Shown: piece after piece, positions 1 through 64,000 of the stretch | How the letters are laid out: each line of letters opens with the position of its first letter | Position numbering within the stretch: position 1 is the stretch's first letter | DNA from: Balanoglossus misakiensis | Taxonomy: Eukaryota > Animalia > Hemichordata | Reading direction: 5' to 3' | Length of the DNA: 64,000 nt | NCBI GenBank assembly: GCA_040954595.2 | Contig: CM082584.2 | Location: 3,255,344-3,319,343 of the forward strand | Position numbers and translations under genes: made by a program | The notes under the pieces: model-generated | The model's database searches: none | Told to the model about the DNA's origin: nothing | What the model saw: the letters and a program-made list of their open reading frames with translations, nothing else

Positions 1-860
1 AATTTGACCCCATACTGGTCCATCTCCAACAAAAACCAGACCTGTAGCCCTATTGGTTTGCCTGGCATTGGGTATGCACATAATTAATGAATTAAGCAGG
101 TGTCACAAGTGGCTTCTTATTTTGGTTCCATCCACCCAAACACCTAAGCTGTACCTGCTCTGGATGCCGAGATATGCGAAAGTAGGTCAAAGGTCACCCA
201 TAATTTGGAGGAGAAAAAAATTGACCCTATACTGGTCCATATCCAACAAAAACCAGACCTGTAGTCCTTATCGGTTAGCCTGGAATTAGGTATGCACATA
301 ATTAGTGAGTTAAGCAGGTGTCACAGGTGACCCTTAAATTTGGGTTCTTATTTTGGTCCTGTGCTACACACTGGCCAATAATAGGACTATTGCACTGACC
401 AGAATTCTACAAAACGATGTGGCCATAAGTGGTATAAGTATAGGTATAGATTTCATAAAAAAATAATATAAAACAGTCGGTCGATTTTTCATATTATTTT
501 TTTCAGTTGGAACTGATTGTCGGAAGGTAGGCTGGCTGCACAAAAAATTGAAGCTGATCAGCCCAGCGGATGTTGAGATATTGGGCATAAATCAAACATC
601 CTAGGTGGCCATAGCTTAACAATGGAAAGTATATGGTCCAATGGTCATAAAAAATATGAAAAATAATGCTTTAAAAATCATCTTCTCAAAATCTACAAGG
701 ACTTGGACATTGAAATTTGGCATATAGGACCCTGGCCATATGGTCCACAAAGTTTGCTCACAGAATTTTGATTCGTCATTTTTATGCAAATGAGACCAAT
801 TTAAAAGTTTAAATCCAAGATGGCTGCCAGGTCATGTGACCTGTTGCCATAGTGACATGA
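1..860 (+). repeat. Partial copy of the modular HINE/Helentron-like repeat family seen at 8413-15214
   Basis: Same modules (ttgaccccatactggtcc, ctattggttagcctggaattaggtatgcacataattaatgag, agtaggtcaaaggtcacc). 340-850 parallels about 14320-14850. No 3' hairpin is seen. Confidence 0.8.
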
Positions 861-3159
861 TCAGAAAATTACTTGCTTTGAGTTTTACACATACGAAACA
901 TTTTATTTATCTTTGCTTATTTTTAATATCGAAATAAAACGAACAATTGAACTGAATTTTGTCGCCCTAAGAGGACTTTGTTTACAAGTTTAAAATAGTT
1001 CCGTTTGGTGACGTCAGAGGGATGGGTATTACAATAATGCTCGGTGCAAATTTACCTACGTCTGACGTCATACTATGGTATATGCGGAGCTATGTATGTG
1101 ATAAGTTGTTGTATGGTTATCGAAGGAAGGCGGTTACAGGACACACTCGTAGATGAAGTACACTGCACTGTTTGAGTGTTGACGGCTAGTCTGTGTTAAA
1201 TTTGGCAGTTCAGCGTAACTTCAACACTAAATAAACAACTAGCAGAAAAGTCTTCAAACTTCTAAATTTCTGGAAATGTTTTATTTGGTATTGTTATGAA
1301 ACAATTTTCGTTTATGAAGAATCAAATCTCAGCGACGCACGATAGCTTCTGATGAATGCGAAGACCCGTCAGCTGACAAGCAAATGCAGTCAAAACATAA
1401 CATTCAACATTGAAAACGGAACCGCGAGATGCATCGTGTGTCTGTCCTGTCACCTCGTCTGAGAAAACAATAACATTCTCGAGAGATAATAACACGAAAT
1501 CCAAAGTATCGTGATAACATTTCTTCATTTCTCCGATTCTATTTGGCTGCCGTGTAAACATTGCGTCCGTTTGACACTGACACAAACGTAGCATAACTCA
1601 GAGGTCAATATTTCGATTAAAAACAATGATTTTAACACTAACCTTCCTGTTCCACGATGTCTGCGGTTACTATGGCGCTCAAATCTCACGATATGTGCAA
1701 TTCTAAAGCCAACTGGGGTATTATTCCTGTCGTTTTAGCCACGAAAACTGGGCAGACGACACGACGCGAAACAGCTCGTTCACACTCAGTTGACATCGTG
1801 TGATTTCAGAGCGCGCGCAAACATACGAAAAATTGCTACAATGTTGTACGTAAATTAACTTGCGTTGGGTTTCGAGTGAAGTTTTTTACCTCACCAGACT
1901 CACCGGGTAACAAGGTTTTAAATAGTGTTAACAATACCCGTGGTCTTTTTGTGAATATGTAGAAAATCTCCAACAAAAGCGTTGAAATGTCGGCAATTTT
2001 AGATATAGGCCACTTTGAAAAATGATGTCTTTAGCGCTAAATTATGAATCTGAAGAATCAGGAATGATTGTACATTCAATTGATAAATTGTTTATATAAT
2101 TCTTTAAACCCCTTAACTGGTAATAATAATTAAATAAAGAATTATATAAAAATAATAATTTTAATAATAATAGGTCCGATTTCCACAAAAATTTCACCAT
2201 AAGGGTATCTTGGCTCAAAAAGAACAAAAATTACTGCATGTATTTTACTTTTAGCCTGTCATTTTATCAAATTTCATTATTGTATCTCTTTGACTGGCAT
2301 CTTGTTTGCTTGGTGGACTGTATTTTTCATTCAAGAAGCCATTACATTAAGGGAAAGCTGTTACACAGTAATATTCTGTATTAGTTTTTTTTTCCTTTTG
2401 TTTTACTATTAAACTCTGATAAAAGTGAATTGTGGTTACTAGGCAGTGGTTTGTCAGAATTGCTACTTAGAGTTTCTAAGTAGTTTTTCCTTCTTTCCTC
2501 CCCACAAAGCACACTTTTTAACATTGACAGCAAAGTCAGTCTTGTGAAACAAAATTTTGTAGATTTAAAAAAATAATCTGTGTGGGCCTTGAAGTGCATA
2601 TAGAAAATGTTTAAATACAAATCCTGGCACTACTGAAGACCCTGTCACTGATAAACACACATTAGAAAGCCACAAATGAGTTATTGTTAGAGGAAATGAA
2701 TGTAGACAGTGAGGATGATGAAATAGAAATAACTTTATAAGAGGAGGAAGAATATGATCGACCTGAAGAATATGTTGTAGAGTTGGAAAAAAGAGACGCA
2801 TATGAAAATAGTACTAGTGTATTTGAAAATAAACTGGATTCTGAGAACAGTGATGTAGAGTAAGCTCGAGCTCTGCATGCCCAGTACCTTGAAAACATGG
2901 TATTGGCAACACTGAAATCCCCCTCAATATATGTCAGTGTACCAGTAATTTACCATGTAAAACCATAAAACATGCATCAGGAATTCTGCACCAGATTGGA
3001 AAACTAGCAGCAAAATAACACCAAATACACTGAAATATGACTGCAAGTGCAATAATTCAATGTGTTTATTCATATAAAGAAATGTCCCACAACTGTTTGA
3101 ATCAACCGAGGAAAACGAACAAGAAGGATCAGAGCTACGCAGCTGTACCGTATGGATAT

Positions 3160-4267
3160 GCAGAAATGGTGGGAAATTAGCTTTACATTGATTGGATCAA
3201 CTAGATCCTGAATATCAAAGCCTTTGTCAGCTAGTATTGCGATCTCCTGGCTCAAATGAATTTTGCAATAGGCCACTTCTGATGGTCAATTCACGATCTG
3301 AAATGCTACCAGTGTACAGCTGTGAGACAAAGCTGATGTTACCAGCAGGACTGATTCCAATCAGACCTTTCAGTGTGTTTGTTGATTTATAATTTGAATA
3401 TGATTGAGATTTCAACATTAATGATGATGGCATTTCAATCTTTATTTCTGTTGCATCAATGATTATACGTGTATCAGCATATTTCTCTTTGAATGAATCT
3501 GGCATTGTGTTCACAACAACCTGCTTAGATGGCCATATATTTATGGTACCAAGTCGGAGATACAGAAAATTTGACCAGGACAGAACAATATTACTAACAG
3601 TGGTGACAGAAACTGAAAATCGATATGACTAATCACGCTCAAAAAGACCCAACCGTACCCTGCACGAAAAAAGAAAAAACTGATTTTGCACAGACAATTT
3701 CCGCGGTCTTCCAACCTTTGTTCCAGTCTGCTGGTGGGAACTTGCTGTCTGGCGAACATTTACGAGATTTTCACCATTTGGCCCAGGGTTTACATATTTT
3801 AGAAGGGAATTAAAAACATAAATATTAGGAAAACCTGTGTAAAAAGAAATATCACACTCTTTGATGTTCTGTATCGAAAATTCGGAGTTGCGAAGAGCAA
3901 TCTCCAGACGATGGTTCTCTACAGTTAATTGTTGGATTTTGTTTTTAAGTTCCTCCATTTCTTTGGCAATGATTTCAAAACGCGAGGAAGTTTCTTCATC
4001 AGCCCTTGCAACATCGGTTGATGCATCCCCAGATTCCAACTGCATCATGGTTGTCTGGTTCTCATCCGTTTTGCATAACCGCGAAAGTTGCAGAGCATTT
4101 AATGGCCGACTTGGCTTAGGCTGAGCTGTTATATGAGGAATATCTTCCCAACACTTAAAAACACACGGGACAGCCCCTGAATGAATCGTCCTCCTGCCAC
4201 TGAATTGGTGAAACTCAATATCATCTTCTCTGAAATGGAGGGAGCAAACAACTGTATGATTTCCAAC
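3160..4267 (-). pseudogene. THAP-domain DDE transposase of ISL2EU (PIF/Harbinger-related, DDE_Tnp_4) type, inactivated
   Basis: After a splice acceptor at 4268-4269 the frame reads VGNHTVVCSLHFREDD...GAVPCVF (THAP C-terminus), a coiled coil, FYTGF, GRPRKLSVQNQFFLF (HTH), IIDATEI, YSNYKSTNTLKGLIGISPAG, GSISD and ADKGF. There is an in-frame TAG at 3629-3631, a frameshift near 3240 and truncation near 3160. Confidence 0.85.
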
Positions 4268-4439
4268 CTGAAAAATAAAAAAAACAAATAAGCAATAGTA
4301 GAGGGATATATTTTAGATTTAGCATGTTTCCAAATACTTGATTTGTGTTGGAAAGTTACACAGTGGCTGTGACCTATATCTATATATGTACAACAATTAC
4401 ATAATGGAATTTTCATCTAATTCTTTAGACAGGAATATT

Positions 4440-5095
4440 TGATTTTTCATTTTTCATAACAGCAAGATGGTGCATGTTTAGGGCTTTAAACAAATCGCTT
4501 CCACAAATGTTCATTTTAAGAAATTTAAATACCTTTATAAGGGACTTGTCTTCATCACGTGAGCCTGGCCCTCTTTTCTGCATGCCAGGGCCGTTAGGCA
4601 TAGGACGGGGAGATTTCACGGCACAGCTTAGGCGTTTGCTCATTTTTTGCGGCTTTGAGGTAGACAGGTTCAAGGGACATAGCTTTAGGATAGGAACAGC
4701 CTAAAGACGGTTTGTCTGATGCACAGATACGCGCCTTAGGCAGGTGGAGGTCAGATGCTGGGTACATTAGGCAACCAGCATCTTGGTAACCAATTTTTTA
4801 GGCTTCTGGCTATCCAGGGCAGGGGATGGTGTTTTTAGGGTCCTTCCCTGGGGTGGTCTGGTCATTTTGGGTGGTGCGGCCACACCAGGGTGTGGTTTAT
4901 GGCGTTTTTAGGCCCACACTTTTGTGGGAGATTCTTTATGTACCTATTTTACAGTGTTTAGTGTTATGTTAATTTTCCTCACCAGTTGACCTTTGACCTA
5001 TACCTACCTTGTTGAGGTTTTGCTGTTTTATTGAGGCAGGCAACTGGCGAGGAATTTTTCATCATCTTTACACATTGTTAAATTTGCAATAAAGG
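4440..5095 (+). mobile_element. DIRS-type retrotransposon 3' fragment (tyrosine recombinase C-terminus and terminal region)
   Basis: GPLF...FTAQLRRLLIFCGFEVDRFKGHSFRIG (HxxR box), then DAQIRALGRWRSDA in a shifted frame; AATAAA near 5088. Confidence 0.75.
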
Positions 5096-5106
5096 GTCAA
5101 TATCTC

Positions 5107-6273
5107 TTGGCCGATCATAATATCCGCCCCGTCTTGACAACACTCGAGCAAGACGGTGGTAAACCAGATTGGAAGACAGTGTCATCTTGGTCTCCAGTCA
5201 CTAAAGCATATTGGAATATGTGGGATCAGTTGCGACTACGCAATGGCGTTTTGTACCGTAATTGGGAGTCTACAAGCATCAGTGATAGTCATCTACTGCT
5301 GATACTTCCCACATCACTAAAGCCGGAACATCACTCTTCGAAAACTGCAGGCCACTTTGGTGTCTTCAAAACCTGTGAGAAAGTCCGCCAGCGGTACTAT
5401 TGGTATGGACCCTCTATTGGTATGCCTCGCCGAAGAAGAGCTTCAAGCACCACCACAAAACCGGTGCCGACCTTGCGAAACTACGAAATTGACGAGGAAC
5501 AGCGGAGGGTGTGCACTGGTTGCCATCGAAAATTCCCGCACACCTACGAAGTTTATCAACATGTATGCACGGCCGACAACATAGTACGCCAGCGAGGCAA
5601 GAAACTAAAGAAAACGGCGGGTGGCAAAAAGTCCCCTGTACCGACGCTCCGTGAAGACGGGGATGCATTGAAGCCGGCAGAGGATGCCAGGAAGCAGGTG
5701 GGCGATGCCAAGGAGCGTCAGCGGGCTGGCGACAGAAACAGCGCTGCAGACGTGGGTATAACGTCTCCTTGCTGTTTAGAAGATGAATTCGGGATGGAGG
5801 GGGTCGATCCTTTGGCTGATCTGTACTCGATGGATTGCCCCCTGTTCACTGGTGAAAAAGTGGACACCACAGGTGAATCGCACCTGCGGAAGGAATGGCG
5901 ACTCATTCCACTGGAGGGTCAGCGCCGATACGACCCGAGGTTGACAGTCGATGGCCGAATCGATGGGCTCGTGCGGTTTCCGTCAGGGTCTCTTCTAACC
6001 CTGTCGGCCGAGGTCGTCGATCGAGTGGTGGAAACCTACTCTACTCTTTGGTTCAACGGAGACCAGCCGACAACCGAGGTGGTCACCCAGCGAGTCTACT
6101 ACATGCGTGGAAACGAGTTCGTCAACGGAGAGTTCGTGCCTGACCAAGGGAGAACGAGACCATGTCCAGCAAGAGTGAGAGCAGACCCAACTGAAGGTGC
6201 CCCAGGAAAACCAGCAGAGGTGAATTTGAAGACTGCCAAAAGAAAATTAGACTTTGACGGTACAGTTTATTGA
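5107..6273 (+). CDS. Chimeric 388-aa ORF: Gypsy integrase N-terminal fragment fused to a C2H2-like/unknown accessory ORF
   Basis: Integrase similarity stops at YYWYG. The remainder has CTGCHRKFPHTYEVYQHVC and no DDE core. Confidence 0.45.
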   Translation: MADHNIRPVLTTLEQDGGKPDWKTVSSWSPVTKAYWNMWDQLRLRNGVLYRNWESTSISDSHLLLILPTSLKPEHHSSKTAGHFGVFKTCEKVRQRYYWYGPSIGMPRRRRASSTTTKPVPTLRNYEIDEEQRRVCTGCHRKFPHTYEVYQHVCTADNIVRQRGKKLKKTAGGKKSPVPTLREDGDALKPAEDARKQVGDAKERQRAGDRNSAADVGITSPCCLEDEFGMEGVDPLADLYSMDCPLFTGEKVDTTGESHLRKEWRLIPLEGQRRYDPRLTVDGRIDGLVRFPSGSLLTLSAEVVDRVVETYSTLWFNGDQPTTEVVTQRVYYMRGNEFVNGEFVPDQGRTRPCPARVRADPTEGAPGKPAEVNLKTAKRKLDFDGTVY

Positions 6274-6510
6274 ACTTTGAAGATAGGACAGAAGCGATTG
6301 CGGTGTGAACGTATTTCATGTTGGACTTAGTTGTCGGATTTTGCAGGAAAACGCGAACATTCGTTAGATACGGACTTTGGACATTTTGTGAGTGAAATTA
6401 TTGTAGTTTTGTATTTTCCTGTATGGCTGCATTAGATTTTTGATATTCTGAATTTTTTGAATTCGCTTTGACTTTGGATGGACAGAACTTCAAAGTCCTA
6501 GTGGGGGCTA

Positions 6511-7056
6511 TGTGACGGAACGGTCGTTCACCATGGTGATATAACTTTTGATTGACGGGGCCGTCTGCCTCCACGTGGTAGACATGCATCTCTTTGGTAT
6601 ACTCAGCATTTGTAGGTCGAGCACATGACATTCGAAATAGGTCTCGACATGCGACATTACGTCATGTTCTAGGCGAAAAGGTCCCCAATTTCGTGTCACC
6701 TATTATTACTAGTATTTTAATTACTACCAGAAACGGCGCGAAATATGCTAATCAAAAGTTGGTAATTAGCCTAGTTTTGAGGGTTTTCAGTCAGTGTGGA
6801 CCAAGACTTCGTTAGAGACGGACCGGGTGGTAAGCAGCCCTTTTGATGTGCGATTATTCGATGTCTTCGTAATAAAGTTGAACTGTTGTAGTTCTAAAAG
6901 TATTTTGTTTGTATCGAGGTTGATGTTGTGGACTGTGGTTCGTTAAGCCCACGGATAGTACCACTCTCTCTCATAGTGCGACGCGAACCCAATTTATTTG
7001 GTAATCTGAGAGAAAAACTTAGTAGTTCTCCGAGTGTGAAAGGAGAGACTGTTACA
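6511..7056 (+). repeat. 3' LTR (546 bp)
   Basis: Begins TGTGAC directly after the PPT, ends GTTACA (TG...CA with a short inverted repeat), and has an internal AATAAA at 6871. Confidence 0.7.
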
Positions 7057-7919
7057 AATTATTTGCACGTTCGGTTTATCTCAACGTCACAGTGGCCAGG
7101 TCTAAGTGATGGTCTGATTCGGGTTATACTAAGCGTGATTTTTATTGACCCACTCCTCGCAGGTATTTACATGAATATAGTCAGACAGAAGAAAAGTCCG
7201 GCCCCTCCGAGCAGAGATGCTAAACCTAGTTTCAATCGGTCTCTACTCTATTCTCAATTATCTACACTTCTCAATCAATCGCCTACAGAAATACACTTCT
7301 ACTAATAATTTCGTCATTTCATGATTTACGGTCACGTGGTTCGACCTACGCTTCATCGATGTTGCATAATAGAGAGGTTTAGTTACACCTAAATACAGTC
7401 GCATCGATGACCCATATTAGGAGTTGCTTATTAGCATATGAATTAACATATCGTTGATATGTAGAACGCGATCTGACCAATGACGTGCCCGGAAAGCTGC
7501 GCCACTCACCCATTTCCCCGCCCTTTGTTATGAAAATCATGACCCTTTCGTTTCAAATGTAAATTTTGGGGTCAAATACGCTGTTTTGGGATATCCCGTC
7601 AATTAAAAACAAAAAAGTACGAGTCAAACTTGCTTCCGGGTCAATAAGCAGCCCGAACGCAACCACCCAACGATGAGGGCGTTTATTGGAAAAAGTCACG
7701 TGACTATTTTCAAAATGGTAGCTTATTTATGTTGTTGCGCTAACCTTCAGAAAACACGGGCGATTTTGTCCGATTGGAGAGTCTTTACCTTGAAATGACA
7801 ACAGTATCGATAAAACTAGAATCGTACGGATATGTTGGCAGATTATCGCGCCTTAAGCATGGTGGGATTGGGTTGTAGACGTTTTTTTCCCACGATCGAC
7901 CGTGAATGAAAAACGGAGG

Positions 7920-8285
7920 TATTGTGATGTTTTTCAAGTTTACCGACCCGTATCTCAAGAAATATTGGAGGTTGCACAATAATCTTCACACCGCAAGTTA
8001 GGTAATTTATCAGTCTAAAGCTGTGTGAAATTTGAAGTGTTTCGGACGTTTTATATAAAAGTGCTGCACTTTCTCGTGAACCCTTCATTTTCCGGTGAAC
8101 GCGAGTTATTGTGACATTTCTCAAGTTCACCTATCCGTCTTTTAAGAAATATTTAAGGTTGCCCGACAGTTTTTACATAGCGAGTTAGGTTATTTATCAA
8201 TCTAACGCTAGGCAAAATTTGAAGTGTTTCAGACGTTTTATAAAAAAGTGCGGCGCTTTCTTGTGAACCTTGCACTTTACGTGAC
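7920..8285. repeat. Diverged tandem duplication of about 187 bp
   Basis: attgtga...caagtt...aagaaatatt...aaatttgaagtgtttc.gacgtttta...gtgaacctt occurs at about 7920-8100 and again at about 8108-8285. Confidence 0.75.
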
Positions 8286-8412
8286 GCGGCTCGACTTCCA
8301 CGTTTCGTGCAGGCGCAGCCAGTGTACACGATGTGAAGTGAATCGCGCGATTTGTTTTGTCTGGTGACCATGGAACGAGCCACACTTTCTTGGATATAAT
8401 AAAAAAATAAAT

Positions 8413-11400
8413 TAAAGCTGCAAGCAGCGTTGGGGGGGCACAAGCAGTTCCCATGGTGACCAGCAAATGCCACGGCTGTATCTGCTGGAGATACCAAGAT
8501 ATGGGAAAGTAGGTCAAAGGTCACCTGAGGTCACCCCAAATTTCGGCAAAAAAATTGGACCCCATACTAGTCTAGATCCAACAAAAAAACAGACCCCTAG
8601 CCCTATTGGTTCACCTGCAATTAGGTATGCACATAATTAATGAGGTCTTGTGTAAGACTCCATTATGTGCTCAATACCCATAAAAGCCAGCGCTCTAACT
8701 GCTCTGGATGCTGAGATATGGGAAAGTAGATCAAAGGTCACCCAAGGTCACCCAAAATTAGGGCATCAAATTTTGACCCCAGAGTGGCCCATGTCCAACT
8801 AAAACCAGACCTCTAGCCCTATTGGTTAGCCTGGAATTAGATATGCAGAAAAATGATGTTTCAGAAATAGGTCAAGGGTCATTGCCAAAATTACAAAAAT
8901 ATTTGTGTCATGTCCTGGCAGCATTGGTACCCATGTCCACAAAATTCATGACTGTGGTGCTTTGACAAGAGGAGGTATGGGGAATATGCATATATAATTA
9001 GTTGTTTTAAAACTGGGTCAAAGGTCATGTGAAAATTGCCCCGAAAAATTGTGACAACTTCCGGTCATATGATGACTCATATCCAAAAAAAGAATTTCCG
9101 TGCTGTCAACATTTTGGCTACAAAACAGAATTTTCATTTTTCAATGGTTTTCCGAAAATCCAACATGGCCGCCATAATGATCGACCAATCACAGTGCGCT
9201 TCGCAAACTTGATAGACATAGGTTAGGTGACCACATACCCCGAATCCCGTGACTCGGCAATCGCTGGTTCTGGAGAAGAAGATTTTTAAAGTTTTAAGTA
9301 GTTTTTCAGAAAAACAATTGTAGCAAAAAAAACGGTATGTGTGACGTCATGATTTCAATTGGGTAAAATGATGGACGGAAGGTAGGCTACCTGCACACCA
9401 AATTTGAACTCAATCGGCCCAGTAGTTTTTGAGAAGGACTCGTTTAACGATTTTCAGGAAATCCAATATGGCCGCCAGGTCACGTGACTAATTAAATATT
9501 CACGATCCACTGCACGTCTACTCATTGGCCCCTATCACCCTATGAAGTTTCAGCCCCCTAGGTGCTGCGGTTTTCCAGATCTACCTGGCCGAATTTTGGG
9601 GAAGAAGAAGAAGAAGAAGAATAAAGAAGAATTAAAGCTGCAAGCAGCATTGTCCGGGCCCAAGCTCTATTATCTGATCTGATGCTAATATAGTGTTAAG
9701 TAGGTCAAAGGTCACCCGAGGTCACCCAACATTTGGGCAAAATATTTTGACCCCATACTGGTCCATGTATAACAAAAACAAAACCTCTAGGTCTATTGGT
9801 TCATCTGTAATTAGGTATATGCATATTTAATGAGGTCAGCAGAGGTCAAAGGGGTCATGAAAAGTAGCAAAATTTTTTGATCACATACAAATCCACATAC
9901 ATCAAAAACCAAACTTATAGCCCTATTGGTTAGCCTGGAATTAGATATGCAGAAAAATGATGCGTCAAAAGTAGGTCAAAGGTCATTGCCAAAATTACCA
10001 AAATATTTATAGGTTATTCTTGTCATATGATGATTCATATCCACAAAAAGAATTTCTGTGCTATCAATTTTTAGGCTAGAAAAGGAATTTTTACTTTTTA
10101 ATCGTTTTTCACAAAATCCAATATGGCCGCCATAATCTTCGACCAATCACATTCCCCTTCGCAAACTTGATAGACATCTGTTTAATGACCACACACACCA
10201 AATCTTGTGACTCTGTTATCGCCCGTTCTGGAGAAGAAGATTTTTGAAGTTTTACTATGGTTTTTCGAAAATCCAATATGGCCGCCATAATCTTCGACCA
10301 ATCACAATGATCTTCGCAAACTTGATAGACATCAGTTAGGTGACCACATACCCCAAACGGCGTGACTCGGTTATCGCCGGTTCTGGAGAAGAAGATTTTT
10401 GAAATTTTGACCAGATTTCAGAAAAACAACTGTAGCAAAAAAACTGCAACATTGACAGCAAAATATCCAATTACAAAAATGATGGGCAGAGGGTATACTA
10501 CCAGCACGCCAAATCTGAACTCGATCTGACTTGTAGTTTCTGAGATCTGAGATTTGCATTTTTTCAGAAAATCCAATATGGCCGCCATGTCACGTGACTA
10601 ATTAAGTATTCACAAGTCACTGCACATCTACTCATTGACCTTGACCACTGTAGCAAGTTTGAGAACTGTACCTGCAGCGGTGTCTGAGATCTAGAGCGCG
10701 AAAGAAGTGAACCAAGAATAAAGAAAGAAAGAAAGAAAAACCCCAACGAAACCAATACGGGCCCAAGCCTGGCTTGGCTTGGGCCCGTAATTAAAGCTGC
10801 AAGCAGCATTGTCCGGGCCCAAGCTCTATTATCTGATCTGATATTAGATATGCACATAATTAATGAGTAGAAACATAATGCTGTTCTATCCCATGAAATA
10901 TCAAGGTTATATCTATGTTTGGTGCTGATAAAGTGTTAAGTAGGTCAAAGGTCACCCAGAGATCACCCAACATTTGGGCAGAAAATTTTAACCCATAGTG
11001 GTCCATGTCCAACAAAAACCAGACCTCTAGCCCTTTTGGTTAGCCTGGAATTAGGTATGCACATAAATAATGCGTAAAGCAGGTGTCACAGGTGACCCAA
11101 AACTTTGGCTTTGGCTTTTCATTATGGCCCCATACATCCAAATGCCAAGGCTGTACCTGCTTTGGATGCCGAGATATGCAAAAGTAGGTCAAAGGTCATC
11201 TGAGGTCATCCAAAATTTGGGCAGAAAATTTTGACCCATAGTGGTCCATGTCCAACAAAAACCAGACCTCTAGCCCTTTTGGTTAGCCTATAATTAGGTA
11301 TGCACATAATTAATGAGTTAAGCAGGTGTCACAGGTGACCCAAAACTTTGGCTTTTCATTATGGCCCCATACCTCCAAACGCCAAGGCTGTATCTGCTGT

Positions 11401-14400
11401 GGATGTCGAGATATGCAAAAGTAGGTCAAAGGTCACCTGAGGTCACCCAACATTTGGGCAAAATATTTTGACCCCATACTGATCCATGTCCAAAAAAACC
11501 AAACCTCTAGGTCTATTGGTTCATCTGTAATTAGGTATGTACATATTTAATGAGGTCAGCAGAGGTCAAAGGGGTCATGAAAAGTAGCAAAATTTTTGGA
11601 TCACATACAAATCGACATACATCAAAAACCAAACTTATAGCCCTATTGGTTAGCCTGGAATTAGATATGCAGAAAAATCATGCGTCAAAAGTAGGTCAAA
11701 GGTCATTGCCAAAATTACCAAAATATTTATAGCTTATTCTTGTCATATGATGATTCATATCCATACAAAGAATTTCTGTGCTATCAATTTTTAGGCTAGA
11801 AAGGGAATTTTTACTTTTTAATCGTTTTTCACAAAATCCAATATGGCCGCCATAATCTTCGACCAATCACATTCCTCTTCGCAAACTTGATAGACATCTG
11901 TTTAGTGACCACACACACCAAATCTTGTGACTCGGTTATCGCCGGTTCTTGAGAAGAAGATTTTTGAAATTTTACTAGGGATTTTCGAAAATCCAATATG
12001 GCCGCCATAATCTTCAACCAATCACAATGATCTTCGCAAACTTGATAGACATCAGTTAGGTGACCTCATACCCCAAACCGCGTGACTCGGTTATCACCGG
12101 TTCTGGAGAAGAAGATTTTTGAAATTTAAGCCAGATTTCAGAAAAAAAATTGTAGCAAAAAAACTGCAACATTGACAGCATAATTTCCAATTACAAAAAT
12201 GATGGGCAGAAGGTAAACTACCTGCACACCAAATTTGAAGTCGATCTGACTTGTAGTTTCTGAGATCTGAGATTTGCTTTTTTTCAGAATATCCAATATG
12301 GCCGCCAGGTCACGTGACTAATTAAAAATTCAAGGGTTCAATGCACGACTACTCATTGACCTTGACCACTGTAGCAAGTTTCAGAAGTGTACCTGCAGCA
12401 GTGTCTGAGATCTAGAGCGACAAAGAATTGACACAAGAATAAAGAAAGAAAGAAAGAAAGAAAGAAAGAATATAGCTGCAAGCAGCGATGACGGGCCCAA
12501 GCTTAAGCCGAAGGTCAAAGGTCATAAGTGGTCACCCAAAATTTGGGCAAGAAATTTTGACCCCATACTGGTCCGTGTCCCACAAGAACAAAATCTCTAG
12601 CCCTATTGGTTCGCCTACAATTATGTATGTGCATAATTAATGAGGTAAAGTGTAAGGCTCCATCAGGAGTTCCATCCCTCCAAATGCCAAGGCTGTAGAT
12701 GCTGTGCATGCCGAGATATGGTAAAGTAGGTCAAAGGTCACCTGAGGTCACCCAAAATTTGGGCAAGAAATTTTGACCCCATACTGGTTCATGTTCAGCA
12801 AAAATCAAACCTCTAGTCCTATTGGTTGGCCTGGAATTAGGTATGCACATAATTAATGAGATAAGCAGGTGTCACAGGTGACCCTCAATTTTGGCTTTTA
12901 AATTTTAATCCCAACCCTCCAAACGCCAAGTCTGTACCTGCTCTGGATGCCGAGATATAGGAAAGTAGGTCAAAGGTCACCTGAGGTCACCCAAAATTTG
13001 GGCAATTTTTTTTTACCCTATACTGGTCCATGTCCCACAAGCACAAAACCTCTAGCCCTATTAGTTAGCCCAGAATTAGGTATGCACATAATTAATGAGT
13101 TAAGCAGGTGTTACAGGTGAGCCCAAAATTTTGCCTTTTATTTTGGTCCCATTTTGCTCACGGGCCAATAGAGAGTCACAGTACAGGACCATTGCACAGA
13201 TGTGGACATAGCATCATAGCTTAACTATAGAAAGTATAGGCCTATGGGTGGGTCCAAAAAATATGAAATATAATATTTAAAAATCTTCTTCTCAAAATTG
13301 ACTTGGCCCAGAGCCTTGAAATTTAGCATGTAGGACACTGACCATATGGTCCGCAAAATGATTGCACAGAATTTTGATATCGTCATTCATATGCAAATTA
13401 GGCCCATTTGAAAACTTTGCCCATATATGGTCATCAGGTCATGTGACTAATTACACATTCACGAGGGTACTGCACGAGCTCTCATAGACCTGCACCATTG
13501 TGCCAAGTTTGAGATTTGTAGGTTCAGCCGTTTTCAAGATCTACCTGAGCAAAAAAACTACACAAGAAAAAAAAAAAAAAATATAGCTGCAAGCAGCAAT
13601 AGCGGGCCCAAGCCAACATAGTACATAGCACATAGCAACATAGCAATAAGCATATCTGCTCTGGATGCCAAGATATGGTTAAGTAGGTCAAAGGTCACCT
13701 GAGGTCATGCAAAATTTGGGCAAGAAATTTTGACCCTATACTGGTCCATGTTCAACAAAAACCAAACCTATAGCCCTATTGGTTAGCCTGGAATTAGGTA
13801 TGCACATAATTAATGAGGTAGGCAGGTGTCACAGGTGATCCCTAATTTTGTCTTTTCAATTTTAGTCCCAACCCTCCAAACGCCAAGTCTGTACCTGCTC
13901 TGGATGCCAAGATCTGGTAAAGTAGGTCAAAGGTCACCCGAGGTCAAGCAAAATTTGGGCAAGAAATTTTGAACCTATACTGGTCCATGTTCAACAAAAA
14001 CCAAACCTATAGCCCTATTGGTTAGCCTGGAATTAGGTATGCACATAATAAATGAGATATACAGGTGTCACAGGTGACCCCCATTTTGGCTTTTCAATTT
14101 TAGTCCCAACCCTCCAAACGCCAAGTCTGTACCTGCTCTGGATGCCGAGATATAGGAAAGTAGGTCAAAGGTCACCTGAGGTCACCCAAAATTTGGGCAA
14201 GAAATTTTTACCCTATACTGGTCCATGTCCCACAAGAACGAAACCTCTAGCCCTCTTAGTTAGCCCAGAATTAGGTATGCACATAATTAATGAGTTAAGC
14301 AGGTGTTACAGGTGAGCCTAAAATTTTGCCTTTTATTTTGGTGCCATTGTGCTCACTGACCAATAGATAGTCACTGTACAAGACTATTGCACAGGCCAGA

Positions 14401-15214
14401 ATTCCACAATAAGACATGGACATAGCTTAACCATAGAGGTATAGGTAAAGGTATAAATTTAATAAAAAAATTAATATAAAAAAATCGGTCGATTTTTCAT
14501 ATTATTTTTTTCCGCTTAAAATTATTGACAAATGCTAGGCTAGCTGCACACCAAAGTTGGAGATGATCGGCCTAACAGATTTTGAGATATGTATGCATAT
14601 TTATCCAAAATAATATGTTGTCATAGCTTAACTATGTAAAGTATAGGCACATGGCTTGGGCGAAAAATATGAAAAATAATACTTAAAAATCTTCTTCTCA
14701 AAATTGACATGGCCTATGGCCTTGACATTTGGCATGTAGAACCCTGGCTATGTGGTCTACAAAGCATCTGAACAGAAATTTGATATCTCCATTCATATGC
14801 AAATTAGGCCGATTTGAAAATTTTGCCCATATATGGTCATCAGGTCACATGACTTATTAAACATTCACAAGGGTACTGCACCAGCTCTCGTTGGCCTGCA
14901 CCATTGTGCTAAGTTTGAAATTGGTAGGTTCAGCCGTTCTCCAGATCTACTTGACAAAAAAAACGGCACAAGAAGAAAAAGAAGAAAAACTCCAGTAAAA
15001 ACAATAGGGCCCAAGCCTGCTGGGCTTGGGCCCTAAAAAGATGAAAAACCCCAGTAATACCAATAGGGCACAAGCCTGCTTGGCTTGTGCCCTAAAGAAA
15101 GAAAAACCCCAACGAAACCAATAGGGCCCAAGCGCTGGTATGCGCTTGGGCCCTAAATATTCCAACAATAACAATGGGGGCACAAGCCGCCTGAGGGCGC
15201 TTGTGCCCCCAATT
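8413..15214 (+). mobile_element. Nest of five non-autonomous Helentron-associated (HINE/DINE-like) elements
   Basis: Five starts ta(a/t)agctgcaagcagc...gggc(c/a)caagc at 8413, 9633, 10792, 12471 and 13582. Five GC hairpin ends at 10756-10789, 15005-15035, 15064-15094, 15122-15155 and 15176-15210. Internal 180-240 bp tandem modules, (GAA/GAAA)n tracts before the hairpins, no TSDs. Confidence 0.8.
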
Positions 15215-18200
15215 ACTGTAAAACTGTGTATGACTCTGTTCCTACAGATATATTCCTACGATTTGCAATGTCAATTTTCAGTGCATTATGATTATTGCCG
15301 ATGCTACGGCCGGGTGCTACGGGCACTGTAAGATCTGCTTGGCTGGGCTGCGTGTCTTATCACCGCAGACGTACACACAAAGCCCCGGCTGCCACGCAGA
15401 GCTACGGGCACTGTGTACATGCACGTATATCCACGGTTCATCTTGATTGCCACAGTGATTCATAGTTTGAAGACTTGAGCACAGTGTCAAAAGAAAAGAA
15501 ATGACTGAAGTTATGTTTATTGAGAACAAGCTTTTGTAATTTGTCTATTCTGATACATAGACTGACCGCGTCCACGATATAGGCACTACGAGCTGTACGA
15601 CTACGAATGAAATCCTCAACTAGGCCCCCTGTGACTTTGGCCTTCCACTCTCCACAAACTGTTCAGAACGGGGAGAGAGTGAAGGGAGGCAGTACAAGAT
15701 TTATACGCTGAAATACAGCGATCATGCTAGCCAATTTCGACACAACGAAAATTTGATGATTGCAGACTCTGCAGAGCAACAGTTCGGCGATACAACTCGG
15801 CCAAGTACGTGCAATTCTATGAGCTACTCTGAGGCTGTTGCGTCACAATACGGGCTGAGTTTAAGGAGCTCTTGAGCGAATACCTCTGGGGGTTGCATCA
15901 TGATTTTTTTAATTTTATTACAAGATATATCGAATTCACTGAAAATGATGTTTAAATTTAAAAATTCATTTTTATATAAAAGTGCGGCAGTTCGTAAAAA
16001 CCCGGAAGTGCGGCGTGTTTTGATTTTACTTGTTCTGGGGTCACTCCGTAATTCGCTCATTTTTGCAAAGAAAACATGTTTTTTACCAACAAAAAACATA
16101 CAGATATGTAGTTTAGATATAATTGTGGCCATGTTATCAGTTTGAGTCATTCAACTGCCGTCCCTGCTTGTTAATTTGGCATTAAAAAAAGCGCGGGACT
16201 TTCGCATGCCACTTCTGGCTGTGTGTACGACAGAACGTTGAGGGCGTCACCAGAACTAAAAAACTGGGCAATTAACGGTCAAATGGCTGACCTGCGTTCG
16301 GGCTGAAGAAAAAATTTCACCAGTGCTTTGTAAAAATAATAAATTTTGATTTCGGCGCCTACACTATTTTTGACGACATGGTAGTGCCGGGCGCGAGCTA
16401 GCGATAAAAGCTGACGGTGCTCGCCAGCTCGCGCGACAAGACATAGCGACAGACGACATCACATCAGAAACGATGGAGAAGCAAAGAGCAGTCAGATCGC
16501 ACGGTGCTCATTTGCATATGAAAGTTCGTCAAGCCAGCGACCGTTAATTTTCAAACAGACGGCAATAGGCCAATTTTCAAGGTGATTTTCAACTTGATTT
16601 TTACACTCCGTGGTACAATAAAATACCATGCTAGCTCGATAAATTTCGAAAGTGATTCCTATTTTGCACTGCAGACGTAAATTTTATGAGAATCTGTCGG
16701 TAATAGTAGTAGTTTTTAGCGTGTTTTCGGTGGTATGTTGGTGACCTCGGAAGAGACGTCCACAAACGTGCCAAAAATCATTTAAAGACGACCTCGGAAG
16801 TTAACCAAGTTTTCGTGACAGATAGGTCTAATATCGGTCCCAACATCCGTGAAAAGAAATTAACTCGAAATGCTTGTGTAACGGTCAGCTTAAAAATAAT
16901 CGATGTAGTTCGACGATATGACCCGGAAGTATAGGCCCTACGTTGACCTCTCCATGTTAGGCTTGTAAATACGGAAGTGTTGCGTTGCTCGTGAAACGAC
17001 ACGTTTATCGTGGGGAAAACAGTTTCTGAAAGACACTTGTCAAGTAAAAATTACTGGATAGTGTATAACACTCTAAGGTAACATATCAGCCAAGTTTTAA
17101 CTTAATTACTGGCCTGATTTCGACACAACATCGATCAATCGCACGAGTGCCGCGCCCGGGTGCTCCACACGCCGTACGCCTACATTGGGCTACAAACAAA
17201 TATTTGATTACCCATGCACAGAATGCCAGGTTTACCGTACGTGAGGAGCTCAGCTGACGTATTTTGTATATACATTTTTTTCTCCGCATCGTGGGATATA
17301 AGTAGACTTTTCGAAAATGCCAAGTGTAACTTCGAAACCACTTCCCTTTATTCGCCGATGATATTATGCAATAAATACAACATTTGTGTCTGAAGGCGAG
17401 CGATTTGTCATCATTGCATTGGGTCGATAAATAATAATAGTAATTTATTTATTAAACAATGATCAAAATACTACTACAAAATACAGGATAAAGAGTTAAA
17501 AATACAACAAAATACAGAATAAATTGTCAACTCAGACAGCTAAAATAAAACAGTCAACTGCAACACCACCACCACAAAAATCAGTCTTCATCAATCTGAA
17601 AGAACAATAAAATTAAAAAAAGTGAGTTTCCTTGACGGGCAAACCTTCATAAAATAATTGTTAGGGTTTAGTAAAACTCGGGATTACATATCAGCAATCA
17701 AAATTTCTTCGCACGAGAGAGGAGGGTAAACTACGCAGCTGGTACAACCCAGGATCAAGCCTGCGCCAGCGTATATACGTACACATGCATGCTGTCTTCT
17801 CCCGCCATTTTGCAGAAGAAGTGGCGCTCACGGGTTGAAAAGTAAACAAAATGGCGCTCACAGGTTGAAAGGTAAACAAAATTGAACTGGTCATATCGTC
17901 ACTATCAAAGCTTGGAAGTGAATGAAAACTCAAAGAGAGGGAGTTTGATGTCTATATTTTGATAAAAGTTTGAAATTTTGTGGTAAAATCCATGTGTAAC
18001 GGTCAGCTTAAAAATAATCGAGAGGATGTCAACGCTATGTGTTTTTTCACAGTCGTCAGAAATTTCGTGATTACAAAGAAACTACTCGACAGAAGTTGCC
18101 AAAAAATCATTCAGTAACAATCCAGTATACCTACCTTCAAGTGAATCCACGGTTTTGTCTTAAAATAATCCACATCGCCTGAAAACAGCTCTATAATATC

Positions 18201-18509
18201 GAGTAAAAAAATGGCCTATTTCGCGACCCGTCAGCGGGGCCCACTCTAACGGCTACATAGTTTGAAGTACTTTCCTCATTTACATATGTTAATGAATACC
18301 GTGCAATCTGACTGAGAGGACGTTACGTCCCAAAGTGCAGGTGTACGGCAACCGAGAAGGCTCATGAAATAAGAATACTATTTGCGACTTTTTTTTTTAA
18401 TTCTTGTTCGTTTTTGTGTTTATACTTAACATCTTAGCTTGAATTTTCTTTAACTTTGTTTTTAACTTTTAATTTCTGTTTAATTTTAACTTTAATTTTA
18501 ACTTTAACT

Positions 18510-19062
18510 TTGATTTCGATTTCGATTTTGATTTACGAAATAAAAAACTATCTAGATTTTGATTTTGATTTCCATTTCGATTTTGATTTCGATTTCGATT
18601 TTGATTTACGAAATGAAAAACGATCTGAATTTTGATTTCGATTTCGATTTTGATTTCGATTTTGATTTACGAAATAAAAAACGATCTGAATTTTGATTTC
18701 GATTTCGATTTTGATTTCGATTTTGATTTTGATTTTGATTTTGATTTCGATTGTGATTTCGATTTTGATTTTGATTTCGATTTCGATTTTGATTTCGATT
18801 TTGATTTACGAAATAAAAAACGATCTGAATTTTGATTTCGATTTTGATTTCGATTTTGATTTTGATTTTGATTTTGATTTCGATTTCGATTTTGATTTTG
18901 ATTTTGATTTCGATTTTGATTTCGATTTTGATTTACGAAATAAAAAACGATCTGAATTTTGATTTCGATTTTGATTTTGATTTTGATTTCGATTTTGATT
19001 TCGATTTTGATTTTGATTTTGATTTTGATTTCATTTTTGATTTTGATTTCAATTTTGATTTC
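18510..19062 (+). repeat. (GATTTC/GATTTT)n hexamer array in the left TIR, punctuated by ACGAAATAAAAAACGATCTGAA
   Basis: Directly visible; a shorter third array lies at 19925-19992. Confidence 0.95.
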
Positions 19063-21234
19063 GTTTTTCCAACCTTTGAACTTTGACCTTCGTGATTGTC
19101 ACATGATACCTGTGGACCAATAAAAAAGGCTTTATGCAAATATCCAGTATTGTTGAATCGGCTCGGAAGTGGGAAGCCAAATCCCAGCAGACAAAACTCT
19201 GGCGTGGAACGTAGCAGACAAAATACGTAATCCACTTTAAAACTTCAATTTTGGACAGTAGACTTAAATATTACCTCAATTAAACTAATCGAAATTAAAA
19301 TATCCTATATTTAGCTGGAAAAATCACGCCACGGATGGAAATCGCCGACGAAAAATATACTCCCTTCGCGACCGTGCGTTACTTCCTGGTTAAACATTGT
19401 GTAAAGTGTGAGGCCACTGTCCTTTATCAGCAAAACAATACACATGTATAGTCTTAAGGAGGATCATAATGACAGTTTTATGTTGCGACTTACAGGTGAT
19501 TCTCTGACCATACCAATAGAATGATGGGCCATTTACCACATAATTTGGTAAAAACCATAACATGAAATATTATTTAGTTTCAAACTAAAATAATTAAAAA
19601 ATGCTCAGAGCCTTTAAACTAGTCTATGATATTAACATAAAATTCATGGATTTACTCAAACATTTGCATTAAAATGTTAAATGTAACTGTACGGCTCTAA
19701 GGCACGTATAAGCAGTTTGTAGCTTCAAGTGTTATACCGTCCCATTGTCCCTGTCTCTACAAGTTGACCCCATCCTCGATCAGGATAGCTGAAAATCAGA
19801 GGTCAAAGGTCAAATACGATTAAAAAGCTGTTTTTGGCATAAATTTGTCTAAATGTCTTTAATATTTTGTGTTCAATCATTGCACATTTAGTTACTCTTT
19901 CACATGAAATAAAATGTGCAAATCGATTTCGATTTTGATTTCGATTTTGATTTCGATTTCGATTTCGATTTTGATTTTGATTTCGATTTCGTTTTTTCAA
20001 CCTTTGAACTTTAACCTTTGAACTTTAACCTTTGAACCTTTTAACTTTAAGCGTTGGTGTTGTTGACGTGATGCGACGCGTTTCATCGTGTTTTGGATAG
20101 TCTTCGCTCAGAAATATCGTATCACGTAAGTTTTTAGTGTTTAAACTTCTCTGATTTCGCATGGCCGGGGTAAATCACGTGAATATAGGGAGGTCGGTAC
20201 GGTGACCATAGCAAACGATCTTGTCCCGACGGCATGATCACGGGCCCGGCACTTGCTACCTGCATAACCGTAGCGCGAGGTTTTGGCTGGGTTTGTGCAT
20301 GTGGGTGGGTTGGCGTCCAACCCACAAGCCCAGCCAAAACCTCGAGCTACGGTTCTGCAGCTAGGCACATGCATGAGATGATTAGTAATGAACTAGCCAT
20401 ACTTGGCGAGTGTCCGGCTATGAAATGGCCTCCACCTGTTTTGGTGCGGAGTTGTGAAGCGCTAGCAGCGCAGCCATAGCCGGTTACTTGCCATACTATA
20501 CCAGTACTACTAGGCTAAGTCACGAACTTGCTTAGTGAGTCCTGGTACGTAGTAGTAGTAGTAGTAGTAGTAGTAGCCCAACGAGTAACTGCAGTACTGT
20601 AGACGGTTTTGTCGTCCGACGCCCAGGCAAAACCTCGAGCTACGGTACTGCAGCTACCCTACGAGTACATTTCGAGATTGTCCAGCAATGGCTGCGCCGC
20701 TAGCGCCTCACAACTCCGCATCAAAACATGCACGTTCAAAGAATGTTGACAGAAATGCGGGTCGGTTGAACAAACCAAACAATACTCTAAAGCTTGTAAC
20801 ATATTAACTGCCTCGTAATGCCCAAACTAGAAGTCATTTGCAGTGTCCTCAATGACCACTGAGTGACATCGACATCAGCTTGAGTGACTTGTCTTTAGCT
20901 GAGTCAGGGTGTCGCTACGAGTATGGCCAGTAATTATTAGCTATACGACCTATTCTGACGTACGTTATAGAGCTTGATTATCACCTGCGGACCAGTTGGT
21001 TAGAAGTATCGCCCTATCCAAGTTTCAGTTACAATTTAAGTTTTATGTAAGAGTGTTTTGTTTTGGCGCGATTGTGAATGTGACCGCCATAGAGCAGTCC
21101 CTATGACATGTGGCAAACCAGGCAAAACCTTGAGTAGCTCTGCCATGCATTTACATTTGTCATTGCTGTTTACCTGGGTCTAAAAATAATTATGGAAAGA
21201 ATCATTTTTAATATTCTTTTTATATCCTGTGCAG

Positions 21235-21345
21235 GTGTTAAGATAGTATGAATATTTCGGAGTACCTAGAACATTTGGTTATACGAGGAAAGGATAACAA
21301 AACTATCCTTAAATATCTACAGAAAGATCATGGCATTTCCTGGAG
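21235..21345 (+). pseudogene. Probable first coding exon remnant of the IS3EU-like transposase
   Basis: Polypyrimidine-CAG acceptor and GTAAT donor flank MNISEYLEHLVIRGKDNKTILKYLQKDHGISW, which resembles the HTH N-terminus of such transposases. Confidence 0.4.
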
Positions 21346-22811
21346 GTAATGTATATATCTGCCAATTGTAGTACCAGGGTATTACCTAAATATCATAAAG
21401 AGCACTAAAATGGCCACTCATTGCTTTTAACTTTGAAAATGTCTTTTGGGTCCACAAGACATGACATACTGTACACACACATGTATGCATGTTGATTTGT
21501 GTCATACAAACCAATATGGCTGCTGGACGACCATTTTCTTACATTTTTAAGACATTGGCTTATTAATATTAACGAGTTTGTGTACATGTAGCTGTTTTTT
21601 GTATTTTTAATTTTATTGTTGACTCGTATGTCACCTGCAATTTAATTGCAAGCTTTAAAACTCAAAGCACTTTGTGGACAGAGATGTAGGCTGTGTTAGA
21701 TAGTTAGAGATGTAGGGTTATTTAATTGTTCAGAAGATGTAATGATGATGGTGTGAACAGTTTAGAAAAGCAGTGCTCCAAGCACAGCATCTTGGTCAAA
21801 CTGTTACAGAGATGAATCTGTAGCACTTTGTAAGGCTTTCCCAAGACAAATGCTTCTCAAAACTGTTTTTTTATTTATTCCTGTAGTATTGCAGTGGAAT
21901 AGCGGAGAGCAAGACATGGTGTATTTCCTTCACAATTCAGTCGGTTTCTTATACAATCGCCACCAAGATCAGCTTTTGCACACATGATGTGCATACAAAC
22001 ACATGCGTGCACACACACACACACACACGTGTATACCCATGCACACTCATTCAGAGCGTCTCTCACTCTGATCAATTCCGTAAATAAGAGTGCCTATCAG
22101 CTTCAAATACAAAGTAATTTGGTGGTGCGAGTTGAGACTTAGCTTAGCTATATGTATATTTGAATCAGACAATATGTGCAATATTGTAGCTATCTGTTGT
22201 GTACTTGATTGTTACCCCCCCTTCACCCTCCAATATTTGGTATGGCCCCATTGTTGTCAGTGGTATGGTTGGACCTATGGACAGAAAATTAGGGTGAAAG
22301 GGTTTGGCGGGCTTTAGAGACTTTTGATTTTTTTTTGTACAGACTTGCATAGACGTTAACTTTTTCATTTTGCATAAAATTGCAAGCAAATTGATTTTAC
22401 CCTGTTTGCTTTACTTTGTGGGTCCTTAATTCGGTTTTATCTTTAAAAATTTGTATTCTGTAACCTATTCCTATTCCGAATTTTAACCTTTTCTTCAGAA
22501 TCATGCAACTGCTCAGACTATCTCAGATATTATTATATTTTTAACAACATCCTTTTTTATGGCAAATAAATATATTGAAGTCTGAACCAGGTGTTTAAAA
22601 GTCTCTTCTGTCATGTAGGATGTGTTGAACATGAAATTGACCGTATGTGTTGTTGGTTTTGTTATGTTTTGTTGAAAGGCAGCTTTACGTCGCGATGAGG
22701 GGTCTTATGACACCAATGATTCGTCACCAAAACTTTCAAAGGGGTGAAATAGCGCCCTCTGACGACGAACAACTGATAGCTACAACGGTCAGAGTTCAAA
22801 GGTTGAAAAAA

Positions 22812-23292
22812 CGAAATCAAAATCAAAATCGAAATCAAAATCAAAATCGAAATCAAAATCGAAATCAAAATCGAAATCAAAATCGAAATCGAAATCAAAA
22901 TTCAGATCGTTTTTTATTTCGTAAATCAAAATCGAAATCAAAATCGAAATCGAAATCAAAATCAAAATCGAAATCAAAATCGAAATCAAAATCAAAATCG
23001 AAATCGAAATCAAAATCGAAATCGAAATCAAAATTCAGATCGTTTTTTATTTCGTAAATCAAAATCGAAATCAAAATCGAAATCAAAATCGAAATCGAAA
23101 TCGAAATCAAAATTCAGATCGTTTTTCATTTCGTAAATCAAAATCGAAATCGAAATCAAAATCGAAATCAAAATCAAAATCGAGATCGTTTTTCATTTCG
23201 TAAATCAAAATCGAAATCAAAATCGAAATGGAAATCAAAATCAAAATCTAGATCGTTTTTTATTTCGTAAATCAAAATCGAAATCGAAATCA
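22812..23292 (-). repeat. Inverted hexamer array in the right TIR
   Basis: (GAAATC/AAAATC)n, the reverse complement of the left array. Confidence 0.95.
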
Positions 23293-24459
23293 AAGTTAAA
23301 GTTAAAATTAAAGTTAAAATTAAACAGAAATTAAAAGTTAAAATCAAAGTTAAAGAAAATTCAAGCTAAGATGTTAAGTATAAACACAAAAACGAACAAG
23401 AATTTAAAAAAAAAGTCACAAATAGTATTCTTGTTTCATGAGCCTTCTCGGTTGCCGTACAGGTGTCCTCGACATGACAAATGGGGCAATCTAGCGGCCC
23501 CGTTGTTCCAATATGTCAAATTGCCAGCCTATGCCAAAAAATATATGGCTGGCTTTGGAACACGGGGATCTGTCTGTGCAGACTGCCTCAAACAAATGGT
23601 AAGTCACTCTTTAGTAACTTTTTTGTTATTCTGAAGACGTTACCTGCACAAAAAAACTATCGGTCAATGCTATTGATTCATGTTTAATATACGTAGCGTA
23701 TTTGTTATTTTGCAGAATTTACCCATGAAGTTATTACCATTATTGCATATGTACTACAGTATTCTAAGCGGCCCGTGCAATAATAATTCTGGTATTTTTG
23801 CAAGCTCATATGCAAATGAGCATCCAGAAGAATAAGATCCCCCATTTCCCCTTTAATCGATCGTATCTTTCAAAGTTTAACCCTCGTTCTGTTACACAAT
23901 CACTTGGAGTTCATATAAACCTCCAGAGGATATAACAAAAGTTTTATTTCAGTCGCAAAAAAGCCGATTGTTGTTTTAGTTGTGCGCGTGACAAAGTGGT
24001 ATTTTTCACAACCCATATGCAAATGAGTAAAAACAAGCCGGACTACGTTTTGTTTGTAAACATTGAACGCGGTCGGCAGAGCTGGAGTATGATCGCCGAA
24101 TCGTGGGGAATTTTCAACATTCGGAGACGTCATTGTCTTATCCTTCCCAAATTTTGTCAGAATAACAAAACATTAATTGGCAGTATGTTTGGGAACCTCG
24201 GAAAATTTCTCGCTATCGCCAGTTTCTCAAATATTCATAGTTCCACCCTACGGTATTAAGCAACGCCCCCCTTGGTTACTGTTGCTACGCCCCACAAGCT
24301 TTGAGCTTGTGGGACATTGACCTCCATAGCTCCACAACGTGGATGGGGAGCTAGATTCGTTCAGCGATAGTCTGCGCAACGTTCCTGGCGATATTTCTGT
24401 ATGCTACCTACCAGAGTTAAAAAAACAATCCAAGAAGTCACAGGAAAAGGGTTTAATTA

Positions 24460-25856
24460 GGGAGCATTCGTTTTTTTACAGGGAGGGGGGGGGGGGCGGT
24501 GGAAATCATGGGGGGTTACTTTTACAAAGCAGTTTTTAGGGGGGGACACATTTTATAATCAATGGTTTGGGGGGGGACAATTTTTACAACAGATTTGTAT
24601 GGAATTATAGCAAAAAACAACAGAATTGACCGTAAAAAGTATAAAATAGAATACGACCATGTCTTTATTCTGTGTGATCAGGTGACAACAAGTACACTTT
24701 TGATCACAAAAATAACATTTTCAGGCTGTATCATGGCAATATTATGACATACATCACTTTTAAAACTCTTTGGAAACTGAAAAAATAGCTATATTCCGAA
24801 ATACGGATATATGGAGTGTTTGCAAAGATTTTCAGACTTTGTTATCACATACACTCAAACAAACAGGATTATATAGATAAGAACACAAATATAGATAAGG
24901 CTGCATTCACAAACACCTCTGGAGGGGGGGGGGCAGGAGAATTGAGGGTATGTAAGGGGGGATTTGAAATAATTTAGGGACTAACTTTGAGCGGGGACGG
25001 TTAAATTTGTCCTCCCCAACATACCGGTAGTTGAGTTAATTTGCTTTTGCCGGGTTCATTAAAATGCAGCTTTGAGCTCTGTATTTTACAAAATTTTCTT
25101 ACGTGGGATGGGGGACACCCCCTCCCAAACCCACCCCCTTCAATTCTCGGTTTACAATGTCTCCCAACACAGAATACAAATACTTAAAAAAAAATACAAA
25201 CAATGTTCAGTTTTAATACCCACTGATGAGGGGAAACATCAGTTTAAAATTCTTTTCATGGGAGTGCTGTTTTTCTTTTTTTACAAGATAGATAGGTGAT
25301 GTGTTCTGTGTGAAAGAAAATGGGGGGGGGGATTTCAAAATGTTGGCAGTTCGGAAGAGGGGGATTTGAAAATATTTCGGGTTGTGTACGGGGGGCATGT
25401 GAAAATTAGCGGTAAAAAATTGAATTCTCCCCCCCCCCCTCCAGAGATGTTTGTGAATGCAGCCTAAGAACACCAATGGGAACCTAAAAGGAATCTAAAA
25501 ACCCTTGTACAAAGCATTTGTACAAGTTGTATTAAAAAAATACTGTCTATGACATCACGTACAGCTACTGTGGCTATAAGGTAGAGTGTAATGTTAAAAA
25601 CTGAATGTAATTCTGAATAGAATCATATGTCAACAATAACAATCGTCAGTCTAAATATCTGACAAAGTTTGATAAGTTTAATCCGGTGGATAAACTTTTT
25701 TTTTTTTTGGGGGGGTCACATTTTACAATTGAAGAATTTAGGGGGGGACACATTTTAGAAAAGTAATTTCGAAGGGGGGGGTTGCCTTTTACATTTAGTC
25801 GGCGACTCAAATTCCACCGCCCCCCCCCCCCCTCCCTGTAAAAAACGAATGCTCCC
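24460..25856. mobile_element. PIF/Harbinger (Tourist-like) MITE
   Basis: TIR GGGAGCATTCGTTTTTTACAGGGAG(G)nCGGTGGAA with TSD TTA on both sides. Confidence 0.9.
24899..25464. mobile_element. Harbinger MITE nested in the previous MITE
   Basis: TIR GGCTGCATTCACAAACA.CTCTGGAG(G)n with TSD TAA (24896-24898, 25465-25467). Confidence 0.9.
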
Positions 25857-25861
25857 TTAGG

Positions 25862-25996
25862 TATAATTCCCCCGTATTTCAAACGAGTGTGCCTGCATCG
25901 CGGACGATAGCGGCCGTATCCCCCGGGCCACAGGCTATACTGGGAATGTCGAGTTCGCGACGCAGGTACACGAGTGAGGAATACGGGGGAATTATA
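25862..25996. repeat. Imperfect palindrome with CGAG/CGAG mismatch
   Basis: tataattcccccgtatt...aatacgggggaattata, with CGAG at 25884 and 25971. Confidence 0.8.
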
Positions 25997-27255
25997 TGTT
26001 TAACACATACATAGACCAAGTGTCCATGAAATTGAGCTTCTTTGTGAATTTAAAACATTTCAGCGAAAAAATAGCACTGTTTTAAAAGGATCAACAGATC
26101 ATGTTATGCGGTCGGGGTGGCGGTCACAAACGGACATTAAACCACGATCAGCTGTTAGTAATAACGGGCCCCGAAGGTTGAGTTTATCGTGCTGTTTCTG
26201 AGTGAAATCAAACGAAATATGAGACACAAGATGTATCACTTCACCTGACGATATTTTTGGTAGGTAAATATGGATGAAAACACTGATAACGCGGCAAATT
26301 CAACTACGTGAACGTTACTTGGATTGACAGCGCGCGGCCCCATTGTTTACAACGCCGGACATTTTATAAGGGTTGAACAACATTGACTTTTCGAATGGAA
26401 ATTGCAAGCAGTATATGAATTTCAAAATTTTCAAACACTTTAGCAATAAATCATTGTTAAATATTTATATTGAAGACGTGTCAGTTTAAAATCTAAACGC
26501 AAACTTTTAATATCCACCACCTGAGACACCTCTCTCTCTGCGTTTTTGGCTTCGGAAACGGAACAAAAAATCTACTCGATGTTGGGTCAAGGTACCTTTC
26601 ATCCGATTTACACGTCCCCCAGGCGCATCTCTTCACTATTCTGGCCGATATTTTAAAACCATTAAGTTCCTAAAACTGAAAAAAACTTCCAGTCTGTCTA
26701 TCTCTAACTGAGCGTGTACTGTAGGCTGGGCCATGTTGTTGATTATATGTGGGACAAAATGGCGGTTGTGTGAACAGCATGACTTTTCTCGGCTCTGATT
26801 GGCTGAGGGTTCAGTGTGATTGACAGCTGTGGAACCATGAATTACTGATGCTATCCTGCGACCTGAGCTAAACCACTGATGAAATGAGCCAACATGATCG
26901 CCGAAACATGCGGATTTTTCAACATTCTGGCACGTTGTTTTATTATCCTTCCCAACTATCGTCAGAATAACGGAACATTTAGTTGTCAGTGTGTTTTGGA
27001 ACCTCGAAAATTACGAAAATCTCTCGCTTTCGCCAGTGTTTCAAAATTTATCGCTGCGATCTCACGACCTCAGGTAACCCACTGATGGAATGACCCCACA
27101 TGACCCTTCTTTGCATAACAAAGGTTGCGTCATTTTGGCCAATGAGCGGCCTTCTCTGGGTTGCATAGCCTTTGGCGCATCACTGTAATGAAAATCAATA
27201 CGCCACGATCGAAACTTTGATTTTCGTCAAATCTGGGGAAACATATGCAATAATA

Positions 27256-27440
27256 ACAGAACTTCATGACCACTGCGCGCGATCTGTGCAATATGGATGT
27301 TATTTTCACTCGTGAGAAGGTGTATTCTTCTGCATTTTTACTCGCTTCGCTCGTAAAAATACTCGGAAGAATACACCTTCTCACTCACGAAAATAACTTC
27401 CATATTGCACAGATCGCGCGCAGAGGTCATGAAGTTCTGT
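27256..27440. repeat. 185-bp palindrome with a GCGAAGC loop on the minus strand
   Basis: acagaacttcatgacc...ggtcatgaagttctgt, with centre ttttactcgcttcgctcgtaaaa. Confidence 0.9.
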
Positions 27441-28499
27441 CATAGCATGAACTATTGTTGTGTTTATCAACATGTATTCAAGTTTGGAAAGATTTTGACA
27501 TAAAAATTCACCAGGAACAGACAGGTGCTACAATAAACGCAGGTGTGGGATATACAATGTCAATAATTCAATAACCATAAAATAACTGTAGACACTAAAT
27601 TATTTTTCAGTCAATCTTGAAAAAAAAATCGCACGCTGCGACTTGGAGGACACCGGCAGCGATTCCTGAAGAACCAAAGGTAAATGAAAACCTGTGCTGC
27701 ATGTATTTTCAACTCTGACAAAATATTTGAGGACCACACAGGAACACATTATACACATCTTTTTTATTGTGAAGAAATTATTCTGATTTATATGCCGCAC
27801 AAAGACAACAACAATGCACAGATAGTTATGTGTGTATGTGTGATACATGTACATATCTGATTAAAATGGTAGTCAGGCCAGTATTTCATTTTGATGCAAG
27901 TCATGTTTATTCTTATTGTGTGTTTTTTTTGCCTATTAATTTACTTGATTCATCATCAAAACACACAAAGCAAGCGACTATGAAAAAAAAGACAAACCAT
28001 AAGCATTAATTGTATTGTATTGTATTTTTATTTGTATTTACAGTCATGTTTAGCCACGGAGGCCGCTGGGTCATGCCAGCCTCATATAATGGAGGTGAAC
28101 TGTTACGTAAGTTTCTTGCGTATTGTAAACCCTTGAAATTTTGGTTAGCTTGCAATAGCCAAATTGAAGTAGATTTTTTTTAATTGTTCTACTGGTCTTA
28201 CTTACATGAGTGAATAATAATTTAATGTTTTAAAACTTGCATTTATTTCAGGAGTGTGAACATGAACAAAATCAAAAGAAGACTGGCGAAGAGAAAGACA
28301 GAAGCAAGGTAATTGAAATGGTCTACAATCAATGCAAAGAAAATGCTGTCAGTTTGGGCCTTGAAATGATTAAAATGGTATTTCTGAATAAAATGTGTAT
28401 TTTATTTTATTTTATTTTCAGGACAAAGAGAAAATAAAACAACTCGAATGAGAAATTGAGAGACCGAAAAGGGAAATCGGGGGGAGGTTAATACAAGGG

Positions 28500-30774
28500 A
28501 AAAGAGGGTGGAAGCTATAAGGGAAATTGGTAAATTAGAAAATTTAAAAATTTACAGGCATGCAGATCTCCTCTGCCAAAACCAAGACAGGTATTCCGTT
28601 CAAAATTTATCAGACATAGATTTACCTAATCTATTGTCAGAATGGAATCCTGTCTTGGTTTCCTTTCTTGAGGAGATCTGTATGCCAAATACTGGAATCC
28701 AAAGTAACACTCAATATCTTGCCCATGCCGTTGAACTTGTTTATACTACCAGGAATCCTAAGTTTGTGAGTAGTTTTATTTCTGCAATAATATTCAAGTT
28801 ATTTTATTTAGTTTGACCAGAAGTCGCCTGGCAGTTGATCTCATGGGCCACGTAACAGCAGGCCCATGTTATGATGTCATTAACAATATTCTTTTTAAAG
28901 GTAATTTTGATTTTCCAGATGCACCTGAGGGGTGAGTTGAATTTTCTTTTGATAATGAACAACATCTTTCTAAAAATTACATTAACAGAAATGGTAATTC
29001 AGTTACTTTGGATATTTTTACTAACATTATTGCTTCTCAGCTGGACCCAGAATCATCACTGCAATATGATTCTGGGTTGAAGCCAAGTCAGTGGCAGAAG
29101 GTTTCAGAGACAGATGTTTCCAATACAGAGGACAGCAAGTATGATGAGTTTGATTCAGTTGTCAAAGAGTCCATTGCTTCTTATGTTGATAATTTAATTT
29201 TATCTTCTGTAGCCACTATCAATGTAGATAATACACCACAGACTGACTATATTGACACATACTTACAACAAAAACAACATACTGACAGCATCGAGATTTG
29301 CCCTAAGTGTGGTTTCACCCACACAAAGGGCAAATCGAGAATTGCTAAGTGTCGAGGTTGTGGCATTTGGATGGGTAAGTATAGGAAGGAGATGAAAAGA
29401 GAGAAGACATCAACCTTTATTTCACCAGGCAGAAGACCAATTAAAAAGAAGAAGAGGGGAACCATCTTGCATGAGTATGTTGGTGAAGAAAAGGTTGATC
29501 ACATGGGTAAGCAAACTACCAGAATTGTTAAAAAAAAAAAAGCAAATAAAGCAAATATTTCTGTTATGTCCCCTATTTTTGTAAATCCTAATTGTGTCGA
29601 ATCAGTGAAATAAATTCTTAATCACATTGGTAAGCTTGCAAAAATCAAACAATATTTTAATCATGGTGAGGGCAATGGAGATTATTGTACATGTAGGGAA
29701 TGGGTTATAATCAGGTGTGATGGCTTGCCATATGTAATTATCCGGAAAATTTTATCAGAAGATCATGAGGGAATATTTTCATGGGTTGTTTTAAGGACGG
29801 GTCTTTTACATGAAGAAATCAATGCAGTCAAATCATTTGTTTCTATGTATTGGGATGTAATTTACAGGGACTTTGCTCTATCTCAGGGATTCTCCTCAGG
29901 CAGATCTCTAGAATTTGTGAAAAAGTGTTCTGATCATCACATTTCATTTGACCTTCTTTGCAAATTCAGAGATTGTCTGTGGAGCGAATTGCTACATGAA
30001 TTTCATGTGAGTAATCCCACTGCTGATGCATCCACCAGTTTGTTTCTTGGCTGGTTGAATGCAGCAGCAGTGACAGACTCTCACATGAATTTCCTTTACA
30101 ATATTCTTCTACAACATTTACATGGAATTTTCCTCTTTCGACAGGGCACGCGCTTCAATTCACCCACTTACCTACGGGCTGGATGGCGTCTCCTTTGCAC
30201 CTTGTGGCACGGTCGGAATCACTCCACTTACCAACTGATTGACGTCTATGACGACACCGACCGTGCCCGGTATCCACCAATACTTCTCCAAACTCTGGAG
30301 AAGTACGAGGCCATTTCACGATCTGGCAGGCCTGATGCCCATCAACGTGCGGACGCCGTCCTGGAGGAGTACAACAAAAGCATCAAGGCCTGGGCTCCTC
30401 CAGTGCCCGATTCAGGTAAGTGGGTTGTCATCTGTAGCAGGCATGATGCCCTGGCCAGTCTGAGAAAGACAGTCTTCTCAGTCGTTAGCCTTGTAAATCC
30501 CGAGTCGTTGGAACGTAGCCGCCCAGGCTATTCTAACGACTTGACGGGTTTCAGGGGACGACTGAGACAGACATCTTATGTCAAGTATCAGGCTGGTCGG
30601 TCTCCTATTACCATCTCAGGAGATGCTATGGATAGACACATTGGCAATCATAACATCAATGCCGAAGAAAGAAGACGTGCCCTGGTAAGTATCATCTCCC
30701 AAGGTAAGTATCCAGGCACTGGCAAAAAAATACTATTTGTAACAGAAAATGAAAGAGCTGAAAGTGAAAGATAA
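28500..30774 (+). pseudogene. Large DDE-type transposase pseudogene, Academ-like (family tentative)
   Basis: Motifs FDNEQ, CPKC...CRGC, REWVIIRCDGLPY, GLLHEEIN and DAVLEEYNK. ORFs 29008-29613 and 29725-30774 share a frame and are separated by one TAA. There is a frameshift near 28790 and a TGA near 28933. Confidence 0.6.
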
Positions 30775-32163
30775 GAAAATAAAACAAATGCCACACTTCG
30801 ACACGAATGCAACGACATAATTCAGACACTACCGTTGACAGACAGAACATCACTGCATACACAACTACGACAGGCAACAAACAAATCCAAGCTCCTGGAA
30901 TTACTGCACAGTTTGCATGATTTACAAGGGGCTATTACAGAAGTGTTTGAATTTGAAATGCAACAGTAAAATTATCAGTGTATTTCAAATTCAAACACCC
31001 ATTCCCCTTGTCTATCATATTAACTGTGCACAAAACACAGGAGTCTTGGCAAAACATACATACACAACACAGTACCAAATTTAATTACCCTAGCTACATA
31101 TTTTATTGATTTATATATTTATAATCTTTTTTTGGTCATATTTCACAGTTTATCTATTAGTTTACCATCTATCTATATTCTTTTTTTTTTACTTTCCAGG
31201 ATTTAATCTCTTTTTAGTGTGTATCTTTTTTTTTCAATTATGTATAGTCCTCTTGAGGAGCAGATGTTACTGAAAATCACTGCCACTGTACTTGCTGACC
31301 AGCTGAGGAGCTTAATGTCAATATTATTTTTATTATTGATTTTCTATTTTCTAATCAACAGAATTTATATATTTTTTTTATTATATTTTTATTGTAAATT
31401 TATTTGAAGGTTTCTAAATAGGAATGAAACAAATGAATTACGTTTGATATTAGAACCCAGCATTGAAACATTATTTCCAGTCAATCATGTGATAAAAATT
31501 CAAATTATGATCATTTCCGAATTTCATTTTTTTTTAAATCATGACACAATTTTTTTTCCTATTTAGAAACCTATTCAACTAACACTTCAGGTGCAATGTT
31601 TTACTTTTATTTTATGCTTTAATTACATTTTCATTATCTTTTAGGTTTACATGTATTTATTCTTTTACGATTTATTTTTATTTGTTGGCAAAATATTGAG
31701 TGTCATTTAAATTTTTTTTTAATAAACTTGGTTTCATATATTATTTAAATACAGCAATCATTTCTTTCGCCAAATTAGATTCCAGTATTATTTTCTTTTA
31801 TCATTATTTATAAATTATGGGAGTTGATTTGTTAATGGTTATGGGGTTGAATTGGGTGGGTTCGGAGTTGATAAAGTTAAGAGAGATTTTTGTGCATTGT
31901 TATAATACTCATGAATTGAATGTAATATTATATGATTTTTTAGTTCTTTGTAATAAAAATCTGATAATCTCAAATAGTGGTCAGTTGTGAGGAGTCATTT
32001 ATTTCAATTTCATGCCATCTTATTGTAGCTTTTTGACAATTGGAAGTTTACAAAATTATGCATTCATTATTTTTTTTTTTCAAAAATAATCATTTCAATA
32101 AAACAAATTACGAAAGTGGCAACATCATGAAATGTAATTTTAATTTCTTGACAGTAGAAACAT

Positions 32164-32370
32164 CAGTGCTTCATCTAGGGGAATTCACCCCCTTGTTGAC
32201 ATAATAGCACCCCCTAGGAATTTGTCAAGGGGGAGCCAATGCCCCTTAAAATGACGTTCTGTACATGTTGGAGATATTACAGTCTGCCTTGCCAGAGTGG
32301 AATCCCCCCTAATTATTCTGGCAATGGGGGACATATCCCCCCTGTCGATGCTATCCTAAATGAAACACTG
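32164..32370. mobile_element. Small MITE with CAG...CTG ends
   Basis: 16-bp TIR with 14/16 matches (cagtgcttcatctagg / cctaaatgaaacactg); no clean TSD. Confidence 0.5.
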
Positions 32371-32890
32371 AAATATGATTTAAGACAATGAACTATATTC
32401 GGTGACTGAAGAAACAGTATAACATAAAGAACACCATGTGTACATGACAGATGTCCGGGATATCATTTGAAAACCTACCACAATATAAAGCTCTTCGACC
32501 GTGTAGGGGATAAACAGTAAACATCACCGGCGGTTCAAGTTGCAGAATTTTCATTTGATTTCACCCTTTTACTGTCAGGTTATCTGGCCGATTCCCCCGA
32601 TCCTTCTAGATCAATAATTAATTCATGCACAAATACTAATTGTTCCCTACCTTGATAAAAAAAAAAGTTTAAAAAATCCCGACTCCATCATGACGAAGTA
32701 CATGAACGTTTGTCCAAGAGCATAAGCCAAAGGTCATTTGAGGTTAATTAATGCTGATGACCTCAAACCACAAACGCGAAACCCGTTCCTATGCGATAAC
32801 AAACAGTTGAAAGAACAACAAAATAAATTTAAAAAATAATACAATAATTACATCAAAACATCAAGTGATTTTTTTTTCAAACGGTATATG

Positions 32891-32924
32891 TCTTTCTGGA
32901 GGATGTGTGGCCCTGAAAAGGGCC
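32891..32924 (-). terminator. Histone-type 3' stem-loop plus histone downstream element
   Basis: The minus strand reads ccaaac GGCCCTTTTCAGGGCC acacatcct CCAGAAAGA. The stem-loop (32909-32924) lies 53 nt after the stop at 32978. Confidence 0.85.
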
Positions 32925-32977
32925 GTTTGGTTTGGTTGCGGTGTGTACCGCCAGGCGTAGACGGTGTCACCAGTAAT

Positions 32978-34535
32978 TCAGGCAATCACCGTCACATTTA
33001 ATCCCTTGCTCTCCACGAACGCCTTCACTCTTTGTAGGTCGCCTTCTTTCAGGTGAAATCCAACATTACACACCTGAACGACGCCGCATCGTCGAGAATG
33101 AAAAAAGGGACTTTCTTTTGGTTTGAGGAAATATACGGAATTTGGAGATAGAGCCGCATCGATCAATCTTGCGAGCACTCGAGCGACATCTCTCTTCAAA
33201 TGTCCGTATATTTCGCGGGCGCCTTCTTCATTGTCGACGATTGCGACGGCGTTCTGATCGTATGGGTTGGATTTCTCCCGCAGAAGGCGATACCCAGCAC
33301 CGACAGTAAGTGCACCTTTAGGAACCGTTCAGTTTTTACGGCAGGGGGGGGGGGCGGCAAGTTTGTGTCATCGGTTCTCAAAATCAGGCCGACCCCCCCT
33401 TCACCCAGGACCAAACAATGATGACCCCCCCCTTTGACAGACCCAAAAATATGATGACCCCCCCCCTCCCCACGCCCAAAAGATTCGCCGTCCTGACCCT
33501 ATGTACACTGTATGCAATAAAGGGCTCCTCACACCTCAATTCTATATTTCTTAAAGTATTATTGAAGTACATTGTATATAATAGTATATCGTTGCAATAA
33601 AGAAATCTATGAACAAATTAAAATGACAAGTCAATACAATAGTTGCTAGAATCGGTAAAACAAGAAAAGTGGCGGGGGTGGGCGTGGGAGGGGGTGTCCC
33701 CCTCCCACATAAGAAAATTTTGTAAAATACGGTGGTGATCAAAGTTGCAATTTAATGAACTCAAAAGCAAATTAATTCAATGTTAGGGAGGAAAAATGTT
33801 AATTTTGCCACTCCACTCAAAGTAAGCATCGGGGTGGGGTGGCAAGAAGTCTTCCCTGGTACACTAGACAAACCAGTGAATAAATGCAATGTGGCGAAGA
33901 ATGGAGGGGGTGGGTGTGGGAGGGGGTGTCCCCGTCCCACATAAGAAAATTTTGTAAAATATGTAGCGCAAAGTTGCATTTTAAATAACTCAAAAGCAAA
34001 TTATCTCAATGTTTGGGAGGACAAATTTTACTTTTTGCCACTCCACTCAAACTTAGAAGATTTGGCGTCATCTTGTCATGACATCATTTATAAAACTTCT
34101 AGTATACAGAAGATGCAGCCCGAAATCAGTTATGCAAAATGGTTTAAACAATTATCCTCCTTTATGTATTCACTTTGCTAAATATTATCATATGTGGGGT
34201 TGGGGTGGCAAGCACTCTGCCCTGGTACACTTGACAAACCAGCAAAAAATGAAATGTGGCGGAGAATGAAATTAGAAAATTAGAAAATTTTGTAAAATAA
34301 AGGGTGCGAAACTGCAATTTTGTGGACTCAAAACCAAAGGTTCGGTGGCAAAAGTATGTGACCCCCCCCCCTAAACGTTTAGTGGACTTCAAAATTTGTG
34401 GACTTCAAAATTTAAGTGAACCCCCCCCCCCCCCTTGGATTTTGCTGTCCCCCCCCCCCGGCCGTAAAAACTGAACGGTCCCTTATAGTGGTGCATCCCC
34501 ACTGCCAGTACTTGGTGTACGATGAGTGAAGGCAT
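32978..34535 (-). pseudogene. Stand-alone HIRAN-domain protein (130 aa) split by a MITE
   Basis: Joining 34535-34483 to 33317-32978 gives an uninterrupted ORF: MPSLIVHQVLAVGMHHYKGALTVGAGYRLLREKSNPYDQNAVAIVDNEEGAREIYGHLKRDVARVLARLID...NVTVIA*. Confidence 0.8.
33321..34482. mobile_element. Harbinger MITE (same family as 42239-42973)
   Basis: TIR GG(G/A)ACCGTTCAGTTTTTACGGC.(G)n with TSD TTA (33318-33320, 34483-34485); internal duplicated ~215-bp unit. Confidence 0.92.
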
Positions 34536-34750
34536 TCTCTGAATAAGCAACTCCTAATATGGGTCATCGATGCGACTGAAATACGCGTACGTTTGTAGGC
34601 AGACAGTGGCGTTCGCGTATGCGTAGCGACGCGTGAATTTTGAGGTTTAGATGTCCGTTTTGAATACGAACGTATGCCCTGCACGCGACGCCTGCTTATC
34701 ACGTGACAACGACGATACGCGTATTGATCGAACGTATTTACATGTAGGCC

Positions 34751-35663
34751 CACAGGGGCCTCTCCCTCCGCGATGTTGTTTGATTGTTTGTTTGTTTGCT
34801 TCTTGTTGTTGTTGTTGTTGATGATGATGATGATGATTTTTGGCATAATAAACAAATACATATTTCTTTATTAATAAATATGGTTTGTTGACATGTAAAG
34901 GTTAGAATATATTCGACAGGTTAGGGTATTATCAACGGTTAGGATTTGTGTTGGCATTTTTTTCGATCCACGGCCCCGGACATATCACTAAGCCACAAAG
35001 AGAGACAAGGGTGGAGACTAGCCCATTTCCGGGTCCCAACACCGTATTTTTTAAGTCCAGAATAACACAACAAATAAATGTCTGACAATTGAAATATTAC
35101 GTTTGCAGTGACAACATACTCTATACTTACTATATCTATCCTGTAATTCAATAAAAAAGTATAAATCGGCGATATTTCACATCGTTCTCCGTTGACATCC
35201 GTACAGTTTTTACGGCACACCATGGGCAAACTTAAATGTCTCGTTTCGGAAGGCTAAAATTCAAATTGGACCAATCAAATAGCTTGTTGGGACCAGGCTG
35301 AAATCGACTTGCAGGACTAACAAGCTATTTGATTGGTCTAATTTGAATCTCACTAACGTTTTTAGCCTTCCGAAACGAGACATTCAGGTTTTGCCGTACT
35401 GGGCTAGTTTCCACCCTTGTCTCTCTTTATGGCTTAGTGATGCCCGGGGCCGTGGATCGAAAAAATCCCAACACTAACCCTAACCTGTCGAATATACGCA
35501 CCCTAACCTTTACATGTCAACAAACCATATTTATTAATAAAGAAATATGTATTTGTTTATTATGCCAAAAATCATCATCATTATCAACAACAACAACAAA
35601 AACAACAATAACAAGCAAACAAACAAACAATCAAACAAAATCGCGGAGGGAGAGGCCCCTGTG
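34751..35663. mobile_element. Foldback MITE, P-superfamily-like
   Basis: Termini CACAGGGGCCTCTCCCTCCGCGA, 7-bp TSD GTAGGCC, arms of about 280 bp, and a second palindrome at about 35237-35382. Confidence 0.85.
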
Positions 35664-36551
35664 GTAGGCCCAACTAAAGGCCGCCGCACACGAGAGAAAT
35701 CAGCTGAGCAAAAAGTCATTCGAGGAATTTTGCTCAGCAATTTTCCTTCCGTGTGCGGGCGATTTTTCCTGATCTTTTTACTTTGCGCCGCGGATCACGA
35801 TATTCAACATGTTTGATATTTTTTTCCTCGCGAGGAAAATTCATCACCGTGTGCGCAGAACAAAGTAATTTTACTCACGTATCTAGCCTTATTGCGCATG
35901 CGCCGGCATCACTTGACGATGATACAAGACGGCCGCCTCCACTGAAAGCGAGCATTGATGACAGCACTTGTTGTGGTAAGTAATATATGCATAGTACAAT
36001 GCGCTTTCTTCACGGACGACTACTTTTTTTTTCTAATGAAAAAATTTCCATGTCTCGATATTTCCTATCGTCCGACGCCCGTGGCAAGTATAATTTTTCG
36101 TCTGGGCAAGTGAAAAATAACAATAATCTGCCTGACTGACCACGTACGAGTCGAGCGACCGTGAACTGCAAACGAGTTTGTAATCTACACTAGGACCTCC
36201 CATGTCGTGGCGTGTGTTGCATTGCCTGTACTCTCCTGCATAGTACAATGGATGGCCCTTTTGACCTTTTATCTACACCAAAAGCAAAATAGCAAAGTTT
36301 ATTGGTTTACAAAATCGTTACACTTTCGCTACAGTTTACCTATATTTACAAGTCGACTGTGGGCTGTTTACATGATCAGCTGATGATTTGTTGTGAACGC
36401 TGCGTTCAAGCTCGCTGACGTCATTTCACGCACCAATATGGTAAACAGAGTGTTAATATCGATACGGCTATACTGAGGTATATGTAAGCAGAGAATCAAA
36501 ATTGGGTGTTAAAATAAAACCTTTAATGCACTTTCCCTTTTCAGTTCAGTA

Positions 36552-39215
36552 ATGGAATTGACAGATTCCAGTGCATCAGAGGATGAAGAAGCGTTATTAT
36601 TTCTTTTGCTGCTTCGTAGACGTCGACGCCGGTTGAGAGCGGCAGCTCGAACAACCTGGGCTCGACAATGGATTTTGCGTCGACAGGCTCAAGGAGCATA
36701 TGCAAACCTGATCCAAGAGTTGAGGACTGAAGACCCTGAAAGCTTCCGCCAGTTCCATCGACTAGACAGGCAATCCTTCCAAGATGTCCTGGCAATGGTT
36801 GGCCCGCTCATTTCAAAACAGGACACAAATATGCGATCAGCAGTTGATCCTAGTGAAAGACTTGCTGTTACATTACGATTCCTTGCTACAGGTAGGTAAA
36901 ATAAATGCTGGCAAGTGATTTAACAAAATATATGTTGATGTTTTCAGACTAGTTCAAGTTAAGGTCAAATGTATACGAGCATGTGGGTTCATAAACCTTG
37001 TGTAGCACATGTTGGACATCATGTGTTTTTTTTTTACTATTTTCAAACAATTTTCAGCATTGCTAAAATATATTTAACTAGTCTGGGAGTTAATGATAAT
37101 TTTGTTATTCTTTTTTAGGAGAAACGTTCAGAAGTCTTTCCTTTCAATTCAGAATAGGGGAGAGGACTGTATCAGCCATTGTCGAGGAAACATGCGGGGT
37201 CTTATACACTGCAATGAAGGAACAGTATTTGAAGGTATTATTTGATTGCTAATTTTATTACAGAAATCAATTGTATAACAATGACATTTTAATGACTTCT
37301 TTGCCATATCTGTGACATATTCTGTTTAACATTTTAACAAATAAATAATCTTGTTTATCATTTTAACAAATAAATAATCTTGTTTATCATTTTAACAAAT
37401 AAATAATCTTGTTTATCATTTTAACAAATAAATAATCTTGTCTATCATTTTAACAAATAAATAATCTTAATCTATAAATGTGTTACTGCATAGAAAAAAT
37501 TAACAACTAACACATAACCAGAAATAGATAACATGTATAACAACACAATATTGCAAAAATGCCCAGATAAATATAATAAATAATACAAGATAAATTGTAA
37601 AAATGCTACATTTCATGCAATAAAATAGCACATTAAAAACAGAGTTGTGGAATTTATAATTACCCATTTGCATACAGCTCCCATTAATGATTTATATTCT
37701 AATTTGTTCCCCTTCAAATGTATACTTGTAAGTAAACTTTTAAAATTGACCAAAACTAATGCAATAAATAGCGTCAAGGACGCTTTGGTCTCATTTGTTT
37801 ATAACAAAAACACTTTCTAAATAAAATATTGAAAATTTCAGCTAAATGGGACTTTTTACATTTGAGTATAGATTGGTGGTTCATCAAAGGGTACATCAAC
37901 ATTATTGGGACCAGAACATTGCTGATGTGGTACATTCCAGTTTTGTTGTGTAAAGGGATGGGCAGGCTGCTGGTAGTTGTAGGGACTATAATTGGCAGGC
38001 ATTAAGGTTCCAGACTGAGCCTCAAACAAAATGTTGTTAATACGATGCTGGGCCAAATGCCTCACCCTGGGCTCAAGGTCTTTTAGTGCCTGGGACACAT
38101 AGGTGCCGAAGGACTGTATGGCACTGTTTTCCTGATATTTTTTTGTCTTTTATTTCTATCTGCAATCGATGCAGCAACCCCCTTTATAAGTTCATACTCC
38201 ATTTCAGCTTGATGGCGTTTTGAAGATTTGTTTTTTGATTTTACTGGTTGTTTTGGTTCTACATCATTGGAATCTTCAACATTTAATGTGGGTTCTTCAT
38301 CTTCATTATGCCTGCTAGTATTAACTTCATCATCCACTGAGGATGGGGATGGCTGAAATGATAAAAAAAATCACATTTAATAACTTCTTATCCTTATATT
38401 CCATTTTGTTTCAGACTCCAACATGCATGGTAGACTGGATAATCATTTCTGATGAATTCAAACAGAAGTGGAACTACCCATGTTGTATTGGGGCAATAGA
38501 TGGCAAACACATTGCCATAGTGCAGCCACACAACAGCGGGTCCGACTTTATTAATAATAAGCATTTTTTTAGTATATTGTTTTTAGCGTTAGTTGATGCA
38601 AATTATAAGTTCATATGTGTAGATGTTGGGGCAGCTGGTCGTGAAGGTGATGCATGCGGGTTCAATCACTCTGTTCTCAAAAATGCGTTGGATGCCAAAT
38701 GCCTAAACGTACCTCCACCAGATAATGTAGCCGGGAACAAGATAAACTACCATATCATTGGGGACGATGCCTTCCCAATGTCAACAAATTTGATGAAACC
38801 CTACCCTCATAGGCATCTGGAGAGAGGGGAAAGGATTTTCAACTATCGCCTCTCCCGTGCTCGGCGGGTTGTTGAAAATGCTTTCGGGATTCTCGCAAAT
38901 AGGTTTCGTGTTTTTCACACATCAATCAATCTCAGCCCCGATAGAGTTACAGCTTTGGTTTTGTCAGCCTGTTGTTTGCACAATTTTATGGTGGATAAAA
39001 ACAAACATGGCTACACTAGTGTTTCTGACAGTGAAGATATTGAAAACCACACATTCACTGCTGGTGCCTGGCGCAATGATCCAGCACTTACTGGATTGGC
39101 ACCAGCACTTGACAGAAATCCAAGTAAAGATGCAAAAACCCTGCGTAATCTTCTGACTACCTACTTTTCTGGAGTAGGCTCAGTCCCATGGCAAAACCAC
39201 ATGGTCACGTTTTGA
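36552..39215 (+). CDS. Harbinger (HARBI1-like) DDE transposase, 3 exons: 36552-36891, 37119-37234, 38415-39215 (418 aa)
   Basis: GT-AG introns in matching phase. Motifs ERLAVTLRFLATG-ETFRSLSFQFRIG, GAIDGKH, GDDAFP and FNYRLSRARRVVENAFGILANRF. No stops. Confidence 0.9.
37331..37468. repeat. 29-bp minisatellite (about 4-5 copies) in the transposase intron
   Basis: cattttaacaaataaataatcttgtttat repeated. Confidence 0.85.
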
Positions 39216-39750
39216 AATTTTCACTGCCAAATGAAACAACTTATACTAGTTGAGATTGGTGCAATACTGGTGCAATGTTATGACCTTTTTCTTATGCACT
39301 ATTTGGAATTGGGGAAGGTGATGTTTTTATACATGGCTAATTTAAAATGTATTTTATTGGTATTATAGGAACAGATTGTTAAATGTTTATATATTGGTAA
39401 TTTGGAATGTCTGTTTAAACTAAATATTTATCTTTCTGCTTTTGCTTGTATATTTATTGATTTTAACTTATGTAAAATGCATTGAGTTATGTATAGTGCA
39501 TTATAAAAAATAACCAATAAGAAGAAAAAGTTCTGCAGTTGTTTAATTTGTTTTGTGTATGTGCTATTTTAATTGAATAAAATACTTACTGTATCCAAAT
39601 TTGAAATTGATGGCCTGGACGCAATAAATGGGTCCAGGAACTGGAGCTTGTCCAGCAGCCAGCTCCTTCTCTTCGTGGTGTTCCGGGCGCTCCCACTACT
39701 CGGGGGTTTCTTAGCCTTTACATAATTGTTTCTGAGATACCGCAATTTTA
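37856..39750 (-). pseudogene. Harbinger MADF/Myb-SANT + BESS-like accessory gene, 5'-truncated (exons ~39750-39590 and 38352-37856)
   Basis: LRYLRNNYVKAKKPPSSGSA...WLLDKLQFLDPF, GTAAGT donor, TTTCAG acceptor, an acidic linker, then FGTYVSQALKDLEPRVRHLAQHRINNILFEA after a frameshift near 38140. Confidence 0.75.
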
Positions 39751-40133
39751 TTTTAACCAATTCTAGTGCAGGAGCTAAACCCCAAATTTTGGCATAATTG
39801 TGCACTTTGGGTTAAAAGCATGAAACTTGGTACACTTATGCATTGACCCATGGCGGCCATTTTCTGATATTGATCCAAAACGACAGCGCCCTCTAGCGGC
39901 CAGAAACAGACATATATACTTTAAAATTGTGCACTTCGGGTTAAAAGCATGAAATTTGGTACAATTATTCATTGACCCATGGCGGAAATTTTCCAATATG
40001 GATCCAGGACGAGCACGGAATGAACATTTATCATAATGATTGTGGAACCAATGTTTGCATAAAGGTATCTGTGAATTTTGGCTAGTTTTTCAAACTTTTC
40101 ATTGGGTCTATCAAGCTTAGCTTGTCCGTCATT

Positions 40134-40242
40134 CACAGAAGCCAGTTGCTCACAGAAGCCAGTTGCTCACAGAAGTCAGTTGCTCACACAAAGTCCGTTG
40201 CTCACACAAAATCCGTTGCTCATGAAGTCGGTTGCTCACAGA
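40134..40242. repeat. 17-19 bp tandem repeat (about 6 copies)
   Basis: cacagaagccagttgct and variants. Confidence 0.8.
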
Positions 40243-41413
40243 GTCCAGCCCAGCTTGGTACATTCCTAATTCCCAAGGCGATGTGGAGCTGGAGCTACGT
40301 GCTCCTCCGAGTCAGTGTTGAGAAGTGTGCGCCGTGGTTTTTGTGAGAAGGCCTTTTATATGGGTGACCATCTGGTTATTACTAATATTTAAATGAACTA
40401 GTTGAAAAGGCAGGGCCCTTTGTTATGCAAAGAAAAGCTACCCCTCTCTCGACCAAGCAACTAAGCAGGGTGTGTCGTAACAGTACTTAAACCATGGAGC
40501 TACCACAGCTTAGACGACAATGAACTGTCTGTTTCCTCAACCTTGAAAATCACTGTGACGCCACCGCACCAATACGCGATGTATCCTACAACTTAATTGG
40601 TCGTTCGAAACTTAGACCTCTAATTGAAAATGTAGAAAAAGATGTTCACGCCATTCAAAGATTCATTTACTCGCAGTATACCATTTTTTACACTATCTTC
40701 ATTGTATATACTTGAAATTTAAAGCCATTTTAAATGTCAAGTGCGTACATCACTTTAATGGTCTCCACAACATCTCTTTCAACAAAAGTTACATTACCTG
40801 GTTTTTCTGAATTAACTTTTGCAGATAACCTTCGTGTGTCCATGACACAGTTTCCGCTCTACCTATTTGTGTACGTGGTTTATCTACAGGAATACCATGG
40901 TAATACACCACAGTTACAATTGACCAGGACGAACACGGACTGGACATTGATCTAAATGATTGTGGAGCCAGTGATTTCAGGAAAGTCATGATTCTGAATA
41001 TGCTGGCTAGATTGTGCATAGAACTCGAAGCCGACGGGAAAAAATAACTGAAAAATTTCTACCATTATGAGGTTAACGAACCCAGATACGGTAAGAACTC
41101 CCGCCATGTGATATATGGCCTCTTCTGCAAACATGGGCGAATCGCTACATGCAATGAAATAGCCGGATGTTCCCACTGATTTGCTACGCGCCTCAAAAAC
41201 TCTGATATTGGCACATTTTTACGCGCTAGCGACAACCAATTGTAAGAGAGATAGATAAATCGATGTCGATATGATAGCCTGTTTGTCGATGTTTAGGAAT
41301 GGGGTAGAAATTCTAAAGATGGCAGACATGTAGAGGCCAAAAAAAACGGCGAATATTCAAGAGTGTCGAGAAGTTTTCAAGTTGGAGTTTGACACCTTCC
41401 CGCTATATTTAAA

Positions 41414-41594
41414 TAATAACACATGTTAGCGAGGGCATTATCATGATCTTTGGCCTGCTCGAGGGATGGTGATCTCTGACCATAAAATTGATGATGCCCT
41501 GCGGCTCGGGCATCATCAATATTATTGTCAGAGATCACCATCCCGAGGGCAGGCCAAAGATCACGATATTGTCCGAGCATGACATGTATTATTA
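41414..41594. repeat. 181-bp palindrome with two CGAG/CGAG mismatches
   Basis: CGAG at 41430/41574 and 41460/41544, exactly symmetric about the axis. Confidence 0.9.
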
Positions 41595-41959
41595 TATCGA
41601 ACAAACTGCATGTATACATGATTGACAACACAGGACACACGCAACTTTTAACACTATTTCATCTTTAATTTGCAAGATAACGTTAACTTTTAACAACATT
41701 TTTTTTTAATTTTGCCAATACACCGGTACATTTCTTCACTTCTTCTGCCCCAAGAAAATGTTAAAATCCCCCCCCCCCCCCCCTGTTATCGTTGCTTTGG
41801 AAGCTGCTGATCTTGGCATGTCAATATGTACACGCGGAGACAGTGGATATTGTTTCTCTGTGGAGTGAGCCTGAAAAATCACAGAGGACAGTGGTACACG
41901 GCTGGTGGTGGTGAGCTGGCTGGATGCACCACAGCTTTGGCCTGCAGAAATTGCTGTTG

Positions 41960-43440
41960 CCATCGTAGCATTCGCTCAGGAGAGTTATCGATGTTGCTCT
42001 TATGCTGTGGTTCATATAGCGTTGACTCAGATCCGGGGCTGTAGAAATGACTGACATTAGTCGTGGACAGGCTGTTCTTTCCGATCGGTTTGTTTTTCAT
42101 ACCAAACGCTATCACTGACATGATACTTATCGCGTGGACGATGAAATAGAGCATCACATACCGGGTTCATCTTGCAAACGTAAAGTTCAAATGCACTGAC
42201 AGGACACTCGAGTGGGTTTGATGAATTGACGTACATAAGGGACCGTTCAGTTTTTACGGCCGGGGGGGGGGGGGGGGTCGGCAAGTTTGTGTCACCGGTT
42301 TTCAAAATCAGGCCGACCCCCCTTCACCCAGGAGCAAAAAAATGATGACCCCCCCTTTTGACAGACCCCAAAATATGATAGAATTGGTAAAACAAGAAAA
42401 GTGGCAGGGGTGGGCGTGGGAGGGTGTGTCCCCTTCCCACATAAGAAAATTTTGTGAAATATGTAGCGCAAAGTTGCATTTTAATGAACTCAAAAGCAAA
42501 TTATCTCAATGTTTGGGAGGACCAATTTTACCTTTGCCACTCCACTCAAAGTTAGAAGATTTGGCGTCATCTTCGTCATGACATCATTTATAAAACTTCT
42601 AGTTTATAGAAGATGCAGCGCAAAACTATCAGTTATGCGAAATGGTTTAAACGATTCTTCTTCTTTATGTATTGACTTTGTTAGGCACTCTGCCCTGGTA
42701 CACTAGACAAACCAGCAAAAAATGAAATGTGGCGGAGAATGAATGGGGTGGGAGGGGGTGTCCCCATCCCACATTAGAAAATTTTGTAAAATAAAGGGCG
42801 CGAAACTGCAATTTTGTGGACTCAAAAGCAAGAGTTCAGTGGCAAAAGTATGTGACCCCCCCCCCCTTAACGTTTAAAAAAACCAGATGACCCCCCCTTT
42901 TGGACATCAAAATTTAAGTGACCCCCCTGGATTTTGCCGCCCCCCCCCCCGGCCGTAAAAACTGAACGGTCCCTAATACCACCCGACACCCAGTCGTCGT
43001 CGACCTGATGGTTCTTCGTTACTTCACTACCGACCTGAATAACAAACTTGTTATCGCTATCGTCCGCCTTTATTTCAAAATGTACTATGTGGAGATCCCA
43101 TTGACTTTCTCTACCACGTCGGCAAAAAAAGCATGATGTTAAACCACACTTTATGAATTAGGTCGCATCAACATCGGAGCGAGAAAATAGCTCGCGAGTT
43201 TCTTGAAGTCGCCCGGAAGTATTGCTGGCTTGTGAACGACGTTTCCCTTTCTTGGCTCTTCAGCTGCTTACATACGGCCGTGAACATCTTGCGGCTTTCA
43301 GAAAACTCTTCGCCATTTACAATGTCAAAGTTACGGCGCAGTGGTGGTCGACTGTAGTAACGCTGGATGCCATAGCGAAGTGACTGCAGCGATTTCTTGG
43401 AGCATTTTTCTCCTTTCTGTGTACGTTCCTCTGGGTAGTG
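41960..43440 (-). pseudogene. Crypton-type tyrosine recombinase (DUF3504; ZMYM/KCTD1/QRICH1-related), degraded and MITE-split
   Basis: SKKSLQSLRYGIQRY...FDIVNGEEFSESRKMF, CPVSAFELYVCKMNPVCDALFHRP...WYEKQ, PIGKNSLS and YMNHSIRATSITLL (HxxR); several frameshifts. Confidence 0.85.
42239..42973. mobile_element. Harbinger MITE inserted in the Crypton recombinase
   Basis: TIR GGGACCGTTCAGTTTTTACGGCCGG with TSD TAA (42236-42238, 42974-42976). Confidence 0.92.
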
Positions 43441-44679
43441 TTGTGTTTGCATCAACATGAGATAAATGATGCGATCATTTAGGTAAAACAAACAACCTAT
43501 TTATTGAACGACAGAAATACTCAACAATGTGCTTCGCCTACTTGGGCGGAAGTGACGTCATACAGCAACTCGAAAACAAGTGGAACACCAATAATACAAC
43601 TATAGAGGGCGTAGCTATCAGAATACTACAGGTAGAATAAGGTGATGAGTGTCACGACGTCACTTCCGGTTTAACCTGCTCTTAGTCAGCAAAACATGGT
43701 CGACCCAGCAGTGTCACGCGTGTAGCTTTCTGTTCGCAATCGACTTATGTTCTCGTAGGTTATGTAAAGGAAACTCCGTTCGAACGAAAAACCAATCCAA
43801 TTTATATAAGTTTATGTATGTTAGCATCGTTCTGTGAGGAAAGTACTATCGATTTTGTTCCGAGTCGCGATTTTTTGGTGTTTTTTCACTCCGTATGTCA
43901 GCTGGCATCATGGCATACTGTTGCCAACGATCGTACTCGGACGACGTAGTTTGAAGTTGGCAGGCAGACTAAACAGCGAGCGCACAGCTTTATTATGTGT
44001 ATATTTTGAAAGACTAATATGTAATGTGTCTGAAATTGCATGGGAGTCCCAAAGCGCCCCTTTTATTTTATCGATTTCACCGTATTTAGAAACTGTACTA
44101 TCTCATAGGCGCCTAACACATTTCCTCTCCGTATGTGAAGGCCGTGGTGATCGCAACTTACTGTAATACTAAATTTTAGAATAACCCTATTACAGTCAAC
44201 ACGTTCCTGAAAAAGACCAATTCGATACCATTCCAGCGGCAGTAAAATTTTCTTTCAAGCACTTATAATATATACGATTTTTTATGTGGTAGTTAAGGAC
44301 GCGCGCCGTTTGACTTGCGTAACTAACCACATATTTACAAACATGCATGTAGGTTTCTTGTACCCATTGTGCGTAAAATAAAAAAAGTCTTCTGGTTTTC
44401 GTTTATTTGCGGTTTGGAGTGGGGTTTAAAAAAATACTGTACACATTTGAGAAGAAAACTGAGTTGTAATAGAACGAATAGAAAAGCTGCAACGGTATGT
44501 TGGCCTACGGTAAAGCTTTTCACGCTCGGCGGCCATCATGCAGCTACGCCCCGTCGACGTATGCGCATAGCCCCGCGGCCAGTACATCGATCCGAATAGA
44601 CGGTCCGAATCTTCCATTCAGTCCAAGTGCCCAAACTGCCTGCAGGGTTAAGCGTATAAAGTGTTATTACACCTCACTC

Positions 44680-45260
44680 TGTATTCTGTACTCTTGATTG
44701 GCTGAAACCGTACCACGTGACATAGAAAAAAACGTGATATTACATGGTTGACAAAGTCTATGGCCCGTAGGTAGGGGCTACGGGCCGGGGATACGCGCGA
44801 ATATATTGCCGGCTGAGAACAGGTTTTAGGTTCTGCGCATCTTTTCTGCGCATAACAAACTGTCGTTCAATGACTTCCTTCACGATCGGTCAACACCCGC
44901 ATTTATGGCTTCAAAGCGACACACAGGATTAACACCTGTTCAACTGGACGATATGTTACCGCAAACGGACAATAAATACACCAAAGTCGCAACCAACATC
45001 GCGGTTTATCTGAGTTCGAAGTAGGTACACTGTACAGCGAGATATTTTAGTTCACTGCAACCTGCATCGTACGAAATGGACGCAACCCTCTATGCTGTGT
45101 ATGGTCAAATGTTCGGTATAATAAAATTAATAACACATGTCATGCTCCTGCAATATCATGATCTTCGGCCTGCCCTCGGGCTGGTGGTCTCTGACCAAAA
45201 TCGCCGTACGACCGAGGGCCGCAAAACCCGTATCAGGGCCGTAAAGGTTTTATCATATGC
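44680..45260 (+). mobile_element. Probable non-autonomous Crypton derivative
   Basis: MASKRHTGLTPVQLDDMLPQTDNKYTKVATNIAV from about 44905 resembles Crypton recombinase N-termini. 45130-45197 matches an arm of the 41414 palindrome. Confidence 0.5.
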
Positions 45261-45921
45261 CTTATTGAACGATAATCTACAAGAAACTAATAAAATACAC
45301 ATTCTGTAATATTTTGGAATGTAAATATTACGTGTTTATCTATCGTTTTGAAATGATCTATCCCGTAGCATAGAGGCGCATTCCTCCAGTTCTTGCGGAT
45401 TGATATGCACGATGTCATTTGTTTACATTCTATTGCACGTGAGATATAGACGCGCTCGAACTCACACAGCCGAGCGCGAGCATAACATTATTTTTTCTTC
45501 GCGACGATCGACGCCGACAGTCACACATTAATCTACAACATGCAGCGATTATGGAAGAGGATGTGATTCGGTAGCGGCATAGGACATACACACACTGCAA
45601 GTGCACTAGTCACTGACAACGCACCAGAAAAATTTAAATCAGAACGTAGCAACGACAACTTTCGAATCTCGCGCAATAAACACAAAACTAGATCCGGATA
45701 TTGAACGCGTCTTCCAAATATGGTCACCGGGCCGGGGCGTGATAAGCAAAAAAACTGCACGGATGTGAGGGCGCTTTTCCCCATAGACTTTACATGGGCA
45801 CGTGAATATAGGCATATGATAATGGTACATTGCATCCGTGCAAAAACTTAAATACGACAGTGTGTGTCGCGAAGACGAGGAGATATATGCAGTAGACAGT
45901 AACGAAACCTGTTATATGCCA

Positions 45922-46103
45922 GAACTCCATGACCTCTGCACTCCAGCAATGCTGTACGGAATTTGTTTTCATAAGTGATGCAGTGTGTATTCTGTCGCAG
46001 TACTCTCACTAGCTATGCTCCTGAAAGTACGGCAGAACACCCTGCAACACATGTGAAAACAACTTCCGTACAGCACAGATTGCACGCAGAGGTCACAGAG
46101 TTC
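45922..46103. repeat. Degenerate palindrome related to 27256-27440
   Basis: gaactccatgacctctgc...gcagaggtcacagagttc and gctgtacggaa.ttgttttca / tgaaaacaacttccgtacagc. Confidence 0.7.
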
Positions 46104-46195
46104 AGTTATTGCTGCATATATTTCCTCGGTTTGATGAAAATTTAAGTTTCAATCGTTCCATTGGGCATAGTTATACAGTTTAATGTTCATTATTT

Positions 46196-46339
46196 AGGGG
46201 TTATTACACTAATTTTGGTCGATAACGCGTCGTATTCGAGTGTGTCCGTATTTTGACGAGTTGCGCTTCGCAACGAGTCAAAATACTGACATCACGAGAA
46301 TGCGTCGCGTTATCGACCAAAATTAGTGTAATAACCCCT
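46196..46339. repeat. 144-bp palindrome with two CGAG/CGAG mismatches
   Basis: Perfect 34-bp outer arms; CGAG at 46237/46295 and 46257/46274. Confidence 0.9.
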
Positions 46340-47103
46340 TTATCATACATGCCTACCTATAAAACAGTACGATTTGCGAAAATGCGCCGAGAAAAACAAT
46401 TTCAAATTTGAACAGGGCGCTGGGATCACGGCAGTAGCCATGTTGTGACGTATGACGTGTGGGCCGTAGTATCATTTTAAGGGGGTTGGCAGCTTTCATT
46501 ACGATGGGCACATCCGCATTCTAAATAAAATTGTCTACGTTCTCTTTCAAAATATCATGTTAACAATTATGTTGCATTGATAATTTCGAAGAACTAAAAA
46601 TGATGCATTCAACATGACAAAACCGCCAGCTTTGAAAACTTTATTACAGCTTCTAATAACCGAATTTTACAACACCCCTCTCCACTAGAGTCCTATGCCC
46701 CGTGTGTCGCTCGCGCGCGCAGCGAACAATCTCGCCGAGACGCGGACGCGATATTTTCACATTGTGAAATACCGTAAAATATCTTCGGGGCGAGAACAAT
46801 AGAAAGTGTTAAATACAGGCGTTGCATGTATGATAATGTAATTTACAGTGCACCGATTGAAAACATTGATGATTTCTAAATACCGATTAACGTACGTGAA
46901 AGCAATTTTGATAAGTTTTATTACATTCAGTACAGTAGTGATGCAAAAATTCATTGAATATAGTAATTAGCTCTTAAAAGGAAACTACTGAACGTCACAA
47001 TATACAGACAGATCGAGCAAGTTACAATAAATTGAAAATACAGAAAAATCAAAATGTATCATTGATAGGAAAACATCAGTCAGCATAAAGATTATCTATT
47101 TAA

Positions 47104-47339
47104 AGGGAAAGGGGTCGTCGCGCCGCGTTGGTGCCCCCTTTGTAGAAAATATGTCCTCTCATACCAGCGCAAACCCCACTGCAGTCGCCACGACCTACTA
47201 AGGTCGTCAGTTGCCGTGATGCCCAGTCTATGCTACAGTTCGCTGCTTCGTTCATTTTAAGAATTATCTAATTTCAGGGATTTGTGAATGGATGGTGATG
47301 TTTATAAATACACAAACGCGGCGCGTAGACCCCCTCACT
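47104..47339. mobile_element. TTAA-flanked MITE (Kolobok-like); second copy at about 51257-51488
   Basis: TTAA-AGGGAAAGGGGTCGTCGCGCCGCG...CGCGGCGCGTAGACCCCCTCACT-TTAA. Confidence 0.7.
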
Positions 47340-48337
47340 TTAATGATTACTTCTCAATCCACACCTACATTGGCCTTGTAATAAGATCTCCGAGTGTGAA
47401 TTCACTTCATATTGATAGGATGTACACTGCCGTACATATTGATTTGTCAAAGGAAACTGAGTTTATTACAAGTAGTTCAGTTCATCTAGATATTAAATAC
47501 AAAAACACCACTTTTCATAAAGCAAAGGGGTTCATTTATTACTCATTTTACGTTATGCAATGACATAATGCACAGTGAGTGACTTTCTGCAAGCATTCCC
47601 TGTATTCTTGATATCACAAAACAGGTCAAAACAGAGATTTTGTCCCATTAATGGCATCTGATTGAAAAATATTGGGTAAAAAGCCTTTGATCACAAGATA
47701 TTAATATCGAATCGACATTTGGCTTAGACGTTTTCAAGTAAACAGTATACATTGTGTGTAATATATATATGAGAATACTAAATTTAAGAAAAACATCCAA
47801 AATGACACGTAATGATTCAAAGCCCATAATGAAAATACAGTTAGAGATATTTGTCCAAGTTATCTTCCTGCCAAATTTCCGAAATGGGAATAATTATGCA
47901 AATAACTCATAATTATGCAAGCCACGCCCACTATTATCTTATCACATATGTTTCTTTACCTGGCGATGTGATATATCAAATATCATTACATTTGATTCAG
48001 TGGTTTTCATGTTACAGTGTACATTGCACTATGCACTATGCAAATGAGAATACATAATTTTAGTAAAACATCTTAAAATGACATTTGCAACGATTCAATT
48101 AAAAAATCCTAATAACATGCTGGAGATATTTGCAAGAGTCATCATTGGGGAAAAATCAGAAAAAGAGGTTTAACCGAAGCGTTTTCGAATAACTATTAAC
48201 TGGATGAACGAGGCTTTTAATTTTAATCGATGTTACTTCTTAAAGCTTTATCAAATGAATTAAATATTTAATTTAAAAACGACACAGCTTTTTATGTAGC
48301 TGTAGGCATGGAGAAACCACATTTTCCGATAACTATA

Positions 48338-49345
48338 TTACAGTACAGTCTCTGTAGAGGCGTGAAGTGGATTTGTTGAATGAACTACCCGTTGTGCTAC
48401 TGATATGGGCATAGTGTTAGTGGGTCCCTGTGAAACACCACATGTACAATAGCAACATACTTGCTTCACTGCCTTTCTGTACTGGGAACTGCTCACTGTG
48501 TATATGAATGGGTTTATGGAACAGTTCAGGGTGAACAATATTTTAGCCGTCCGAGAAAAGACAAACAATCCGTCCATCTGGGGAGATTCTGGCCTATAAA
48601 CGCCGTCTTCTTGTAAGCTTACAATGAAAAATAACACCACAGCGGGGATGACGCTGATGAATATAACGACGTTTGTTATAATGACGGTTCTGAGTACTTG
48701 GGTTAGTTCTCTGAAGGCGGGAAGTTTCCAACCTCGTTTCGAAGACTTACTTCGTCTGTGGATAGTTTTTACGATCAAGCTGTACAGTGTTGTTGTTTCA
48801 ACAACACAGACGAACAGGACAGCCATGATTAAATACAGACAGATTATCGCAAATCTGTTCTGCTCGCTGGGGTGGAGAAATTCTATACAAGTCCCGGCTT
48901 CAATAACTGCCAATGTGAGACTTAGCGTCCACGTTGCCATGACACCAATTGCCAGGTTTTTCGACCTTAGTAAGAAAGCTTTGAATGGATGGCAAATGGC
49001 TACGTATCGTTCGATGGATATTAAAGCGACTGTCAAACACGACTCGACAAGTGGTATAAACTGTGTCATCGCGTGCAAGGCACACGGGATAGTCATAAAC
49101 ATACTGACGAATACATTGAATAGCCATGTCAGATCCGATAGGGCTAAATTAACTAACAAAATGTTAGTTTTGGTTTGAATAGCTTTGGCTTTGCAAAAAA
49201 CGATAATGAATGAAAAGTTGTTCAAAATACCAACATTTGCTATGGCGAACTCAGTGTACTTTATGAGCCCGATCAGTGCATCGACGCTCGTAAGGCTGGT
49301 AGAATTATTTTCACCACAGATTGCTTCTTGCGTTGAATTATCCAT
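48338..49345 (-). CDS. Intronless rhodopsin-class (class A) GPCR, 335 aa, orphan
   Basis: Seven hydrophobic segments; GILNN (TM1), NLALSD (TM2), ERYVAICHP (TM3), TM4 Trp, NCSINPFIY (TM7); N-glycosylation sequons. The ATG at 49345 is preferred over the upstream TTG. Confidence 0.92.
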   Translation of the reverse strand: MDNSTQEAICGENNSTSLTSVDALIGLIKYTEFAIANVGILNNFSFIIVFCKAKAIQTKTNILLVNLALSDLTWLFNVFVSMFMTIPCALHAMTQFIPLVESCLTVALISIERYVAICHPFKAFLLRSKNLAIGVMATWTLSLTLAVIEAGTCIEFLHPSEQNRFAIICLYLIMAVLFVCVVETTTLYSLIVKTIHRRSKSSKRGWKLPAFRELTQVLRTVIITNVVIFISVIPAVVLFFIVSLQEDGVYRPESPQMDGLFVFSRTAKILFTLNCSINPFIYTVSSSQYRKAVKQVCCYCTCGVSQGPTNTMPISVAQRVVHSTNPLHASTETVL

Positions 49346-50715
49346 GGTGGTCAATTCCTCACGGCACAAATGAATGTCTTGATGGGTTGAATCTAAAACT
49401 GAAGGTGAAGGTATTGTTTCCTGCCTGGCGACCTCCGTTAAGTATTAAAACTGTTAATGAGCTTGGTTGGTTGGTATCTTAGGTAAATTGGTTACTGTCG
49501 AACGTTGTGGTTCCAATGACGTCACAGGATACCTTGGCAAAAATGTCACAGCCTGCTAGTTATTGGCCTGACGCAAGACCGGACCTGTAAATATTAATTG
49601 ACAATACGTGGGGCTAAATACCAAACATAATCGGTAACGAAAAGTCCTACATTTTTGCTAATACAAGACATATTTAAGTAATATGGTAGATTATGCATGT
49701 TTTGCACTTGTTTGGAGTTGAGTACTGTCGGTAGACTATTTTATACAATGATCATGTTACCCGCATAATTTTTGTCACACACTAATGAATATTAATGCCC
49801 TTCTATTTGTTCATGCTAACACTGAGTGAATCTCTAGTTTAAGATCACTAATGAAAATTCATTTGAAATCCACTGCGCCCTTTGTGGATTGAACATCTGT
49901 TACATAACTGCAACATTTAGGGACATTAACCTTGAACCGTGGGATGATTGTTCAATTTGAAATTCGCGCCTCCATTTCTCATGAATTAATAAAACAATGC
50001 TCAAATAAACGACTGATGAAGTCGTCCTTTCTTGGTTAGTTTGAAAAAAGGTCACTGTGTAGAAAATTTGGAGACACAAATAGGCAACTTTAGTCACTTT
50101 CAATATGATAGGACTATAACCCAGTATCAATTTTCAAAAAAAAAAAATCAAAAAACGTGTTTCAAAGATTGTAACGATTATATGAGTCACGATGTAATAT
50201 ACTTTATCCAGTCATTCCATTGGTAAAAGAGTTTTCATGAGAGTTGTTAGGTGGAGGCTTTTAAAAACCCCAGCCACACAACGAGAGGCAAGTCCTTCAC
50301 TGTCCTTTACTGTCACAACAGTGTAATAACGTGGAGGTGTAAATTCCATATGCGGGTATGTACTTATTGTTAGTTATGAATCGAAAAATTCGACGGGCCG
50401 TGGGCATAGAAAACAATATTCCCATTGTATAACCCTCAACCTACATAAATGTAAATATTCTGACTTATACTTATCGATCCACAAGAACCCTGGACAAGAC
50501 AAAACGTGAACATTATCACCACAGATTTTTTTACATCAAATGATCTTTACAACTTGAAGAGTGTTACTCAGTGTCCCTAAGTATAACAAGCTATATTCTC
50601 TGATTTGCATAGTGTGCTTACAATAATATTATTTCAACTTGAACTAGAGGATATACTATACTTATAGTGACATGTTGTCATGTTACATGTTTTAAAAAGA
50701 CTGTTGAGGTGTCGT

Positions 50716-51815
50716 GGAATGTAAAAAATCAAAATGGTAGATAAGTTTTAAAACTTATGACAATGACATATTAAGGACAAGCCTGTGGTCTTGAATAACC
50801 TACCGAGAATTGAAAATATCCATACCCTATTACAATGAGATCAAGGTGAACTTCAGCGGCAATACAAGCCTCACAGCCCTCCGTCGACGAGTCAAACTTC
50901 TGCCAGTTAAAGACCTCTGTGCATAGACGCGTATATAATCGAATCTTTCCAAACACGGCGGCAGTGTTTCTGAAAATAATCACGGTGGAACTGACGGATT
51001 TATGTGAAGTCTAGACGATAAATTATTCATGAATATTAACATTTGATATCTTCTAATGACGCTTCCTTTGTTGAAGCGTTAAACATTCATAGCTCCGCTT
51101 TCCAATAAAATTAATTGGATGTTAAGTGTTGAATTTTGAAATCTTACCTCGCGGAGTCTCGCTTAGTCTCGCTCAACTCATCAATTGAGGCGCCCTGGAG
51201 TGTAAAAAATCAAATTGTTAGTTAAGTTTTTAAAATGTTTTTAGAATGACATATTAAAGGGAAGCGGTCGTCGCGTCGCATGGGTGTCCCCTTTGATGAG
51301 AATATGTCCTCCCATACCAGCACAAACCTCACTGCAGTCGCCACGACCTTCAGTAAGTTGCTGTCATGCCCAGTCTGTGCTATGGTTGGCTGCTTCGTTC
51401 ATTCTAAGAATGATCTAATTTCAGGGATTTCTGGATGAATTGTAATGTTTATAAACAAACAAACGCGGCGCGATGAGCGTTTCCTGTCAGGACAAGCCTG
51501 CGGGCTTAAATAGCGTCAATTCAAGCCTCGCAACCTTAACTCTGTATCGACGAGTTAAACTTCTACCAGTTATCCACTGTGCATCGGCGCGAATGTAAGC
51601 ATATCCTTCAAAAACGGCGTCAGTGTTTCTAAAAATAACGATGGAATTGACGGATTAATAAAAATTAACATTTGATTGTTTCTGCTGAGGCTTCCTTTCT
51701 GGAAGCGTTAAACATTCAGAACTCCGCTATCCAACGAAATTAATTGGATGTTAAGTGTTGAATCTTGAAATCTTACCTCGCGGAGTCTCGCTTAGTCTCA
51801 CTCAACATATCAATT
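50716..51815. repeat. Tandem duplication (about 470 bp); the second copy carries a MITE insertion
   Basis: Units at about 50716-51186 and 51198-51815 share ggacaagcctg...gaaatcttacctcgcggagtctcgcttagtctc. Confidence 0.85.
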
Positions 51816-54800
51816 AACAAATGTTTTTCCGTTTTTCTGGCTTGTGATGCAACTGTTTGTAAGCGACAATGCCTGCCAGAGCAGTAAGAAAGGGTTTAAT
51901 ATTTTAGGTCGAGGCAAATGTGAGGAGTAGCAACTCCTTTTCTTCCTTCGGTGGCATAACTTTAACTATATTGAAAGTTACATTATATGCGTAACTTGAT
52001 CCATTTTTTCAGTATTTGTTTCTTTGTATCCACCATGGTTGTCTTGGTCGTCTCCCTACAGCAGGATCACAGTGAAGGGGTCGTCGCGCCGCGCTTGATT
52101 GTTTATGTGCATTACCATTCATCAAGTTTATATCATCCAGCCATCTATTGCATACCCACTGCCGAACTGTACGTGACATTTTTTTAGTACTCAATTATTT
52201 TGAATAATTCCTTGACCACATAACATACGTGTTGTGCTATCTGCTTCTCGCTGATGTCTTTATTATACTTTCCGTTGAAACACGAAAATTATCTGTCCAG
52301 CTGTGTTTTATACAGCCAACTTTATGATTAATGCACGTTTTTTTTTAATTTGAAGGCTGTAGAAAAAGTAGAAATGCCAGATTTGTAATAAATATTTAAA
52401 CCCAGTGGATAATATTATTACTGTCGGAATTTTATTTAGATATGGTATTTTCCCTGTGTTTGATCCCGTCTCAACTTGTAATCGACAAATCCATTTTCAC
52501 TTTAATCTTATTAATTACCTTTGCACATTCCATTCTTTACATATTTTTGTGAATACAGTATAAATCTTACTTTGCCTCGTATATTATGTTCCGCGGTCAA
52601 AAACTAACGTGATGTAATAGACGAACATTTGTTTTATTGTCAAATTTACTGTCTATAATAAACTTAACATACTTAATATATTTAATTATTGCAAGATATT
52701 TTAATTACAGTTCAATGAATAACAGTTCATTTAGAAATGTTTTTTTTTCTTTCACCCTGGGAACAAATGTGTTCCTCTATATTTCTTTACCAACGGTGCA
52801 TTCTTGTCAATCTTATGTTCACATAGGATAATTCTTTCCCGGTTTCATGAGGTGTCTCGTGTTAATCTTTACATAATTTCAAGACACTGCCATGCTAGAC
52901 AAGGAACGTCTGCCGTAATTTTTGAATACACTGACACTATAACACTTAAACGACCTACAGTTTCGTATATATTTCACTTCTACTCATTAAAAGAAACGCT
53001 GTTTTCAAACTGTGTCGAAAAGGTTCGTTCCATTCAACTTTCTCTCAATTTCTGCCATATCCGGATGTATGTTTATGTTTAATATTCAATCAAAATGTCA
53101 GGTATCATCGTTCACCCAGTAATCGTAGTCCTGAAGGGTATCTGTAATTGGATGTGCCAGCTAATCACATTTGCATATGGCATAGTACAACCCACTGACA
53201 AGAAGATTTTGACGTCGCGTCGGACAGAACTACTTATACAGAACCTGTCGCTCGGGACATCATCTCGTCAGATTCACCCGAGGAGATAGCATCTGCAAGC
53301 AATTTGGCCCAAAAAGTCAAACGGAAGTGGTAAAGTCTGAGCATTGCCTTTCCAAACAGACAATTGCAACGTTTCTGATCAGTTTGTGAATAATGGCAAA
53401 GGTGAGTTTAGTTTAATTAATACTCATATTTTTTTCACTTTACTAATTGCTCACATTTTTTCGCGGTGGAGAATGCAACCTCGGACACAGCTTTTCTGTT
53501 CGTTTGTTTGTTTGTTTGTCTGTCTTTTTCTTTGTGTTTGTTATTTAAATTCATGTCTTTTGCAGAACTAGTTTTTGGCTATTCCATTGCAATCGATTAC
53601 TCGAATTGGAAAAAGCTTCTGGTGATGCGTATGCTTAATCTGGCTGTAACAAATTATGTGTAACTGACAGGCAATTAAAATTCCATATTAAAAACTGGCG
53701 AGATAATTGATATCGTAGTGACAATAATTATTGTTTTTCGAGCAAGCAGTGTAAGACACATTTTGACGCGAATAATTGAAATTTCGAGTAGCAAGTATGA
53801 AAAAAATTAGCAGACATAATTTTTACATTTTAGAACATTCTGACTAAAGTCTTGTCGGTGAAGCAGTCGGGAACCATTCATATTACTAAGTCAGGGATTT
53901 ATTGAACCCGAGTAATTATCCGGTTGAATTAATAAACGCAACTGCTTGTTTATTTTCAAAGTTGTCTCTTTAAAGTATATTATTTCAAATGTCCCGACCT
54001 GTGTACACTACAGACTGAATGTCCTGTTCTACCTGGCGCGCCTGCTCCTGAACGCAGCAAGCCAGGTGGCTCGCCTGGCTCGCCAGGCCCGATGAGCGTG
54101 TTTGTTGAGCGCGCCAGGCTTGAATCCTGAATATTCATGAGCTACCTGGCTTGCATGGCCAGCCGGGTCACAGGAAGCGCGCTTGTTTACCTGGCGCGCT
54201 AGGCTTGCTCCTTGTCTATGGGCTTCATTATGTGTTGGGAACGCGTAGACCCACGCTACCCAAAACCACAAGCTCAGTCCCAAATTCGAAACTCACCTCA
54301 CTACCAAAAACACGCTCAAGGCAAGCATGCACGCAAAAAGTATTGAAATTATTTATTAAGACAAAAAAAAACGTCGAAAACACCTTAACTATCGGTTGCT
54401 TACCAGCAAGGAAGCAGGTCGGTTTGAACCACAAACACGTTTGATTGATCCATAGGGTCTATGATATGATGGCATTTCTGGTTTTTCTAGTCTAGTTGCG
54501 CAACCTCCAATTCAGATAAAGAATGCTAGTGGTTCAAAACACTATGTACATGCAGTCATTTATGTTCATTTGTAACCTGTGTTTTATGTTACCACAGATG
54601 CATACATGTAAAGCATACACGTACAAACTACAGATCAATTGCAGCAACTTAAAAATGACGAATATCGTAGCACTTCCTGTTTCTTGCTAACAGGGGATTA
54701 GCCCTCAGAATCTGTGTGCGTCCACACACTAAACGGACATTGTTTTGAGATCAACGCCGTCTAATGGCAATGTTTAGGAACACGGCAACTAACAAAAATT

Positions 54801-55871
54801 GAGGACGTCGAGGACATGTAATTGCAACATATCTCAGTTTCTATACCTGGATATGCGTTCTAGACGACTTTGTCGTCTTCTTCATGACCGTTTTGATATC
54901 GTTTAGAAGTACTGGATGTTAATCCACAAATCGAAAACGCATCGTCTTTTCGGCGATCGAAAGAACCTAAAGTTGGTGGCAGACAGAAGTGTTGCAGACC
55001 CGGCTAACCGCGAGTGGCTAGAAAACCACTCGCGTCCAGTTAGATTGACTCAACAATGGAAACTGACCCAAGACAATAGGTTACCTAGATAAACACAATC
55101 AAATGTCACCAAAAGATTGTGCTTTGCGTTCTCACTGTATATTTGCTTCGGTCTGGATCTGAACCACCCGTCATCGCTGTCGAAAATTAACACCGGCGCA
55201 GCACACGCGAAAAGCATTCTCAAATATTTTTTCCCGTCGGAGTCGTATCTGGATCGTTGCTACACCGGTACTACACCGTTGAAAACGTTAATCAATGTAC
55301 AACTCTCCTTCTCAACATAAGTTTTATTTCAGACTAGGCATTTAGGGAGGGGCGTTCAATTCACTACGAACAAAATGTGTCCGTTGTTAGTGTTAGTTTT
55401 CTTTATGAAGCATTTAAAACACAATTACACTACATTAGTTGTACAAATGCAAGGGAACATTTCCTTTCTGAACGAGAGAATGACAATCCGACAAACATGC
55501 TGATAAAGCCCCCCCCCCAAACAAAAAACAAAAACAAAACAAAAAACATCAACGGCGGAGAGCTTTATCGATTGCCTTGATGCACTGTTTTGACCACACG
55601 TCGCGCTCGGCGGATCGCGGAAAATCTTGGGATTATATTACCATGGCGTGTGCGTCGCATTTTAATTGGTCGAGATGAACGACGTCACTGACCACAAATA
55701 CCCAGTAATGGTTTGTTTACATGCCCGTAAATCTGAATAGTAATATTAGCAAAGAGTTCAGTGAATACAACATTTTGCGTAACACAAGTTCCGGGGCCCC
55801 TAGTGGGACATTTTCGTAAATTTTGACGGTTTTCTTGATTTTGTTGGTAATATAGTGGAAATAACCGACTC

Positions 55872-56005
55872 CGCCCTGACCATAAACGTTTGTTTATGGG
55901 CGGGGGCTCGAGGAAAGCCAAAATTCATGGGCTCGGAAGCCTCGCCCATGAATTTTTGGCTTTCCCCTCGCCCTTGCCCATAAACAAACGTTAATGGTCA
56001 GGGCG
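55872..56005. repeat. 134-bp palindrome with two CTCG/CTCG (minus-strand CGAG) mismatches
   Basis: CTCG at 55907/55967 and 55932/55941. Confidence 0.9.
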
Positions 56006-56018
56006 TCGTCCATTATTT

Positions 56019-56430
56019 CTAAAAAAAATTTCGGAAAGTTGCTCCTTCAACTTTCTCAAGCCTTCTGGGACTAAACTTCAATTTCTGTTTGGTACCCCCA
56101 AACACACGCCCTGTGCAAGTACGTCCGGCGCGTTCACTCGGCGAATAAACCATAAACACAAGGTTCTTGGCAAAGTTGCCAATAGAGCAACTTACGACCT
56201 TACACCGGTCTATATATGATTCTGGTATGAGAACATCCCCGGTGATAGGAGCGAACCATAGTGGAGGCGGAGAAGTCTCAATCATCCCCGCTGTCTGCGG
56301 AGACGTGAGAATCGGCTGTACTGCCGGCTGTAGTGTAGTTTGGAACGGTGGTGTAATATCAGCGGCTGGGCGTGGTGGGAGTGGTGTTGGTGACAAGGTG
56401 GGCGCTGGTGGAATCGGCGGGGGCATGATC
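56019..56430 (-). pseudogene. Pro-rich linker plus BEN-domain-like fragment
   Basis: IGNFAKNLVFMVYSPSERAGRTCTGR...KFSPRRLEKV fits the BEN pattern; it stops just before the palindrome. Confidence 0.6.
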
Positions 56431-59400
56431 ATAGTGCCTGATCGAATGAATTGAACGATCGTTACACACATTATTGTCGCGGTGAACGGACGCGCGTATA
56501 CGTGTTGTCGATCACAGACAACAGTGTGGTCGATACTCTGACTGATTTGTCGTAGTTTCTCTGTTTGGGAAATGGATGAAGTCACATTATTGTGCTTTGT
56601 AAGACGCAAATTACAATACTAGTATGTATCTAATATTTGAGTCATAGATTGTTCTTGTTTTCATGAGCCTGACACTCAGAACTATGACCCTAGGATCCTA
56701 GTGACCGGCGCATCAAATTGTATTTTTAAAACAAACCACAGACAAAAATGTACTGACTTCAGAAGTTTTTGTTCATTGAGTTCACACATATTTTATTGTA
56801 CTGACGAACAAAAAGGTGATAACAACCTGAAGAACGTAGCTGGCCGAGCATAAACATGTAACACCCGTGGACGCTGGGAGATACATTACAGAGAAAGCGG
56901 GTAGATTTTTACTCTGAAACAGAGATAAGCTTTAATAGATGCAGTGTATCACTATTTCCTAAATTTACATCACGACCGCGCAACGTAACTGCGGTCCATT
57001 GCATGTAAGTGTGCGGGCATCTACACCAAAAACAGCGACACGGTGCCGTTGCAATTATTCCAGCTAAATATAAACACAAGAAAACACGAATCGCGATCTG
57101 TGGATTCCCTGGATATGATTTTGAATCTGCAATAGATTGGAGATCATGTTGAGGAAAAAAACTTGATCGCACAAATTAGTGAAAAATACATTTATGGGGT
57201 AGCCGGTACGATCCTACTGACCAAAGGATACCTCCCAGGGCCCACCCCATTCACACCTGTGATTTACTAATGTGCAGGCTAGTCGTCAGTAGGCTTTCTT
57301 TTTCCTGTTATGCAGATTATTCTTCATTGTTGATTTCATATGAGTATCAATGGGTATGACTGCTCGCAGTATACTCTCGGGCTTGATTGTTCCGACTTTT
57401 CGTCCATAATTCTGACTACGTCCGCGACCCTTGTGGAGTGACCGTGATTCAACCAAGCGAAAATAGCTATACCCATCACTCTAATTATTGCAGCTATGCT
57501 AGTTATAAACACAATCGCAATTTTGATCGTGACATAGGCCATATATACTTTTAAATTTAAAAGGAAAAAGGAAACTTTTACTTTTGATGCATTAATTTAC
57601 GAGCAGTGATTTAAGTGTGAAAAATAAAAGTACGTTCGAAGCCCTCGCTATTTCTTCTGACAGCGGTATAGCCTCAGTGGGTTTTCCCGCTCTGCACTCG
57701 GATATAAAGCAGAAATTAATGTAAGGAAAATCCACAATGTCTGACAGGTGACAGGTTGTAACTCGGATAGAAAGCAGAAATGTAAGGAAAATCCACAATG
57801 TCTGACAGGTGGTCAGTTTGTACAATGAGTAACTCTCATGACGAATCCTTTTCGAAAGAGACTGCTTCAAATTGGGAGAAACAATTAGGTGTTAACGATA
57901 ATGGCGTTGCTTTGTTGTTTTTTCTGTGCTGAAAGGCATTTTTGTATTGGGGTAAAGAAAATTGTGTACAAATTATTACACGTCACATTTGTCGACTCCT
58001 GTATTTCAAAACACACAGTACCACAAACGAGAGCAAAGTTCGGTCGTATTTAATGTACAAAGGATCTTTTCCTTTTTGTTGTTGTTGCTCGATAGATCAT
58101 TATTCAGAAGGTCTATTTGAACATGCACGTCTCTATGGCTTCTCAGTGTACATGTATATATAGACTGTGCAGTGTCGATGGTTCCTGGTCATTTGTTCGT
58201 ATGGCAACGAGTTTCAATAAGTTATATTTGCATATCGAGAGAGTGTGTTCTGCATTAAAGTTTCCGCCCCAAGCGCTAGATTACTGAATAAATTCAGAGC
58301 TGATTCTCGACTTTAGTAGTTCCGACATCGATGCATTTTCCCGTTTTGCTGTTTATTTGTACTTGAGGACATTTTTATTCTACTCTGATGTGACTTGCTG
58401 TATAGTTTGTAACATTTATGTAAACTCAAAATTTTCCCTATTATTTTTCACATTTTCTAAAATAAAAAAAATGTTACTTCACAATAGTGTCATACATGTA
58501 TGTGTGCACCTGTATCTAACTCACTGACGGTGAGTTTAAGATCTACTTAAACTGGCATTGAATATGGCTGGAGTCCATGCAATTGTTTGACAGAATGAAC
58601 ACAAGCTAGACATTTCATAGTTCTTCAGGAGTGCTTTTTTGATGCGGATTGTATGTTGTATGTTGCATGGAGCATGGAGGTAGGATGGAAAGGAACTACA
58701 CCTGCTACTGTTGTTTTTGAGGCAAGTCAGTGATTCCACTTGTTTACCGAGTAAACACGACTGTTTATTGGCAAGGCTACTCGCATGTGGCTGACAACAA
58801 AGGGAAATCAATAAAATAAAAGTTTGATACACACGAAGAATGCAATCAGAACACAATATACATTCTACTGTTTTGAGAATATCCATCTAATTTACCAGGC
58901 GATGAAACAGGTAGAGAGTCCCTGCGTCAGACCATAGCTACGCACGATTGTACAATCATGTAAACAAACATGGCGTCGATCGACGACATCACATCACGTA
59001 GAGAGATCGAGTCACAGTCCGATCGAGGTGGTACCTCAGGCAAATGCGAACGATCTTACATGTTTGCTAACTTTGATGATTAGGTTGCAATGATCAATCT
59101 AGGCCCGATCAAGAAGACTGAGCTAGAATTTGTAGTGGTAAACCATGACACATTGATTACATCTCGGACACATGCAGACACGCACGAAACGTCTAATATA
59201 TTCCGACGGGTGACATGCTAGCCCAATTCTTAACTCCAGAGTTCTCAAACATGCCTTCTTCTCATTCTAAGACTGGCAGACTTCTCATGTGTTCATTCGG
59301 GCCCGCCAAACACAGCAAGCGCAGCGGGCCCATGGGCTAGCTGGGCCCGGTGGGCCCGAATGCGGGCCCACCAAACACATTTAATTAGCAAGCCCTGCGG

Positions 59401-60025
59401 GCCCATGGGTCTGCTGGGCCCGGAGGGACCGAGCCCCCTGGCGCGCGCAGCAAGCCACTGAGCGCGCCCGGCAAGCGCGCCATGTGCAGGACATTCAGTC
59501 TGTAGTGTATGATAATGTCGACATTAAAGCATGTACATTGGATATATTCATTTAAAGCATTTACCATGGTTTTATTGATAAATACATCGAAAATGGACTA
59601 ACCTTGGTGCTAGCGACCTTTGTTGAAGTTGAAGGTGAAAGCAAATAGATCTCACACAAGAACGATCATGACCTCAATGAACACACTTAGTGATAATGAC
59701 TTCTCTAGGGCTCATTGTGGATGCAAATGACGCTAAAATAACTGTTAATATGGCAAATTTCGGACAATTTCTGGCGACACAGTTGTTCATTTTTTAATTG
59801 ATAAAATTAATAACTTAAAGCACTCTGACTGGTATTTTGTGATGGTGCACAACGCACTAAATATCATTGTTTATTCCCACTACAAGCTCTGCGTCTTACA
59901 CCCAAAAGTAGACTTATGATAATAATAGTAATAATGTATTATTTATTTATTTTCCAATGCACATATGGTTGTATATATATACATCCGGTATATGGTTTTA
60001 TTTTCATTTTTGATGAATAAACACC

Positions 60026-60231
60026 ATTAATTAATTAATTAATAATTAATTAATTAATTAACTAATTAATTAATTAATTAATTAATTAATTTTAATTAAT
60101 TAATTAATTAATTAATTAATTAATTAATTAATTAATTAATTAATTAATTATAATTAATTAATTAATTATAATTAATTAATTAATTATAATTAATTAATTA
60201 ATTAATTAATTAATTAATTAATTAATTAATT
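60026..60231. repeat. (TTAA)n microsatellite followed by (TTCA/TTCG)n
   Basis: Directly visible. Confidence 0.97.
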
Positions 60232-61067
60232 CGTTCCTCGTTCGTTCTTTCGTTCATTCATTCGTCCACTCATATATTTATTCATTTATTTTCTCTCTCA
60301 CTCACTCATTTATCCATTCATTCATTCATTCGTTCGTTCAAACTAATATCAATAAAGTGAAAAATCCAGAGAATATTTCAGCCGCGAGAAGGCATGCGTA
60401 AACTCCCGCAAGATCATACAACTGGCCAATAATTATACCTATATAAATACAGTAAAATAACTATATCTCTATATCACCTGTCCATAACCCTCGTAAATTA
60501 TTATAGCAATTATAACATGTTTTCTAGAAAAGTTATTACTGATAACCGATGACTTAAACGAATTTCTATTAGAGTTAATGATAATCATGGCATCAAGAGT
60601 GAAAGGTCCGTTGTTAGAGGACGCTCGCTACGATCAAGGTTGGCGAGTGGATGGTGGGGAGCGGCGACTGAACTTTCCGACTAAATGGCATTGCGCTGTG
60701 AAACTGTTATTTTTTCACGGTACTCCCCATAAGGGTACTATGCCTTCAACTAGAAATGTATTTATATCTGTAATTTTTAACAGCTGACTGCCGTCTGTGT
60801 TTTTTTATTATCCAGACATTCTTAGAGTGAAAAGGCGTTTGTGTGATCTGCACCTGGTTTGGTGTCGACATCATTTTGTCCAACTGATGGCAGCATCCTT
60901 TAACTGAAAAAAGGCGCAAGAAATACTCACCTGCAACGGCTGTACTGAAGCTAAAGCATTCACATCTGGACGATTCATCACAACCATCGATTAGGATAAC
61001 AGTTTCAGTCAAAGAACTATCATTCGCTCAGCTGGCCTCGGGTGAAGCTACATGTACCAACTGAAAA

Positions 61068-62021
61068 ATGGCTAACTATACAGAAGACGACACATATTAT
61101 AACTGGAGCATCCCTAACCAAGGCGTTCCTAATGCGAGATACTTCGACTTTGTGATATCGATCGTGGGTCTCTTAAACAACATATCGTTTATAATTGTCG
61201 TCTGCAAAATCAAAACCATGCAGAACAAGACAAACGGACTCCTGTTGAATTTGGCTGTGTCAGACATTATCGTCCTCGGCGTGAAAATGTACAATTTTGA
61301 CCTGACGAACATAGACATGACGTACCTGTGTCTGTCGATCAGTTTTTATTCCATGACAGTGATGGAGTCGAGTTTGACAATAGCGTTGATTAGCATCGAG
61401 AGATACATTGCTGTGTGTCACCCTTTCAAGGTTGGCGTCTTCCTCAGAAAGAGAAACATTGTGATCGGTATTTTTCTGACGTGGGTGTTTAGTTCCCACT
61501 TCTTCGTCGTGATAGGGCTCGACTGTCTTGGCATTCCGAACAACTACATATACCTATCTATAACATCGTGTCTGTTCGATGGCGTTGTTTTGGTATGTCT
61601 ATGTCTTGTGAGCACACTGTATATTTTGATAGCCAAAGCAATGTACGCAAGGAGTAAAACTGAAACTCTGCCAACATCAGTGCCAATTGTGAATGAAACC
61701 AAACGAGTTCTAAGAACGGTAATTGTAACCAGCGTTGTGTATTTTTCTTGTGTGTTCCCTTCGTGCCTCTACAGAGTCATTTTACTTTTAGTGGGTTTTA
61801 AAGTGGTCCACTACTACGACGTGGCTGCAGTCCTCATCGTTCTTTCAAAATTCGTGTATACTGTTTTGATCGTTAACTCCTCAGTCAATCCATTCATATA
61901 TCTAATTTGCAATTCAAAATACAGAAGGGCTGTGAAGAAAGTGTATTGTCCGTGCTCTGTTCAGACAGGCAGCAGAAAAACGAGCCAGGAGACAAAACAA
62001 ACGAACGAAACTTCTGTGTGA
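61068..62021 (+). CDS. Intronless rhodopsin-class GPCR, 317 aa, paralogue of 48338-49345
   Basis: GLLNN, NLAVSD, ERYIAVCHP, VLRTVIVT and NSSVNPFIY; 7 TM; shares NKTN/TKTN, ESS/ESC-LT and YRRAVK/YRKAVK with the first receptor. Confidence 0.93.
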   Translation: MANYTEDDTYYNWSIPNQGVPNARYFDFVISIVGLLNNISFIIVVCKIKTMQNKTNGLLLNLAVSDIIVLGVKMYNFDLTNIDMTYLCLSISFYSMTVMESSLTIALISIERYIAVCHPFKVGVFLRKRNIVIGIFLTWVFSSHFFVVIGLDCLGIPNNYIYLSITSCLFDGVVLVCLCLVSTLYILIAKAMYARSKTETLPTSVPIVNETKRVLRTVIVTSVVYFSCVFPSCLYRVILLLVGFKVVHYYDVAAVLIVLSKFVYTVLIVNSSVNPFIYLICNSKYRRAVKKVYCPCSVQTGSRKTSQETKQTNETSV

Positions 62022-64000
62022 ACAGCATTAGAAATAAACAGTCACCTACGTCAATTTAGCCACAGTCACCATTGGAATTCAAGATCTCACCAATATTTTC
62101 AACGAGTTAGCATACGAAAGAAATACATTATCACAAGGTTATCACACAACTTACATGCGTGCTTTTAACCAAATAATGAGTCATTAAGTAAATTAGATAT
62201 GATTGGATGACAACAGGAGTATGACAGAAACTTATATTTACAGATGATATCGCCATTGGCAATGTGACACTAACCTATACAATGGGTAAGATTCCTATAA
62301 CACATCATTTCTGAATATAGATAATATATAACATTCACACTAACAATGAAGTTTTGTTTCGGGGTGTGGGGGTGTTGATCTAAACAGAAAAAAGTTTTGA
62401 AACCAACAAGCTGAGACAACGTTCCTAAGATTATGGTCAGTATGAAGCATACTGGTACAGTTTGTTCTTGTGGTCATAACTTGTAGATACTATTATATAT
62501 GGCTAGCACATTCTATGTGTGACAGATGATCTTGCTTCCAAGTATTAAAGCCTCAATTGCTGCCACTATTATCATATTTTAAAGGCCCTTTCCACGTTCC
62601 CAGGGCAGTACAATGAAGGCAAACTAGAAAGACTTTGTGTTAGCATGTAACTGTGTTGTTGTTGTTTTTTGGAAACAAAAAAATTGACCAACTGTTGAGC
62701 AAGGCCTTTATTCAGTAGAGTACTTTATATTCTCCTTATGCTAAGTTGAAAAATGACACTACTACTGGAGATTTTAATAGCCATACCTTATAGTTGTGTT
62801 CTTTTGCATTAGGCAGTTGAATAAAGGTGTGCGGCACCATACCTGTTCATGTTTACATGTACAGTCACACTCTGAAGTTGTGTCTGTGTATACCCACAAG
62901 TTAGCTCACTTAAATGGACCATTCTAAGTTTGAAAGTAAAATCATGGAAAAGCATTCAAGAAACGGAAGCTATTTTGGCTTTAACACCTGTCATGTCTCC
63001 CAATTGTAGGGTAAAACACGTTCTCGGGTGATGGTGATGATGGTTGATGAAGAGATGGGAACACGTGCGGGGTGTAGATTTAAACGCCAATGACTTTATT
63101 TAGAAAGGCCAGCCGTGGACACATACAGGACAAGCCTGCAGTCCCGGCTGGACCAGCGGAACAACCGCACTCCTAGAATTCTCGAACTGAACTCCCCCCT
63201 TACCAAGATACAGAATCATTTTTAAACACATCAAACTGCCCGCGTGGGGTCTTTACATAACACTATTGTTCTTCGCCTAAGCTGTGAACGCCAGTAGTCA
63301 AAATGTAAATTACTTACAGCTAGCCACCAGTACGTAAAATTCTTTATGTGAGTGTGAATTGGTGATTTCGGATGGAATTTCTGGCGTCCCCGCAGCCCCT
63401 AACAACGTCATATTGATGTCATGACATGGGCGTTCCGAGCTCGATGGAATGACCTCACTCCATGAAAGGAGTAGGTGTTCAATCGAGTAAAAATATAAGT
63501 GTACAGTATGATTATGAGAATCCTTCAAAAATACATTTCTATAAGAGAGGAAAGTCTGAAACACATATGATTTACAATCAGAAAATGCGTGGTCTCTATT
63601 CAAATACTTTCCGCATCTTTGGCGGTTAAACATATCGCTGGAACGGCTTTTAGAGAAAAAAATGCGTACTGTGCGCGTGAAGAAGCGATGGCGGACTTGT
63701 TGTGTCACTCGGCCCATCAATATATAGTTTTGCCGTCAGCTTAAAATAATAATATAGCCTTTTGAAATATTAAATCATATGAAAAACACGATGGCTTTAG
63801 CGTAAAAAATGGGGACCAGGCACTGGTGTTTCGAAATGCCTCTAATAATGCATGCCAAAAAGATTCTCAACCGTCCTCGGAACAGAATATACACAATACA
63901 TTAAATGAGCAACGATAATTATAAAAACTAGACATGAACAAAAATTGCATGCATACATTTTTTTAAAAAGTCTTATGTTGTAACATTTTGAGTCCTAATT

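Follow-up and report, generated by a model that had tools for sequence, protein, structure and literature searches.

CryptonA 3' terminal hairpins with one-strand GA/GA loops in Balanoglossus misakiensis and the probable movement of their elements as a folded single strand

The CryptonA elements of animals are described as carrying a lone DUF3504 tyrosine recombinase gene, with many non-autonomous derivatives and with neither TIRs nor target duplication, and no terminal repeats were found in animal Cryptons (Kojima and Jurka 2011, PMC3212892). The human repeats Eulor5/Eulor6 and non-autonomous Cryptons of salmon have been put in the Crypton class by the likeness of their termini (PMC5753468). 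Since their discovery, transposition of Cryptons has been covered by a model only, without test. In contrast to the elements as described in PMC3212892, those considered here have a 3' hairpin with GA/GA mismatches on one strand, an internal arm complementary to the 5' arm, and W^WTA as target. The new feature is an internal arm complementary to both joined element ends, mostly with a 2-base bulge. In the Crypton literature, mostly surveyed by listing, no description of GA/GA, GNA or split-arm ends was found.

The window is a stretch of 64,000 nucleotides from contig CM082584.2 of the assembly GCA_040954595.2 (positions 3,255,344 to 3,319,343, forward strand), and all coordinates count from its first letter (Table 1). 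Our preferred reading, which we hold as probable, is that its palindromes form the hairpins at the 3' ends of CryptonA elements, as is shown for three and likely for two, and that such elements likely move as a folded circle of single-stranded DNA in which one pair of strands is exchanged by their own recombinase.

Table 1. Features of the window discussed in the text (strand. where neither strand is assigned)
Position	Strand	Feature	Remark
23739..23752	+	candidate 5' arm of 27256 element	14/14 complementary to bases before hairpin
24460..25856	.	Harbinger-type MITE, TTA both sides	inserted at end of 25862 hairpin; control
25862..25996	-	older hairpin, one CGAG/CGAG loop, branched 47-nt tip	resemblance
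27253..27443	+	hairpin with CTCG/CTCG beside GAA tip on GA strand	family link by resemblance only
41413..41595	-	CryptonA 3' terminal hairpin of broken element	two CGAG/CGAG loops on non-coding (+) strand
41739..43446	-	CryptonA tyrosine recombinase gene, broken (DUF3504)	residues 65-436 of P0001/P0002 matched in pieces
42239..42973	.	presumed Harbinger-type MITE inside recombinase gene	control for ordinary DDE insertion
44662..45201	+	internally deleted short copy, 41414 family	5' arm, ATTGG box, codons 1-44, internal arm, left hairpin arm
45922..46103	-	decayed homologue (74%) of 27256 hairpin	absent from earlier note's list; no GA/GA loop left
46194..46836	-	non-autonomous element, complete	both arms and hairpin; target duplication absent
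55549..55632	-	remaining BEN domain, far side of 55632-56021 element	
55632..56021	+	non-autonomous element, complete	ends fixed by further copies in run contigs
56022..56618	-	BEN-domain ORF, N-terminal part, cut by 55632-56021 element	full HMMER search, 20 relatives

GA/GA loops in the hairpins of the window

CGAG facing CGAG forms sheared pairs, and GNA mini-hairpins are known in DNA (PMC10085684, PMC13037366). An earlier note on this DNA had picked out five palindromes (at 25862, 27256, 41414, 46196 and 55872) as unrelated sequences that share CGAG/CGAG mismatches on one strand. All 16 of the CGAG or CTCG tetramers it quoted were found in place, arm-versus-arm alignments set them opposite each other at mirror positions, and GCGAAGC is indeed the minus-strand loop sequence at 27344-27350. 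The five do differ in sequence, but a common origin is indicated: they are not unrelated, because they share one architecture, the hairpin at 27253-27443 is matched by the homologue at 45922-46103, and 45128-45201 repeats an arm of 41414.

In these five hairpins 8 of 13 2x2 internal loops are GA/GA (TC/TC on the opposite strand), against none of the 12 in the other eight window hairpins obtained with the same finder. Over all 13 hairpins the proportion is 8/25, compared with 1.3% under a composition null (binomial p 8e-10), the five having been selected in the first place for the GA/GA feature itself. Eight ordinary inverted-repeat pairs of the window, taken as control, hold two such loops in 745 pairs, neither of them GA/GA, and when decay of the five palindromes was simulated 300 times with a tenfold CpG rate, it gave a mean of 0.003 GA/GA loops and a maximum of 1, against the 8 observed. 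The mismatches are thus enriched, and on one strand, relative to the composition null, the inverted-repeat controls and simulated decay.

The tips are less uniform. A GCGAAGC or other GNA tip lies on the GA strand in one of the five hairpins; in 46196 and 55872 that place is taken by CTT, and the apex motif of 41414 is on the strand opposite to the GA strand, which leaves three hairpins (41414, 46196 and 55872) with no GNA tip on the GA strand. With the DNA energies of ViennaRNA no strand preference in folding energy was found; this model may undervalue sheared pairs.

CryptonA genes, element ends and target

The broken recombinase gene of the window matches, in pieces, P0002 (DUF3504 E 2e-12, phage integrase E 1.5e-6). 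Residues 312-347, with the catalytic His and Tyr, are unmatched, frameshifts occur, and a MITE lies within it, which we take to be Harbinger-type from its TIRs starting with GGG and a TAA duplication, and whose empty form is present in run contigs (a skip of 738 with 3 shared letters). Judged from its sequence, the gene is dead. Among 37 relatives, R, K, H-x-x-R, H and Y are each kept in at least 90%, and in a viral contig collection none of 61 pattern matches was a relative of the recombinase. The predicted fold is nearer to Cre (TM 0.69) than to the integron integrase, VchIntIA ranking 29th with TM 0.49.

An association with Crypton genes, which the earlier note had proposed, is present both in the window, where the 41414 hairpin lies about 145 nt behind the dead gene, and outside it, where the same hairpin type is found behind the gene in a set of 80 Crypton loci. 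With at least 800 nt of downstream sequence it was found in 15 of 24 clusters, the other 9 having none, as against 4 of 29 upstream, and in 16 of 17 representatives it follows the coding match by 190-570 nt. Of 47 2x2 loops in these outside loci, 29 are TC/TC on the coding strand, that is GA/GA on the non-coding strand, and none is GA/GA on the coding strand; the symmetric loops are TC/TC 29, TG/TG 2, AA/AA 1 and GA/GA 0. The closing pairs of the loops vary and are still paired in 9 of 29. At least one GA/GA loop is present in 14 of the 17 representatives, 10 have a GAA, GCA, GTA or GTTA tip on the GA strand, and in 7 the innermost loops are separated by 19-21 nt. Single mismatches show a weak lean towards G.T on the GA strand (21 vs 13). 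The families are related by descent, and these counts are therefore not independent events.

The position behind the coding match would also suit a structure that acts as RNA, in the 3' untranslated part or an antisense of the recombinase transcript, and tandem G.A pairs form in RNA too. We consider this very unlikely, since the GA strand is the non-coding strand, the hairpin end coincides exactly with the element boundary and the hairpin is kept in copies that have no gene, and GNA-type mini-hairpins are far less stable as RNA (PMC13037366).

Of the five hairpins only 41414 belongs to the family of the window gene. The copy at 44662-45201 shares its ends with this family, as expected of a non-autonomous copy, and holds recombinase codons 1-44 at 44905-45021 and the internal and left hairpin arms at 45128-45201, the right arm being missing. 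The segment 44905-45021 was also considered as the inverted start of the broken gene, and this was rejected because it has a 5' arm and a hairpin arm of its own. No coding partner emerged for the hairpins 25862, 27256, 46196 and 55872, whose placement in CryptonA is suggested by architecture. When 11 window regions were compared with the 80 loci by BLAST, two weak matches were obtained, one of them among the nine Crypton-type regions; the hairpin stems are not alignable across these hosts. The hairpin at 27253-27443 is likely a CryptonA 3' end by its build, with ATA as flank past its inferred end. Its candidate 5' arm at 23739-23752 is the sole 14/14 match of its kind in the window, has no ATTGG box behind it and sits within a small palindrome of its own. 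The hairpin at 25862-25996 is likewise likely to be a CryptonA 3' end, and no 5' arm was found within 6 kb of it.

Young families with different flanks show that the element ends at the hairpin base, and the order is 5' arm, body, internal arm, hairpin, end. The first 10-24 bases of the element pair with the DNA immediately before the hairpin, and therefore one internal arm is complementary to both ends when these are joined. In the element at 46194-46836 the 5' arm (46824-46836) is complementary to the internal arm (46340-46352) at 13/13 positions, and the hairpin (46196-46339) has two CGAG/CGAG loops. In that at 55632-56021 the 5' arm from 55633 and the internal arm at 55845-55855 match at 10/10, with two CTCG/CTCG loops in the hairpin (55858-56019). 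The ends of the latter were predicted by the split-arm rule and afterwards confirmed by run contigs, in which loose ends occur at 55632 in 23, 17 and 3 contigs and at 56021 in 23, 18 and 1. The BEN ORF that it cuts had no match in Pfam or in a word-indexed search, and its relatives came from the full HMMER search.

In four families defined by their flanks the split arm matches at 11/11, 11/11, 11/11 and 10/11, with the best match always at the hairpin base; in a blind scan it was the best inverted match in 7 of 37 clusters, none being clear in the other 30. An automatic finder of 5' ends failed on 4 of 8 families, anchoring wrongly because of substitutions near the end; by eye F3, F7 and F8 show the arm and F9 does not. 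A 2-base bulge is present in 6 of 8 aligned junctions; the 55632 junction is without it, and L005 has 3 extra bases on the internal arm. The right flank of insertions reads W in 14/14, T in 12/14 and A in 12/14, the left flank W in 20/22, which gives the target preference W^WTA, and a nested insertion restores its host element with no duplication.

These ends bear on the reading of the palindromes as MITEs of DDE type that decayed by mutation or by two-base micro-inversions, with the GA excess due to chance. The window is rich in DDE elements, and GA against TC is a dinucleotide reverse complement, as would come from a micro-inversion. Ordinary DDE ends, a TIR pair with duplication, are present in the two control MITEs (42239 and 24460) and absent at 46194-46836, at 55632-56021 and at the nested insertion, where at most one A is shared, although flank pairing in short-read contigs may be chimeric. 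Moreover, the inverted-repeat controls, the simulated maximum and the one-sided bias of the symmetric loops all stand against decay. DDE MITE identity is refuted for 41414, 46196 and 55872, and as an account of the whole set it is highly improbable.

Proposed route of movement

In the folded-circle reading, the non-coding strand of a circle would fold as a single long stem, with the joined ends paired to the internal arm, forming a two-armed recombinase site with spacers of 5 and 7 nt. The recombinase would cut this strand where the 5' arm begins or ends, at its edge, and swap it with one strand of the target, after which replication, as in phage CTX, would complete the insertion. The GA strand would be held folded by sheared G.A pairs and GNA tips, the mirror TC/TC loops would weaken the other, and this contrast would set strand choice and orientation. 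As a guess, the single strand might be released when both ends fold onto the internal arm during replication, followed by excision of one strand. The site of recombination is likely the hairpin base where the element ends meet, and not the GA pairs. The GA/GA and GNA marks together with the position of the cut point to the non-coding strand as the one recombined; on the coding strand the WTA match is 3' of the cut, by which the coding strand could be the exchanged one. Among the 15 joints listed, of 118 in run contigs over 39500-47500, none was the empty site or circle joint of a hairpin element, and in a second set the four joints listed are all internal deletions, with no end-to-start joint among them.

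The published Crypton model (Goodwin model; PMC3212892, PMC13465315) is an ordinary double-stranded route, in which a duplex circle is excised, the palindrome would be an array of duplex binding sites and the mismatches would only reduce the risk of a long palindrome to the chromosome. The Cre-like predicted fold and the three window hairpins with no GNA tip on the GA strand are in line with it. On the other hand it leaves unexplained both the mirror GA/GA on one strand (29 vs 0) and the internal arm that copies both joined ends, and the 4-6 bp direct repeats of the fungal Crypton model were not found in the flanks examined. We regard this route as unlikely.

A role in replication is about equally improbable. 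Here the hairpin with its GA and GNA features would mark a single-stranded intermediate for priming or protection, with the internal arm as template or splint for joining the ends, and the duplex circle would then be recombined. The internal region of DIRS-1, complementary to both ends, has been proposed as a template for circle formation (PMC5633606), and GNA mini-hairpins occur at priming sites of ssDNA phages and in the telomere overhangs of Streptomyces (PMC13037366, PMC5449611). In addition, a distance of 40-90 nt separates the GA loops from the junction, which is too far for a crossover site. Against this, Cryptons code for neither a polymerase nor a reverse transcriptase, a 2-base bulge in the junction is unlike the product of copying a template, and a target match of about four bases would fit exchange of one strand better than of two.

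Taken more broadly, we consider it somewhat better than an even chance that CryptonA is a eukaryotic element that integrates as a single strand, by its own Cre-like recombinase acting on a folded circle in which both ends and the internal arm are locked by G.A and GNA structures, with scarless insertion at a four-base target through exchange of one strand. Animals would then have a counterpart of CTX and integron chemistry, and this would be the activity from which the domesticated DUF3504 proteins descend. If true, the folded-strand route would answer how Cryptons jump, and recombination of folded single strands, known from bacteria, would operate in animal genomes too. Structure would then allow the many palindromic repeats of marine invertebrates that are unclassified to be classified, and a compact recombinase able to insert ssDNA scarlessly could be of interest as a tool. 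The anatomy fixes the ends exactly and supplies a target rule together with a defined substrate (a junction of about 40 bp with the hairpin).

Comparison with known systems

The internal complementary region of DIRS-1 (PMC5633606) likewise belongs to a tyrosine recombinase element and is complementary to the 5' and 3' ends. DIRS elements differ in being retrotransposons with a reverse transcriptase and long inverted repeats, and their region is thought to be a template for cDNA synthesis (PMC5633606).

Integron attC sites (PMC5027507) share with the Crypton ends a hairpin behind the gene, a probable preference for the non-coding (bottom) strand, purine-rich unpaired features with a GAA tip on that strand, and a very short target match at the cut. 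In contrast, the attC hairpin is complete in itself and carries R and L boxes, an AAC triplet and extrahelical bases (PMC5027507), whereas the Crypton site would need the far 5' end, shows no AAC-type box at the element ends, has symmetric GA/GA loops, and is served by an enzyme whose model is nearer to Cre than to IntI. From the proposal in the earlier note that the palindromes are attC-like sites read by the Crypton recombinase of the window, the Crypton link and the one-strand GA/GA are retained, and none of the three outcomes that it named as refuting (no GA/GA enrichment, ordinary DDE ends, no Crypton association) was obtained; the hairpins are 3' termini of elements and not free-standing sites, CTX attP(+) and the DIRS region are closer than attC, and the gene in the window is dead.

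The attP(+) site of phage CTX and other elements that exploit Xer (PMC3442271) also has two inverted arms that would fold in ssDNA into a recombinase site with unpaired overlap bases, one arm being whole and the other split by the insertion, and exchange of one strand is predicted. CTX differs in its use of the host XerCD, a dif target and a single strand from rolling-circle replication (PMC3442271), whereas Crypton elements of 1.8-2.3 kb have their own recombinase, no replication gene or known replication protein, and many dispersed, AT-rich sites. The CTX mechanism has been demonstrated (PMC3442271), whereas for Crypton single-strand recombination and folding of the ssDNA are inferred. Crypton may work like CTX, though it is not a member of the CTX type.

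Mismatch pattern and the Crypton gene in the window

All 16 CGAG or CTCG tetramers that an earlier note had assigned to five hairpins of the window (25862, 27256, 41414, 46196 and 55872, named by start position) were confirmed, and they oppose one another in arm-against-arm alignments, as its claim of mirror positions had implied. The hairpin finder gave 25 two-by-two loops across 13 window hairpins, 8 of them GA/GA or mirror TC/TC and all 8 confined to these five. The enrichment which the note had anticipated holds against the composition null (1.3% expected, p = 8e-10), eight ordinary inverted-repeat pairs of the window (745 pairs; GA/GA in 0 of 2 two-by-two loops) and simulated decay of palindromes (maximum 1). 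The pattern is genuine, with the caveat that the five hairpins had been picked for this very feature.

The window DNA is repeat-rich and animal. Among named relatives, the one closest to its recombinase, which a broken CryptonA gene encodes, is P0002 of an acorn worm (75% over the query). P0002 has DUF3504 and phage integrase domains, its R, K, H-x-x-R, H and Y positions are conserved in 37 aligned relatives (of 121 fetched), and its predicted fold is Cre-like (pLDDT 81; top matches Cre, TM about 0.69; integron integrase at rank 29). The gene is interrupted by a 735-nt MITE with a TAA duplication, and its MITE-free form is present in contigs assembled from two sequencing runs. The suggested connection between hairpins and a Crypton is borne out, since the 41414 palindrome starts about 145 nt behind this DUF3504-type gene and a short derivative shares one hairpin arm as well as the N-terminus. 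The five hairpins are members or likely members of CryptonA.

Coordinates of features in the window
Feature	Position	Strand	Remark
P0002 residues 68-436	43437-41739	minus	match in pieces; residues 312-347 unmatched
P0002 residues 1-44	44905-45021	plus	match in short derivative
Short derivative (44662 copy)	44662-45201		start conforms to split-arm rule
5' arm / internal arm	46824-46836 / 46340-46352		13/13 complementary
5' arm	55634-55643		10/10 complementary
Candidate 5' arm for 27256	23739		14/14; unproven
Two copies, 78% alike	24089-24231, 26894-27045	minus	by eye like a frameshifted Crypton N-terminus; no tblastn match with 121 relatives as queries
Palindrome	20249-20728		no GA/GA loops; nested inverted structure around GTA microsatellite
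Near-perfect palindrome	60048-60231		no GA/GA loops; ATTA-repeat centre
Large inverted repeat	18342-23461		spans about 4.6 kb; 260-nt arms at 98%, with blocks of hexamer-type microsatellite; resembles a foldback-type element
DDE_Tnp_4 transposase gene	36513-39215	plus	
DDE_Tnp_4 transposase gene	3227-4312	minus	also THAP domain
Fragment	5035-6273		integrase zinc-binding domain
Long ORFs	28460-30774	plus	weak Pfam matches only (DUF6589, E 0.015); possibly one large element with next row
HIRAN-domain ORF	32978-33328	minus	E 2e-10
Intronless ORF	48338-49444	minus	by eye rhodopsin-type receptor-like
Intronless ORF	61065-62021	plus	by eye rhodopsin-type receptor-like
Diverged direct-orientation repeats	1-15200		200-1000 nt, clustered; small GGGCCC-type palindromes

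Hairpins behind Crypton genes outside the window

Metagenome contigs yielded 363 stretches with a recombinase relative, of which the best 80 were kept and formed 47 clusters. Among these best 80 of 363 loci, a hairpin lies within 1 kb downstream of the gene in 15 of the 24 clusters having at least 800 nt downstream, and upstream in 4 of the 29 with at least 800 nt upstream. The 17 hairpin representatives, two of which come from clusters with shorter flanks, hold 47 two-by-two loops; read on the coding strand, 29 of these are TC/TC and GA/GA does not occur; C-G/G-C pairs close 20 of the 29, the closing pairs being altered yet still paired in 9, and 14 of the 17 contain at least one such loop. 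Tips on the non-coding strand are GAA, GCA or GTA in 8 representatives and GTTA in 2, the other 7 being unresolved or different; the tip lies 4-7 nt from the innermost loop in 12, and a second loop follows 19-21 nt beyond it in 7. The outside families share descent, so these counts indicate conservation and not independent origins, and their stems are too divergent to be aligned with those of the window.

A TT/GC loop, A.G plus A.C on the GA-bearing strand, recurs in outer position at L028, L044, L038, L041, L071 and L072 (6 of the 47 loops). At L040, L041, L042 and L038 Cryptons lie within or immediately next to other Cryptons, the 3' end of another element being one such position, and L041 has two consecutive hairpins. 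In the promoter region of L042, some 65 nt inwards from the 5' end, a 25-nt stretch resembles the right hairpin arm and could be a second binding site. The outer right arm at L001:3681-3866 perfectly complements the left arm, unlike in sister copies L002-L004, through either arm-to-arm conversion or an assembly slip.

Element ends and target site

Young families (>99% alike, with differing flanks) terminate at the hairpin's outer base, and their opening bases match, in reverse complement, those immediately before its left arm. In this split arm, the 5' arm is complementary at 11/11 positions in each of three families and at 10/11 in one more, and every one of these matches is the best in about 1,250 positions and sits at the hairpin base; of the 8 families, the remaining 4 were mis-anchored by the end finder. 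In a blind scan of 37 clusters the split-arm pairing was the best inverted match in 7, with arms of 12-24 nt that start TTAT- or ATAT-like, followed by an ATTGG-type box; in the majority no clear split arm emerged, in part because contigs were short or copies old. Arm sequences vary among families, and their complementary partners vary with them.

The 5' end belonging to the 55872 hairpin was predicted from the arm rule before run data were inspected, and other copies in run contigs (a single sample sequenced in three runs, perhaps the source of the window itself) diverge exactly at 55632 and 56021, matching the prediction. Set end to end, the two termini base-pair with the internal arm, and 6 of 8 such junctions, that of 55632 not among them, have a 2-base bulge where the termini meet. 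When two window elements were folded as circles, both termini came to lie adjacent on that arm. No 5' arm for 25862 was found within 6 kb.

Target flanks read W^WTA, with W in 20 of 22 left flanks and W, T and A in 14, 12 and 12 of 14 distinct right flanks. Removal of a nested insertion restores the host sequence without duplication, which is not what ordinary DDE ends, named beforehand as a refutation, would give. The 55632 element, ending in the 55872 hairpin, interrupts a BEN domain whose reading frame continues across it; minus the element, the linker has 13 residues, where 12 of 13 relatives have 10 and the remaining one has 11, and the flanks share a near repeat, matching at 9 of 12 positions with an offset of 3 bases. 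The BEN gene around it (55380-56420) also occurs repeatedly in run contigs, and one contig covers both the hairpin end and the BEN part, so the insertion may predate the spread of a larger BEN-bearing element.

A possible folded-strand route and its relatives

An internal arm copying both joined ends would be useful only with one strand self-folded and the ends together. We infer, with moderate confidence, a folded single-strand, CTX-like mechanism for CryptonA; neither a circle nor a reaction was observed in the data examined. The fold would set two arms around a 5-nt versus a 7-nt spacer. The inner edges of the arms are mostly ATAA and TTAT, a motif of Xer sites, and the element boundary is the spacer edge adjoining the 5' arm. 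In the usual tyrosine recombinase geometry the cut at this edge would fall on the non-coding strand, the one that bears the GA/GA loops and GNA tips. A single exchange of strands with the target, then replication, would complete insertion without duplicating the target and without requiring much likeness to it, in line with the observations. Another possible reading of the WTA match is a coding-strand overlap.

CGAG/CGAG forms sheared G.A pairs in DNA (PMC10085684), GNA mini-hairpins, very stable as DNA and less so as RNA, mark the origins of single-stranded phages (PMC13037366) and the telomere overhangs of Streptomyces (PMC5449611), and purine-rich unpaired features plus a GAA tip favour the attC bottom strand (PMC5027507). 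From this stability and precedent, the GA loops would set strand choice and not mark the crossover. Of the folded, structure-read recombinase site proposed earlier, the folded site in a Crypton setting is retained as probable, the loops are probably not the crossover, and the likeness is to a folded attP. Against the account, two window hairpins have CTT and not GNA at the GA-strand tip, with contigs of the 55872 family agreeing, the 41414 apex faces the opposite strand, and folding energies favour neither strand.

The end structure is apparently undescribed so far: literature searches turned up no description of hairpin, GA/GA loops or split arm. Published work reports that terminal repeats were not found in animal Cryptons (Kojima and Jurka 2011, PMC3212892), that short direct repeats are still the rule in a 2026 paper, with no repeats found in fungal CryptonA (PMC13465315), and that Eulor5/6 were classed by terminal likeness to salmon Cryptons (Kojima 2018, PMC5753468). 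In DIRS-1, an internal region is complementary to both ends (PMC5633606). The end structure may be likened to a folded attP, and the proposed CryptonA insertion would resemble the CTX phage route, one strand exchange followed by replication (PMC3442271).

Follow-up and report, generated by a model that had tools for sequence, protein, structure and literature searches.

A small HIRAN gene, broken by a transposable element, ends in the 3' signals of a histone mRNA on the minus strand of the Balanoglossus misakiensis DNA analysed here (the window, a stretch of 64,000 nucleotides). On balance, it is probably a stand-alone accessory gene of a multi-copy cut-and-paste transposon, intact copies of which would end their mRNA via SLBP and U7 and not by polyadenylation. 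The window is animal DNA of about 39% GC with many transposon remains, and its main features are collected in Table 1. Apart from the locus discussed here, a Harbinger-type element at 35678-39215 has a DDE_Tnp_4 gene on the plus strand and likely a second gene on the minus strand, with only one terminus found, and a degenerate hexamer repeat of the AATCAA/AATCGA type forms long arrays at 18606-19098 and 22810-23320, within two related elements.

The HIRAN gene (minus strand, 34535-32978) comprises 130 codons and is split by a 1162-bp, TTA-flanked MITE, which from its TTA/TAA duplication is presumably PIF/Harbinger-like. The original prediction held that removal of this element would restore an intronless reading frame. 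Its removal does give 130 codons (53 + 337 nt = 390 nt), and an intact homologue of the same length, P0001 (130 aa, 68% identical), aligns to 34535-34470 and 33316-32984. Sequence runs of the same organism (X1, X2 and X3, all from one sample and searched as Logan contigs) bear this out, as contigs from X1 and X2 join 33317 directly to 34483 and skip 1165 nt, which is the element plus one target site duplication (TSD), leaving an empty site. MITE-free copies of the gene thus exist in the same organism; the contigs run on into the sequence to the right of the element, and no single listed contig spans the gene from start codon to hairpin. Because the MITE interrupts the frame at this locus, the window copy itself is dead. 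A sister copy of the MITE, with a TAA duplication, lies at 42239-42974, and three related TAA/TTA-flanked MITEs in all (24462-25860, 33321-34482 and 42239-42974) have a common internal repeat and are very deep in the contigs.

The "intronless" part of the prediction holds for the reading frame itself. Upstream of it, an AG that follows a pyrimidine stretch lies within 5 nt of the HIRAN ATG in the window and in 9/9 homologue loci (judged by eye, without a control), and this arrangement suggests a 5' UTR intron. According to the available text on Hydractinia, the H2A.X.1 gene combines a non-coding first exon with a stem-loop (PMC5011920), so a non-coding first exon is compatible with a histone-type end.

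Table 1. Features of the window discussed in the text (positions count from the first nucleotide of the window)
Feature	Position	Strand	Remarks
Harbinger-type DDE_Tnp_4 genes	3227-4312 and 36513-39215		Transposon remains
DUF6589-like gene, broken, intron-bearing, putative Academ-type DDE transposase	28045-30969	+	5' limit approximate
Stretch missing from deletion derivative, run X2	32746-33244		Joint 32745 to 33245
Purine-rich downstream element CCAGAAAGA	32891-32899	-	+10 to +18 after hairpin
ACACA flank	32904-32908	-	Predicted cleavage after 32904
Histone stem-loop, 16 nt	32909-32924	-	6-bp stem, UUUC loop; predicted SLBP site
3' UTR, 53 nt	32925-32977	-	AC-rich flank at end (CCAAAC before hairpin)
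HIRAN ORF, 3' piece and TGA stop (32980-32978)	32978-33317	-	Pfam match, alignment to P0001
MITE, 1162 bp, inverted termini	33321-34482		Inserted in codons 17-18; TSDs 33318-33320 and 34483-34485
HIRAN ORF, 5' piece	34486-34535	-	ATG at 34535, codons 1-17, family motif AVGMHH
Acceptor-like pyrimidine stretch and AG directly before ATG	34536-34552	-	Likely end of a 5' UTR intron
Second inverted-repeat MITE, unrelated to first	34750-35664		About 215 nt upstream of ATG
Single-exon rhodopsin-family GPCR ORF	48338-49444	-	
Single-exon rhodopsin-family GPCR ORF	61065-62021	+	

The identity of the protein as a HIRAN domain, proposed from its motifs, is supported by both sequence and predicted structure. 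The 3' piece of the reading frame alone matches Pfam HIRAN (PF08797; E 2.1e-10, 40.7 bits against a cut-off of 24.7), and a profile match to HLTF has an E-value of 3.5e-11. An AlphaFold model of P0001, built on 56 rows, has a pLDDT of 95.9, and the top Foldseek matches of this model are HLTF HIRAN-DNA structures (E 6.5e-7, TM 0.73). HLTF, Rad5 and the stand-alone bacterial protein lp_0118 (PDB 3k2y) share the sequence pattern and the fold, and the window copy retains both the NPYD loop and the GHL motif; within the NPxD loop, N35 and D38 each occur in 54/56 aligned rows. Unlike HLTF and Rad5, the window protein stands alone at 130 aa, without a SNF2 or RING part. The RYY pocket motif of HLTF reads HHY here, and the pocket motifs are partly kept, with the HLTF residues that we take to form the 3'-end pocket as the reference. 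By analogy with HLTF, the window protein is predicted to bind 3'-OH ends of single-stranded DNA. A HMMER scan gave 97 matches at E<=0.001, which are mostly stand-alone proteins of 110-150 aa with a few spurious repeats among them, and the named members of this AVGMHH-type HIRAN family are Mytilus proteins only.

The hairpin, 53 nt past the stop, and the U7-type element beyond it were found at the positions originally proposed, with strand, order and spacing as expected of a histone 3' end. The full Rfam RF00032 (Histone3) model is matched at 33.7 bits (E 3.8e-8 on 401 nt); since this is 0.3 bit under the gathering score of 34, a whole-window scan at the gathering score lists nothing. A strict hairpin occurs once in the whole window, where 0.002 are expected by chance. 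The probability that such a hairpin falls within 100 nt of a given stop is 1.4e-6, with a further factor of 0.013 for AAAGA in an 8-position window. When the 111-nt UTR is folded, the hairpin appears in both the minimum-energy and the centroid structures (z -2.0). The words AATAAA and ATTAAA do not occur in the 680 nt after the stop, an absence that is not significant on its own. The histone 3' cassette at this locus is real and well beyond chance, and, judging from its sequence, it is probably functional in intact copies.

In its 6-bp stem, 4-nt loop and AC-rich flanks, the cassette is the same as the end of metazoan replication-dependent histone mRNAs (RF00032 plus HDE, served by SLBP, the U7 snRNP and CPSF73). 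The likeness extends to the short 3' UTR, the AAAGA 14 nt downstream of the hairpin, the lack of a nearby poly(A) signal and, once the MITE is removed, the uninterrupted reading frame. The AAAGA is complementary to the UCUUU box of U7, taken as the general U7 box and not this organism's own; the box is described as universally conserved in the available text of PMC5054213, and the accessible part of PMC10730174 places cleavage of histone mRNA 4-5 nt after the loop. RNA from this gene would likely be cut and timed like a histone message. Unlike the genes that normally carry such an end, however, the window ORF is not a histone and sits in mobile DNA. The original prediction of a non-histone gene stands, as the locus encodes HIRAN only and the 77 six-frame segments around it contain no histone family. 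A loose likeness of the translated 3' UTR to the histone H4 C-terminus was considered post hoc and set aside, with no PDB or Pfam match.

The window piece and five proteins (P0001, P0003, P0004, P0146 and P0150) form a clade with support of 100/99 in a 61-row tree. P0004 is 51% identical to the window piece and lies across a 98/91 split of this clade. It extends 48 residues past the end of the family, and its tail holds the peptide KRPFSGP, which is the window cassette translated in one frame (7/7 residues). P0004 alone carries a hairpin-compatible peptide among 169 proteins, and alone has the 7-residue match to the cassette among 166 proteins no longer than 400 aa; when the tail was shuffled 20000 times, such a match arose once. 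The peptide is followed by PPRRE, and the codons for its RRE part could form a run of purines at +14, the position of AAAGA in the window. Only 16/4608 codon choices for the KRPFSGP residues give a perfect hairpin, so the case from P0004 leans on peptide identity. The cassette would lie about 7 codons from the end of the P0004 reading frame, compared with 53 nt in the window gene. On the strength of this one protein tail, the hairpin seems to be kept across the close clade. P0004 could come from the same species as the window. In the sister clade (P0005, P0007-P0009 and P0085), the run-on tail of P0008 reads INKINK. This is compatible with AATAAA words and hints, if weakly, at polyadenylation in that clade.

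A metagenome scan gave ten more distant loci. Nine are true homologues at 34-41% identity; the tenth, counted among the ten and excluded from the nine, is a 13-residue bacterial chance match (L010). The histone hairpin was found in 0/10 of these loci by pattern search and Rfam, so the HIRAN family works without a hairpin. Once an interrupted locus (L001) and one with an early stop (L009) are excluded, an AATAAA or ATTAAA word occurs within 100 nt in 6/7 distant loci with an intact end. The expectation that intact homologues keep the hairpin therefore survives for the close clade, via the P0004 tail, and fails for the distant homologues.

The neighbours of these distant genes are informative about the family as a whole. 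In five loci (L004-L008), an HTH_psq ORF lies directly downstream of HIRAN (4/5 over the cut-off), with the HIRAN gene 51-81 nt upstream of the start of a pogo-type transposase (4/5 by script, L005 by eye). L006 also has a DDE_1 domain, and in the gene model of P0048, HIRAN is fused to DDE_1. At a sixth locus, L003, the upstream ORF has no Pfam match; we take it to resemble a pogo C-terminus. Relatives are linked to transposases at three places in the tree, including the L003 neighbour without a Pfam match. The pogo-type neighbours and the poly(A) signals together indicate that the family is transposon cargo that is normally polyadenylated, and that the histone end is peculiar to a single clade. 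With respect to pogo, of the IS630-Tc1-mariner group, these distant members thus adjoin its transposase but have AATAAA in place of the hairpin, and the close clade likely replaced the AATAAA of the remaining family by an SLBP/U7 end. Across L004-L008, an acceptor precedes the HIRAN ORF, which is followed by a poly(A) signal (4/5), a second acceptor and the transposase ATG. This layout suggests that a single leader serves two alternative terminal exons, which would allow a switch between helper and transposase.

In the window, no pogo-like sequence was detected at E<0.5, and the HIRAN gene was likely carried by a multi-copy element, now decayed, to which a DUF6589-like putative transposase gene belongs. 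This gene is convergent with the HIRAN gene and 2 kb away. Its match to PF20231 (E 0.015) is under the cut-off, and it is 19% identical over 650 columns to P0002, a 981-aa protein that has a DUF6589 cluster (0.88) as its third Atlas neighbour and for which no PDB match was found. A single-sequence fold of the transposase-like piece has a pLDDT of 38. Its DN, DG and GxxH motifs presumably fit an Academ-type DDE transposase, and the link between DUF6589 and Academ is likewise our assumption. Near 30772, where the window has a stop, X1 and X2 contigs have a different sequence, and other copies of the gene are likely to be less decayed.

Contig depth ties the two genes together to some extent. X2 contigs from 28451 to 33320, which cover the DUF6589-like gene, the spacer and the HIRAN flanks, have depths of 797, 775, 805, 744 and 721, with 42 and 193 further left; X1 depths are uneven (1000 to 4600), and contig depth is not a copy number. 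The spacer between the genes is under continuous deep contig cover, and no contig bridges both genes. X2 also contains a deletion derivative without the 88 C-terminal codons, the stop, the hairpin and the downstream element. Similar X2 depth together with such a derivative is likely what a multi-copy element with non-autonomous derivatives would give. No terminal inverted repeats or TSDs enclosing both genes rise above shuffle level at the candidate ends, and later insertions cut the region; an imperfect 20-nt inverted match (26124-26143 / 34663-34644) was rejected as the element ends, with a score of 28 against a shuffle maximum of 29. The original prediction had left the gene as mobile or viral in origin, and the first of these is supported, as the neighbours at this locus are DNA transposase genes and the distant relatives sit beside pogo-type transposases.

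A viral origin gained no support. PolB, SF3 helicase, capsid and packaging ATPase genes were absent from the 14 window ORFs scanned and from the 77 flanking segments, and viral contigs contained neither relatives of P0001, A2 or the transposase-like piece nor a match to the cassette. The two viral-contig loci that did appear encode an unrelated 419-aa phage HIRAN protein without an Rfam match, and prokaryote genomes held no relatives. Stand-alone HIRANs do occur in viruses (Atlas clusters), but the relatives of this one adjoin pogo-type transposases. At this locus, it is therefore very unlikely, and largely refuted, that the gene comes from an endogenous DNA virus or a Polinton making use of SLBP/U7. 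It is harder to set aside a host gene family, domesticated or free-standing, that helps to protect forks in S phase, has a histone end and happens to lie beside an unrelated dead transposase gene. HIRAN domains of the HLTF/Rad5 type act at forks, and such a host gene would fit the missing element ends, the lack of a bridging contig and the absence of pogo-like sequence from the window. The continuously covered spacer, the similar X2 depth over both genes, the deletion derivative and the relatives linked to transposases in three parts of the tree speak against it, and we consider it rather unlikely.

Contigs of the same organism that carry the cassette without the gene bear on another alternative, in which the element passively captured the 3' end of a host histone gene, and the cassette came along as a passenger or serves simply as a terminator, without selection for a role in the cell cycle. 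Such contigs share 32-61 nt around the hairpin at 82-97% identity within different flanks, and are probably histone genes. Passive capture would also suit the lack of a hairpin in distant family members and the loss of the cassette from the deeper X2 form (721 for the deletion form, 245 for the other). However, P0004, at 51% identity, appears to carry the cassette at a different distance from the ORF end, which would need long retention or repeated capture, and the 77 segments around the gene gave no Pfam histone match. In addition, the hairpin is unchanged in the X2 contig that links it to the ORF (record 13, 32907-33256), in which all 9 differences lie in the ORF. Of these, 5/9 are synonymous, compared with 24% expected (p 0.044). 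Passive capture is thus unlikely. That same synonymous excess in the ORF, and the fact that each gene has a single hairpin in the precise position of a 3' end, make it extremely improbable that the transcript serves mainly as an SLBP/U7 decoy, which would reduce the supply of host histones and so relax chromatin silencing of the element, with the protein secondary. Even so, a multi-copy element that carries the complete cassette could titrate a scarce snRNP; a mammalian cell is said to have a few hundred copies of U7 in the available text of PMC5054213.

Two further observations were made in these contigs. At least six from X1-X3 (window 32869-32937) share only the hairpin and the downstream element and have other flanks; in one of them, a 2337-nt contig from X3, the hairpin is close to an end, and another has a 10-nt UTR word in common with the HIRAN gene. 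It is possible that other non-histone clients are among the cassette-sharing contigs. Separately, in one X3 record (33023-33256), 6/6 private substitutions are A>G on the plus strand, antisense to the HIRAN gene. The pattern may be as from A-to-I editing of double-stranded RNA, in a run guessed to be DNA and a single contig of depth 2.3, where error is possible.

If the gene is indeed a transposon accessory with an SLBP/U7 end, a model for its use can be sketched. Intact copies would be transcribed from a short upstream leader. SLBP would bind the hairpin, U7 would pair at AAAGA, and CPSF73 would cut near 32904, about 5 nt after the hairpin, leaving a tail-less, short-lived mRNA that peaks in S phase or is stored in oocytes. 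Cut-and-paste elements multiply through gap repair or when they jump ahead of a replication fork, and this timing would supply a binder of 3'-OH DNA ends when forks and sister chromatids are present. The HIRAN protein might then hold free 3'-OH ends at an excision gap or fork, favour repair from the sister chromatid and so restore the donor copy. If cleavage is prompt, fewer transcripts would also run on into the convergent transposase gene. That the transposon hijacks SLBP/U7 in this way, timing its HIRAN helper to S phase and coupling transposition or gap repair to replication, is possible and is offered as a tentative proposal.

Like Academ/AcademH and Kolobok transposons, the proposed carrier pairs a large DDE-type gene with a second gene that handles nucleic acids; in the available text of PMC9587614, the partner in Kolobok lineages is a helicase, an exonuclease or a His-Me nuclease. 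The word HIRAN had no match in the available main text of transposon papers, including PMC9587614 and the pogo survey PMC7386202, with supplements outside the scope; other literature in scope, also available in part, comprised PMC4841609, PMC13525598, PMC10294476 and PMC10799480. In the main texts searched, with Repbase outside the scope, we found no publication on a non-histone or transposon gene with a histone end or on HIRAN as transposon cargo, and a literature search for HIRAN together with Repbase gave no match. Davila Lopez and Samuelsson reportedly made a wide survey of stem-loop motifs in 2008, which may bear on novelty.

By common teaching, SLBP/U7 serves replication-dependent histone mRNAs and nothing else, and these appear to be the sole mRNAs processed in this way in the available text of a 2008 paper (PMC5054213). 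A transposon gene with the full signal would show mobile DNA joining this pathway, and HIRAN would become one more accessory protein known from animal DNA transposons. The occurrence of a hairpin in some members and AATAAA in others of the same protein family offers a clean pair with which to test the benefit of the pathway for a non-histone gene. The finding bears on how cut-and-paste elements, which are not self-copying, time their activity to DNA replication. If the timing proposed here is true, the HIRAN cargo family would be a natural experiment, with poly(A) in the pogo-borne members and a histone end in the close clade.
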